A stretch of 64,000 bases of DNA from Malacoraja senta (taxonomy: Eukaryota), in NCBI GenBank assembly GCA_038087875.1, contig CM075981.1, forward strand, positions 15,810,001 through 15,874,000, in the 5' to 3' direction. Both the position numbers and the translations under genes were made by a program. The notes beneath the pieces were generated by a model. The model did not search any database. It was not told the origin of the DNA and was given only the letters and a program-made list of their open reading frames with translations. Positions 1 through 64,000 of this stretch are shown piece after piece; position 1 is the first letter of the stretch, and each line of letters begins with the position of its first letter.

Positions 1-1198
1 GGTAAAGTGCCTTGGGAGGAAAAGTGTGAATCTTCGGCGAGGCGGCTGATGCGGGGAGGCTACATTTATCGGTTGTGCGTACAATTTAATTTAGATATTT
101 AAAATAAATATGGGCGTGATGGCAGGGTTATTCCGGTAGTGCGTTTGCTGCAGGATGTGGGAAGCCAGGGACACCGCTGATGTCACTGACCACTACACAT
201 GTGGGAACTGTGTCCAAATGCTGCCCTTCAAGGATAGAGTTAGAGAACTGGAGCAGCGGCTGGATGACCTGTGGTCCATCCGTGAAGTCGAAAGCTTCCT
301 GGAGAGGACCTACCGTATAGACGTCATTCAAGAGTACAAGAGGTGCGACGGTTACAGACGGAAATAAAGGGGATGAAACTGGTACATGAGACCTAGGTGG
401 AAGTACTTCTTGAAAACAGGTACACGCTCTTGGGTGCTGTCGCGGTCAACATCGTGGAAGCGTATGCCTGGAGTTAACGGGCAAGAGAATGTAGAAAAGG
501 TCACGTTTAAACTAACAGGGCAGGGGGATAGGAACCAATGCAAAGAGACAGAGGGCAACAAAAGGAGAACAGAAACAATAGGTAGAAGGGAGATAAGGAA
601 AACAGATCTGAAAGCTTTGTGTCTGAATGCGAGGAGAATTCGCAATAAGGTGGATGGATTGCATTTGCAGTTACAATTTAAGGAATATGATGTAGTTACT
701 ATTATTGCTCCAGGGTGAGCATATTCAGGAAGGAAGAGGAGTTGGGGTTGCATTGCTGGGTAAAGATGAGATTCATGCAATAGCAAGTAGTGACATTAGC
801 TTGGATGCTATAGAATCGGTATGGGTAGAACTGCGAAGTAGCTAATGACAGAAAACGCTTGTTCTAGATATATACAGACCACCAAGCAGCAGGAGGGAGG
901 TTGGGGATAGCATCAAGCAGTAAATTATGGATGCGTGTAGCCAAGGTACAGCAAATATAATGGACAAATTAAATCTAAATATGGATTGACCCAACCAAAT
1001 TGGTAGCAGAGTATTTCCTGGGATGTGCACGGGATGGTTTTTTAACCAATATGCAGATGAACAGAAAAGATGAAATGACATCCTCGACTGGGTATTGTGT
1101 AGTGAGGAAGGGTTAGTTAGTGATCTTGGTATGCAAAGCCCCTTGAGCAACAGTGAACATAATATAGTGAAATTTGAGTCAGGATGGAAAATGACACG
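1..1198 (+). mobile_element. Degenerate CR1-clade LINE 5' part (ORF1 Zn-finger/coiled coil and start of APE endonuclease), 3' deleted
   Basis: [22 protein letters not shown]...RVRELEQRLDDL and [16 protein letters not shown]. Near-copy of 8143-9339. Confidence 0.9.
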
Positions 1199-1652
1199 AA
1201 TTGATATTCACATCGCCTCAATTTGCTTTCATACTTTAAGGAAGAGCGGAGATTTCCAAAAATTGGAAATTAAGTGAAAATTGCATGTTCAAGAAAGAAG
1301 AAAAAATACATTCCCCTGTTTTGTCACCTGCCTGCGAGTTCTTGAGAATTACGTTGTCCAAGGCCACATGATGTATCTGCTTTTTGCCCTCAAGCTTTTG
1401 ATAAACGCGGAGAGCTTCTGGGAGTGGATGTGCATTAATATAAATATATATGTTAGTATCGGTAGCTTCAGAAATTTGACGTCCATCCTGAAAAACGATT
1501 ATTTTACCGATATCTGGAATAGTTCTCTATTCATAATTTTATTATGCACGGGAAGCAGTAAGTCGCACATCACATATTTGTAATTGAAGTAACCGCAAAT
1601 TGGCTGCCATTTCATTTGGGGGCGAATTATAATCGAAACGTTTCCAGCTTAC

Positions 1653-1688
1653 CTGCATCCTGCACATTCTTCTTTAACATTTCAACTT
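1653..1688 (-). CDS. Micro-exon E16 (36 nt), [12 protein letters not shown]
   Basis: gtttctttctttcag|AAGTTGAAATGTTAAAGAAGAATGTGCAGGATGCAG|gtaagc. Confidence 0.85.
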
Positions 1689-4600
1689 CTGAAAGAAAGA
1701 AACGGCGAAATATGTGAGAAAAATACATGGTTCCTGCCAACAAAAGGGGCAGTTTAGAAAATAACGACGCATAAGACTGCCATTAAGGCAACCCAGAGCA
1801 ATATTAAAATAAAATGAAAATAATTATGAAGCGTTGGTAAAACGAGCAAGGATAGATTAAGAACAAAAGAAGCATTGAATACATTATTCCGTACTCAAAT
1901 AAGTATTTTAGGAAGGAGAACTATATTCCACCCAGATGAAACTGGAAGGACATATGGAATAAAGACACTATGACTGCATGGATGGAAGACGGCCATTTCA
2001 TTGATATGAATGCCAATGTATATATTTAAGAGAGAGAGATCGAAAACGAATGCTTCGGCTTCATGCGGCGCACGCATCAATTGGTAGACAATAATTTATC
2101 TAGGCCGTTAAAATGGGAAGGTAAGTTCAATTTTGTTTATACTTTTATCGATTCGTACATGCCTGGCTCTTGCTGGTGCACATTTAAATACCGTATGAAA
2201 ATAGGTACTGTTTGTGCGACTGAAATGAAGCATAAAAATCAATACACACCTTTTCCATTTTTGCCGAGTTTCAATTCTAGGTCAAACACGAAATATAATG
2301 AAATAAATAGAGGGAAGTGTTGACCAACATGTTATCATGTTGCTGGTCTCAGTCGAAGAAGGAGTGCTTATTTATTTATATCTTCCACAGTGTTAATTCA
2401 CATTGTCTGTTTTCAAAGTGAAAATCACGGATTACGTAACACGCAGGGGAACTAGGTCCACTCAATTGTGAAGAGAAACACACAAAGTTCGCTGTATCCA
2501 GTTGAAGTGAAAGCGGTGGCAAGCGGTAATGCCAAAGATGAATGGAAACGGGGATAACTGATTTATGGAGCCATTGATTAAGCGCCGTGGAGGAAAATAA
2601 ATAGTTAAGCCATATGTACAGATCTGCACCTTTCTCAATATCTAATTGGAAAGTTGTCTAGGACTATCGAAATATATATATAATCTGCATAAAAACCTGT
2701 TCTTTTATATATTTTAGAGATTACGATGACGATCTCATAGTTCGTGCAACCACTTTGCATACAGCCTATTTCAGGCTCACGAATAAAAATAAAACGTGTA
2801 CGAAGGAGCTGCAGATGCTGGTTTACACCGAATATAGACACAAAATCCTGGTGAAACAACGGGACACAGCATCTCTGGATGGAAGGAATGGGTGACGTTT
2901 CGGGTCGAGACCGTTCTTCAGACTCAGTCAATGAGAGGGAACCTCAAAGATAAGGGAATCTAAGAGATCAAAACAGTTGAAATTCAAGGTTAATGAAAAA
3001 ATAGATCAATGTTAGCTAGGAGAAGGTGACAACAAAGCAATCAGAGATAACATCTAATCAGGGGGATATTCAGAGTGGTTGGAGAACTGGTTAGGGGTGG
3101 GATGGAGAGAGAGGGAAAGGAATCATTACTTGAAGTTAGAAAAAGCAGCATTCATATTGCTGGTGAGTAAGCCGCCCAAGCAAGTCTTCCAATTTGCGCT
3201 GTGCCTCACTCTGACAATGGAGAAAGCCCAGGACAGAAGGGTCAGTGTGGGAATGGGAGGTGACGTTAAAGTATTTAGTAACCGGGATATCAAGTAGTTT
3301 TAGGAGGACTGAGCGGAGTTGTTCCTCAAAACGATCACCGAGCCTGCGCTTGGTCTCACCGATATATTGGAGTTCACACTTGGGAAAGGGGATAAAGTAG
3401 ATGAAGTTGGAAGAGATGCAAGAGAACCTCTGCGTTACATGTAAAGACTATCGCAGTCCTTGGACGGTGTCGAAGGAGTAGGTATAGGTACACGTGTTGC
3501 GTCTCGTGCGTTTGCATGTGAAAGTGCTGCGGAGAGGCTGGTTTCGGTGGGAATGACAAGTTAACCAGGGATTTGCAGAGGGAACGGTCTCTGCGGAAAG
3601 CGAAAAGGAGGTGGAAATGGGAAGATGCGGCTAGTGGTGAGATCCCGTTGGAGCTATCGAACATGTCGCAGGATTACGTGGTGTATGCGACGGCTGATGG
3701 GGTGAAAGTTGAGGGCTAGGGGGACTCTGTCCCTGCATCGAGGGAAGGAGAACAATAGTGGAGCTGCGGGATATCGAGGAGGCGCTGGTGAGGGCCTCAT
3801 CTATGATGGAAGAGCGGAACCCCCGTTACCTAAATAATGAAGATTAAATTACATACCCCCTTTTACGCCGCATCTGCTCCCAAGGTTGGGTGTTCCATGC
3901 CAGGGCATGTCCTGTTTTGGAACATCTAACCTTGGGCGCAGATGTGGCGTAGACGGAGGAATTCGAGGTAGTGGTAGAGTCTTTTCAAGTGGCAGGATTT
4001 GAAAGAAATGTAGTCTAGATAGATGTGTGAGGCAGTAGGTTTCTAATAGATGTCAGCCGAAAGTCTATCTCTTGTGATGGAGACGTTGAGATCAAGTAAC
4101 GGCAGGGAAAAGTCGGAGATGGTCAAAGTAAATTTGAGTTCTGGGTGGAAATTAGTAGGAAATTGAAAATAAACCGGTGAGTTCCGCATGGGTGCATGAG
4201 GTAGCCCTTCGTATAGAAACAATGAGTTTAACTTATTTACGGCCTCATGTTGTACCAATTGGGAGTGTAAATAAGTTAATTACATATTTCTGTGCCAAAT
4301 TAGGTTAGTAGTATACCCGTTAATCAACCCAATTAAAATAAACTGGCACTGATTGAGAACTTGAGATTTTGTCACATATATTTGGAGATGATGCCAATGT
4401 GCTCGTTTTACCAAATCGTACAATTTTAACTTTGCAACAAATCCTCACATCTGTGAGGGATTGTAAGTGATTGAGCATCAACAAATTTCGTCTACACTCG
4501 ATGGAGCTACATGTGCTTATTGCACTGATATCTAGTAAATGTCAGCAGTTATCTTTTTTAGTGTTCTACTCAAATTTGTAAAATTGTGTAATAAAGAAAA

Positions 4601-7600
4601 AGATGGAACTTTGCAATCGGCAAAGACGGAAAGTTTCAGAACGACTTTCAGCACGTATTAAATATCCAGTGCTCTTTAAGTTAACAAAATTAGATGCCGC
4701 AACACAAATTTGACAGGTCTCCTGAGTTTTTGCTGAATCGTTCATTGGTACATGTATTGTTAATGACCGACCATAAGATCCAAATCGGCACGCTTTTCAA
4801 CGTCGGTAGAGTTGTCTTGTTTACATATTGACAATTGCCTATCCAACCACTCGGAATGTTTTGAAATTCCCAATCTTGCTTAGCCATATCATATAACCAT
4901 ATATAACCATATAACCATAACAGCACGGAAACAGGCCATCTCGGCCCTTCAAGTCCGTGCCGAACATTTAAATTTTTTTTAAATTTTTTTTTTTTTAATT
5001 AAAAATAAAATACTTCCCCCTAGTCCCATCTACATGCACTCAGACCATAACCCTCCATTCCTTTCCCGTCCATATACCCATCCAATCTATTTTTAAAGGA
5101 TAACATCGAACCTGCCTCCAGCACTTCCACTGGAAGCTCATTCCACACAGCTACCACTCTCTGGGTAAAGAAGTTCCCCCTAATGTTCCCCCTAAACTTC
5201 TGTCCCTTAATTCTCAAGTCATGTCCCCTTGTTTGAATCTTCCCTACTCTCAATGGGAAAAGCTTATCCACGTCCACTCTGTCTAACCCGCTCATAATTT
5301 TAAAGACCTCTATCAAGTCCCCTCATAACCTTCTGCGCTCCAAAGAATAAAGACCTAACTTGTTCAACCTTTCTCTGTAACTTAGTTGCTGAAACCCAGG
5401 CAACATTCTAGTTAATCTCCTCTGTACTCTCTCTATTTTGTTGACATCCTTCCTATAATTAGGCGACCAAAATTGTACTCCATACTCCAGAATTGGCCTC
5501 ACCAATGCCTTGTACAATTTGAACATTACATCCCAACTTCTATATTCAATGCTCTGATTTATAAAGGCCAGCACACCAAAAGCTTTCTTTACCACCCTAT
5601 CTACATGAGATTCCACCTTCAGGGAACTATGCACAGTTATTCCTAGATCCCTCTGTTCAACTGCATTCCTCAATTCGCTACCATTTACCGTGTACGTCCT
5701 ATTTTGATTTGTCCTGCCGAGATGTAGCACCTCACATTTGTCAGCATTAAACTCCATCTGCCATCTTTCAGCCCACTCTTCCAAATGGCCTAAATCTCTC
5801 TGCAGACTTTGAAAATCTACTTCATTATCCACAACACCACCTATCTTAGTATCATCTGCATCACTTCATTCTTTTAGAGTTTCCATTGTTTAGATTTATA
5901 ATGCGTATCTCGGTTTGTAGTATTTAAGTCTAAATGAATGATTATTATCCATGGTCGGCCGAGGAGTTGAAGGAGCGTTTGCGGAGATTGACTGCAGAAT
6001 CTAAATTAGTTAATTGGTAAGTTAGAAAATTAGTTAATTGATTAGCAAATACAAGTAGGGCTCGCTGTAGCGAAACGACCTAATTGAGGGAAAGCGTGTG
6101 CGGACGTGGGGCCGACGGACGAGAGGCCGAAGCAAAGTAGTCGAAGCCAAAGAACGGAATGGAAACGAGGCCGAAACGACAATAAACCGAAAGAGTCTGA
6201 AGACGAAACGCCTACTAACCGAAAGGATGGGACGCCTAAATGCAAACGTACCGAATGGCCGCTCTGTCGAAACGCTACCTACCCGAAAGTCGGCGTCGCC
6301 TGCAGGCCAAAGAACCGACTGCCGCTCAACAGAAAAATCCAATAACGGACTTTACGTTGCCGGGGGGCGGGACTTGTGAGCGATTGGTCCAGACCCCGCG
6401 TCCATCACATCACTGTGTAGGCATGAACATTGTCGCAAACCTCCGCTCCACCCGACCCGCAGCCCGTGGAGGGTGGCCGTGGGAGAGTGGGGGCTGCCCC
6501 TAGCGATGCACACCTTCGGCCGCTTTCATCTTGGTGCTTGGTTCAGCTTTCCCAGTCACCTATGGCTTGTGTGGGAAAATGAACCCAACGCTCCCTTTTC
6601 CCCTTTCTCTCTCTCCCCTCTCTCTCCCTCTCTCTCTTCTCTCTCTCCTCTCTCCCCTCTTCTCTCTCTCCTCCTCTCTCTCCACTCTTCTCTCTCTCCT
6701 CCTCTCTCTTCCCCTCCTCTCCCCCTCTCTCCCTCCCTTCTCTCTCTCCCCGTTCTCTCTCTCCTTTCTCTCTCCTCATCTCTCTCCCCTCTTCGCTCTT
6801 TCCTCCTCTCCACTCTTCTCTATCTCCTCTCTCTTCCCCTCCTCCCCCTTTCTCTCTCCCTTTTATCTCCCTCCCTTCTCTCTCCCACCCTTCGCTCACT
6901 CCCCTCTTATCTCCCCCCTCCCTCTCCCTTCTCTCTCTCCCCTTCTCTCCACATTCTCTCTCTCCTCCGTCTCCACCCGCGGGAGCGTCCCACAGTCACT
7001 GACTGCGATGCACCGCCATCGGAGCCCAACCTCCACACCAGGTTGATTCTCCACCCCCTTTCACTCCGACCGCGGTCAGTGACTGTGGGACGCTCCCGCG
7101 GGTGGAGACGGGGGAGGGAGAGAAGGGGGGGGGAGAAGGGGTGAGAGAGAAGGGCGAGGGGGGGGGGAGGAGAAGAGAGAGAAGAAGAGAGAGAAGACTG
7201 GAGAGACAGGAGGAGAGAGAGAAGAGGGGAGAGAGAAGAGGGGAGAGAAGGGAGAGAGAAGGGAGAGAAAGAAGGGAGAGAGATGGGAGAGAGAGGGGAG
7301 AGAGAGAAGAGTGGAGGGGGAGAGAGAAGGTGGAGTGAGAGAACGGAGAGAGAGAGAAGGGAGGGTGAGAGAAGGGGAGAGATGGGGGGAGAGGGGGGAA
7401 GAGAGAGGAGAAGAGTGGAGAGAGAGGAGAAAGAGAGAAGAGGGGAGAGTGAAGAGGGGAGAGAAGAAGGGAGAGAAGGGAGAGTGGGAGGAGAGAGAAG
7501 AGGGGAGAGAAGGGAGAGAGAGAAGTGGGAGATAGAGGGGGAGAGAGAGAAGAGCGGAGAGAGAAGGGGGAGACGGGAGCGTGGGGTTCATTTTCCCCAC

Positions 7601-10600
7601 ACAAGCCATAGGTGACTGGGCAATCTGAACCCAAGCACCAAGTTGAAAGCGGCCGAAGGTGTTCATCGCTCGGGACTGCCCACACTCTCCCACGGCCATT
7701 CTTCGCGGGCTGCGGGTCGGGTGGAGCGGAGGTCTGGGAAAATGTTCATGCCTTCACAGTGATGTGATGGACGCGGGGGTCTGGACCAATCGCTGACAAG
7801 TCCCGCCCCCGGCAACGTCAAGTCCGTTATTGGACTTTTCTGTTGAACGGCAGTCGGTCCTTTGGCCTGAGGCGACGCCGCCTTTATGGTACGTTACGTT
7901 TCGACAGAGCGGCCATTCTGTAAGTTTGATTTTAGGAGACGCAGCTGTTCGATTCCTTGAATTTTAGGTGTCCCGCCTTTTCGGTTAGTTTGCATTTAGG
8001 CGTCCCATCCTTTCGGTTAGTAGGCGTTTCGTCTTCGGACTCTTTCGGTTTATTGTCGTTTCGGCCTCGTTTCCATTCCATTCTTTGGCTTCGACTTCTT
8101 TGCTTCGTTTTCGTGTCTGTCGGCGCCACGTCAGGGTACCGAGGTAAAGTGCCTTAGGAGGAAAAGTGTAAGTCTTCGGCGAGGAGGCTGATGCGGGGAG
8201 GCTGCATTTATTCAGTTGTGTGTACAATTTAATTTATATATTTAAAATGAATATTGGCATGATGGCAGGGTTATTCCTGTAGTGCGTTAGCTGCAGGATG
8301 TGGGAAGCCAGGGACACCGCTGGTGTCACTGACCACTACACATGTGGGAACTGTGTTCAAATGCTGCTCTTCAAGGATAGAGTTAGAGAACTGGAGCAGC
8401 AGCTGGATGACCTGTGGTCCATCCGGGAAGACGAAAGCTTCCTGGACACGACCTACCGTATAGACGTCACTCAAGAGTACAAGGGGTGCGACGGTTAGTG
8501 ACGGAAAGAAAGGGGATGAAACTGGCACATGAGCCCTAGGTAGAGGTACTTCTTGAATACAGGTACACGCTCTTGGGTACTGTCGCAGTCAACACCGTGG
8601 AACCATATGCCTGGAGTTAACGGGCTAGAGAGTGTTGAAAATGTCACGTTTAAACTAACAGGGCAGGGGGATAGGAACCAATGCAGAGACAGAGGGCCAC
8701 AAAAGGAGGACAGAAACAATAGGTAGAAGAGAGATAAGGAAAACAGATCTGAAAGCGTTGTGCCTTAATGCGAGGAGCATTCGCAATAAGGTAGATGAAT
8801 TGAATGTGCAGTCACAAGTTAAGGAATATGATACAGTTAGAATTACGGCTCCAGGGTCAGCATATTCAGGAAGGAAGAGGAGATGCGGTTGCATTGCTGG
8901 TTAAAGAGGATATTCATGCAATAGCAAGTAGTGGCATTAGCTTGGATGCGGTAGAATCGGTATGGGTAGAACTGCGAAGTAGCTAATGGCAGAAAACGCT
9001 TGTTATGGTTATATACAGACCACCAAGCAGCAGGAGGGAGGTTGGGGATAGCATCAAGCAGTAAATTATGGATGCGTGTAGCCAAGTTACAGCAAATATA
9101 ATGGACGAATTAAATCTAATTATAGATTGAGCCAACCAAATTGGTAGCAGGGTATTTCCTGGGGTGTACACGGGATGGTTTTTTAACCAATATGGAGAAG
9201 AACAGACTAGATGACATGACATCCTCGACTGGGTATTGTGTAGTGAGCAAGGGTTAGTTACCGATCTTGTTATGCAAAGTCCCTTGGGCCTCAGTGAACA
9301 TAATATAGTGGAATTTGCATTAGGATGGAAAATGGCACGGTTATTAAGGCAGCTCAACCGTGGCAAACGGGGGAAATCGAGGATCGTGTTAAATCCAAGG
9401 AAAAGGCATATAAATTGGCCAGAGGAAGCAGCAAGCCGGAGGACTGGGGGAAATTTAGAACTCAACAAAAATCGTGGTTAATTAAGAGGGGAAACATAGC
9501 ATGAAATAAAGCTTGCGGGGAATATAAAAACTGACCCTATAAGCTTCTTCAGATATATAAAAATGGAAAAGATTAGAGAAGACAAATGTAGGTCCCATAC
9601 AATCTGACGCTGGTGAATTTATAATGAGAAACAAGGAAATGGCAGAATAGTGAAACGAGTACTTTGGTTCCGTCTTCACTACGGAAGGCACAAACAATCT
9701 CCCAAAAATACTTGGGGACCGAGAATCCAGTGAGAGGGAGAAACTGAATGGAATCCACCATACTCAGGAAATGGTGTTTGGTAAACTGCTGAGACTGAAG
9801 GCAGATAAATTCCCAGGGCCCGATGGTCTCTATCCCAGAGTATACAAGGAGTTGCCCCGAGAAATCGTGGATGCATTGATGATCATTTTCCAATGTTCTC
9901 TCGACTCTGAATCAGTTCTAGTTGACTGGAGGATAACAAATATAACCCCACATTTTAAGAAAGAAGGTGAATTGAAAAAATGGGGTATTATAGACCAGTT
10001 AGCCTTGCTTCGGTAGTGGGGAAGATGCTTGAGTCGATTCTTAAATATGTTAAAGCAGCACATTTGGAAATCAGTGACAGGATCGGTTAAAGTCAGCTTG
10101 GATTTATGAAGGGGAAATCATCCTTGATTAATCTTCTGGAATTTCTTTAGGATGTAACAAGTAGAATGGATAAGTGAGATCCAGTGGATGTGGTTTATCT
10201 GGACTTTCTAAAGACCTTTGATAAGGTCCCACAAAATAGATTAGTGTGCAAAATTAGAGCACACAATATTGCGGGTAGGGTATTAACATTGATAGAGAAC
10301 TGGTTGGCAGAAGGGAAGGAAATAGTAGGAATTAACGGGTCCTTTTTGGAATGGCAGTCAGTAACGCGTGGGATGCCGGAAGGCTCGGCGCTGGGAGTAC
10401 AGTTATTTAAAAAACATATTAACGATTTTACGAGATTATGAAATGCGACATCTCCAAGTTTGCGGATGGCACAACGCTGGGTGCCAGTGTGGGCTGCGAC
10501 GAGGATGCTATGAGGCTGCAGAGCGACTTGGATAGGTTGGGTTAAGTGGGCAGATGCATGACAGATGCAGTATAATGTGGATAAATGTGACGTTATCAGC

Positions 10601-13600
10601 TTTGGTGCAAGAACAGGAAGGGAGATTATTATCTGAGCGGTGTCTGATTGGGGAAAGGGGAGGTGCAAAGGGACCTGGATGTGCTTGTTCATCAGCCACT
10701 GTAGGTAAGCATGCAGGTACAGCATGCAGTGAAGAAAGCTAATGGCATTTTGGCCTCCATTGCCAGCGGATTTGAGCTTAGGAGTAAGGACGTCGTACGG
10801 CAGCTGTACAGGGCCCTGGTGAGACCGGATCTCGAGTATTGTCTGTAATTTTGGTCTCCTAATTTGACGAAGGACATTATTGATATTGCGGGAGTGCAGC
10901 GCAGGTTCAGCAGCTTAATTCCCGGGAGGGCGGGACTGACATACGATGAAAGAATGGGTGGACTGGGCTTGTATTCACTGGATTTTAGATGGATGAGAGG
11001 CGATCTTATCGGAACATAAAATGTCTTAAATTATTGGATAGGCAAGATTTAGGAAAAATGTTCCCGATGTTGGGAGAGTCCAAAACCAGGGATCACAGTT
11101 TACGAATAAGGGGTGGGCCATTTAGGATTGAGACGAGGAAAAAGCATTCACCCAGAGAGTTGTGAATCTGTGGAATTCTCTGCCACAGAATGCAGTGGAG
11201 GTCAATTCATTGGATGTTTTCAAGATAGTTTGATTTAGCTCGTAGGGCTAAAGGAATTAAGGACTATGGGGAACAAGCAGGAACGGGGAACTGATTTTAG
11301 ATGAGCAGCCATATTAAATGGCGGTGTTGGCTCTTAGGACCGAATGGCATCCTCCTGCACTTATGTTTCTATGCTTCTATGTTTCAATTTCAAGTAATTA
11401 TTACCCTTCCTTCTTGAATCCGGAAACCCATGACTAAAGCTAGCGACTTTTGCTTACGATGTTCCACTTCCGTTAACATTTTCGTAGTTGGCGATTGAGC
11501 GTACTTGTCTGAAAGGACGTCCTCAACACTTTGCTGGAATTCCTTCAGTAAAAGAGCTATCTGAATCTGTCCGTCAGTTGTTGTAAGATACCAGATGTAC
11601 ATTGCGACGTCAGTTCTGACAGAACTGCGACTGGGCTTTATTACGCGTCGCTTAGGTCGCGCCTGCGGATATGATTTTTTTGGTATCTAGTGAATCTCTA
11701 CATCTATTCCTTTCAAGGAAATCCAAGCCCTTGTCTTCAGTTTTGCAGCCTGTGTAGCGTGCTCGAAATTGGATTTGATCACAGCTCCATAAGTTTGCAA
11801 CGATCATACACCCATTTGTTCAGCAGTTCACATGAAAATATAATTCTTCGTTTTGAATTCAAATTGCAACAGAATATTGAAGCATACACTTTCTGAGGTG
11901 TATGCAGTTTTTTATCAATGTTGTGCTGCGTTTATATTCCTATCGTCCCAATTAGCAATCGTACGTTACAAAAAGCGTCGGTATCAAATAACTTTGAAAT
12001 TTAGTATAACATTGCATGTTAAGGAAGGAATAAAATATATTCTCCTGCTTTAACGGATCCATACAATTCCTGAGAAATTGCTCAAGGCCATATGTCGTAT
12101 GTGCTTACCCATATCTAGCTTTTGATTAACGCGGAAAAGGCGTGTTATTATTCGTCAGGTTATTGGCAGCTTCAAATAATAGACCTACTTTCTGAAACAT
12201 TATTTTTTTTAACCCACGTGTGCAATCGGTGTCCATTCAGCATTTTTTTTATTATCCAGGGGAAGTGGTAAGTCGCACATCACACATTTTGAATTACAAC
12301 AGCAGTACTTTGCCTGTCATTTCCATTGGGGTGAATTATCTTTTCAACATGTTTCCTGCTAACCTGTATCCAGCAGATTATCTTTTAGTGTTGCAGCTTC
12401 TAAAAGAAACAAGTGTCGAAATATTTGAGATAAATAAATTGATAACGCTATCAAAACTGGCACATGTTCATCGACGACGCAGAGGTCTGCCATCAAAACA
12501 ACAAAGAGGAATGTTAAAATTAAGGAAAATGATGATGAACATTGGTAAAATGAGAAACGACAAACTAAGAACAAAATAAGAACCGATAATCAATTATCGC
12601 GCACCTAGCAAAGTATGTTAGAAAGTGAAAGGTAAACGGCGATGGTTAACCAGAAGGTACAATGGAAAATTAAGGGGAATGACTACGCTTTAGGAAGATG
12701 GAATTTAATCTATCTATCTATATACTTTTAAAACTCTGTGGCTGTCGTCCGTCCGTGCGGCTGTACGTCCAACGTTCTGCTTGCCGCGCGGCCTTTGACA
12801 CCGCCCCGCGCCCACACAGCGCGCGGAAAGGCCCATATTTTTGACCATTTCCAAAGAGATTACATTTATCTTTACGAAAACCCACTCCTGATTAAATTCT
12901 GTCCTGTTTATGTACACGTTTTTTTTTAATAAAATCCATCCCCCCCAACCCCAATGTGATTTTCTCCGATTGTCTCCGATTTTCTCCGAAAACGACGCCA
13001 TCTTTTTTTTCCCGATTTTCTCCGAAAACGACGCCATCTTTTTTTCGCCGATTTTCTCCGATTTTTTTCGGAAAACGACGCCATCTTTTTTTCCGCAGAT
13101 TTGCACCCCGGGATCTGAAGCACGTTCGGGAACAACACCCCGGGGTGTCAAGCACTTTCGGGGACCAGACCCAACGGGTCTGCACTTGGTCTAGTATACC
13201 TATAAAACTCTCATCTTGTGCTCTTCCGATTTGTGTTGTTTTTACATTTTGCGCAAAAACTGTTCCTGATAGCGCTACGATTTTTCGCCAACGTACTTGT
13301 CATTCTCCTCTGCTGCAAGTGCAGCAAGTTCTGTTCCAATGGATGTAATAGCACAAAAGTTATGAAGGTTTAACCATCGCAAAAACCGCCCCTTCCGGCA
13401 CCCGCTGTCAATCACCGACGGCGAGGAGAATATACCTAAAGGAGCGGAGCGAGCAGAGTGTGTTGAGCGAGTGCGGAGTGCGCAGCGTGCGTAGTACGCA
13501 ACGTGTGGAGAGAGCAGCGTGCGGAGTGAGCTGCGTGCGGCGTGCTTCTGCGGCGTCCAGCACGACGAGCCGAGAGCCGCTGACTGGAACCGGCAGCCAG

Positions 13601-16600
13601 TGAATAAAGCCGGAGCCGGACCGGGAGGCATTGAGTGAGACCGAAAGCTGATGGTGCAGGGTAAGCAGAGTGCGGGGTGAGGACAGTGCGAGCTGCGTCT
13701 GCGACGACCACAACACACCCTCCACAGCAACCACACCCTCCCCGCCCACACACCCCACCCTCTCACCCCCCCGCTACCACCCCACTAACCCACCCGCCCT
13801 CCCCACATGAACCCACTCCCCCACACCCCACCCCCCACCCCCATTCCCCACACATCCCCAACCACACCACTCCTCCCCACACACCCTCCCCCACACCCCC
13901 ACACCCTCGCTTCCCCACAACCCCTCCCCACCCGCCCTCTCCCACCCTCTCCCCACACCCCGCGATCCCCGACAAACCCCCTCCCCACCAAACACACACC
14001 CTCCCCCACACACACCCCTCCCCCACACCACCCCACAGCCCCCTCCACACACATCCCCGCCACAACCCCTCTTTCCCACACCCTCTCTCCCCCGCACCCC
14101 CACATCCTTCTTTCCCCACGCCCCACGCCCCACGCCCCACGCCCCACGGCCCACTCCCCCATACCCCCCTGCCCACCCCCTCCCCCACACCCACTCCACC
14201 CCCCTCACCACACCTCCCCTCCCCATACCTCCCCCTTCACATCCAACACAAACCCTCCCCATCCCCAGTCCCCCCACCCCCTACCACACATCCACCTCCC
14301 CACACCCCCTCTCTCTCACACCCCTCCTCCCCAACCCCCCGACCCTTCCCCCAACCGCCCTCCCACTCCCCCACAACCCCCTCCCCACACACCCCTCCCG
14401 CACAACCCACCGTCCCCAACACACCCCCACGTCCCACCCCCCACTACCCCTCCTCCGCACACACCGACACCCCCCATAGACCACGCTCCCGCTCCCCCCC
14501 ACACATCCCTCCCCCACACTCACCCGCTCCCCCACACATCCCCCTCTCCCACGGGGAGAGTTTCAGGCGTGTTGCGGGGGGGGGGGCGTCCTGCAGCTGG
14601 GGACGGGACGACTCCAAGCGGGGGCATGTGTGGGGGGGGGGGAGCGTTTGCAGCGTGGAGGGGACGGTTTCATGTGGGGGCTGTAGGGGGCCGGTGTGCG
14701 AGGGTCTTACAGCGGAAGGGAACGACAGCGCTGCCCCCTATAGGCCCCGCCTGAAGCCGTCCCCAAGCCCCGGGTGCGGGATACTCCCCTCTCCCTCACC
14801 GGTCCCCGGCAACTCCCGTTTAAAGAGCGCAACACGAGAAGCAACACATATACAGGGTGAGTGGTGGAATATTGCTTTGGGGGAACAAGTTGCGTTGGGG
14901 GAACAGTTGAGTGGTGGAATATAGCTTTGGGGAATGGGTTGTGTTGGGGGACCAGGCCTCCCGTGTGACTTGGAACCAACGGGTCTCACTTAGTCTTGTT
15001 TATTATAACAGCCTGTGGAATATTTGAAATAGTACGAAAACCAATGCTTATGGTTTGAAGAACACGTATACATGGATAGGCAATAAAGGCTCTTCCCCTG
15101 CTAATATCAGGGGAAATCAATATTGTATTGATACTTTTATCGGTGCGTGCGTGTTCTGCTATCACTGGAGCACATCGAGTTTCAGCAGAAGTATTATTTG
15201 TTTGATGAAATAAATCTCTGTGCTCACCTTTTTCTTTTTTGCCGAGATGTAATTCTAGGTGGAACACGAAACATGATGAAACATGAATTAAGAACATATG
15301 TTTAGAAGGAGATTTAGCCTCAGCCGAAGAAGCTCTGATCATTTATTCTTGTATTTCCCAGAATTCATTAAGGTAGTCCACTTTCGAAGTGGACATTACC
15401 CGAGGAGCATAAGGGGTCATATATGATACAGGACTAGATTATCCACTCAATTGTGAAGGCCAACATCCAAGGTAGGCTGTATCCATTTGAGGTGAGAGCG
15501 GTGGCCGCGAGAAGAGGACCAGTTCTGTTAAATGCTCATCATATGCAAAGCCACTCATTTTTGAAATCATTCTTGTAAACCGCCTATGGACCCTATCCAG
15601 AGCTAGCACCTCCTTCCTCGGATATGGGGCCCAAATTTTCGCACAGTGCTCTAAATGCAGACAGGCCCGTGCGTTATAGAGACGCAGCATTACTTCTCTG
15701 TTTTTGTATTCCAGGCCTCTTGATATCAATGGCTTTCAGCGTAGGTTCACGAGATTGATCCCTGGGATGGCGGGATTGTCATATGAGGAAAGATTGAAAA
15801 GACTAGGCTTGAATTCATTGGAGTTTAGAAGGATGAGGGGGGATCTTATAGAAACATATACAATTATAAAAGGACTGGACCAGTTAGATGCAGGAAAAAT
15901 GTTCCCAATGATGGGCGAGTCCAGAACCAGGGGCCACAGACTTAGAATAAAGGGTAGGCCATTTAAGACTGAGGTGAGAAAAAACGTTTTCACCCAGAGA
16001 GTTGTGAATTTGTGGAATTCCATGCCACAGAGGGCAATGGAGGCCAAATCACAGGATGGATTTAAGAGAGAGGTAGATAGAGCTCTAGGGGGCTAGTGCA
16101 ATCAAGGGATATGGGGAGAAGGCAGGTACGGATTATTGATTGGGGTCGATCAGCCATGATCACAATGAATGGTGGTGTTTCCTCGAATGGCCGAATGGCA
16201 TCCTCCTGCATCTATTTTCTATGTTTCTATGTTTCTAAATGCTAGCATTGAATTTCCCTTTCTTACTACCGATTCGTCTTGTAAATTAACATGTTGGCAG
16301 TCCTGAACCATCACTCCCAAGTCCCTATGCCCATCCGATTTCTGAATTCTCTCTCCATTTAGAAAACAACCTATGCCTTTATTATAGCCGTAGACTATTT
16401 TATAAATGGGGAGAGAATCGAGAAATCGGAGGTGCAAAGGGACTTTGGAGTGCTGGTTCAGGACTGCCAAAAGTTAATTTGCAAGTGGAATCGGTATTGA
16501 GAAAGGCCAATTCAATTGTTGCATTTATATCAAGAGGACTATAATACAAAATCAGAGAAATGAGTGGGGATCATATGGAAACGTACACAATTATAAAAGG

Positions 16601-19600
16601 ACTGGACAAGCTAGATGCAGGAATTTTTTCCCCCAATTATGGGGGAGTCCAGAACCAGGGGTCACAGTCTAAGAATAAAGGGGTGGCCATTTAAAATTGA
16701 GATGAGAAAATACTTTTCACCCAGAGAGTTGGAAATTTGTGGATATCTCCGCCACAAAAGGCAGTAGAGGACATTCACTAAATGATAGTTAGTTGGAGCT
16801 CCAGTGGCTAGCGGAATCAAGGGGGATATGAGGACAAGGCAGGCACGGGCTACTGATTGTGGATGATCTGCCATGATCACACTGAATGGCGGTGCAGGCT
16901 CGAAGGACCAAATGGGCTCCTCCTGCACCTATTTTCTATGTTTCTATGTTTCTGTTTCTATATAATGCTTCGGTTCCATAAGGCTTCGTTCAGGCAACAT
17001 TTAGAGTACTGTGAGCAAATTTGGTCACCATATCTGAGGAAGGATGTTCTGGCTCTGGAGTAGGTCCAGAGGATGTTTACGAGAATAAATCCGAAAATGA
17101 GTATGTTAACCTATGACGAGCGTTTGTCGGCACTGGGCCTGTGTTCGCTGGACTTTAGAAGAATGAGGGGGGACTTCATTGTAACATACAAAATAGTGAA
17201 AGGCTTGGATAGAGTGGACATGGAGAGGATGTTTACCCGAGCGGGAGAGTCTAGGTCTAGAAGTGATAGCATCAAAATTAAAGGACATTCTTTTAGGAAG
17301 GCGATGAGGAGAAATATATTTAGTCAGAGGGTGGTGAATCTGTGGAATTCTTTGCCACCGAAGTCTGTAGAGTCCAATTCAGTGGATACTTTTTAGGCAG
17401 AGAGAGATAGACTTTTGCTTAGTACAGGTGTCAGAATTTATAGGGTAAGGGAGGGAGAATGGGGTTGGAAGGGAAAGATGGATCAGCCATGACTGTATGG
17501 CTGGGTAGACTTGCTGAGCCGTATGGAATAATTATACTCCTATCATTCTTATTACTAAAATTCATGACTCCGCACTTTTCTCTACTGAATTTCACCTGCC
17601 AATTCTCTACCCACTCGCCTAAGCTTTCCAATCTTTCTTCAGACTCCTGGCTTCCTGTACACTGCCTGCCCCCCACATATCATCATAAACATAAGCATGT
17701 TTTATTAGCCAAGTATGTTTTGCAACATACGAGCAATTTGATTTGCAAACAGTGATAACAATAAAAAGCAACAAAACGCACAGAATACATTTTAATATAA
17801 GCATCCACCACAGTGACCCCTCGACATTTCTCAATGCGATGGAAGGCGAAAAAAAGTTCAATCTCTTCCTTTCGTTGTCCTCCCGCGGTCGGGGGCATCG
17901 AACTTTCCGTTGACGGGAAAATCTTGGCTCCCGTAGCCGGCGGTCTGCCCCCCCCCCCGCATCGGGGCGATCAAGCTCCCGTAGCGGGGGGATCTCAGCT
18001 CCCCCGCCCCGGGTGATCAGACCACGGTTCGGGGGTAGACGAACCACCCGCGACTTTGAAGATTCCGGATGTCGGTCTCTACCCGAGAATGCGAGCTCCT
18101 CGATGTTGAAATCCGCAGGCGGTAGTTGGAGTGTCGATCCCAGGCAAGGGATCGCAGGCTCCGATGGTAAATCCAGAGCCCCGCGGTGGGGCTCAAAGTC
18201 AGTCACCAGCCAGCTCCAATATGTTAGGTCAAAGAGCGGCCGGCGATACGATGCGGAAAACATTCGCATCTCCGTCAAGGTAAGCGATTGAGAAAAAGTT
18301 TCCCCCGACAACCTCTACCACCCCCCACATGAAGCAAACCAGACAACAATAATACTAACTTTTAAAAACAAACTAAAAATAACAAAAACAATGAAAAGAC
18401 AGACAGACCATTGGCGAGGCTGCCATCGCTGACAGCGCACCTTAGCATCATCTGCATACCTGGCCACAATGCCGGCAATCCCCTTAGACACATCATTAAT
18501 ATTCAACGCGAGGAGAAACGGTCACAGCACCGACCTTTGAGGATCTACGCTAATCACTGGCAGCAAATCTGAATAAGCGCTTTTTATTGCAGCTCTTTGT
18601 CTTCTGCATCCAGCCAACGTGCTATCCATGCAAGTATCTTCCCTTTAATATTATGGGCTCTCATGTGCCCTAGCAGCCTGAAGTGCGGCACCTTATCGAA
18701 GACATTCGGAAAATCTAGGTAAACACGGTCTGTCTGTCCTGCTATTATCTTCCGCAAAGATTCGTCAGGAGGCAGGATCTTCCCTTCACAAAACCATGCT
18801 GACGTCGGCCGAGTGTTCGGTTTAGTGTTGCACCTCATATTTATATTATTGCATATTATATAAACAGGTGGAACCTAACTTGTATCAGCAAAGACGAAAA
18901 GATTTCAGAACGTGTTGCACCGCGCATTGAAGATGTGGTGACCTTTAAGTAAGAAAATAAGATGTCGCAGGATCACCACGCTAAGTCTTTAAACCCGCCA
19001 TCCGAATTTTGGCTGTGTTGTATATTGGTACACGTATTGCTAATAAACCACCACGAGAAGCCAATACACATTAGCAAATGCCTATCTAACTTATCGCATT
19101 TTGTTGCATAATCTATCATGGCCAGCTTACTTCTAGTCCTGTTTCCTTTGTTTAGGTTTAGATCGCCAATATCGGTTTCAAGTATTTAACTCTCTATCTC
19201 AGTGAACGAACCTGTCAAATTGTAATCAGCGTCCATCTCCTGAATCCTGACACCCACACAGCAAGCTCATTTAGCAATAATTTATTTTTGCAAATCGTTG
19301 CAACTGCGACATTTTCACGAGTGAGCATACTGGTCCCAAAGACCGTCCACAGCACTTCCGGGAATTCTATTTACACAACATTCATATGAACGTGTTTGTC
19401 AGTTATAGTGATTGGAATGACTAAAGGGGCTCTTTAGTCTCGGTTGCGGATGTGATGTTTTGGTATCTGGGGAATCTCTCCATAATACTTTACGTTCCAG
19501 GAAATGCAAGCCTCGACTTCCGTTTCGAAGTCTATGTAGTTTGATAGAAGTTAGATCTGAGCATGTCTCCACAAGTTTTAACGATCATGAATCTGTTTGT

Positions 19601-22600
19601 ACAGCAGTCCACTTGAGAAATTTGGTTTATCGTTTTGAAATCAAATTGCAACAGAATATTTATGCAATAAACACAATATTTCCGGTGTTCTGCCAATATT
19701 CTGCGGCAAGCTATAGTTTCCATCGCTCCAATTTGAGAACATACTTGAAGGAATACCTGAAGTATCAAAGGCATTTGAAATCTAGTACAGCACTGCATGT
19801 TCAGGAAGAAATAAAAACTTATTCTCCCGTTTTATCACCTGTCGGCGAAGTCTTGAGAAATACGTTGTCCAAGCCCTCATATCATATCGGCTTAACGACG
19901 TCGAGCTTTTTATGAAAGCGGAGTGCTTCTGGGGGATAGATATACATTAACATTGATATGTACGTTCCTATCCGTTATGTTAGTGGCAGCTTCAAAATAT
20001 CGAATTATTTTCTTAGACTTGATATTTTCCGACGTCTGGAGTGGCTCTCTATTCACAGTTTAGTCAACCAGGGAAAGCATTAAGTCACACATCACATATT
20101 TGGAATTGAAACAACAGCAATTTGCATGTACTCCAATTGGGGTGAATTGTAAACAAAACGTTTCCTGCTGACCTGTATCATGCAGATTGTCTTTTAGTAT
20201 CCCAACTTCTAAAATAAACGGAAGTCGACATATGTGGGAAAATTAAATTGTTACTTCAACACAACTGGCACATTGTAATAGAACGATGCAACGGATTACT
20301 CTTCAGACAAAAAGGGAAATATTACAACAAAAAGAAAATAAAGTTGAATCGTGGGGTAAAATTACCAAAGATAGATTAAGAACAAAACGAGAACAGAGTA
20401 GAGAAGTATGCCAGTGCGTAAACAAGTATGTTAGAAAGTGCAACATACACCCCCTAGGTTAAGCAGGAAGAAAGCACGAAAAGGGACGTTATCACTCGAG
20501 TGAAAGGAAGATGCAATTTCATTTATCATAATGAGTAGGCTGGGACTCTATTCCATGGAACGAAGGAGGATGAGGGGAGATCTTATGGAGGTATGCAAAA
20601 TCATGAGAGGAATAGATCGGGGAGATGCACAAAGTCTTTCCCCGAGAGTATGCGAATCGATGACCAGCGGACATAGGTTCAAGTTGAACGGGAAAATATT
20701 TTGATAGGAATCCGAGGGGTTACTTTTTTATACAATGTGTGGTGGGTGTATGGAACAAGCTGGCAGAAGAGGTAGTTGATGCTGGGACTATCCCATCGTT
20801 TAAGACGTTATGGTTAGGAAAGGTTTGGAGGGATATGGACCAAGCGCAGGCAAGTGGGACTAGGGTAGCTGGGACATTGTTGGGCGGTGTGAGCGAGTTG
20901 GGCCAAAGGGCCTGTTTCCACACTGTATCACTTTATGACTTCTTTATTATTCTATATTTCTAGAGAGAGAGAGCTAAAAACAATGCTTAATGTGTAAGTG
21001 GTGCACACGTACATTGCTATACATGAAAGATTCTAATCCTTTCTAATAGCTGGATATATTCTACTTGGTATTGATGATTTTATCAATTCTCATTTGTCCT
21101 GTTCTCGGCGTGCACATCGAGATCCAGTGGTATAATTAGTGCTGTATGCCCAATAAAATAAAAAACAAACACTCAGTGCTCACCTTTCACTTTTTTGTCG
21201 AATTTTAGTTCTACGTGAAACACGAAACATTATAAATAAATAGAGAGAAAATATTGATCCAGGTATTTTGAGGGCTCGAATTTAAGCTCAGCCGAAATAG
21301 CAGTGCTCGTTAATTTAGGTCTTTCCGACTATTCATTCACATTGTCTGCTTTGCAAATGAACATCTCCGGGAGAGTATAAGGGATCGCATTGATGCAGGG
21401 GAAGATTATCCACTCAATTGTATAAATAAACACGAAGAGTAGGCTGTATCCAGTTTCGATGTGTACGGCGAAATACGATAACGGCAATAACGAACGATAA
21501 CGGCGATAGCTCATGCAGGGAGCCATTGATTTAGTGCCCAATATGAAAATAAGCTTAAGTCATATATGCAGGTCGCCGCCCTTCTCAATATCTATTTGTA
21601 AATGTGTCTAGCACTGTCGTAAAATAAATATAATCAGGTTATTATCCTGTTTTTAAAATTTGTATTATAGATTCTGAATTAAGATGACGACATTGCTCAT
21701 TTGTGCTACTCCTTTGCGTGTAGTCTATTTCAGACTCACGTTGCGTATAACATTGAAAAACAAACAGAGAACATACATTATTTACAATACCATCCCCCCA
21801 CCCCAGACAACCCAGCGGTATGAACATTGTCCTCCAATTTTAGGCAGTCCCTGCTTTCTCCTCCCATTCCCAGTTCTCCCTCAGCCCACTGTCTCTGCCT
21901 CTTCTTCTTCCCGCCCCCACCCTCACACCAGTCTGAAGAAGGGTCTCGAGCCGAAACGTGGCCTATTTCCTTCGCTCCAAAGATGCTGCCTAATCCAGTG
22001 AGTTTCTCCAGCATTTTGTCTGCCCCCTTTTCCACTGATGTGCCTTTTGCGTACCAAAATAGATTGACAGCATTCCCGTTATCAACCCAATAAAAGCAAC
22101 TGGAATGATTTGCGAATTGACATTTTGTTACACGTGTTTGAAGATGGTGCCAATGTCCATGTTTTGCAAATTATTACCAATTTAGCTTTGCAACAAACAT
22201 TTACATCTGTTAGCGACGGTACTTGGTTGAGCATTAGCAAAGTTTGTCTACCCCCGATGTATCTGCATACGATTTTGGCACTAATATCTAGTGAACGTCT
22301 GCAGTTATTTTATTTAGTGTTGCGCTTCATCTTTGATAAATTGCACATAAACAAACAGATGAAACTAAATGTACATCAGCAAAGACGGAGAGGCACTCAA
22401 AAGTGCTGCATTTAATATCCAGTATGTTTTAAGTTATAAAAATAAGATATCGCAATATCAATGTGACTGCTCTCCAATCTCGCTATTTGATTTCTGGCGG
22501 AATAGTTCATTGATAGATGCATTGTTTGCTTTAGTTTGCATTTGATTAAGCTTGTAATGTTTGCCTTTTCACGAGGGCGCGTAACAAGGGCTAAGTGCAG

Positions 22601-25600
22601 CGAATCTTTGCTGTTATACGATTTTTTCTAAACGATAATTTGTTAAATAGGTTCGCCTCACCAACATCCGCGATTTGGTCTTTCAGCTTTGCTATATCTG
22701 AAAGAGCGAAAATGTCATTGGTAAAGACTTGGTAATTGANNNNNNNNNNNNNNNNNNNNNNNNNNNNNNNNNNNNNNNNNNNNNNNNNNNNNNNNNNNNN
22801 NNNNNNNNNNNNNNNNNNNNNNNNNNNNNNNNNNNNNNNNNNNNNNNNNNNNNNNNNNNNNNNNNNNNNNNNNNNNNNNNNNNNNNNNNNNNNNNNNNNG
22901 AAGTTCCATTATGAATATGGTGCACACAACGAACGAATGAATAATAAGAATCAATACATAGATACATAGATACATAGAAAATAGGCCATTCGGCCCTTCG
23001 AGCCTGCACCGCCATTCAATATGATCATGGCTGATAATCCAACTCAGTATCCCGTACCTGCCTTCTCTCCATTCCCCCTGATCCCTTTAGCCACAAGGGC
23101 CGCATCTAACTCCCTCTTAAATATAGCCAATGAACTGGCCTCAACTACCCTCTGTGGCAGAGAGTTCCAGAGCTTCACCACTCTCTGTGTGAAAAAAAAA
23201 ATCTCATCTCGGTCTTAAAGAATTTCCCCCTTATCCTTAAGCTGTGATCCCTTGTCCTGGACTTCCCCAACATCGGGAACAATCTTCCTACATCTAGCCT
23301 GTCCAACCCCATAAGAATTTTGTACGTTTCTATAAGATCCCCTCTCAATCTCCTAAATTCTAGCGAGTATAAGCCAATTCTATCCAGTCTTTCTTCATAT
23401 GAAAGTCCTGACACCCCAGGAATCACTCTGGTGAACCTTCCTGTACAACTGCAGTAGAACCTCCTTGCTCCTATACTCAAATCCTTTTGCTATGAAAGCT
23501 AACATACCATTCGCTTTCTTCACTGCCTGCTGCACCTGCATGCCTACTTTCAATGACTGGTGTACCATGACACCCAGGTCTCGCTGCATCTCCCCTTTTC
23601 CTAATCGGCCACCATTTAGATAATAGTCTTCTTTCCTGTTTTTGCCACCAAAGTGGATAATCTCACATTTATCCACATTATACTGCATCTGCCAAACATT
23701 TGCCCACTCACCCAGCCTATCCAAGTCACCTTGCAGTCTCCTAGCATCCTCCTCACAGCTAACACTGCCCCCCAGCTTAGTGTCATCCATAAACTTGGAA
23801 ATGTTGCCTTCAATTCCCTCATCCAGCTCATTTATATAAATTGTAAATAGCTGGGGTCCCAGCACTGAGCCTTGCGGCACCCCACTAGTCACTGCCTGCC
23901 ATTGTGAAAAGGACCCGTTTACTCCTACTCTTTGCTTCCTGTTTGCCAGCCAGTTCTCTATCCACATCAATACTGAACCCCAAATACCGTGTGATTAAGT
24001 TTGTATTCTAATCTCTTATGTGCTACCTTGTCGAAAGCCTCCTGAAAGTCCAGATACAACACATCCACTGGTTCTCCCCTATCCACTCTACTAGTTACAT
24101 CCTCGAAAAATTCTATAAGATTCGTCAGACACTATTTACCTTTCGTAAATTCATGCTGACTTTGTCCAATGACTTCACCACTTTCCAAATGTGCTGCTAT
24201 CCCATCTTTAATAACTGACTCTAGCAGTTTCCCCACTACCGATGTTAGACTAACTGGTCTGTAATTCCCCGTTTTCTCTCTCCCTCCCTTCTTAAGAAGT
24301 GGGGTTACGTTTGCTACCCTCCAATCCTCAGGAACTACTCCAGAATCTAAAGAGTTTTGAAATATTATCACTAATGCATCCACTATTTCTGGAGCTATTT
24401 CCTTAAGTACTCTGGGATGCAGCCTATCTGGCCCTGGTGATTTATCGGCCTTTAATCCATTCAATTTACCCAACACCACTTCCCGACTAACCTGGATTTC
24501 ACTCAGTTCCTCCATCTCCTTTGACCGGCGGCCCCCTGCTATTTCCGGCAGATTATTTATGTCTTCCTTAGTGAAGACGGAACCAAAGTAGTTATTCAAT
24601 TGTCCGCCATATCCTTGTTCCCAATGATCAATTCACCTGTTTCTGACTGCAAGGGACCTACATTTGTTTTAACTAATCTCTTTCTCTTCACATATCTATA
24701 AAAACTTTTGCAGTCAGTTTTTATGTTCCCTGCCAGTTTCCTTTCATAATCTATTTTCCCTTTCCTAATTAAGCCCTTTGTCCTCCTCTGCTTGTCTCTG
24801 AATTTCTCCCAGTCCTCTGGTATGCTGCTTTTTCTGGCTAATTTGTACGCATCATCTTTTGCTTTGATACTATCCCTGATTTCCCTTGTTATCCACGGAT
24901 GCACTACCTTCCCTGATTTATTCTTTTGCCAAACTGGGATGAACATTTTTTGTAGTTCATCCATGCAGTCTTTAAATGCCTTCCATTGCATATCCACCGT
25001 CAACCCTTTTAGAACTAATTGCCAGTCAATCTTGGCCAATTCACGTCTCATACCCTCAAAGTTACCTTTCTTTAAGTTCAGAACCGTTGTTTCTGAATTA
25101 ACAATGTCACTCTCCATGCTAATGAAGAACTCAACCATATTATGGTCACTCTTGCCCAAGGGGGCACGCACAACAAGTCTTCTAACTAACCCTTCCTCAT
25201 TACTCAATACCCAGTCTAGGATAGCCTGCTCTCTCGTTGGTTCCTCTACATGTTGGTTTAGATAACTATCCCTCATACATTCCAAGAAATCCTCTTCCTC
25301 AGCACCCCTGCCAATTTGATTCACCCAATCTATATGTAGATTGAAGTCACCCATTATAACTGTTTTGCCTTTGTTGCACGCATTTCTAATTTCCTGTTTG
25401 ATGCCATCCCCAACTTCACTACTACTGCTAGGTGGCCTGTACACAACACCCACCAGCGTTTTCTGCCCCTTAGTGTTTCGCAGCTCTACCCATACCGATT
25501 ACACATCCTCCAAGCTAATGTCCTTCCTTTCCACTGCGTTAATCTCCTCTCTAACCAGCAACGCTACCCCACCTCCTTTTCCTTTCTCTCTATCCCTCCT

Positions 25601-28600
25601 GAATATTGAATATCCCTGGATGTTCAGCTCGCAGCCTTGGTCACCCTGGAGCCATGTCTCCGTGATCCCAACTACATCATAATCATTAATTGCTATCTGC
25701 ACGTTCAACTCTTCCACCTTATTACGAATGCTCCTTGCATTGAAACACAAAGCCTTCAGGCTTGTTTTTACAACGCTCGTACCCCTTATACAATTATGTT
25801 GAAAAGTGGCTCTTTTTGATTCTTGCCGTGGATTTGTCTGCCTGCCACTTTTACTTTTCACCTTGCTACTTATTGCTTTCGCCCGCATTTTACACCACTC
25901 TGTTTCTCTGCTCACCCATTTAAGAACCCCACCACCTCTTATTCTCTGTTTATTATTGTTTTCTTCTTCCCCCCCTACATGTTGGGTCTGAGTGCTTTCC
26001 TTCTCTGCCTCCTGCCTCACACACTGTCTAATAGCATTGTCTATTTGACTCCCTCCCCCCAACCATTCTAGTTCAAAGTCTCCCCAGTACTCTCCAGTAC
26101 TCTCTAGTCCCTGCCTGTGCCCCTTGCCTCTCCCAACCGTGATCCACTTGCCTGCCTCCTGTGGTGTTGGAGTGACCACATCCCTGTAACTCCTCTCAAT
26201 GACTTCCTCGCTCTCCCTGACCAGACGGAGGTCATCGAGCTGCTGTTCCAGGTTCCTAATACGGTCCATTAGGAGCCCCATCTCGATACACCTGGCGCAG
26301 ATGTGGACGTCTGGAGGGCTATCAGACTCCATGACTTCCCACATCTGACATCCAGAACAGTAAACTGCCCTGGCCCTCATACTCCCCTTACTCTGGATAG
26401 AATACAAATCAAACTGCTAGAATACAAAACAAACTGATACAATACAAAACAAACTGCTAGAATACAAAACAAACTGCTACAATACAGCACAATCAGCAGG
26501 GATCTGACTCCCAATCAGCTGCTCCCTCTTGGCTGCTTCCACCAATCAGCGGCTTCCTCAAACCCACTTGTTTTTGAAGTGGAACTTGGAACGTTACAGA
26601 TTTAGGTACTCCTTTTTAACTCCTACCGCTCGGGTGTAGCTCCTCCCTCTGCGACCTCTCCAACGGCTCTCGGGCCTCTGTAAGGAACAAACCCCGCGCT
26701 CCTTTTTAACTCCTACCGCTCGGGTGTAGCTCCTCCCTCTGCGACCTCTCCAACGGCTCTCGGGCCTCTGTAAGGAACAAGCCCCGCGCTCCTTTGTAAC
26801 TCTTAACGCTCGGGTGTAGCTCCTCCCTCTGCGACCTCTCGAACGGCTCTCGGGCCTCTGTAAGGAACAAGCCCCGCGCTCCTTTTTAACTCCTACCGCT
26901 CGGGTGTAGCTCCTCCCTCTGCTACCTCTCCAACGGGTGTCGGGCCTCTGAAAGGAACAAGCCCCGCGCTCCTTTTTAACTCCTACCGCTCGGGTGTAGC
27001 TCCTCCCTCTGCGACCTCTCCAACGGCTCTCGGGCCTCTGTGTGGTCTGTTTGGGTACCGTCCATTAAGGGATCATTTGGAGGCAAATACTATTGTCAAT
27101 CTTGTCGAACATGCCTATCAAAATACACGACAAAGTGTCCTCTTAAGGCAAGTTGTTTGTTAACTTATGTCTCCGACTGCTTCCCCAACATTCACACTTC
27201 CTCATATGTTCGCGAGGCGCGTTGACCAGGTTCCCTGCAGTTTTGCCTTGTGAAACTGCTTGTTTTTGTTAATGGAGTAAGCTTATTTGATAACTTTCTT
27301 AGCATATATGATAAAAAATTACTTGCCGATTTAAAAGTACATTGAAAGGGGAATAATATCCTTGTTGGTCCAGGTTACACGCAGGGTACCGCGAGTCAAC
27401 GATATTCCTTTTGATAAAGAGAGCAGACATAATTCTGATCGTAATTTAGCACAATCACTAATTTTCTTCCCGATGACTGATAATTACATTGAACAGATTT
27501 TATATGTTTCAACTGTGGTTTGGAGTGTATCGTACTATGTTGATTAATTGAGATTTCTGGATTGGAATAATTGTATCAAACATTGTGCTGAATTGCTGTT
27601 TAACAAAGAATAGCATTACTGACATGAGGAGGAAGTTTAGAAACCAATTTGAAACCATCAGCTGGATGAAATTTTGGAATGTGTGGTCTGATCCGTATTC
27701 ACATCAAGCTGTCCAGTTAGCAGTGTAAATATGAATGAAAAGGATGACGATGAATGTATTTACGAAAAAGTTGAATTGTTAGTGACTGACGCCACTGTCC
27801 ATCCGCAGGAGTTGGGAAAATTATGATAACTAAAATATTGTACGAAAACCGATCATTTACTCACTTAGTTCCGCACTGCTTAATCTTTGTTCTGTAAAAA
27901 AGCGTACATATTATCAGATATACAATTAACCCACGTGCAAATGGGAAACGCATCGTAACTAGTTTGCCTCTGTCAGTCCTATGTATTGTTCCATCTTGTT
28001 TGGACACTCTGCCATTTTGCTAATGCCGGAATTCTAGTACATTACTTGGAGAGAAAATTATTTTGTACCGACTTCACTTGTCATATTGCGGATCTTGATT
28101 GTTTACATAATCACAAGAAATGTAAGATAAACAGAAAACAAGAAATAACGACTAACATGGAAAACATAGAAAATAAATGTGGGAGTATGCCCTTCGGCCC
28201 ATCGAGCCAGCACCGCCATTCAATATCATCATGGCTGACCATTCGAAATCAATACCCCGATCCTGCTTTCTCCCCATATCCCTTGATCCCGTTATCCCTA
28301 AAAACTATATTTAACTCTCTCTTGAAAACATCCAGTAAATTGGCCTCCACTGCATTCTGTGGCAGAGAATATCACAGCTTCACAATTCTCTGGGTGAAAA
28401 CTGTTTTGCTCGTCTCAGTCCTAAATGGCCTACCCCTTATTCTTAAACTATGGCCCCCCAAATATCTGGAATATGTTTCCTGCTTCTAGCCTGTCAAATC
28501 CCTTAAGAATGTTATAGGTTTCTATAAGATCCCCTCTCACCCTTCTAATTTCCAGCGAATATACTGTAAGTCTAGTCGATCCATCCTTTCATCAAATGTC

Positions 28601-31600
28601 AGTCTCGGCATTCCGGGAATTAACCTGGTGAACATACGCTGCACTCCCACAATAGAAAGAACGTCGTACCTCAAATTAGGAGACAAAAACTGCACACCAT
28701 ACTCTATGTGTGGATTCAACAGAGCCCTGTACAATTGCAGTAGGACCTCCTCGCTGGTATACTCAAATCTTCTCTCTATGAACGCTAACATGCTATTTGC
28801 TTTCTTCACTGCCTGCTGTACCTTCAGTGATGTACAAGGACATAGAAACATAGAAACATAGAAACATAGAAATTAGGTGCAGGAGTAGGCCATCCGGCCC
28901 TTCGAGCCTGCACCGCCATTCAATATGATCATGGCTGATCATCCAACTCAGTATCCCGTACCTGCCTTCTCTCCATACCCTCTGATCCCTTTAGCCACAA
29001 GGGCCACATCTAGCTCCCCCTTAAATATAGCCAATGAACTGGCCTCGACTACCCTCTGTGGCAGACAGTTCCAGAGATTCACCACTCTCTGTGTGATAAA
29101 AGTTCTTCTCATCTCGGTTTTAAAGGATTTCCCCCTTATCCTTAAGCTGTGACCCCTTGTCCTGGACTTCCCCAATATCGGGAGCAATCTTCCTGCATCT
29201 AGCCTGTCCAACCCCTTAAGAATTTTGTAAGTTTCTATAAGATCCCCTCTCAATCTCCTAAATTCTAGAGAGTATAAACCAAGTCTATCCAGTCTTTCTT
29301 CATAAGACAGTCCTGACATCCCAGGAATCAGTCTGGTGAACTTTCTCTGCACTCCCTCTATGGCAATAATGTCCTTCCTCAGATTTGGAGACCAAAACTG
29401 TACGCAATACTCCAGGTGTGGTCTCACCAAGACCCTGTACAACTGCAGTAGAACCTCCCTGCTCCTATACTCAAATCCTTTTGCTATGAAAGCTAACATA
29501 CCATTCGCTTTCTTCACTGCCTGCTGCACCTGCATGCCTACTTTCAATGACTGGTGTACCATGACACCCAGGTCTCGCTGCATCTCCCCTTTTCCTAGTC
29601 GGCCACCATTTAGAAAATAGTCTGCTTTCCTGTTTTTGCCACCAAAATGGATAACCTCACATTTATCCACATTATACTGCATCTGCCAAACATTTGCCCA
29701 CTCACCCAGCCTATCCAAGTCACCTTGCAGTCTCCTAGCATCCTCCTCACAGCTAACACTGCCCCCCAGCTCAGTGTCATCCGCAAACTTGCAGATATTG
29801 CCTTCAATTCCCTCATCCAGGTCATTAATATATATTGTAAATAGCTGGGGTCCCAGCACTGAGCCTTGCGGTACCCCACTAGTCACTGCCTGCCATTGTG
29901 AAAAGGACCCGTTTACTCCTACTCTTTGCTTCCTGTTTGCCAGCCAGTTCTCTATCCACATCAATACTGAACCCCCAATGCCATGTGCTTTAAGTTTGTA
30001 TACTAATCTCTTATGTGGGACCTTGTCGAAAGCCTTCTGGAAGTCCAGATACACCACATCCACTGGACATCCGGGTCTCGTTTAATCTCCCTTTACCTAA
30101 TCAGACACAATTCTGATAATAATTTGCCTTCTTGTTCTAGCCGCCAAACTGGATAACCCCACATTATATTGCATCTGTCATGCATCTGCTCTATCACCCA
30201 ATCTATCTAAGTCAACCTGCAGCCTTATAGTATATTCCTCGCAGCTCACACTGCCTCTCAAATTTGTGTCATCGGCAAAATTGGAGATATTAGATTTAAT
30301 TCCTTCGTCTAAATCGTTAATATCTACATCCCAGCACTGAGCCTTGCTGCACCCCACTAGTTACTGACTGCCATTCTGAAAAGGACCCGTTAATTCCTCC
30401 TCTTTGCCTCTTGTCTGCCAACCCGTTCTCTATGCATGTCGATATCCTACCCCAAACACCATTTGCTCTAATTCTGCACGCTAATCTCTTGAATGGGGCC
30501 TTGTCAAAGGCTTTTTGATTGTCCAGATACACTGCATCCCCATCAAGTTGATGCTTCCCTCAAATATGTGTTTCTTACCATAAAAGCCCATAATAGACTG
30601 GAAAAATTCCGTAGATCAGGCACAATTTACAGGAGAGAAACTGGTAATTTATGCTGTTAGATATGTAGCTTGCGTCAAAGCTTGGATAGAAATATAAAGT
30701 TGGTTACTCGCAGAAAATGCACCTGGGGGACGGAATGAACAAAAACAAACATGTTACAGTGCGAGAGCAGGACTCATCGATTAACGGAGCAGCTGGAGGG
30801 CGTGTATAGGTGTTTGTCTGATTTGTGCTTTAAATCGGAAGTTGTCTGATTTGTGCTTTATTAAATCTAACAACAGGTTATAATGGACTGAGGAAACGTT
30901 GTCCGGCATCACAACTGTATGATTATATTACAAATGTCCAGTTGTAATGCAGAAAACGCGTGTCCCTAATTGTTGGGAAATATCTTTCAGTCTCTTTTAC
31001 TAATGCTCAAAATCGGAAGTTGCTTCCAAGAAAATGACATTCGAGGACATTTCTAAGACGTTTTACCGGGGAATGGAGGGATATTATACCAATGTATCAT
31101 TCCATTAATTCCTTATTGTACATATGTCGTTTTTATGTACATACACCCCACTACTCAACCGAAGCCTTTCTCCATATTACCATACTATTTTGCCCCATCA
31201 TTGCACGACCGTCACCAACATGTTTGGTAATTATTAATGACAGGTGAAATAGCCAAATCACATTTGCTCAGAAATTTATATGCGCCATTTATCAATCGAC
31301 GTCTCGGCCTTCTGCAGTAAACAGCCTATGCTATTTCAGTTTTCCATGGATGTTCCGCAATTCAGCATGTAAATATAACACGTGCACAGATTCATGTTCT
31401 GTAAAAGTAAAGTTCTACTTTAAACTTGCAAATATATCCTCCCTAAAGGTTTCCACATAAATAGACTGCAGCATTGCAGAATCGATTGTTCTCATTATTT
31501 TGCTTTTGCAGCGATTCAATTTTCAGGGATACATCATCTGTTGAGAATATGGAATTCGGAATAAGGATCATAAAATTCCCAATGCGTTGATTTCAGATGA

Positions 31601-34600
31601 AGATGTGCACATACTTCACGAATCAACGTGATTTTAACATTTACCTCGATCATGGACATTTTTTTTCATTATTTCCAGTTCTGCGGGAGGGAAATAAAAT
31701 GAACGTAATGGGTTAGTTATGAATGCATGGACATTGTACATTTGAGAACAAAGTAAGAGTTACATATATTTTCTTATTGACCATGAAATAAACTGGCAAT
31801 ATTCAATCTTTTGTCGATGTTTACCTCTCGTTTTCATTCTCTCTATTCCATTGAGTCGGGTTGCTCTTACAAGTTGATGCTCCAGTGATCTCAATAGAAC
31901 CTCCAGTGGTTTTGTCGCCGAAGAACATTTCGACGTCGAATCAAAGTGTGATATTCAACCATTTACTGGTTTTAAAAATCCTCCAGTGTTGAACGTTGAC
32001 TCTTCTACGGACTCATCAGTTCTGTGATCTTAAAGATCCTCGATTAGAACATCATCCGTTCAGCCTCTTCTGGAATTTCTATCGCATAAATTTCTCATTT
32101 TCACTTCTGTCTCCGTGAGTAAGTCGTCGGTAAAGTGTGTACATCATTAGCAAATGAGTCGCAAAAGCTATTAGTATGTAACGCGATGTGTCAACCATTC
32201 AATCGCAAACATAATGTTCATCATCTAGTGGTATAGCTATTGTGGTTCAAATGTTTGAATAAAGTTCTTATGGTCAACCTCCGAAAGCGTAAATAATTCC
32301 TACGCAGTTGAATATAAGTAAGTAAGTAAGTAATTTTTATTTATGTAGCACGTATATATCAACTTGCGTTGAAACCAACGTTCTTTACATAGAATATATT
32401 AGGAATTAGAAATTAGGTTTCCAACCATCCACACCATAGAATTTAACATGAACGCCCCCCCCCACAGCAGAGTCAACATTTTCCACTGTGATGGAATGCA
32501 GTAACAACTTCAGTCCTCTTCCTCATGTTCACCCGAGGTCGTGGCCTATCTGAGGCCTCCGCAGTCGCCGCAACGGCGGCCCGATGTTACAGGTCCTCTC
32601 GCCGGATGATGGGGTTCCGGCGTCGGGAGAACACTCTTCAGCGGCTTGGAGTGTCTGGAACGGCCGCTTCCTCCCCGGAGACCGCGGCTCCCGAAGTCCA
32701 CAGGCCGCGTTAGTCGGAGCTCCGAAACTGGCGATCTCGGCGAGGGATCCCAGGCTTCGCGGTGTTCAAAGCCAGCGCCGCCCGCAGTTGGACGCTCCGC
32801 GACCACAGCACCACGATGTTGGAGTCGCCGGTCTCAGCACTCCAGAGTTTACCACACGGCGACCCGTGTAAGGAAACGCCCGCTCTGCGATGGTGTTTCA
32901 GCGCTGTGCCGCCGCCGAGACGGAGGTTCTGGCCGGTCCCGGCAGGAAACGCGGCTCCAGTCCCGAGGAAGGGACGAAAATGCGGCTCGGAGGAGAGCCA
33001 CATCTCCGACCAGGTATGGTCTAAAAAATACAGTTCCCCCCATCCCCTTCCCCCATCCCCAACATAAAAGAACTAGAAGACTTCCAACAAAACGTTTTAA
33101 ACACAGTAAAAATTCGGACTGCAAGCATATACGCAGTTGAAAGTTAGATTAAATTTAGAAATTTGGTCTCTGAATAGTTGTGGTTAATATTTAGGTTCAC
33201 CAAGCTGCCTCTTGTCATTAAAAAGAATGCCTACGCGGTCATACAACAAAACAAAACGAGAGTTATATGTTTCCTCGTTGACCATGATGTAGAGTGTCTA
33301 TATTAGACCCTTAAGTTATTTTCGCCACTCATTGTGTTCCTTTATTACGATGATTCCAGTTGCTCCTGTAATTTCAATTGAACCACCAATGTTTTGTCGT
33401 CCAAGAAAATATCCATAATTTGACTGAATGTTCCATTTTCAACTTTCTGTAATTGTTTTAACAACAATTCGTCTCGCGTTGAATCCCACAGGAAATTGTG
33501 AATTCTGTAGTCTTGTTGATTCCCGACTGACGTTCGTTCAATAGCAGCTGACACAATACGGCAGATATTATGTAAGCAGGGTCTTGAAAGTTTTCAACGC
33601 ATGCTTCCGGTTTGAATTCTATTCTACCAGTTATCAGGTTTAACATCTGCTCTTTCAAAAATCATTTGGAAATAACATCTCTGCCTGTTTCAGGTTTCAC
33701 ACATTTTCTACCTTTGTCGACCTTTTTCGACGATTGCATTGGTGCTACCTCCTGCACCCACACACAACTCACTGACTTCATCCATTTCGCCACTAAGTTC
33801 CATCCGGCACTCAAATACACCTGGACCATTTCCGAAATTTTCCTACCATTTCTTCACCTCACTATCTCCATCGCAGGTGATAGACTACTGACCGACATCC
33901 AGTATAAACCCACTGACTCCCGTGGCTATCTGGACTACACTTCCCACCCTGGTTCTTGGAAGGATTCCATGCCCTACTCCCAATTCCTCCATCTATGCCG
34001 CATCTGCACCCAGGGTGAGGTGTTCCACACTAGGGCATCGATAATGTCCTCATTCATCAGGGAACTGGGTTCCTCTCTTCTACCATAGATGAGGCTCTCA
34101 CCAGGGTCTCTTTTATACGCGACACTGCTCTCTCTCCCCATCCCCACACTCGTAACAAGGGCAGAGTTCCCTTTCTCCCCACCTCCCACCCTACCAGCTG
34201 TCACGTACAACAAATAATCCTCCGTCATAATCGCCACCTCCAACGTGACCCTACCACTTGCCACATCTTCCCATCTCCTCCGGTGTCTGCTTTCCGCAGA
34301 GACCGCTCCATCCGTAACCTCCTGGTCAAGGCGTCCCTTCCCACCCGTACTACCACCTCTGCTGGCACTTTCCTTTGCAACCGGAAGAAATGCTACACTT
34401 GTCGCTTTACCTTGCCCCCCTGACTCCAATCAAGGACCCAAGCAGTCTTTCCAGGTGCGGCAGAGGTTCATCTGCACCTCCTCCAACCTCATTAATTGCA
34501 TCCGCTGCTCTAGATGCCAGCTGCTCTACATTGGTGAGACCAAGCGTAGGCTTGGCGATCGCTTCGCCGAACACCTCCGCTCGGTTCGCAATAACGAACC

Positions 34601-37600
34601 TGATCTCCCGGTGGCTCAGCACTTCAACTCCCCCTCCCATTCCGAATCCGATCTTTCTGTCTTGGGCCTCCTGCATGGCCAGAGTGAGGTCCACCGTAAC
34701 TTGGAGGAGCAGCACCTCATATTTCGCTTGATGAACATTGACTCCTCTAATTACTGATAGTCCTTACTGTCTCATCCCCTTCTCAGCTCTCCCTCAGCCC
34801 TTTGGCTCCACCTCTTCCTTTCTTCTTCCCGCCTCCCCACCCTCACATCAGTCTGAAGAATGGTTTCACCCCGATACTTTGCCTATTTCCTTCGCCCCAT
34901 AGATGCTGCCTCACCCGCTGAGTTTCTCCAGCATTTTTGTCTACCTACAATTTTCCAATATCTGCAGTTCCTTCTTAAACATTTTGTCTACTCCACTGCG
35001 AAATCTCCTCAAGGTATGCTTACTTTGAAGAAGTTCTCCTCCTTCCTCTGAAGACAGTTTAACCACCTCCTCTCTGACTGCCCCCCCTCTGTGATACCCC
35101 CTTGCCTCCAACTCTACGACCACATCGTAACCCAGACCCGATACCACAGCCACGTTTGCTTTCTCGGGACTTGCCTGCGCCTCCATCTTGTACCTCGGCC
35201 CGAAACGTTGCCTATTTCCTTCGCTCCATAGATGCTGCCTCACCCGCTGAGTTTTCTCCAGTATTTTTGTCTACCTTCGATCTTTGTCATTTAGTTTATA
35301 CTATCAAAGGCTTTCCTTTCTCCGTCTTAACTTATGATAATCTGCCTATTGGAACTAATTTTACAGGTAGCTTCTCAGGAAAATCGCATTGTCTATGCCG
35401 TTTCCACACACAAATTGTGCATAATATGACCATTTGAGTTTTAATTACATATATGACACTTATTCTTGAATTATGAATGTTGTCGACATATTTTTTTTCA
35501 CCATTCTCACCTCTGACATTGCTGAAACGCTTTGCCTCTAAAATGACATAAAAATGCGTGTTTTAATCACGGTAAGCAAACAGCTAACAGCGAGTCACAT
35601 AAAACAAGATTTGTTAATAAAAACCGACCAACTTCTATCATTTCTAAAAATAAAACCAAGAGTATTAGAGTTCTAGACGATAACTTTAAAACGTACTCAC
35701 CTTCGGGTACTTAGATTGGACTACTTCGTATTCCATGAGTTCGAATATGTCTCAACAGTTTATGTGAAGTGCCAGATGGCTTATTCGTATGGGTTATCCA
35801 TTATCTCCAATCACTGAAACCCTGTGTTTATTTAATGCTGAGTTAGAGCATTTATAGTATTAAGTCTAGTACAGTCTGCACCACTTTCACAAGCATTGAA
35901 TACAGATGGGAGCTACGGAGCACACTTCACTTTATTTGTTCTTAAATCCATGAATAAATCTGGACATCGATTCAATGATTATGTTGTGGCGGCACCCAGG
36001 GTTACGCCACTTGGTACGCGAACCCTCGGCAATAGAACCCTCGGCAACCCTGGGCAACGGCGGGAAGGAGTTGTCACGGGGTTTTGGGGTGTGCCTTAAT
36101 ATATAACGAAATCCGGGTCAACATTCCCTCTCTCTCTTCCTCTTCTTCTCTCTTCGCGCGAGTGGCCTGCTACCTGAGCAGGAGCTCAGCTCGAGCCCAC
36201 AAAGCAACAGCCTCGCAACAGCAACAATGACTTTTGTGTTAGAGGACTAAACGTGCATGTATATCTAACCTATAATGCCTGAACAAAGAAACCGTTTATT
36301 CACGACGTTTGCTGTCTCTACAATCGAAATAAATAACGATATATTTAATTAGATTAAATAATAATTCCGGCAGTTAAAATTTACAACACAAATCTAATTA
36401 GATTAACTTAAATAAACTATTCTTATATGCGTCAATGTCAATACCAGTCAGCCAATTAGTTCGCTGTATAAAACACATATTTTTTTCTTTATTCCGGGCG
36501 TTTTTTTCTGGACCACTATTGAATGACTTCAAGTTATATTATTGTTCAAGTTATTTTGGTACTTCAAGTAACCCTTACTTGCACTCTCTCTCCATCCCTC
36601 ACCCTTCCCGGTTCTCAGACCAGTCTTACTGTCTCCGCCTACATGTTATCTCTGTTTGGTTTGTTGTTACATTCTCTCAACTAACAATGATCTATTCTAC
36701 GTTTTCCTTTGTCCTCTTTTTACACTTCACAGTTCCTCATCTATACACTTCCTTGTCTATGTACCTCCCTTTCCCCGTACATTAGTCTGAAGAAGGGTCT
36801 CGACCCGAGACGTCACCCATTCCTTCTCTCCAGGGATGATGCCTGTCCCGCTGAGGTACTCCAGCATTTTGTGTCTATCCACAAAATAATGACTTTTCGC
36901 GTCACACTGTATGCCCTTCTGGCGCATTCACCATTTTGATTATGACAGATTTGAAGCACATCAGCGATAAACGATCAGCAACAAATAACCGTCTGGGCGA
37001 CACTTACGCTTTTTCCCAATTCTAACACTAGTGCGCGAGGAACAGAAGATAATAAATAATGTAATGGTTCATGTAGACTTCTGAATTGCACATAGATGCT
37101 TTACTGATATCAGTAAAATCTCTCTTTTCGCTCTCTTTATGTGTGCGTGTGTTTGTGTGCGCGCGCGCATACGTGCGTGTGTGTTTGTGAGTGTGTGCGT
37201 GTGTGCGAGTGGGGGTGGGGTGGGTACGAGTTTTGGGCTTTGAGGTGGAATTCGCGACAGTGGAGAAATATCCGAATGAAATATCAGAAATGTGCTAATG
37301 TAGGTAGTTGTCAGAGAAAAAAAAGCACGAGGTGATCAATGTTCGCCAAGTGTATTGTAATTCACTTCGGTGATTATGGTCCTAAAGGGCCTGTCCCACA
37401 TACGCGACCTTTACAGGCGACTGCCGGCATCCGTGATAGGTCGCTGAAATTTTCAACATGTTGAAAATTCAGCGGCGACCAGAAAGAAGCCACGACACTT
37501 TGGAGACTTCTCACGACCAGAGGAGACCACTCACGACCATACAGGCGACACCCTGGCGACATGTCGCTGTTGACCTCTCACTACCATAGGAAGCCTCTCA

Positions 37601-40600
37601 TGACCATACAGCCTGTATGGTCGTCAGATATCTTCTATGGTAGCGAGAGGTCCCCAAAGAGTCTTAGCATCTTTCTGGTCGCCGGGTGCTGGTAGGCGCC
37701 GGTAAAGGTCGCGTATACACATACGCTTTCGGCATGGGTACTAATGCGCTCTTTATATATTTTGCAGAGCTGCTTGTATTGGGGCTGATAGAAACGATGC
37801 ATTGCATGAACCCTGGAGATATTAGACTCTTTTCGCTAATACATTTTTTTTTTAAATTTATCCTTATACTTATGGGCGCCTTTCAAAGACTCTCAAGGAC
37901 GCCTTGCAGATACGCAGATTACAAAACATATCAGCAGAATAAAAAATAAAAAAATAGTAGGGACATCAACAACAACACAATACACAATTTAAGGACAGAA
38001 TTCATTCTAAAGGCACAAAAAGAAAATCAGAAACACAATTTGAGGCGAGAGCAGCGGGAGCTAAACCGCGCCAGCGTCCACTCTCCCCATGCGACCGCCA
38101 TCTTGAACACAGACTAACAAAGACACAGCACACAAAAATCATCACCCCACAATGAATACCACTGTGGGGGAAGGCACAATGTCCAGTCCCTAACCCCAGT
38201 TCACCCAAAGTCAGGCCTATTGAGGCCTCCGCTATTGCCTTTACGGAGGCCCGATGTTCCTGGCCGTATTCACCGGGTGATGTTGCCCCGGCGTCGGGAG
38301 AGTCCACTCAGCGGCTGGGCCACCTGGAACGGCCGCATTCCTTACCGGAGGCCGCGGCTTCAGAAGCCGACAAGGCCGCGCCGGTTTGGAGCTCCCAGGC
38401 TCCCGATGGTAAAGTCGGCGCCGCCCACTCCTCTCCGCAGACCCGCAGCCCGGAGGTGTCGAACTCACGGTCACAGCTCACCAGAGCTCCAGCGCGTCGA
38501 TCTAGCGCGGCGACACAGGCAAGGCATCGCCCGATCCGCTGCGCGATAGCGCTCCAGCGCTGTGCTGCCACCGAAGCCGAGGTGCTGGGCGGCCCCCGCA
38601 AGGAAACGGCGCTCCAAGCCCGCTGGTAGGCCACGAGGACGGGTCGACCGGGCAGCCCGGAGCAAAAGCTTCCTCACCGACCAGGTAGGGACCTAGAAAT
38701 TAGGTTACCGCCTTCACCCTACATTAAAAATCGGATTACTCCCACAGGACAAACGCAGGACTCACTAAAACTATTAAAAAAGTGAATTAAACGGACGGCT
38801 GCTGGTTAGCAGCCGTCCCCCAAGATGGCTCCTCCTCCTCTTGCATGCATTAATGTACCTGATGATTTCTAATTTTAGGAATGATAATGAGAATAATTGA
38901 AGCTGCAGTATTACAAAGCGAAGACCTGTGTACAACGAACAATTATATCCAGAAAAAAGAAAATGCTCGAACTGTCTACATTTTATATTAGTCATATGAT
39001 AGCACGATCCTCACCGGATGCAAGATTATCTTTCTTTATTTCGTGAATCTCTGCAAGGAAGACGCAATTCGTTAATAATAACACCCGATCTGAAAGGAGA
39101 TAAAATACCAATAACCAGTCGTTGCAGGCCATTTTCTCATTGCTGTTGAATTAAGTTAATGTGTAATAGCAAAACCTCATCAAACGTTTTCCATATGCCA
39201 CCCACAACTGTGCTTACGGGAATGTTAGAAAAAATAAGAATCTGTGGCCATGCTGCAAACTCCGTTCTACCTATAAATGGTGTGGGCATCTTTTCAAACT
39301 AAATTAAAACTTTTTTTTCTGAGTTTCCACGTTTTCTATTTTCATGCATGGTGTTTTGTGATTTTCGTGGGCCACGCTGATCCACGTAAACGTGTTGAGC
39401 GGAATAGGCAATTTCCTTGCTGCACGAAACGATGTATCAATTTCAGGATGACTGAAGTAATTAAATGACAAAGCAACATCGCCTTTCGTTTCTGAAGAAC
39501 AAGCAGAAAATAAAATACTGTAGCATACTGTTGAAATGGTTAGCAGTTTCGCGTTGCATGCAAGTGTTGAAGGAAGTATTTCTGCAGTTTTGAAATTTCA
39601 CTCTGACGTATCCTTGGACTGAAAATGCTCATCGGCACGTCCAATGTTGCGTTTTGATTTCACGTCATTGGTTGGATGTACTGGTTTTGCTGATAGTGAA
39701 GATGGTTGTGAACGATTGCAGCAGGATCTGGATCGATTGGCCAGGTGGGCGGAGGAATGGTTGATGGAATTTAATACAGAGATGTGTGAGGTGTTGCATT
39801 TTGGGACGTCAAACAAGGGCAGGACCTACACAGTAAATAGTAGGCTTCTGGGTAGTGTTGCAGAGCAGATGGATCTATGAGTACAGGTGCATGGTTCCTT
39901 GAAGGTCGAGTCGTAGGTAGATAAGTCTGTCAAAAAGGCTTTTGGCACTTTAGCCATCATCAGTCAGAGTATTGAGTATAGAAGTTGGGAGGTCATTTTG
40001 CAGTTGTAGAAGACGTTGGTGAGACCGCAGTTAGGATATTGTGTTCAGTTCTGGGCACCACGTTTTAGGAGATATAGTGTCAAGCTTGAAAGGATTCAGA
40101 AAATATTTACGATGATGTTGCCAGGACTAGAGGGTGTGAGCTTTTGGGAGAGGTTGATGAGGCTGGGTCTCTATTCCACGTAGCGCAGGGGGGTGAGGGG
40201 AGATATTATAAAGGTGTACAGGAATAGATTAGATAGGTGCACAGAGTATTTTGCCCAGAGGAGGGGATTCGAAGACCAGAGGACATATGTTCAAGGCGAA
40301 GGGGAAATGATTTAATAGGAATCGGACCGGTAACTTTTTCACACAAAGGGCGGTCGGTGTATGGAACAAGCTGCCAGAGGGAAGTTGAGGCTGCGACTAT
40401 CTCATCGTTTAAGAAAGAGTTATATAGGTATATGGATCGGACAGGTTTGGAGGCATATGGACGAAGAGCAGGCAAGTGGGATTAGTGTAGCTGGGACATT
40501 GTTGGCCGGTGTGGGCGAGTTGGGCCGAAGGGCCTGTTTCCACACCTGCATCACTCTATGACTCTATGACAAAACAAATGGAAACCTTGTAGTTTATTCT

Positions 40601-43600
40601 TCTTTATGACCCTGTGTAACATTGTGTTACGTCTGTGTATTTCAATATAGTTTTTTAGAAGTTAAAAGAACGTGCGCAGGAGTTTCCCATTTTGTTCTTC
40701 TAAAATCAAAAAAGGCAGATTCTGAAAATCGAAAATATAATAAAATACGAAAAGGTAAATAGGAAGCTCTTAGCTGGTCAGGCAGGAATATGCAGGTGAT
40801 ATTCAGAGCGTTCTATTGAGCAATGCGGAGAGTCCGGTTTCTCTTCATTATTGCAGATAGGCTTAGTGTAGGCTGAGCCATGTTTAGATATATAAAGGGG
40901 TAGGTTACATAAAGTAGCGAATAAAAAGTCCATCCACTTAAAATATGTGCACTAACAGTGGGCACGGTATTAATACAAGTTGGTTTATATGAAAGGAAAT
41001 TTGTGGATATTTTCACCGTTAATGGCTTTGCAGGGTAGAGACAGCAGTCCCCGAATACTTACGAAGTATTTATTAGAGCATTTCATAGATGACGTCCGGA
41101 GACACCGGACCGAATATGCGAAATGAGAGTTGTTTATATTGATTCATAATGGCTGATGCGGATACGGTGGGAAAATATCTTATTACATCATTACATTGTC
41201 TAAGACATTTCCTCTGCCAGTTGGAAAGACCCATGGCCCGTCATCCGTTTACAATACAAGTGCCAAATCTGTGGACGGAAACTACTGTATTTCACGTAAA
41301 GAAAGCATTCCGTGCAGCTGTATTGCAAGGGAGTATTTTAAGACGTGCGCGGCAGCAGACTGTTCTTGTGGAACTGGCGGTAGTACATGGAATGAAGTCA
41401 GCAGAAGTGATATCCGTTAAACCACCTATAGAGACACGGACTGTGTATAGTAGATTCTTATGAATTGAACGTTGGTCTGTCATAACGATGCGAGCATTAT
41501 TAAGAGAAATATCGTCACCGGTAATAAAATAATACCGGTAATAAAATAAAGAGAAGTAGCTAAACGCGAGTTACAGTATGTCGGATCGACAAACTTCGAA
41601 CAGGAGAGATATGACGGATTGTTTTTTTATTTATGTATTGAAATATATTGTTTCATAATTAAACGAAAGGATATGAACCTAATGCGGGCAGGTAGGACTA
41701 GTGTTGCTAGGACATGTTGGCCGGTATGGGCAAGTTGGGCCGAAGGGCCTATTTCCGCAGTATCACTATAACTCTATGACTATTGCACTCACCTTTCTCT
41801 TTATTGTTCAGGTTTTCCACTAATTGCAATTATACAAACGTGAAAGCAGTTAAGTACTGCCGTGCATGCATAAGAAAAAACGCGCACTTGGACAGATAGA
41901 GTATGTTATTCGACAAATCGCACGGATTATTTTGTGTTTGCTTCGAGAATATCTTCCGAATGTGGGTCTCACTGGCTGGCGGACGGGCTTTAGTCCGATT
42001 TAAATGGCGAGCAAGATTCACTGAACTGGAATGGAAGAAAAGTTTATGATGTCTCTAGAATAAATATAAATATTCATGAGAACCGTGTACAGCTATGAAA
42101 ATGAACTGAAAGACGAACGGAGAATCAGAATGCTGCATTTTTTTCTTTAAGCAGTTTGTTATTTATGTTCGCAGTTTTAATAATAACACTGGACTAAGTG
42201 GGACCCGTTGTGTCCCAGTCACACGGAAGGCCTGGCCCCCAGCGCAACCCGTTCCCCAACGCAATAGTCCACCACTCACCCGTTCCCCAACGCAATCTGC
42301 CCCCCAACACAATATTCCACCACTCACACATAGCCTCCATGGGAGGCCTGGTACGGCAAAGCAACCCGCCCCCCTACGCAATATTCCACCACGCACCCGT
42401 CCCCCCAACGCAACCCGTTCCCCCAACGCAATATTCCACCAATCACACATAGCCCCTAACTGCGCAGGCGTGGCTCATTTCTCCTCATTCCACAGCACTC
42501 GCACCCCTCCTCTTCATCCTACATCCCCTCCTCCTCCCCTCCCCAATCCTTCAGCTCTCCTTTTCTTTCCCCGTACCCTAAGTCATTGCTTCCCTCCCTC
42601 CATAACTTCTCCCCGCGCTACTCCCCCTCCTATCCCTCTATCCCCCATCTCCCCAACTCCTCACCCCCTACCCACCCCGCACTATGCCTCCTGACCTCCC
42701 CCACTGCTCTCCTCGCCTTCTATTCCCCATTCCCTAACTACCCCACCTCCTCTCCTCCCCATCTATTCCCCCTCCTCCCCCACTCTCCCTCCTCACCTCC
42801 CCCATTTCCCCCTCTCCCTTCCTACCCCTTCCTCTCCCTCAATCGCCCCACGCTCCCTCCTCACCTCCCCTGGATCTCGCTGCTGCAGTCGACCTCGCAG
42901 TCGATATCAGTTTCGGCCTCCCTCCTCACCTCCCCAGGTCCTCGATGTTGCAGAATTCGGCCTCAGAGTCTGAGTCGGTCGGAGTCGGAGTCGGCCAGGC
43001 TCTGGGCGACGCAACTCCAACCGCGCTGCAGCCGGCGTGATGCACAAACTCTGCTCGCTCCGCACCTTCCCACCGGTGAGTCAAAGATCACACGGCCAAT
43101 CAGTGCGGTGATGTTGCGCCGGAATGGGCATCACCGTCGCAGCCTGCGCGTGCCGTCCCGGGTGATTGACAAGAGAGGAGACATATCAGTGTGGCGGTGA
43201 CCGGCAGGAGAGGAGACCAATCTGCGCACGCATGGTTTTTAAGATCTTTAAACCTTAATAATGTTTAAACTATCCCATCGATCGGAATAAAACTTGTTGC
43301 ACAGGAGAATGGTGAGTAAGGTGGTGAAATATCGTAGCGCTATCCTGAACCGTTTTTAGAAAATAGAAAAAGTACGCAAACCAAAAGAACACAAAATCCG
43401 AGCTTTAGTTATGTATAGATAGATAGATTTGGATTAGATATATATTTTATCTTGTCCTTAGGTTAATAATTGTTATTTACGCTTACTGACAGAAACGATG
43501 ATGCTGTGGTATGTTCACTTTGGTGACTTGGATTATAATTATATTTTTAAGATAGTGCAACAGCAGGGCAATGCAATGAAAACAGAAGGGAAGAAAGTAG

Positions 43601-46600
43601 TGACAATGTCGCTTCCCGGAATGTTGAAGTAAACTGACCCTTTTTTGAACTCACCAGAATCGAGAAGACTGCTTCTACATTTTTCAAGTTCTAAGATGCA
43701 AAGGCATGAGACGGTTAGCACTGCGCGAAACGAATGGAAGCAAAAAATGATTCAAATATAGAGAGCTTAGGATACTACATTCGTTGTGGAATGCTGGGGA
43801 AATCTGCATCAATTCAACCTCGGACTTAGGGCACATTTCAGAGCGAAATATGGTTCAACAAAAATGGGCCCTAGACTAGAAATATCGATCATGCGGGGAT
43901 ATTATTGAAGATGGGTTATTGGCATTCTTGATGCACATAACAATGGTTATTCCCTGGGGCCAGACGAAGTACATCATATGACTTTACGAGAATCAAGGAA
44001 ATATATGGCTGGGATGTGGAAGAAACTTGTGGATGCTCCTTAAACACGGGTGAGGTAATGAAAGACTGAAAGGTGTTTGACTGTGTCTTTATTTAAGAAA
44101 GGCTGCAAACAGACGTCGGCGACACATAGTTCACTTGACCGCCGTGGTGGATATTTTATTTGAGGGGATTCCCAGATAAAGGATTCAACTGTGTTTTGAA
44201 AATCAAGGATTGATTTAAGATTGTCGATGGGATATTTTTTTCCCCCAAATTAATTTTGTTGTTGACATTTTTGCCACCTCCAAAGAGATCGCACCATGTT
44301 ATATCTTCATAACTCCACAACTTTCTGCATTTCGTTTAGAGACCGAACCCTCCGCAACTCCCCGGTTCACCCATCCCTTCCCAGCCAAACCTCACACTCC
44401 CCGGGAACTTTCCCCTCCAACAGCAGTAGATGCGATATATTTCCTTATACATTTCCCCCTGAAACCATCCAGGGTCCCCGACAGTCCATTCAAGTCTGGC
44501 AGAGTTTCACTTGTACATCATCTAATCTCATCCACCGAACCCGTTGTTCACGGAGTGGGCTCCTATATATCGGCGAGACCAACGGCGAGATTGGGCGATA
44601 GTTTCGCTGAAAACTTATGCTCAGTCCGCCTTGGCCTACGAGATATCCAGGTTGCCAAACATGTTATCTCCCCTTCCCATTTAAATTCTGACCTTTTTCT
44701 CCTCGCCTACCTTCACTGTCAGAGACCGCACTCAAATTGGTGGAACTGCACCTCATATTTCGCTTGGGCACCTTACTACCCTGAAGGGAACAATCAGCCA
44801 GATCAGGTGTAAGCTCTGCCCCCGTGCATCAGATTGCGCAGCATTCTCTCATTTCTCTACGGTAGGTTAGTCTGTAATTCAGCTTGTTCTCTATAGACCG
44901 CATATTCGCCAATATGATTCAGGGGAGCGGAGACCTGAAGCCACGCGGTTTCTCCCAGTTTTCCCGCGTTTTATTAAAGTCTCTTGGATGCATCCCAGAA
45001 ATTCGTCTAAACATCCGCATAATTCTGTAAACTGTCTACATATCTGTCCCTCTATCTTCCCTTGCTAGTGGGGGTCAATAGTACAACCCCATTGGTGCAC
45101 ACACCTTTCTGATTTCTAAGGTCACCCGTGCCGCTTCGGTGGACATACACGGTGGCTATGTAGCTCCCGTACATGTGTACCATAGATCCAAGCATCAACC
45201 TAGCGTCTGTTCATTTGCTTTCTCCACAATACCATTGCGTTGAAATATGCACACGTTTAGTGTGTCCATGTTGCTTCTCATCTCATTGCTTATCCTAACT
45301 TCCCATCACTCTTTCCAATTTATGACCGACTACACGCTGAGGAGAGGGTGGATACGAACTATTTTCCTTGGAACGAACGAAGCTGAAGAATGGCCACGTA
45401 CAGATTCACAAAATCACGAACGACATACATATGCTGTATGATAACCGTCTTTTCTCAGGGCAGGGGAATCTCAAAACGGCATAAGATTAAGTTGAGAGAG
45501 GCTAGTTTTACGGGCGCGTTTATATTTCCATATAGGGAATGGTCGGTCCATGAAAGGAACATTTAACATAAAGCAGCTAAAGTTTCCATTTGTCATCGTC
45601 CGTGGACATTATAGCATTTGGTGTGCCCCAGGGTTCGATTCTGTGCACATTGTTGTCTGTCATCTATATCAATGATTTGGAAGATAACGTACAAATCATA
45701 ATTAGTACGCTCGCAGATGACACTGAAGTTAGTGCCATAGTAAATAGTGGTAACAATTGCATCATGATCTTGATTGGTTGGGCAAGTGGGCCGAGGAATG
45801 TTTGATGGGATTTAATATAACGTGCGATGTATTTATTGTATGTTGGGACAGCTAACCAGACCAGTAATGAAATGTGGGCTCTGGAGAGTGTTGAAGAGCA
45901 CAGTAATCTACGAGTCCAGGTACAGTACGTAGTTCCTTGAAAGTGGCGTCACAGATAAATAGGCCAATCAGGAAGGCTTTCGGTACATTGTTCTTCATCA
46001 TGACGAGAGAGGTTGCGAGGGTATATTACAGTTGTACAGGCACTAGTAATATTAAATTTAGAGTAATGTTTTGGTCTCATTGTTATAGTGACGATATTAT
46101 TAAGATTGAAATGGTGCAGAGACGTTCCCAGGATTCGAAGGACTGAGATGTGGGGATGAACGATGAGGGGCGATCTTCTGGAGGGGCATAGGATCATTAG
46201 CGGAAAAGTACGGGTAANNNNNNNNNNNNNNNNNNNNNNNNNNNNNNNNNNNNNNNNNNNNNNNNNNNNNNNNNNNNNNNNNNNNNNNNNNNNNNNNNNN
46301 NNNNNNNNNNNNNNNNNNNNNNNNNNNNNNNNNNNNNNNNNNNNNNNNNNNNNNNNNNNNNNNNNNNNCTATATCTGCTTTTGATCCGCCGAACTCTGCA
46401 GCTGCTCTATATCCCACTGTATCACCTGACAGCATTCCTCGCTGACTGCAATTCCGTCAACTTTAATGTCATCAGCAAACGTACTCACGAACCCATCTGC
46501 ACTTAAGTTTTAGTAAATGTTTTTGTATATTACAAACAGCAGCAGTCCCCGCACAGAGCCATGCGGAACCATATTGGACACAGACCTCCAGTCAGAATAT

Positions 46601-49600
46601 CTACCTTCCACCACAACCCTCTAATTTATTTACAAGCCAGTTGCTTATAAACACGGCCATGTAATTCCATTCATCCTACTTCCGTATGAGCCTCTGATGA
46701 GGACCTTATCAAAATCCTTACTTATATCCCCTTATTCAACATCTACCGCTTTACCTTCATTAATCTCCTTTGTTACCTTCTGAAAAACTCAATCAAGTTT
46801 GTGAGATACGATCTGCAGTGCACACAGCTCTGCTGGCTATCCCCAATTACCGATTATCTACCAAATTGGAATACATCCCATCTCAAATAATTATCTCCTA
46901 TAATGTCTCGACCACTGACGAGAGGGTCACCGGCCTATAATTTCCAAGATTTCCTCCACTTCCTTTCATAAATAAAGCAATAGCATTGACCACACTCCAT
47001 TCCCCCGGGACCTCACGCGTGGATCGATAAGAAACAGAGTTCCTCGTAAAACTCCCACACTCTCTTCTCTTGCCTTCTTCAATGACCCGGAATAGATCCC
47101 ATCAGGCTCTTGTGACTTATTCAACTTAACGTTCTTCAAGATCCTCAGCACCACCCCCTTTTCGATCACAGGCAGAGTTAAAAATATGTATTCTCCACAA
47201 AGATCTTACTGTCCTTCAATTCCTTCTCCTCGGTGAATAACTTATTCAAAGTACTCGGTTCGTATCTCACATACATCTTTTGACTCCAAGCATAGATTCC
47301 CCCTTGATCTTTGATTGGTCCTATCTTCTACATGGTCTCCCTTTTAGTTGAACGTATGCGTTAAAAATCGTGTAATTTTCCCGATTCCGACACCCGATAA
47401 CATTTCACGGATACGTTTGGCCTTTCTAGTCGCCCGCTTGAATTATTTCTTACTTGCTTTATATACCTTGACATACGCTTTCTTTGACTTCCTGACGAAA
47501 TTTAAAATATCTTTGGTCATCCATGGTTCTCTTATCTTGCCGCCGCATTCCCCCTCATTAGTGGATGATGCTGATCATATACACTGATCGGCTGGCCTTT
47601 AAACGACTTGACATGTCCCCTGTGGACGTAGCCAATAACAACTCATCCCAATCTATCCTCCTTCGCCCCTGCTGAATGAAACAATTAAATACTTCCCCCC
47701 AACAACTATATCTGCCCCATTCAAAACCAATCACGTGAGAGGGCAACACTGGATCTAGAATTGGGAAATTGGGAAGGGTAAGTTAAAGAAGCGTTTGAGG
47801 AGGAGACTTCTGGTACCAATGACCACAGTCCAATTAGGTTTAAGAGAGTTATGGATAGGGACGGAGTGGGTCCACGTGTTAATATGGTCAAATGTGGTAA
47901 GGCCAACTTTGAGGGTATGGGAAAATGTGTCGCTCAAGTTGACTGGAGCAGGTTCTTTGAGGGGAAATGAAGATCGGCTAAGTGGGATGTTTTTATAAAT
48001 GTGCTGACGAAAGCTCAGGATATGTACGTACCCGTTAGAGTGAAGGGCAAAGCAGGCCAACGTAAGAAGCTTGGCTGACGAGGGAAATTGATGCGTTGGT
48101 CAAAAACAAGAAGGATGCATGGGACAGGTATGGGCAGCTGGGATCAATGGCATCCTAGAGGAGTTTGGGAACTAAGTACTAAACTGAAAAAGGAGATCAG
48201 AAGGGCAAAAAGGGGCCAGAAAGAGGTCGTGTCACAAATCCCAAAACATTTTATGAATGCATAAAGAGGAAAAGGGTAACTGGAGAGACAGTGGGACCTC
48301 TCATGACTCAATGCGAGCACATCTGTGTGGAGCAACAGGGGATGGGCAAGGTCCTTAATACATATTTCCCTTCTGTATTTACCCAGGAGAAAGACAGTAG
48401 GACGGAGGAACTAGGGGCAATCAATGGAACTGCCATGAGAGCAGTCGGTGTTGCCGTCGAAGAGGTACTGAAGGTACTGTCGTGGTTGAAGATAGAGACA
48501 TCTCCAGGGCATGAACATATATATCTGAGGACATTGCGGGAAACTGGATAGGAAATTGCTGGAGCCCTGGTTGAAATTTACGAGTCGTCTTTAAATACTG
48601 GAGAGGTGCCGTATGACTGGAGAATGGGAAATGTTGTACCTCTTCTCAAGAAGGGCTGCAGGGAAAATGCTGGGAACTATAGGCCGATGAGCATAACTTA
48701 TGTAGTTGGAATGTTACTAGAGAGTATTCTGAGGGATATGCTATACAATCATTTTGATGGGCAAGGGCTGATTGGGGAGGTCGGCATGTTTTTGTACGTG
48801 GGAGGTCGTGTCTCACAAATCTGATTTTATGTTTGAAGACGTGACCAAAAACGTCAATGAGGGCAGAGCTGCAAATGTTCTGTAAATGGAATTTAGTGAG
48901 GCATTCGACAATATTCCGCATTGTAGGCTGCTCTGGAAGGTTTGATCGCATGGGATCCAAGGAAATATAGTTGAATGGGTCGCAAATTAACCCCATTGGA
49001 GGAAGCAGCGGGTGATAGTGAAAGGTTGCTTCTCGGACTGGAGACCTGTGACTAGTGGTGTGTCTCAGGGTTTGGTGCTGGACCCGTTATTGTTTGTCAT
49101 CTACATCAATGATTTGTTTGAGATCATACAGGGCAAGATTCGCAAGTACGCTGATGATACAATAGTGAATGGTTTTGCAGATAGTGAAGATTGTTGTGAA
49201 AGATTGAAGCAGGATCTGGATCGCTTGGCGAGGTGGTTGGAGGAATGTTTGATGGCATTTAATACAGAGAAGTGTGAGGTGTTGCATTTCGGGACGTACC
49301 TACACAGTAAATGGTAGGCCCCTGGGTAGTGTTGGAGAGCAGGGGGGTCTAGGAATAGAGGTGCATGGTTCCTTGAATGACGATTCGTAGGTAGACAAGT
49401 TGGTGAAAACGGCTTTTGACCCTTTGGCATCCATCAGTCAGAATAATGAGTATACGTATACGTTGGGAGGTCTTGTTGCAGTTGTATGAGGCGTTGGTGA
49501 GACCGCATTTAGAATATTGTGTTCAATTCTGGGCACCATGTTATAGGAAAATTATTGTCAACCTTGAACGGGTTCAGAAAAGATTTACTAGGATGTTGCC

Positions 49601-52600
49601 AGGACTAGAGGTGTGAGTTATAGGGAGAGGTTGAGTATGCTGGGTATCTATTGCATGGAGCGCAGGAGGATGAGGGGCGCTCTTATAGAGGTGTACAAAA
49701 TCATGAGAGGAATAGATCGAGTAGATGCACAGAATCTCTTGCCCAGATTAGGCGAATTGCGGACCTGAGGACATAGGTTCAAGGTCATAGGGAAAATATT
49801 TAATAGGAAGCCGGGTGGTGGATATGTGGAACAAGCTGCCAAAGGAGGCAGTTGAGGCTGGGACTATCCCATCCTTTAAGAAAAAGTTAGACAGGTGCAT
49901 GGACATGACAGGTTTGGTGGGATATAGACCAAGCGCAGGCAAGAGGGATTAGTGTAGCTGGGGCATTATTGGCCGGTGTGTGCGTTGGGCCGAAGGGCCT
50001 GGTTCCGCACGCTTTCATTCTCTCACTCTAAGTATTGTAGTAACTGAGCGAGTCAAGCGGCACATCTGGAGGACGTGCATGGGCGACATTTTGGATCTAG
50101 ACCCTTCTTAAGACCGACCCCTGTAGAAATCTTTTTCTTGCAGACTCTCGTGGGAAACAGCACAAAAGTTGTAAAGCCAGCGGTCAGAGGTAGTCCAAAG
50201 TAGTTAAGTATGAATAATTTTCTCCTTACCGCCTTTAATAAAAGCGACCATTTGTAGTTTTATTATATCAAAAATACTTTTTAAAAAACACACAGGTATA
50301 ACAATTTGAGCAACTGACCACGTTAATGGTTCGTAGGTTATGTACCACTTGGATAGCATTATGACAGAGGTGGATCCAATATTGTATCTGGCAGATGGAG
50401 CTGTTGACCAACGCGGATTTGCTGATTTTCAAAAAGTTCGGATATATCAAATGAATTAGCATTACAGCGCAGGGAATAGGCACCCGTCCATAAGAACCAG
50501 AACCCTGGCATTTCCTTACCTTTATCTTTGCCGCTCAGCTTTCTTTCTAGAGACAAGATAGGGCTGTGTAAGTCAATGGAGAACAATCTACCGGAGAAGT
50601 AAACTATCGCATCAGTGGTTTCACCATCCTATGTTTTGCAACGCGAGCGTGGATATTAATTGGAAATAGCAGACATGGATTATATTTTAATGACATTCGC
50701 TCGCCATTGTATTAACATATTCTAACAAGGTCTAAACGTTATAAATTTACCGTTGATTCCAGAATCGTTTTGTAACTCATATGTATTCGATTAAAATTAA
50801 TGCCGACGGGTGAAAAATGAAACATATGCGTTGAACATTTGTGAAGATTCCGCTGGTCATAATTTATGAAAATAATATGATACCGATCGATGGAGCTTCC
50901 AACCTTCATTGCAGCGCCACGATAACGGAATTTTGAATGTGCAACATTCGGCGCAAATGAACGAATACCATACACCGAATATGTTTCTCTAACACAATGA
51001 TATCAATGCATATTGATTTTAAAGCGTTAGATTTTCAAAGATGTATATACTCACGAATATCTTCACATTTTTCTTTCAGTTGTTGCAGTTCTGACAAAAG
51101 GAAAGGGAAATCGAGAACGATTATTTTTCTGTGGCACTCTGGACATATTGCCTGAGCTTCAATCGACTGACCATAAAGGGAAGCCAATGCTGCGAGAACG
51201 ATGAAGTAAGCGTACATATAATGATGCTGATCCAACGTAGTGTAGTATACATTAGCAGTCGGGCGGAAATGATCAATGGTGTAAAACCTCATAGGTATAT
51301 GCATTAAAACAGTATTTATCCAACCCGTTCGCATACCGCAGTACATTTTAGTAAAACGTTTTGAAGACTATTCATAGACAGAACAAGGTGACCCGCAGTG
51401 AACTGTCTGAACAGGCTCCATTCACAATCGAACGATTGTTTTTGTAGGCAAAACATACAACTAAGAGGGAACGGCTGTTGATTCTGAGTCTGAAATTATT
51501 CGGAGAATTATATCGTACATGGCCAAAACACGAAACTATTTCATTCCTTGCATAGCTACAGGGGAACGATTTCGCCGATAATGTTTTGCTTATTATCAAC
51601 GTCTCAGATAAAGAGATGAAAAAGATCGTTAATAAAGTTATTTGCAGAAATAGTACTAATTGTTTGTGTAACTGAATGTGTAGTGACTATATATTGGTCT
51701 AGAAAATCATTTCATCAACGAGAATTCTGCTCAAAAAGGCCAAAACAAAAATAAAAATAAAGGATGATGTTAAGTTTGCAAATATTAATAACTCTTAGTA
51801 CGTATATGTTTCCGGTGCTAAAGCTGGTTTACAAAATTATCTGTTATGTAGTTACTGTGGTGTTAATACAAAATAAAACGCTAAATATAATGGCTCTGCT
51901 TCTGAATATACCTCCTAATTTCTGAAAGGAAAAAGCACGCATGTTATTTTCGCGGGTCTGTGATCTCTGTAGTAAGTCAGCAATCTATCGAAGTACGCTG
52001 AAATTATTTCAGCTGGTTAAAATTGACTCGTAATTTATTAGTCTTGAGAGCTGGTATAAATGTTGTGAAGTTCTCATCTGGAACGGGACTACATTCAGGG
52101 AATTAAGACAGTCGCATCTTTAGCGCGAAAAAGTGAATGTCGAAGGTTCAAAGTGATCATCCGAAACGATTGTTGAAAAATCCGACCAGATAACTTGATG
52201 AGGCAGATTCTATTCAATTTCTAGTAGTGGCCTAATCAACAAAATGTAATGATCCTGCATGTGGAGCAGTGGGCCGCTCAGAGGGTCAATCATTATATTG
52301 TTGGGCTACAAGTATCGCCACCGGTCCTCCGATTGGAGGATGGGGCTCAGTTGGTTACAGCGAAGAATTTGAATCCCAATCATTCTCTGTCCCCCATGCA
52401 GATAGACACATACAAACAATATCAAATAATGTGCAACCTGGTCGGAGATGTTTGCTGAGAGAAGAGGCTGTAAACCTAGGTCATGTCTTACGTGTGTGGG
52501 AGTTGGTATAAACGATTCCACTGTAATAATTGGAAGAGATCCTGAAAGTAGTCAACAGTAATCCGATGCTAATTTATCCCTCATTGAATTTGATCAAATG

Positions 52601-55600
52601 ACTGGATATCTTATTGCTACTTTTGTAGTAAATGGCGTAATTTATTAAAAATAGGATAGAACCTAACGCAGTCAAATGGGACCAACTCAGATGGAGATCC
52701 TCATTTACTGGCATGAGTTGTGCCGAAGGGCCCGTTTGCCCGATGCGTAAGTCGATGGCTCTTTGGGTCCAGGGCATTAAACTGTTCTCAGAAACTTTCA
52801 GATCTTTTGATGTAAGAAACAGCTGCAAATCGCCACAAAGAATCAAACTAACAACCGCAAAACATGGTATTGCGTCAAGCCTTAAAGGCCTGTCTCACGA
52901 GTCTGCGGTCTATGGCGGCGAAACAGGAAGAATCTGCCGCCATAGACCGCGCACTCGTGAGAAAGTACAATTCCCGGGCCGTGCGTCGGTGTTCCCAACA
53001 CCGCGCGGTGCTAAAATAAATTCGACAATGTCCAAAACTAAATACTCACCGCACAACCTCCACCAGTGAAGCACGAGTGCGCACGGCCGCTCGCACGGGC
53101 CGCCGCCAGTATGGCTCGAGCGCCGTGCGTCAAGCCTCCACTGCCACAGCCTCCGCCAGTGAGGCACGTGCCGCCGCCAGTGATGCACGTGTGCTGCACG
53201 GCCGCAGGCACAGCCACCGCAGCAGCGCCGCGATCTGGACGGCAGCCGCCACAGCCGCCGCTGGTGAGTCACGTGCGGCGGGCCGACGTCATCGCAGTCG
53301 GCCCGCCCTTTTTTTTTACTTACCGCAAGCACGTGGGACCCGCCGTGTTTGAATTAACTCGGCCCCCGCGCACCATCCGTGCGGCGCTCCGGTGGATAAG
53401 CTCGACGCTCTCGCCGTTGCCGCGCGGTCCTCGCAACCGGCGACGCTGCGCTTCACCGCCGATGACCGCAAACAGGTAAGACAGAGCCTTTATAGACCTA
53501 GTAATGCAGGAAAGACGTGGATAATAAAAACAAATGTGAATTATACCGGCCTTTAGACACATATTTGACTGAGCAGGGCAATGTTAACTGGATACATTTA
53601 GAATTAGATAATCAACGATGGAGTATCAGCTATGAATCGCTTGTGTTTAAAGCAGCTGTATGTGTTTGCAGAAGGACGTGCCCAAGGGCAATGTGCACAT
53701 GGCACTGATCAATCCTTGATCCATGCGAGCGTGATCTGTATATGCACATATTTTGGTAACCGCCCTCTTTGATGTCGGTGGAGGATAGTCACCCGCCCCA
53801 TAGTCTGAGTGCGTCTGCACGAACGGAAATTGTGACAGACGTAAGATCAGCGTTTCTTACAATGAATCAGTGGAAAGCAACTGGTTTGTATAGAGCCTGG
53901 TCGCTTCCTCCGGACCTGTGCGGATAAGCTGGCAGCTTTATTCACGGACATATTTAATCTCCCACTATTCCATTCTGAGGGTCCCACATACTTTAAGAAG
54001 ACCACTATCATCCCAGTGCTAAATAAACTTACGGTAGCGTACCTTAATAACGACGACCCAGCGGATTTGTCATCTACTATCGTACACTGCGTCGACGGGA
54101 AGGTGAAGGTGCACATGAACACCAGCCTTCTGTCAGCATTGCACCACGGCTGTTTACTTAAAGTCACGTGTCCACAGCAGACGTTATTTCCCTGCACCTA
54201 AACACATCTACGGAATTTCCGACTCCTACGTTACACTGATATTTATCGACTATATTCCCACCTGGAACAATTGGATCCCATCCTAACTCATCGCCAAATT
54301 CCCGAATATAGGAAGCACAATTCCAATCTGTGACTGGATCCTTAAGCTTATGAGTCCGATACCACAACCGTGAGAATAGTAGATTACATTTGTCGAGAAT
54401 AATTCGCAAAACCGGTCCTCCAATGATGAGGTCTCAGTCATCCACCGAACTCTATATATACTCACGAATTGATGGCCAAATTCGGCCCTAACTCCATCCA
54501 CAAGTTTGCAGATAAAACCACTGTCGTGGGCCAGATCACTAACAATGACGAAACGTAATATAGGAATGATATAGCAAATTTAGTACCATAAGGTCGCAGA
54601 GGGAGGAGCTACACCCGAGCAGTAGGAGTTAAAGTGGAGCGCGGGGCTTGTTCCTTACAGAGGCCCGAGAGCCGTTGGAGCGGTCGCAGAGGGAGGAGCT
54701 AACCCGAGCAGTAGTAGTTAAAGTGGAGCGCGGGGCTTGTTCCTTACAGAGGCCCGAGAGCCGTTGGAGCGGTCGCAGAGGGAGGAGCTGCACCCGAGCG
54801 GTAGTAGTTCAAGTGGAGCGCGGAGCTTGCTTCTTACAGAGGCCCGAGAGCCGTTGGCGCGGTCGCAGAGGAAGGAGGAGCCGAAATCCAAGTTCCACTC
54901 GCACTTCAAAACACTTCAAAAACAAGTGGGCTTAAGGAAGCCGCTGATTGGTGGAAGCAGACAAGAGGGAGCAGCTGATTGGGAGTCAGATCCCTGCTGA
55001 TTGTACTGTATTGTAGCAATTTGTTTTGTATTGTAGCAATTTGTTTTGTATTGTATCCTAGGTAAGGGGAGTATGAGGGCCAGGGCAGTTTACTGTTCTG
55101 GATGTCAGATGTGGGAAGTCATGGAGTCTGATAGCCCTCCAGACGTCCACATCTGCGCCAGGTGTATCGAGATGGGGCTCCTAAGGGACCGTATTAGGAA
55201 CCTGGAGCAGCAGCTCGATGACCCCCGTCTGGTCAGGGAGAGCGAGGAAGTCATTGAGAGGAGTTACAGGGAGGTGGTCACTCCAAGACCACAGGAGGCA
55301 GGCAAGTGGATCACGGTTATGAGAGGCAAGGGTCACAGGCACGGACTAGAGAGTACCCCGGTGGCTGTACACCTTGACAATAAGTACTCCTGTTTGAGCA
55401 GTGTTGGGGGGGACAGCCTAACTGGGGGTAACAACAGCGGCCGGGCCTCCGGTACAGAGACCGGTCCTGTTGCTCAGAAGGGTAAGGAAAAGAAGAGGAG
55501 GGCAATACTAATAGGGGACTCTATAGTTAGGGGGCCAGACAGGCGATTCTGTGGGCGCAGTCGGGAGACCCGGGTGATAGTTTGCCTCCCTGGTGCCAGG

Positions 55601-58600
55601 GTCTGTGATGTGTCTCAACGTGTCCAAGATATCCTGAAAGGGGAGGGAGAGGAGCCCGAGGTCGTGGTACATATAGGTACCAATGACATAGGTAAAAAAG
55701 AGAAGAGGTCCTGAAAGGAGAATTTAGGGAGTTAGGAGGGGAGTTAAGGAGTAGGACAGCAAAGGTAACAATCTCGGGATTACTGCCTGTGCCACGCGAC
55801 AGTGAGAGTAGGAATGGAGCGAGGTGGAGGATAAATGCGTGGCTGAAGGACTGGTGCAGAGGGCAGGGATTCAAAGTTCTGGATCATTGGGACCTCTTTT
55901 GTGGAAGGTGGCACCTGTACAAAAAGTATAGGTTGTACTTGAACCTGAGGGGGACCGATATCCTGGCGGGGAGATCTGCAAAGGCTACTGGGGAGACTTT
56001 AAACTAGAATGGTTGGGGGGGGGGACTCAAATAGAGAAAGCTATTTGACAGTGTGTGTGGCAGGAGGCAGAGTAGGAAAGCACTCAGACCCAACATGTAG
56101 GGGGGGAAGAAGAAAACAATAATAAACAGAGAATAAGAGGTGGTGGGGTTCTTAAATGGGTGAGCAGAGAAACAGAGGGGTGTAAAATGCGGGCGGAAGC
56201 AATAGGTAGCAAGGTGAAAAGTAAAAGTGGCAGGCAGACAAATCCAGGGCAAAAAATCAAAAAGGGCCCCTTTTCAACATAATTGTATAAGGGGTAAGAG
56301 CGTTGTAAAAACAAGCCTGAACGCGTTGTGTCTCAATGCAAGGAGCATTCGTAATAAGGTGGATGAGTTGAACGTGCAGATAGCTATTAATGATTATGAT
56401 ATAGTTGGGATCACGGAGACATGGCTCCAGGGTGACCAAGGCTGGGAGCTGAACATCCAGGGATATTCAATATTCAGGAGGGATAGAGAGAAAGCAAAAG
56501 GAGGTGGGGTAGCGTTGCTGGTTAGAGAGGAGATTAACGCAGTGGAAAGTAAGGACATTAGCTTGGAGGATGTGGAATCGGTATGGGTAGAGCTGCGAAA
56601 CTCTAAGGGGCAGAACACGCTGGTGGGTGTTGTGTACAGGCCACCTAGCAGTAGTAGTGAAGTTGGGGATGACATCAAACAGGAAATTAGAAATGCGTGC
56701 AACAAAGGCAAAACCGTTATAATGGGTGACTTCAATCTACATATAGATTGGGTGAATCAAATTGGCAGGGGTGCTGAGGAAGAGGATTTCTTGGAATGTA
56801 TGCCGCATAGTTATCTAAACCAACATGTAGAGGAACCAACGAGAGAGCAGGCTATTCTAGACTGGGTATTGAGTAATGAGGAAGGGTTAATTAGCAGTCT
56901 TGTTGTGCGTGCCCCCTTGGGCAAGAGTGACCATAATATGGTTGAGTTCTTCATTAGCATGGAGAGCGACATTGTTAATTCAGAAACAACGGTTCTGAAC
57001 TTAAAGAAAGGTAACTTTGAGGGTATGAGACGTGAATTGGCCAAGATTGACAGGCAATTAGTTCTAAAAGGGTTGACGGTGGATATGCAATGGAAGGCAT
57101 TTAATGACTGCATGAATGAACTACAACAATTGTTCATCTCAGTTTGGCAAAAGAATAAATCAGGGAAGGTAGTGCATCCGTGGATAACAAGGGAAATCAG
57201 GGATAGTATCAAAGTAAAAGATGATGCGTACAAATTAGCCAGAAAAAGCAGCATACCAGACGACTGGGAGAAATTCAGAGACCACCAGAGGAGGACAAAG
57301 GGCTTAATTAGGAAAGGGAAAATAGATTATGAAAGAAAACTGGCAGGGAACATAAAAACTGACTGCAAAATTTTTATAGATATGTGAAGAGAAAGAGATT
57401 AGTTAAAACAAATGTAGGTCCCTTGCATTCAGAAACAGGTGAATTGATCATGGGGAACAAGGATATGGCGGAACAATTGAATAACTACTTTGGTTCCGTC
57501 TTCACTAAGGAAGACATAAATAATCTGCCGGAAATAGCAGGGGACCACGGGTCAAAGGAGATGGAGGAACTGAGTGAAATCCAGGTTAGTCGGGAAGTGG
57601 TGTTGGGTAAATTGAATGGATTAAAGGTCGATAAATGACCAGGGCCGGATGGGCTGCATCCCAGAGTACTTAAGGAAGTAGCTCCAGAAATAGTGGATGC
57701 ATTAGTGATAATTTTTCAAAACTCTTTAGATTCTGGAGTAGTTCCTGAGGATTGGAGGGTAGCAAACGTAACCCCACTTTTTAAGAAGGGAGGGAGAGAG
57801 AAAACGGGGAATTACACACCAGTTAGTCTAACATCGGTAATGGGGAAACTGCTAGAGTCAGTTATTAAAGATGGGATAGCAGCACATTTTAAAAGTGGTG
57901 AAATCATTGGATAAATCAGCATGGATTTACGAAAGGTAAATCATGTCTGACGAATCTTATAGGATTTTTCGAGGATGTAACTAGTAGAGTGGATAAGGGA
58001 GAACCAGTGGATGTGTTGTATCTGGACTTTCAGAAGGCTTTCGACAAGGTCCCACATAAGAGATTAGTATACAAACTTAAAGCACACGGTATTGGTGGTT
58101 CAGTATTGATGTGGATAGAGAACTGGCTGGCAAACAGGAAGCAAAGAGTAGGAGTAAACGGGTCCATTTCACAATGGCAGGCAGTGACTAGTGGGGTACC
58201 GCAAGGCTCAATGCTGGGACCCCAGCTATTTACAATTTATATTAATGAGCTGGATGAGGGAATTGAAGGCAACATCTCCAAGTTTGCGGATGACACTAAG
58301 CTGGGGGGCAGTGGTAGCTGTGAGGAGGATGCTAGGAGACTGCAAGGTGACTTGGATAGGCTGGGTGAGTGGGCAAATGTTTGGCAGATGCAGTATAATG
58401 TGGATGAATGTGAGATTATCCACTTTGGTGGCAAAAACAGGAAAGAAGACTATTATCTAAATGGTGGCCGATTAGGAAAAGGGGAGATGCAGCGAGACCT
58501 GGGTGTCATGGTACACCAGTCATTGAAAGTAGGCATGCAGGTGAAGCAGGCAGTGAAGAAAGCGAATGGTATGTTAGCTTTCATAGCAAAAGGATTTGAG

Positions 58601-60840
58601 TATAGGAGCAGGGAGGTTCTACTGCAGTTGTACAGGATCTTGGTGAGACCACACCTGGAGTATTGCGTACAGTTTTGGTCTTCAAATCTGAGGAAGTACA
58701 TTATAGCCACAGAGGGAGTGCAGAGAAGGTTCACCAGACTGATTCCTGGGGTGTCAGGACTTTCATATGAAGAAAGACTGGATAGAATTGGCTTATACTC
58801 GCTAGAATTTAGGAGATTGAGAGGGGATCTTATAGAAACGTACAAAATTCTTATGGGGTTGGACAGGCTAGATGTAGGAAGATTGTTCCCGATGTTGGGG
58901 AAGTCCAGGACAAGGGATCACAGCTTAAGGATAAGGGGGAAATCCTTTAAGACCGAGATGAGATTTTTTTTTTCACACAGAGAGTGGCGAATGTCTGGAA
59001 TTCTCTGCCACTGAGGGTAGTTGAGGCCAGTTCATTGGCTATATTTAAGAGGGAGTTAGATGCGGCCCTTGTGGCTAAAGGGATCAGGGGGGTATGAAGA
59101 GAAGGCAGGTACGGGATACTGAGTTGGATTATCAGCCATGATCATATTGAATGGCGGTGCAGGCTCGAAGGGCCGAATGGCCTACTCCTGCACCTATTTT
59201 CTATGTATCTATGTATCTATAATGGCAGGATAATAACCGACCCCTGAAGTTAGGAATGAGAAGGACCTAATTATCGATTCCAGCAAGCAAGGCGAAATAC
59301 ATGACTAATCAGCATCCACAGCGCCGAAGTGGAATTGTGTAAATGGCTGAGGGCTTCGCATTCGTTGGCTTTAATATGACCAAACATCTGTCTTGAACCA
59401 ACCACATAAATGCGATTGCCAACAAGGGACAACAACTTCGCTACTTGCTGGGAAGATTGTGGAAAAATCGGCAAATTTACAATTATTCTTACAAACGTCC
59501 ATAGAAACAATGCTGTCGAGTTGCTACGTGTTTTGGTAAGGGGTATGCAATGCCCAAGACCGCTAGACACTGTCGAGAATTGAAGATGAAGTTGCTCAGT
59601 CCATCACCGAGAACAAACTTCCCACCATTGACTCCATCTACATTTCACGCTGCCTCTCAAACGCAGATAATATAATGAAAGACTTGTCTCACCCGGTCAT
59701 TCCTCCTTCTCACTGCTCCGCTCCCGCAAAGGGTACAGTAGATTGGACACGCGCACCATCAAACTCCGGAAATTCGTCTTGCCCTCTGTTACGAAGCCTC
59801 TTGTGTCCTTCCAAAAGGGCACAATTCCTCTCTACTGGATTGCGGACAGTGGAATTCCTCCATGAACCGCTGCGCTACAATGCTGAGAACTATATTCTGC
59901 TCTCCATATCTTCCTCTATCTATCTATTGTACTTGGATTTTCTTGACTGTATTGATGTATAGTCTGATATGATCTGTTTGGACAGCATGGGAAACCAAGC
60001 TCTTCACTGTACCTCGGCATAGATGACAATAGTAAACCTAAACCTAAATTGAAAACGCATCAGTTGTACATTCGGCATGAATTGTAAACCGACAGTACAT
60101 TTGGTTTATCAACGAATTGACACGGCGGTCCAGCTGATGTTTGCCGTTTTCCATCTGAGGGAGTCAATCGGCGAATCCAAAACTCCACACCAAGCCTGGG
60201 ATAATGCAGTTAGCAGTTCAAAATGATAATAGAGTTGTAAGTCTTTTGAGCAGTAATGTTCAGTAAGGAGGTGAGGAGGTGCCTGGTGAACTCACTGTGG
60301 TGGATGTTAATTTGTGTTTATTGTGTGTTTTGTTATTTATTATTATATGTATGACTGCAGGCAACGAAATTTCGTTCAGACCGAAACCTGTCCTATCCAT
60401 GTAACTGTCCAACTCTTTCTTAAACAATGGGATTGTCCCAGCCTCATTTAACTCCTCTGGCAGCTTGTTCCATACACCCACCACCCTCTATGTGAAAAAG
60501 TTACCCCTCAGATTCCTATTAAATATGTTCCTCTTCTCCTTGAGCCTATGTCCTCTGGTCCTCGATACCCCTAGTCTGGGTAAAAGACTGTAGATCGAGC
60601 CGATCTATTCCTGTCATGATTTTGTATACATCTATAATATCTCCCCTTATCCTCCTACGCTCCATGGAATAGAGACCCAGCCTACTAAACCTCTCCCTAG
60701 AGCTCACACCCTCTGGTCCTGGCAACATCCTCGTAAATCTTTTGTGAACCCTTTCAATATACCAGGAACTAATACGTTTGTCAATTTACAACGAACCTGG
60801 AGTGTACTCTTACCTTTTATTTTGCTGGTCAAAGTACTTT
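1653..60840 (-). CDS. Partial multi-exon gene: 16 alternating 27/36-nt phase-1 micro-exons encoding a 21-aa-repeat coiled coil (start and stop outside window)
   Basis: Spliced frame of 504 nt with no stops: [168 protein letters not shown]. Every exon has an AG acceptor (mostly pyrimidine-rich) and a GT donor. Confidence 0.85.
2250..2276 (-). CDS. Micro-exon E15 (27 nt), ELKLGKNGK
   Basis: tcgtgtttgacctag|AATTGAAACTCGGCAAAAATGGAAAAG|gtgtgt. Confidence 0.82.
2795..4210 (-). mobile_element. Degenerate Penelope-like retroelement
   Basis: RT remnant [35 protein letters not shown]. Reverse-complement homology to the GIY-YIG element at 33720-34980. Terminal hammerhead-like motif at 2891-2924. Confidence 0.85.
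4884..5860 (-). mobile_element. 5'-truncated CR1 LINE (RT C-terminus, 3'UTR, microsatellite tail)
   Basis: [26 protein letters not shown] and [14 protein letters not shown]; repeated ccatataa-type tail at 4884-4920. Confidence 0.92.
5950..11385 (+). mobile_element. Degenerate near-full-length CR1 LINE, its 5'UTR interrupted by a foldback element
   Basis: ORF1 remnant at 8298, APE remnant, RT motifs [13 protein letters not shown] and [15 protein letters not shown], and a 3' (tttctatg)n tail at ~11365-11385. Assigning 5950-6107 to the 5'UTR is inference. Confidence 0.85.
6108..8127. mobile_element. ~2-kb palindromic (foldback) non-autonomous DNA-transposon-like element with CT/GA low-complexity arms
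   Basis: 6108-~7007 is the reverse complement of ~7070-8127 (ggggccgac...gtcggcgcc) around a ~60-bp spacer. It is flanked on both sides by ACGT and has subterminal CCGAA-containing repeats. Confidence 0.85.
12364..12399 (-). CDS. Micro-exon E14 (36 nt), [12 protein letters not shown]
   Basis: cttgtttcttttag|AAGCTGCAACACTAAAAGATAATCTGCTGGATACAG|gttagc. Confidence 0.83.
12709..13194 (+). mobile_element. Short non-autonomous Helitron (probably nested in the 5' end of the next one)
   Basis: 5' a|TCTATCTATCTATATAC; 3' hairpin CAGACCC-AAC-GGGTCTG (13166-13182), then CTAG|t. Internal ~35-bp tandem repeats (ccgattttctccgaaaacgacgccatc). Confidence 0.8.
13195..14998 (+). mobile_element. Non-autonomous Helitron with C/A-rich low-complexity interior
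   Basis: 5' tatacctataaaactctc; degenerate 3' hairpin ggaaccaacgggtctc followed by acttagtCTTG|t. Ends are homologous to 42189-43427. Confidence 0.75.
15228..15254 (-). CDS. Micro-exon E13 (27 nt), ELHLGKKEK
   Basis: tcgtgttccacctag|AATTACATCTCGGCAAAAAAGAAAAAG|gtgagc. Confidence 0.85.
15510..18825. mobile_element. Cluster of nested CR1 fragments on both strands (+ 3' ends at ~15735-16235, ~16390-16955, ~16960-17535; - fragments at ~15510-15730, ~16236-16385, ~17540-17670, ~18440-18825)
   Basis: RT C-terminal motifs in the ORF track ([48 protein letters not shown]) and (tttctatg)n tails. Confidence 0.85.
17680..18440 (-). mobile_element. GC-rich non-autonomous retroposon (SINE-like) with LINE-type 3' tail
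   Basis: Minus-strand tail ...ctcgtatgttgcaaaacatacttggctAATAAAacatgcttatgtttatg. The 3' body is homologous to 32316-33125 and 37846-38840. It interrupts a minus-strand CR1. Confidence 0.6.
20173..20208 (-). CDS. Micro-exon E12 (36 nt), [12 protein letters not shown]
   Basis: ttccgtttattttag|AAGTTGGGATACTAAAAGACAATCTGCATGATACAG|gtcagc. Confidence 0.83.
20532..20945 (+). mobile_element. CR1 3' fragment
   Basis: [18 protein letters not shown] and 3'UTR gggccaaagggcctgtttccacactgtatcact. Confidence 0.85.
21184..21210 (-). CDS. Micro-exon E11 (27 nt), ELKFDKKVK
   Basis: tcgtgtttcacgtag|AACTAAAATTCGACAAAAAAGTGAAAG|gtgagc. Confidence 0.85.
21795..22030 (+). mobile_element. Penelope-like 3'-terminal fragment with hammerhead-like motif
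   Basis: cccagcggtatgaacattg...cagtCTGAAGAagggtctcgagccGAAAcgtg; homologous to 34730-34950. Confidence 0.8.
22662..22697 (-). CDS. Micro-exon E10 (36 nt), [12 protein letters not shown]
   Basis: ttttcgctctttcag|ATATAGCAAAGCTGAAAGACCAAATCGCGGATGTTG|gtgagg. Confidence 0.85.
22740..22899. other. Assembly gap (160 N)
   Basis: Run of n between exons E9 and E10. Confidence 1.
22955..27040 (-). mobile_element. Young near-full-length CR1 LINE with internal deletions; sister of 54592-59220
   Basis: ORF1 N-terminus (CSGC...CARC) fused by deletion to the inter-ORF/APE region. APE and RT ORFs at 24596-25453, 24132-24599 and 23395-23970; (catagata)n tail. Confidence 0.95.
26611..27040 (-). repeat. 90-bp tandem monomers in CR1 5'UTR (~4.8 copies)
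   Basis: Units start at 26611, 26701, 26791, 26881 and 26971 (ccttt(t/g)taactc...gccccgcgct). Confidence 0.95.
27865..27891 (-). CDS. Micro-exon E9 (27 nt), EQRLSSAEL
   Basis: tacgcttttttacag|AACAAAGATTAAGCAGTGCGGAACTAA|gtgagt. Confidence 0.82.
28156..30540 (-). mobile_element. Older CR1 fragment (~28156-28840 and ~30067-30540) interrupted by a younger CR1
   Basis: RT remnants on both sides join as acaaGGACATccgggtctcg. Confidence 0.85.
28841..30066 (-). mobile_element. Young 5'-truncated CR1 with open 371-aa RT/C-terminal ORF
   Basis: [27 protein letters not shown] and KFADDT; (catagaaa)n tail; GGACAT duplicated at 28838-28843 and 30065-30070. Confidence 0.95.
31645..31680 (-). CDS. Micro-exon E8 (36 nt), [12 protein letters not shown]
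   Basis: ttatttccctcccgcag|AACTGGAAATAATGAAAAAAAATGTCCATGATCGAG|gtaaat. Confidence 0.85.
32316..33125 (-). mobile_element. GC-rich non-autonomous retroposon with L2-like (TTAC)n tail
   Basis: Minus-strand tail atgtaaagaacgttggtttcaacgcaagttgatatatacgtgctacataAATAAAaattacttacttac; body collinear with 38160-38770. Confidence 0.65.
33720..35280 (+). mobile_element. Penelope-like retroelement (RT C-terminus plus GIY-YIG endonuclease), degenerate, with partly repeated terminus
   Basis: FDDCIG...[32 protein letters not shown] and [38 protein letters not shown]. The terminal segment recurs at ~34850-34950 and ~35195-35280. Confidence 0.92.
35511..35537 (-). CDS. Micro-exon E7 (27 nt), EAKRFSNVR
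   Basis: tttttatgtcattttag|AGGCAAAGCGTTTCAGCAATGTCAGAG|gtgaga. Found where the alternation predicted a missing 27-mer; its peptide is the most divergent. Confidence 0.75.
35982..36226. mobile_element. Possible solo LTR
   Basis: TGTTG...CAACA termini and an internal aatatataa followed by a CT-rich tract. Flanks atta/atga would be an imperfect 4-bp TSD. Confidence 0.35.
36570..36880 (+). mobile_element. Penelope-derived terminal fragment with mutated hammerhead-like core
   Basis: agtCTGAAGAagggtctcgacccGAGAcgtcaccc...ccagcattttgtgtcta; homologous to the reverse complement of 2800-3130. Confidence 0.75.
37140..37210. repeat. (TG/CG)n compound microsatellite
   Basis: tgtgtgcgtgtgtttgtgtgcgcgcgcgcatacgtgcgtgtgtgt. 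Confidence 0.9.
37386..37716. mobile_element. PIF/Harbinger-like MITE with right terminus eroded
   Basis: taa|AGGGCCTGTCCCAC. atacgcgacctttacaggcgactgcc is inverted as ggtaggcgccggtaaaggtcgcgtat; internal cacgacc repeats. Confidence 0.6.
37846..38840 (-). mobile_element. GC-rich non-autonomous retroposon with L2-like tail
   Basis: Minus-strand head ggaggagccatcttgggg; tail gcaaggcgtccttgagagtctttgaaaggcgcccataagt. Confidence 0.65.
39015..39050 (-). CDS. Micro-exon E6 (36 nt), [12 protein letters not shown]
   Basis: gcgtcttccttgcag|AGATTCACGAAATAAAGAAAGATAATCTTGCATCCG|gtgagg. Confidence 0.82.
39672..40570 (+). mobile_element. 5'-truncated CR1
   Basis: [28 protein letters not shown]; (actctatg)n tail. 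Confidence 0.9.
41668..41780 (+). mobile_element. CR1 3'UTR fragment, ending ~12 bp from the E5 donor
   Basis: gttgggccgaagggcctatttccgcagtatcactataactctatgac. Confidence 0.8.
41793..41819 (-). CDS. Micro-exon E5 (27 nt), VENLNNKEK
   Basis: gtttgtataattgcaattag|TGGAAAACCTGAACAATAAAGAGAAAG|gtgagt. The polypyrimidine tract is weaker here. Confidence 0.78.
42189..43427 (-). mobile_element. Non-autonomous Helitron with C-rich interior
   Basis: Minus strand: a|TCTATCTATCTATACATAACTAAAGCTC ... hairpin gggacac-aac-gggtccc, then acttagtCCAG|t. Homologous to 13195-14998. Confidence 0.75.
43655..43690 (-). CDS. Micro-exon E4 (36 nt), [12 protein letters not shown]
   Basis: gcctttgcatcttag|AACTTGAAAAATGTAGAAGCAGTCTTCTCGATTCTG|gtgagt. 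Confidence 0.85.
44265..44785 (+). mobile_element. Penelope-like GIY-YIG fragment
   Basis: [26 protein letters not shown]. Confidence 0.85.
44790..50030. mobile_element. Old CR1 fragments on both strands (e.g. - ~46420-47735; + ~45600-46217 and ~47745-50030)
   Basis: [57 protein letters not shown] and [10 protein letters not shown]. Confidence 0.85.
46218..46368. other. Assembly gap (151 N)
   Basis: Run of n between exons E3 and E4. Confidence 1.
50520..50546 (-). CDS. Micro-exon E3 (27 nt), QRKLSGKDK
   Basis: cctatcttgtctctag|AAAGAAAGCTGAGCGGCAAAGATAAAG|gtaagg. Confidence 0.85.
51055..51090 (-). CDS. Micro-exon E2 (36 nt), [12 protein letters not shown]
   Basis: ccctttccttttgtcag|AACTGCAACAACTGAAAGAAAAATGTGAAGATATTC|gtgagt. 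Confidence 0.85.
52886..53489. mobile_element. PIF/Harbinger-like MITE with GC-rich interior
   Basis: taa|AGGCCTGTCTCAC ... GTAAGACAGAGCCT|tta; the terminus resembles that at 37386. Confidence 0.6.
53830..60048 (+). mobile_element. Old Rex-Babar/L2-type LINE (~53830-54591 and ~59221-60048) split by a young CR1
   Basis: RT remnant cacaagtttgcagataaaaccactgtcgtgggcc (KFAD.TTVVG) resumes after the CR1; tail gatgacaatagtaaacctaaacctaaa. Confidence 0.7.
54592..59220 (+). mobile_element. Young full-length CR1-clade LINE (5'UTR ~90-bp monomers, ORF1 Zn-finger plus SGNH esterase, ORF2 APE-RT) with several stops/frameshifts
   Basis: ORF1 [22 protein letters not shown] and [14 protein letters not shown]2 GITETWL, MGDFN, SDHN and KFADDT. 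(tatctatg)n tail; ATAA at both junctions (54588-54591, 59219-59222). Confidence 0.96.
60293..60385 (+). mobile_element. Short 3' fragment of the GC-rich non-autonomous retroposon family
   Basis: cactgtggtggatgttaatttgtgtttattgtgtgttttgtt matches the reverse complement of ~17760-17815. Confidence 0.5.
60387..60755 (-). mobile_element. CR1 3' fragment
   Basis: [32 protein letters not shown] and [10 protein letters not shown]. Confidence 0.85.
60814..60840 (-). CDS. Micro-exon E1 (27 nt), xSTLTSKIK
   Basis: gtgttcctattatcag|AAAGTACTTTGACCAGCAAAATAAAAG|gtaaga. The upstream intron resembles those of E11/E13/E15. Confidence 0.8.
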
Positions 60841-61209
60841 CTGATAATAGGAACACGGAAAATTTAAAAAAATAGATATATTTTGATTTGTTTCGGCATC
60901 CTTTGTCTTCAATATATTGATAGGTTAACTCCACAACAGTGATGAAGTGATTACGTTTGTCATCGAAAAGCAACAGCATTCATGTATATTTTTACCTGCC
61001 ACGAATGAGATCCATTTTAAGGGTGTTCACTGTACACCCAGCTTTCTTTGAAACTTAAAAAAATATATTTATCTTACTTCTGATATCTAGTTATTATTGA
61101 AACATTAATATAATTCCTCATTCCATATACATTTCCCGGTAAATCATTGCAGATAATCTCCAATGTGGTGAGATAAATTGAAGGGTTGTAAACTGAAAGG
61201 CCTCGATTA

Positions 61210-61720
61210 ACAATAGACAATAGGCAATAGTCAATATGTGCAGGAGTAGGCCATTCGGCCCTTCGAGCCAGCACCGCCATTCAATGTGATCATGGCTGAT
61301 CATCCCCAATCAGTACCCCGATCCTACCTTCGCCCCGTATGCCCTGTCTCCACTATTTTTAAGAGCACTATCTAGCTCTCTCTTGAAATCATCCAGAGAA
61401 TCTGCCTCCACCGCCCTAGGAGGCAGAGAATTCCACAGACTCACCAATCTCTGTGAGAAAAAGTGTTTCCTCGTCTCCGTTCAAATGGCTTACTCCTTAT
61501 TGTTAAACTGTGCCCCCTGGTTCTGGATTCCCCCAAAATCGGGAACAAACCCTGCCTCTAGCGTGTCCAAACCCTTAAAAGTCTTATATGTTTCAATGAG
61601 ACCATCTCTCATCCTTCTAAACTCCAGAGTGTACAAGCCCAGCTGCTCCATTCTCTCAGCATATGACAGCCCCGCCATCTCGGGAATTGACCTTGTAAAC
61701 CTACGCTGCACCGCCTCACT
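61210..61720 (-). mobile_element. CR1 3' fragment
   Basis: QRRFTRSIPEMAGLSYAERMEQLGLYTLEFRR; (caatag)n-type tail. Confidence 0.88.
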
Positions 61721-63227
61721 AGCAAGAATAACAGACGTCTGTGCCCCAGAAAAGGCATGATTTTCAGATGTAATTTGTTCAGATATATATCATCCCTCAT
61801 GTTACGAAAAAATAAAGTGTGACACGGGCAGAGCGATTCATTTTGAAATTCCGATTGAGTGCCCTTCCAGACTGAAGATCAAACAACTTTTCAGCATCCA
61901 TATTGAAGTGCTTTCACTTTTTGCATCGCCGATTGTTGAATTCACAAGACTTTTTATGAAAGAAACGTTAAGGAATATAAAACTGAGCATTTCTAGGAAT
62001 GTATACTCCGTGTTACTTCACTGAGTGCCTATCACATTCCCCGTTAAATTTGCAGTTATAGTCAATAGAATTTCATTTCGTATGTTTCTCTATTACGCAG
62101 CATGACGATTTCCATTTCCCCCCTTTTAGAACTGACTGACGGTACCAGGAAAAGCGTGATTTTAATACTTCCCTAAAAGGTCCAATTTTGAATGTCAATA
62201 CATTTAAGTGGGATTGCAGTGAGAGAGCCTGTCGTGTGAGTAGTTTGTAGTTAACTAATAGTTAATAGTGCCATGCTTGGTAACGAGGGAGGGCGGCAAA
62301 GGATGTGGGCCCGTGCTACTGGCGGCCTAATGCTATTTGCTAGAAGTAGTGCTATGGCCGATGTTTTTCAGGTTGTTTAAAGCAGGCATCTGCAGCGCGC
62401 TCCTTTGTTCTCTGGAGGGCTTCACGGACGGGCTGGGTTGCGAGCGGCGCTGCGGAGGAGGCATAGAGGGTGAGAGGTGCTGCTGCAGACGGGGCCTGCG
62501 CATAGCTAGATAAGTATTTGTTTACTCTCTATTGCCAAGGAACGTAATTTATACTTTAACTGAACCGTGAGCCTTTTTCTGATCTCTCAGTCCGATCCTT
62601 GAACCCGTTCCCTTGCAACAGTGGTAGTCTTTTCTAAAAATATGCTGTCCATGGTCCCAGGTTATACGCGAAATTAAGCCGTGGAATTTGACAGACACCG
62701 CTCAGCTGAAGGATGGAGAAGTGCTAGAGATTTCAAAACCAGGTATAAATTTCCGGCATTGGAAATTCCTACTGGCCACACGAAAGGATGACAGACTGCA
62801 GTCAAGCGGCCATATGGACCGGCCGTTTTCGGACTGGCTGTGTTTGAGCTGAAGTGCTGAGTTTGAGGTTAAATCCCAAGGCTAGGATTCGAGAGTATTT
62901 GGGTTGGAGCCGACTAATGTGTGAAGCGAAGGTAAGTTGAGATCTTTTCCATATTCATCTTTCGTCTTCCAGCAGTCAGAGGACAGTAGGTGCAGCGATA
63001 TGTTTCTGTTGCAGAATCTATGTTGGAATCGTTCACCACTACTGATCTCTTTCCGTTTAGGAAGTGTATAATAAACGTAGCATACCGGCAGACACTGAGG
63101 GCATCCATCGCCAATGACTTAATGTCGTCAATCAGCAGCAGCAGCTGGGCACCCTTTCCACTGGGGATAGACACCACTCCACTCTTCAGCCACGGATACG
63201 TCTATCCAAGTTCATATGTTCATTAGT

Positions 63228-63610
63228 CACATGAGCAGAATTGGGCCATTCCGCCCACGAGTTTAATCCTCCATTCAAGAACGACTGACCTATCATTTTC
63301 TGTTAAAACCATTATCATGACTTCCTGCCGTAATCTCTGAAACCCTGAAATCTGCCAATCTCCGCTTTAAAAATATCGAAGCATGGCATCCACAGCCGAC
63401 TGTGGCAATGAATGCCACAGATACACCACATTTTGACAAGAAATCCCTCCTCATCTCCTTGCTAAAGGTAGGTCTTTTATTCCGAGGCTGTGGCTTCTGG
63501 TTGTGGAGTCGCCTACTAGTGGAAACTTTCTTTCTACATCCACTCTGTTCAGGCATTTCACTATTCGTTACATTTCAATAGAGGTCCCCGCACGTGTTTC
63601 TAAGCTCCAA
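63228..63610 (-). mobile_element. Old CR1 3' fragment
   Basis: Reverse-complement homology to the CR1 C-terminus and 3'UTR (FSKEMRRDFLS; gggccattccgcccac). Confidence 0.7.
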
Positions 63611-64000
63611 TTAATACATGCTCAGTACCACCTTGGATTTACAATAGTTAAGGCGGGCAGAAACAGGAAACCCTGGACGAGAAGATATTGAGATTCTGGT
63701 CGGAAGAAAGTGGGCATTGATGCACCCGTTGGTGTACCCAGGTGTACCCGTACGCCCATTTTGCCCATCTGTTTTCCTTCCTTCTGCACTCCCCTTTCCT
63801 CTGGTACAGGCAGCTGGGATCAAATGAATGCCCGGAGAGGAAAGGGAGTGCAGGAGGATGGAAATCAAATGGCAAAACGCGAGCACGAGAACGTTGATGT
63901 ATTCATATTAAGAGGAATCAAAGGAGATTTTCTGTTTTTTGATAAGGAATACAGTAACTAGCGGAGAGGGCGGGTTTAATGGGATGGAGGCAGCATTTCC

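What the first reader, a model, noticed from the sequence alone, without database searches (positions are those of the whole stretch)
1653..60840. Hidden micro-exon gene: strict 27/36-nt exon alternation builds a three-heptad coiled-coil repeat across ~59 kb of TE-filled introns
Seen in sequence: 16 minus-strand exons alternate 27, 36, 27, 36 with no exception. All are AG/GT bounded and phase 1-1, and they splice to 168 codons without a stop. In the 21-aa repeat, hydrophobic residues fall at positions 4 (L/F in 7 of 8), 11 (L/I/V/A in 8 of 8), 14 (L/I/M/C in 8 of 8) and 18 (7 of 8), which is a/d heptad spacing. Position 15 is K/R in 8 of 8 and position 20 is D in 7 of 8. Coding density is below 1%, so ORF and ab initio finders would likely miss it. 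Established knowledge: chicken BG genes and butyrophilins encode cytoplasmic heptad repeats in tiny exons, mostly 21 nt. Inference: this may be a BG/butyrophilin-like tail or another lineage-specific coiled-coil stalk using a 9+12-aa split that I do not recognise. Its identity cannot be fixed from this window.
Basis: partly seen in the sequence, partly recalled or inferred. Interest (0 to 1): 0.9.

Follow-up and report, generated by a model that had tools for sequence, protein, structure and literature searches.

The report
Sixteen tiny exons encoding a rod
Sixteen very short gene pieces, alternating 27 and 36 letters over 59 kb of this skate or ray genome, together spell a repetitive helical rod; the gene segment looks real, but it has no name yet and its expression could not be checked.

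Summary
All 16 minus-strand exons were recovered, from 60840-60814 to 1688-1653, and they alternate 27/36 nt. Every one is AG/GT-bounded and phase 1-1. They splice to 504 nt that are open in one frame only, and coding density is 0.85%.

Stricter tests are:
- A generic splice-signal filter keeps 16 candidates on the minus strand. Fifteen are claimed exons and one is an alternative donor of E7. It keeps 1 on the plus strand and 2.8±1.7 in shuffles.
- In leave-one-out profile searches, 15 of 16 exons are the best hit in the window.
- The 3.5-residue hydrophobic periodicity exceeds all 5000 shuffles.

E11-E16 are three tandem copies of a two-exon cassette whose introns still align.

Three related species carry E2 and E3. 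In the one whose differences are fully listed, both exons are intact, yet they change as fast as the introns.

No RNA evidence could be obtained. The spliced peptide has no reference, so it could not be given to the database or structure tools, and the gene's identity (BG/butyrophilin-like tail, receptor stalk or other rod) stays open.

The scan has noted similar micro-exon coiled-coil loci elsewhere in this genome (s1-195511, s1-179733, s1-195578).

The parts
60814..60840 (-). E1, 27-nt exon
   Evidence: Pyrimidine-rich acceptor and GTAAGA donor. Passes the strict splice filter. Top leave-one-out hit, though weak at E=0.32.
51055..51090 (-). E2, 36-nt exon
   Evidence: GTGAGT donor. Leave-one-out E=0.003. 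Intact in the relative whose differences are fully listed: AG/GT, length and frame all kept.
50520..50546 (-). E3, 27-nt exon
   Evidence: GTAAGG donor. Leave-one-out E=0.0025. The ortholog is intact in organism D, with one synonymous and one R>S change.
43655..43690 (-). E4, 36-nt exon
   Evidence: GTGAGT donor, passes the strict filter. Leave-one-out E=0.027.
41793..41819 (-). E5, 27-nt exon
   Evidence: GTGAGT donor, but the weakest acceptor of the set. It is the only exon that fails the strict filter. Leave-one-out E=0.012.
39015..39050 (-). E6, 36-nt exon
   Evidence: GTGAGG donor, passes the strict filter. Leave-one-out top hit, E=0.088.
35511..35537 (-). E7, 27-nt exon
   Evidence: GTGAGA donor. 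A weaker alternative donor 9 nt downstream would make it 36 nt. Leave-one-out top hit, E=0.53.
31645..31680 (-). E8, 36-nt exon
   Evidence: Strong acceptor, GTAAAT donor. Leave-one-out E=1e-5.
27865..27891 (-). E9, 27-nt exon (most divergent)
   Evidence: Good splice signals (GTGAGT), but not recovered by the leave-one-out profile. It fits by position, length, phase and open frame only.
22662..22697 (-). E10, 36-nt exon
   Evidence: GTGAGG donor. Leave-one-out E=0.0003. The N gap starts 42 nt upstream of its acceptor. Contigs of two relatives cover it.
21184..21210 (-). E11, 27-nt exon (cassette 6)
   Evidence: Paralog of E13 and E15, with alignable introns. Leave-one-out E=4e-7.
20173..20208 (-). 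E12, 36-nt exon (cassette 6)
   Evidence: Paralog of E14 and E16. Non-consensus donor GTCAGC.
15228..15254 (-). E13, 27-nt exon (cassette 7)
   Evidence: 81% identical to E15, against 64% for the flanks. Leave-one-out E=8e-7.
12364..12399 (-). E14, 36-nt exon (cassette 7)
   Evidence: 81% identical to E12, against 69% for the flanks. Non-consensus donor GTTAGC.
2250..2276 (-). E15, 27-nt exon (cassette 8)
   Evidence: Its unit aligns with the E11 unit over about 680 nt at 66% identity. Weak donor GTGTGT.
1653..1688 (-). E16, 36-nt exon (cassette 8)
   Evidence: Best acceptor of the set, GTAAGC donor. Leave-one-out E=3.5e-10.

Best explanation
This is the middle of a genuine protein-coding gene on the minus strand of a batoid (skate or ray) genome. 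A 63-nt unit encodes 21 residues, which is three heptads. That unit is split into a 27-nt and a 36-nt exon by phase-1 introns that sit in Glu codons (G|AA or G|AG in 12 of 15 junctions). The two-exon cassette multiplied by tandem segmental duplication to at least eight copies, and LINEs and other repeats later stretched the introns to 0.5-10 kb. The product is a proline-free helix rich in Lys, Glu and Leu, with a strict 3.5-residue hydrophobic period. It is most likely a coiled-coil rod or stalk segment about 25 nm long. That length is inferred from the usual 0.148 nm rise per residue. Because every exon is symmetric, any exon can be skipped in frame, but only skipping or duplicating a whole 27+36 pair keeps the heptad register. 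Rod length would therefore be adjustable in 21-residue steps. Shown here: exon anatomy, paralogy, periodicity, and an intact E2/E3 ortholog in one related species. Inferred: expression, oligomeric state, length tuning and the rest of the gene, which lies outside the window.
For: One open frame in 504 nt, while the other two frames each carry more than a dozen stops. A strict generic splice filter keeps 16 sites on the minus strand (15 claimed exons plus an alternative donor of E7), 1 on the plus strand and 2.8±1.7 in shuffles. Lengths 27 and 36 are enriched even with no ORF filter. In leave-one-out profile searches, 15 of 16 exons are the top non-training hit across both strands. E11-12, E13-14 and E15-16 are tandem duplicates. 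Their introns have diverged to 63-69% identity and carry many indels, yet all 12 splice dinucleotides, both exon lengths and the frame are intact. The five older cassettes share only 19-29% of residues, but columns 3, 10, 13 and 17 stay hydrophobic, column 14 stays K/R and column 19 stays D. Power at period 3.5 is 145, against a maximum of 94 in 5000 shuffles. Exons are 67% purine against 50% for the locus, which fits enhancer-dependent definition of micro-exons. Each of three related species has one contig that spans E2-E3. In the relative whose differences are fully listed, splice sites, lengths and frame are kept, the one change at a core Leu is synonymous, and a core C>V change moves towards the repeat consensus. 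Across the three relatives there are 8 indel events in the intron and none net in the exons.
Against: There is no transcript evidence. The only possible RNA data set of this species (X27, kind unknown) laid on repeats only, and 27-36-nt exons are nearly invisible to 31-mer indexing and to laying. Exon nucleotides are no more conserved than introns: 6 of 63 against 33 of 588 between species (p=0.26), and 69-81% against 63-69% among the young paralogs (not significant). Several splice signals are weak: the donors of E8, E12, E14 and E15 and the acceptor of E5. E9 is supported only by position, frame and splice sites. Two of the three d positions are polar (Lys/Asn, Ser/Thr), so the coiled coil may be weak or conditional. 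No start, end or globular domain of the gene lies in the window.
Confidence: 0.8

Rival explanations
1. Chance: a chain picked out of the hundreds of AG...GT 27- and 36-mers that any 64-kb sequence contains.
For: The loose criterion gives 286 candidates and chains of more than 100 on either strand.
Against: The strict splice filter gives 16 against 1 against 2.8±1.7. Lengths 27 and 36 are specifically enriched. Leave-one-out recovery is 15 of 16. Introns of three cassettes are alignable. The 3.5-residue periodicity is beyond all 5000 shuffles.
Confidence: 0.01
2. A relic: an exon array of a gene that has died or is dying, still well preserved but no longer expressed or selected.
For: Exons diverge as fast as introns, between species and between the young paralogs. 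Donors at E12, E14 and E15 are non-consensus. No RNA support was found.
Against: All 32 splice dinucleotides, all 16 lengths and 167 codons are intact, even though the introns of the older cassettes have diverged beyond alignment and those of the young ones by about 33% with many indels. Core columns are kept at 19-29% residue identity. The between-species changes spare or improve core positions.
Confidence: 0.12
3. Specific identity A: the cytoplasmic heptad tail of an Ig-superfamily, BG/butyrophilin-like membrane protein whose Ig-V and TM exons lie upstream of the window.
For: Chicken BG tails are built from 13-36 micro-exons with split codons that encode heptads (PMC4046983). All the introns here are phase 1, as is usual in Ig-superfamily genes (established knowledge). 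There are no N-glycosylation sequons and no conserved Cys.
Against: The exon sizes are 27/36, not 21/24. No Ig-V, TM or B30.2 exon is seen in the window. Sequence homology is untested.
Confidence: 0.2
4. Specific identity B: the extracellular neck of a type II receptor (C-type lectin or scavenger type, like the CD23 stalk), with the lectin exons downstream of the window.
For: The CD23 neck is a heptad-repeat trimeric coiled coil (PMC6791321). From memory, its 21-residue repeats each lie on their own exon. Phase 1-1 exons are typical of extracellular modules.
Against: No lectin-domain exon lies in the 1.6 kb downstream. There are no glycosylation sequons. The repeats are split 9+12 rather than one exon each. 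Homology is untested.
Confidence: 0.12

Closest known systems
Chicken BG genes (butyrophilin family): cytoplasmic tail exons
   Same: A long heptad-repeat helical tail encoded by a tandem array of many symmetric micro-exons with split codons. Exon number varies through duplication (PMC4046983).
   Different: In BG each exon is 21 (sometimes 24) nt, one heptad. Here a three-heptad unit is split into 27+36 nt in strict alternation. The introns here are kilobases long and hold repeats. No Ig-V or TM exon has been shown to be linked.
CD23 (FCER2) neck or stalk
   Same: A heptad-periodic stalk made of 21-residue repeats that forms a coiled coil (PMC6791321). That each repeat has its own exon is from memory.
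   Different: CD23 has 3-4 repeats, one exon each. Here there are at least 8 repeats, each split in two. No lectin domain has been found linked.
Other micro-exon coiled-coil loci noted by this scan in the same genome (s1-195511, s1-179733, s1-195578)
   Same: Arrays of symmetric micro-exons (36/27/18 nt) that encode 21- or 18-residue coiled-coil units. One was followed up and judged conserved in skates and electric rays.
   Different: They lie on other pieces of the assembly.

Membership tests
U2-type spliced coding exons | AG acceptor with polypyrimidine tract and GT donor close to GTRAGT | tested here: met
   16 of 16 are AG/GT. 15 of 16 pass a generic filter that keeps only 1 site on the plus strand. 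12 of 16 donors are GTRAG.
U2-type spliced coding exons | Transcripts that contain the exon-exon junctions | not testable with these tools
   No served RNA run of this species holds the locus. The possible RNA set X27 laid on repeats only.
Canonical left-handed coiled coil | 3.5-residue hydrophobic periodicity without helix breakers | tested here: met
   Power at period 3.5 is 145, against a shuffle mean of 11 and a maximum of 94 in 5000. Power at 3.6 is only 15. There are 0 Pro in 167 residues.
Canonical left-handed coiled coil | Both a and d core positions apolar | tested here: inconclusive
   The a positions (3, 10, 17) are apolar in 7-8 of 8 repeats. The d position 13 is apolar in 8 of 8, but d positions 6 (K/N) and 20 (S/T/R) are mostly polar. 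No structure prediction was possible.
BG/butyrophilin-type heptad tail | Each micro-exon is 21 (or 24) nt and encodes one heptad | tested here: not met
   The exons are 27 and 36 nt. Only the pair is a multiple of a heptad (PMC4046983).
BG/butyrophilin-type heptad tail | Codons split at every exon boundary (symmetric non-zero phase) | tested here: met
   All 15 internal junctions are phase 1.
BG/butyrophilin-type heptad tail | Ig-V and TM exons 5' of the array in the same gene, and B30.2 3' in butyrophilins | tested here: inconclusive
   No convincing further exon was found at 60841-64000 or 1-1652. The gene very likely runs beyond the window.
BG/butyrophilin-type heptad tail | Sequence homology of the tail to BG/BTN tails | not tested
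   The spliced peptide has no reference and was not typed, so no database search was made.
CD23-like type II receptor neck | C-type lectin domain exons 3' of the repeat exons | tested here: inconclusive
   Nothing lectin-like was found in the 1.6 kb downstream of E16. That stretch aligns with intron sequence of the paralogous cassettes.

The most novel reading that the evidence does not exclude
Batoid genomes carry a lineage-specific family of rod proteins written almost wholly in two-exon, 21-residue cassettes. Cassette number is set by tandem duplication and possibly by pairwise exon skipping, and it tunes rod length in register-preserving steps of about 3 nm. This would be a vertebrate molecular ruler built by a rule different from the one-heptad exons of chicken BG.
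Probability: 0.25. Interest if true: 0.75.

Novelty: new variant of a known kind. Interest (0 to 1): 0.55.

Why it matters
If expressed, this is one of the most fragmented coding regions known in a vertebrate. Coding density is under 1%, no exon exceeds 36 nt, and exon length encodes the register of the protein's repeat. It bears on three questions: how spliceosomes define long runs of micro-exons across kilobase introns full of repeats, how exon cassettes duplicate to lengthen structural proteins, and how many such genes ab initio annotation and k-mer based RNA look-ups miss. The case for importance is weakened by the lack of transcript evidence and of a gene identity. Similar loci had also already been noted in this genome.

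Tried and rejected
1. Profile search (nhmmer) of both exon types over both strands, looking for further or decayed copies in the long introns and the window ends. Nothing beyond the 16 was found.

2. Scan for other symmetric exons of 15-198 nt with good splice signals. No convincing extra exon was found. A 90-nt candidate at 1417-1328 lies in sequence that aligns with intron in the paralogous cassettes.

3. Rfam search of the whole window: no match.

4. RNA evidence. Two run searches and both read-laying runs produced no junction and no exon coverage in the one possible RNA data set. This is uninformative, because exons this short hold at most six 31-mers.

5. Cross-species constraint. I expected the exons to be slower than the introns, and they are not. 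Only structure-level constraint is visible: splice sites, length, frame and core residues.

6. Database homology, family scans and structure prediction of the spliced peptide were left out.

7. Literature searches for 27/36-nt exon arrays, and for skate micro-exon coiled coils, found nothing relevant.

8. Earlier-finding look-ups gave only titles of similar loci, with no gene name.

Full report
**Recovering the observation**

The window is 64 kb, 45% G+C, with a CpG observed/expected ratio of 0.70 and two N runs. I listed every AG-(27 or 36 nt)-GT segment of the minus strand that is stop-free at frame offset 2. Sixteen of them stand out by strong splice signals and related peptides. They run from 60840-60814 to 1688-1653, which are exactly the finding's limits.

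They alternate 27/36 nt without exception. Introns are 508 to 10087 nt. The spliced length is 504 nt. Offset 2 is open throughout, giving 167 whole codons plus a split codon at each end, while the other two frames each carry more than a dozen stops. All junctions are phase 1, and 12 of 15 junction codons are Glu. Coding density is 0.85%.

**Assembly gaps**

Gap 22740-22899 lies in the E9/E10 intron and begins 42 nt upstream of the E10 acceptor. Gap 46218-46368 lies in the E3/E4 intron. No exon or codon spans a gap, so the reading frame does not depend on them.

The 27-to-36 alternation and the strand are kept across both gaps, which mildly favours correct order and orientation. Continuity itself, and the absence of a hidden cassette, could not be tested.

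**Is it more than chance?**

It yields 286 candidates and an alternating chain of 116 on the minus strand, against 287 and 112 on the plus strand. The following tests do discriminate.

| Test | Minus strand | Controls |
|---|---|---|
| Generic splice filter (pyrimidine-rich acceptor, donor near GTRAGT), 27/36 nt, stop-free | 16 sites (15 claimed exons plus an alternative donor of E7) | 1 on the plus strand; 2.8±1.7, maximum 8, in 200 dinucleotide-preserving shuffles |
| Same splice filter with no ORF condition, counts by length | 7 sites at 27 nt and 10 at 36 nt | about 2 per length class otherwise |
| Leave-one-out nhmmer profiles (exon plus short flanks) | 15 of 16 left-out exons are the best non-training hit on either strand, ten of them at E ≤ 0.012 | E9 is not recovered |

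The chance reading is rejected.

**Anatomy and history**

- E11-E12, E13-E14 and E15-E16 are tandem copies of a two-exon cassette. Their introns still align over 500-680 nt at 63-70% identity, with many indels.
- Inside these copies the exons are 69-81% identical, have no indel, and keep all 12 splice dinucleotides.
- The five older cassettes have unalignable introns and share only 19-29% of residues. They still keep exact lengths, splice sites, the frame and the key columns.
- The introns hold LINE fragments with endonuclease and reverse-transcriptase domains, at about 22.9-26.4 kb and 28.9-30.1 kb on the minus strand and 55-59 kb on the plus strand.
- They also hold families present at enormous depth in the genomic runs and a repeat of about 340 nt present four times.
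- 'TE-filled introns' is therefore fair.

**The protein**

The 167 residues have 31 K, 24 L, 22 E and 13 D. There is no P, W or Y, there are two non-conserved C, and there is no N-X-S/T sequon.

Hydrophobicity has a sharp 3.5-residue period. Power is 145, against a shuffle mean of 11 and a maximum of 94 in 5000 shuffles. Power at 3.6 is only 15, which argues for a heptad coiled coil rather than an 11/3 amphipathic helix.

In heptad terms, a = columns 3, 10 and 17 (apolar in 7-8 of 8 repeats) and d = columns 6, 13 and 20. Only column 13 of the d positions is apolar. Columns 6 and 20 are K/N and S/T/R. Column 14 is K/R in 8 of 8 repeats and column 19 is D in 7 of 8.

I read this as a helical rod that probably pairs or trimerises, perhaps weakly. 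Its length, about 25 nm, is inferred from standard coiled-coil geometry. The exons are 67% purine and 46% A, against 50% and 27% for the locus. That composition suits purine-rich splicing enhancers, and this role is an inference.

**Reads**

- X1 is genomic DNA of the same species, with identical contigs.
- X27 is a small data set of the same study and may be RNA. It laid only on repeats and not on E2-E3 or E10-E12.
- This says little, because a 36-nt exon holds six 31-mers and a 27-nt exon holds none.
- There is therefore no transcript evidence either way.

**Relatives**

Runs of three related species (X6, X7, X9) each give one contig across the whole E2-E3 stretch, at about 6% divergence. 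Contigs of X6 and X7 also cover E10-E12.

For X6 the list of differences is complete:
- There are 6 substitutions in 63 exon nt against 33 in 588 other nt (Fisher p=0.26). The exons are not slower than the intron.
- Both exons keep AG/GT, length and frame.
- The changes are one synonymous change at a core Leu, Q>K, K>N and R>S at surface columns, and C>V at a core a position, which moves towards the repeat consensus.
- All three relatives share the same version of that site.
- Eight indel events fall in the intron across the three relatives, and none net in the exons.

This fits constraint on structure rather than on sequence, but the sample is tiny.

**Identity**

No further exon of the gene could be recognised at 60841-64000 or at 1-1652. 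The stretch downstream of E16 aligns with intron of the sister cassettes.

- The closest documented analogue is the chicken BG tail. It has 13-36 exons of 21 or 24 nt, each one heptad, with split codons (PMC4046983).
- The CD23 neck is another heptad stalk (PMC6791321). That it has one 21-residue repeat per exon is from my memory.
- The present 27+36 split of a three-heptad unit matches neither, and I found no paper that describes it.
- Notes of this scan list similar loci on other pieces of this genome. They are s1-195511 (followed up, and said to be conserved in skates and electric rays), s1-179733 (36/27/18-nt exons) and s1-195578.
- I could not compare sequences with those loci. They suggest a family rather than a one-off, and they are also my only basis for calling the genome batoid.

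**Verdict**

The best reading is a real coding micro-exon array that grew by cassette duplication and encodes a heptad rod (confidence 0.8). The main rival is a well-preserved relic (0.12). Whether it is a BG/butyrophilin-like tail, a receptor neck or some other rod remains open. It is a new variant of a known kind. Interest is moderate to high, held back by the missing transcript evidence and the missing gene context.

Noticed in passing
window 26398-27041 (minus-strand element) and 54592-55056 (plus-strand element): Two near full-length LINE copies in opposite orientation each begin with a tandem array of 90-nt units (4.8 and 3.2 copies, 93-95% matches) next to a 20-nt repeat. These lie upstream of the endonuclease and RT ORFs, and resemble the 5' monomer arrays of mouse L1.
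   Followed up: partly
window 6601-6967 and 7100-7573: A long (TC)n-rich tract is followed within about 130 nt by a (GA)n-rich tract, which makes a low-complexity inverted arrangement inside the 10-kb E14/E15 intron.
   Followed up: no
window 13731-14552: About 800 nt of C-rich CCCCACA-type low-complexity repeats in the E13/E14 intron. They produce spurious long ORFs on both strands.
   Followed up: no
window 60414-60757, 40086-40418, 49564-49883, 20534-20805: Four copies of an interspersed repeat of about 340 nt at 78-82% identity. It occurs in both orientations inside introns and is present at very high depth in all the genomic runs.
   Followed up: no
window 20310 and 21434: The same-species genomic run X1 shows both the reference base and the base fixed in two related species at about half depth each. 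These are likely heterozygous sites that carry the ancestral allele.
   Followed up: no
window 51064-51070 (inside E2): All three relatives share one version of 3 adjacent bases that differs from this genome. It can be written as three substitutions or as a 1-nt insertion plus a 1-nt deletion 6 nt apart. It may therefore be a compensated frameshift on this species' lineage, which turned N-V into K-C.
   Followed up: partly
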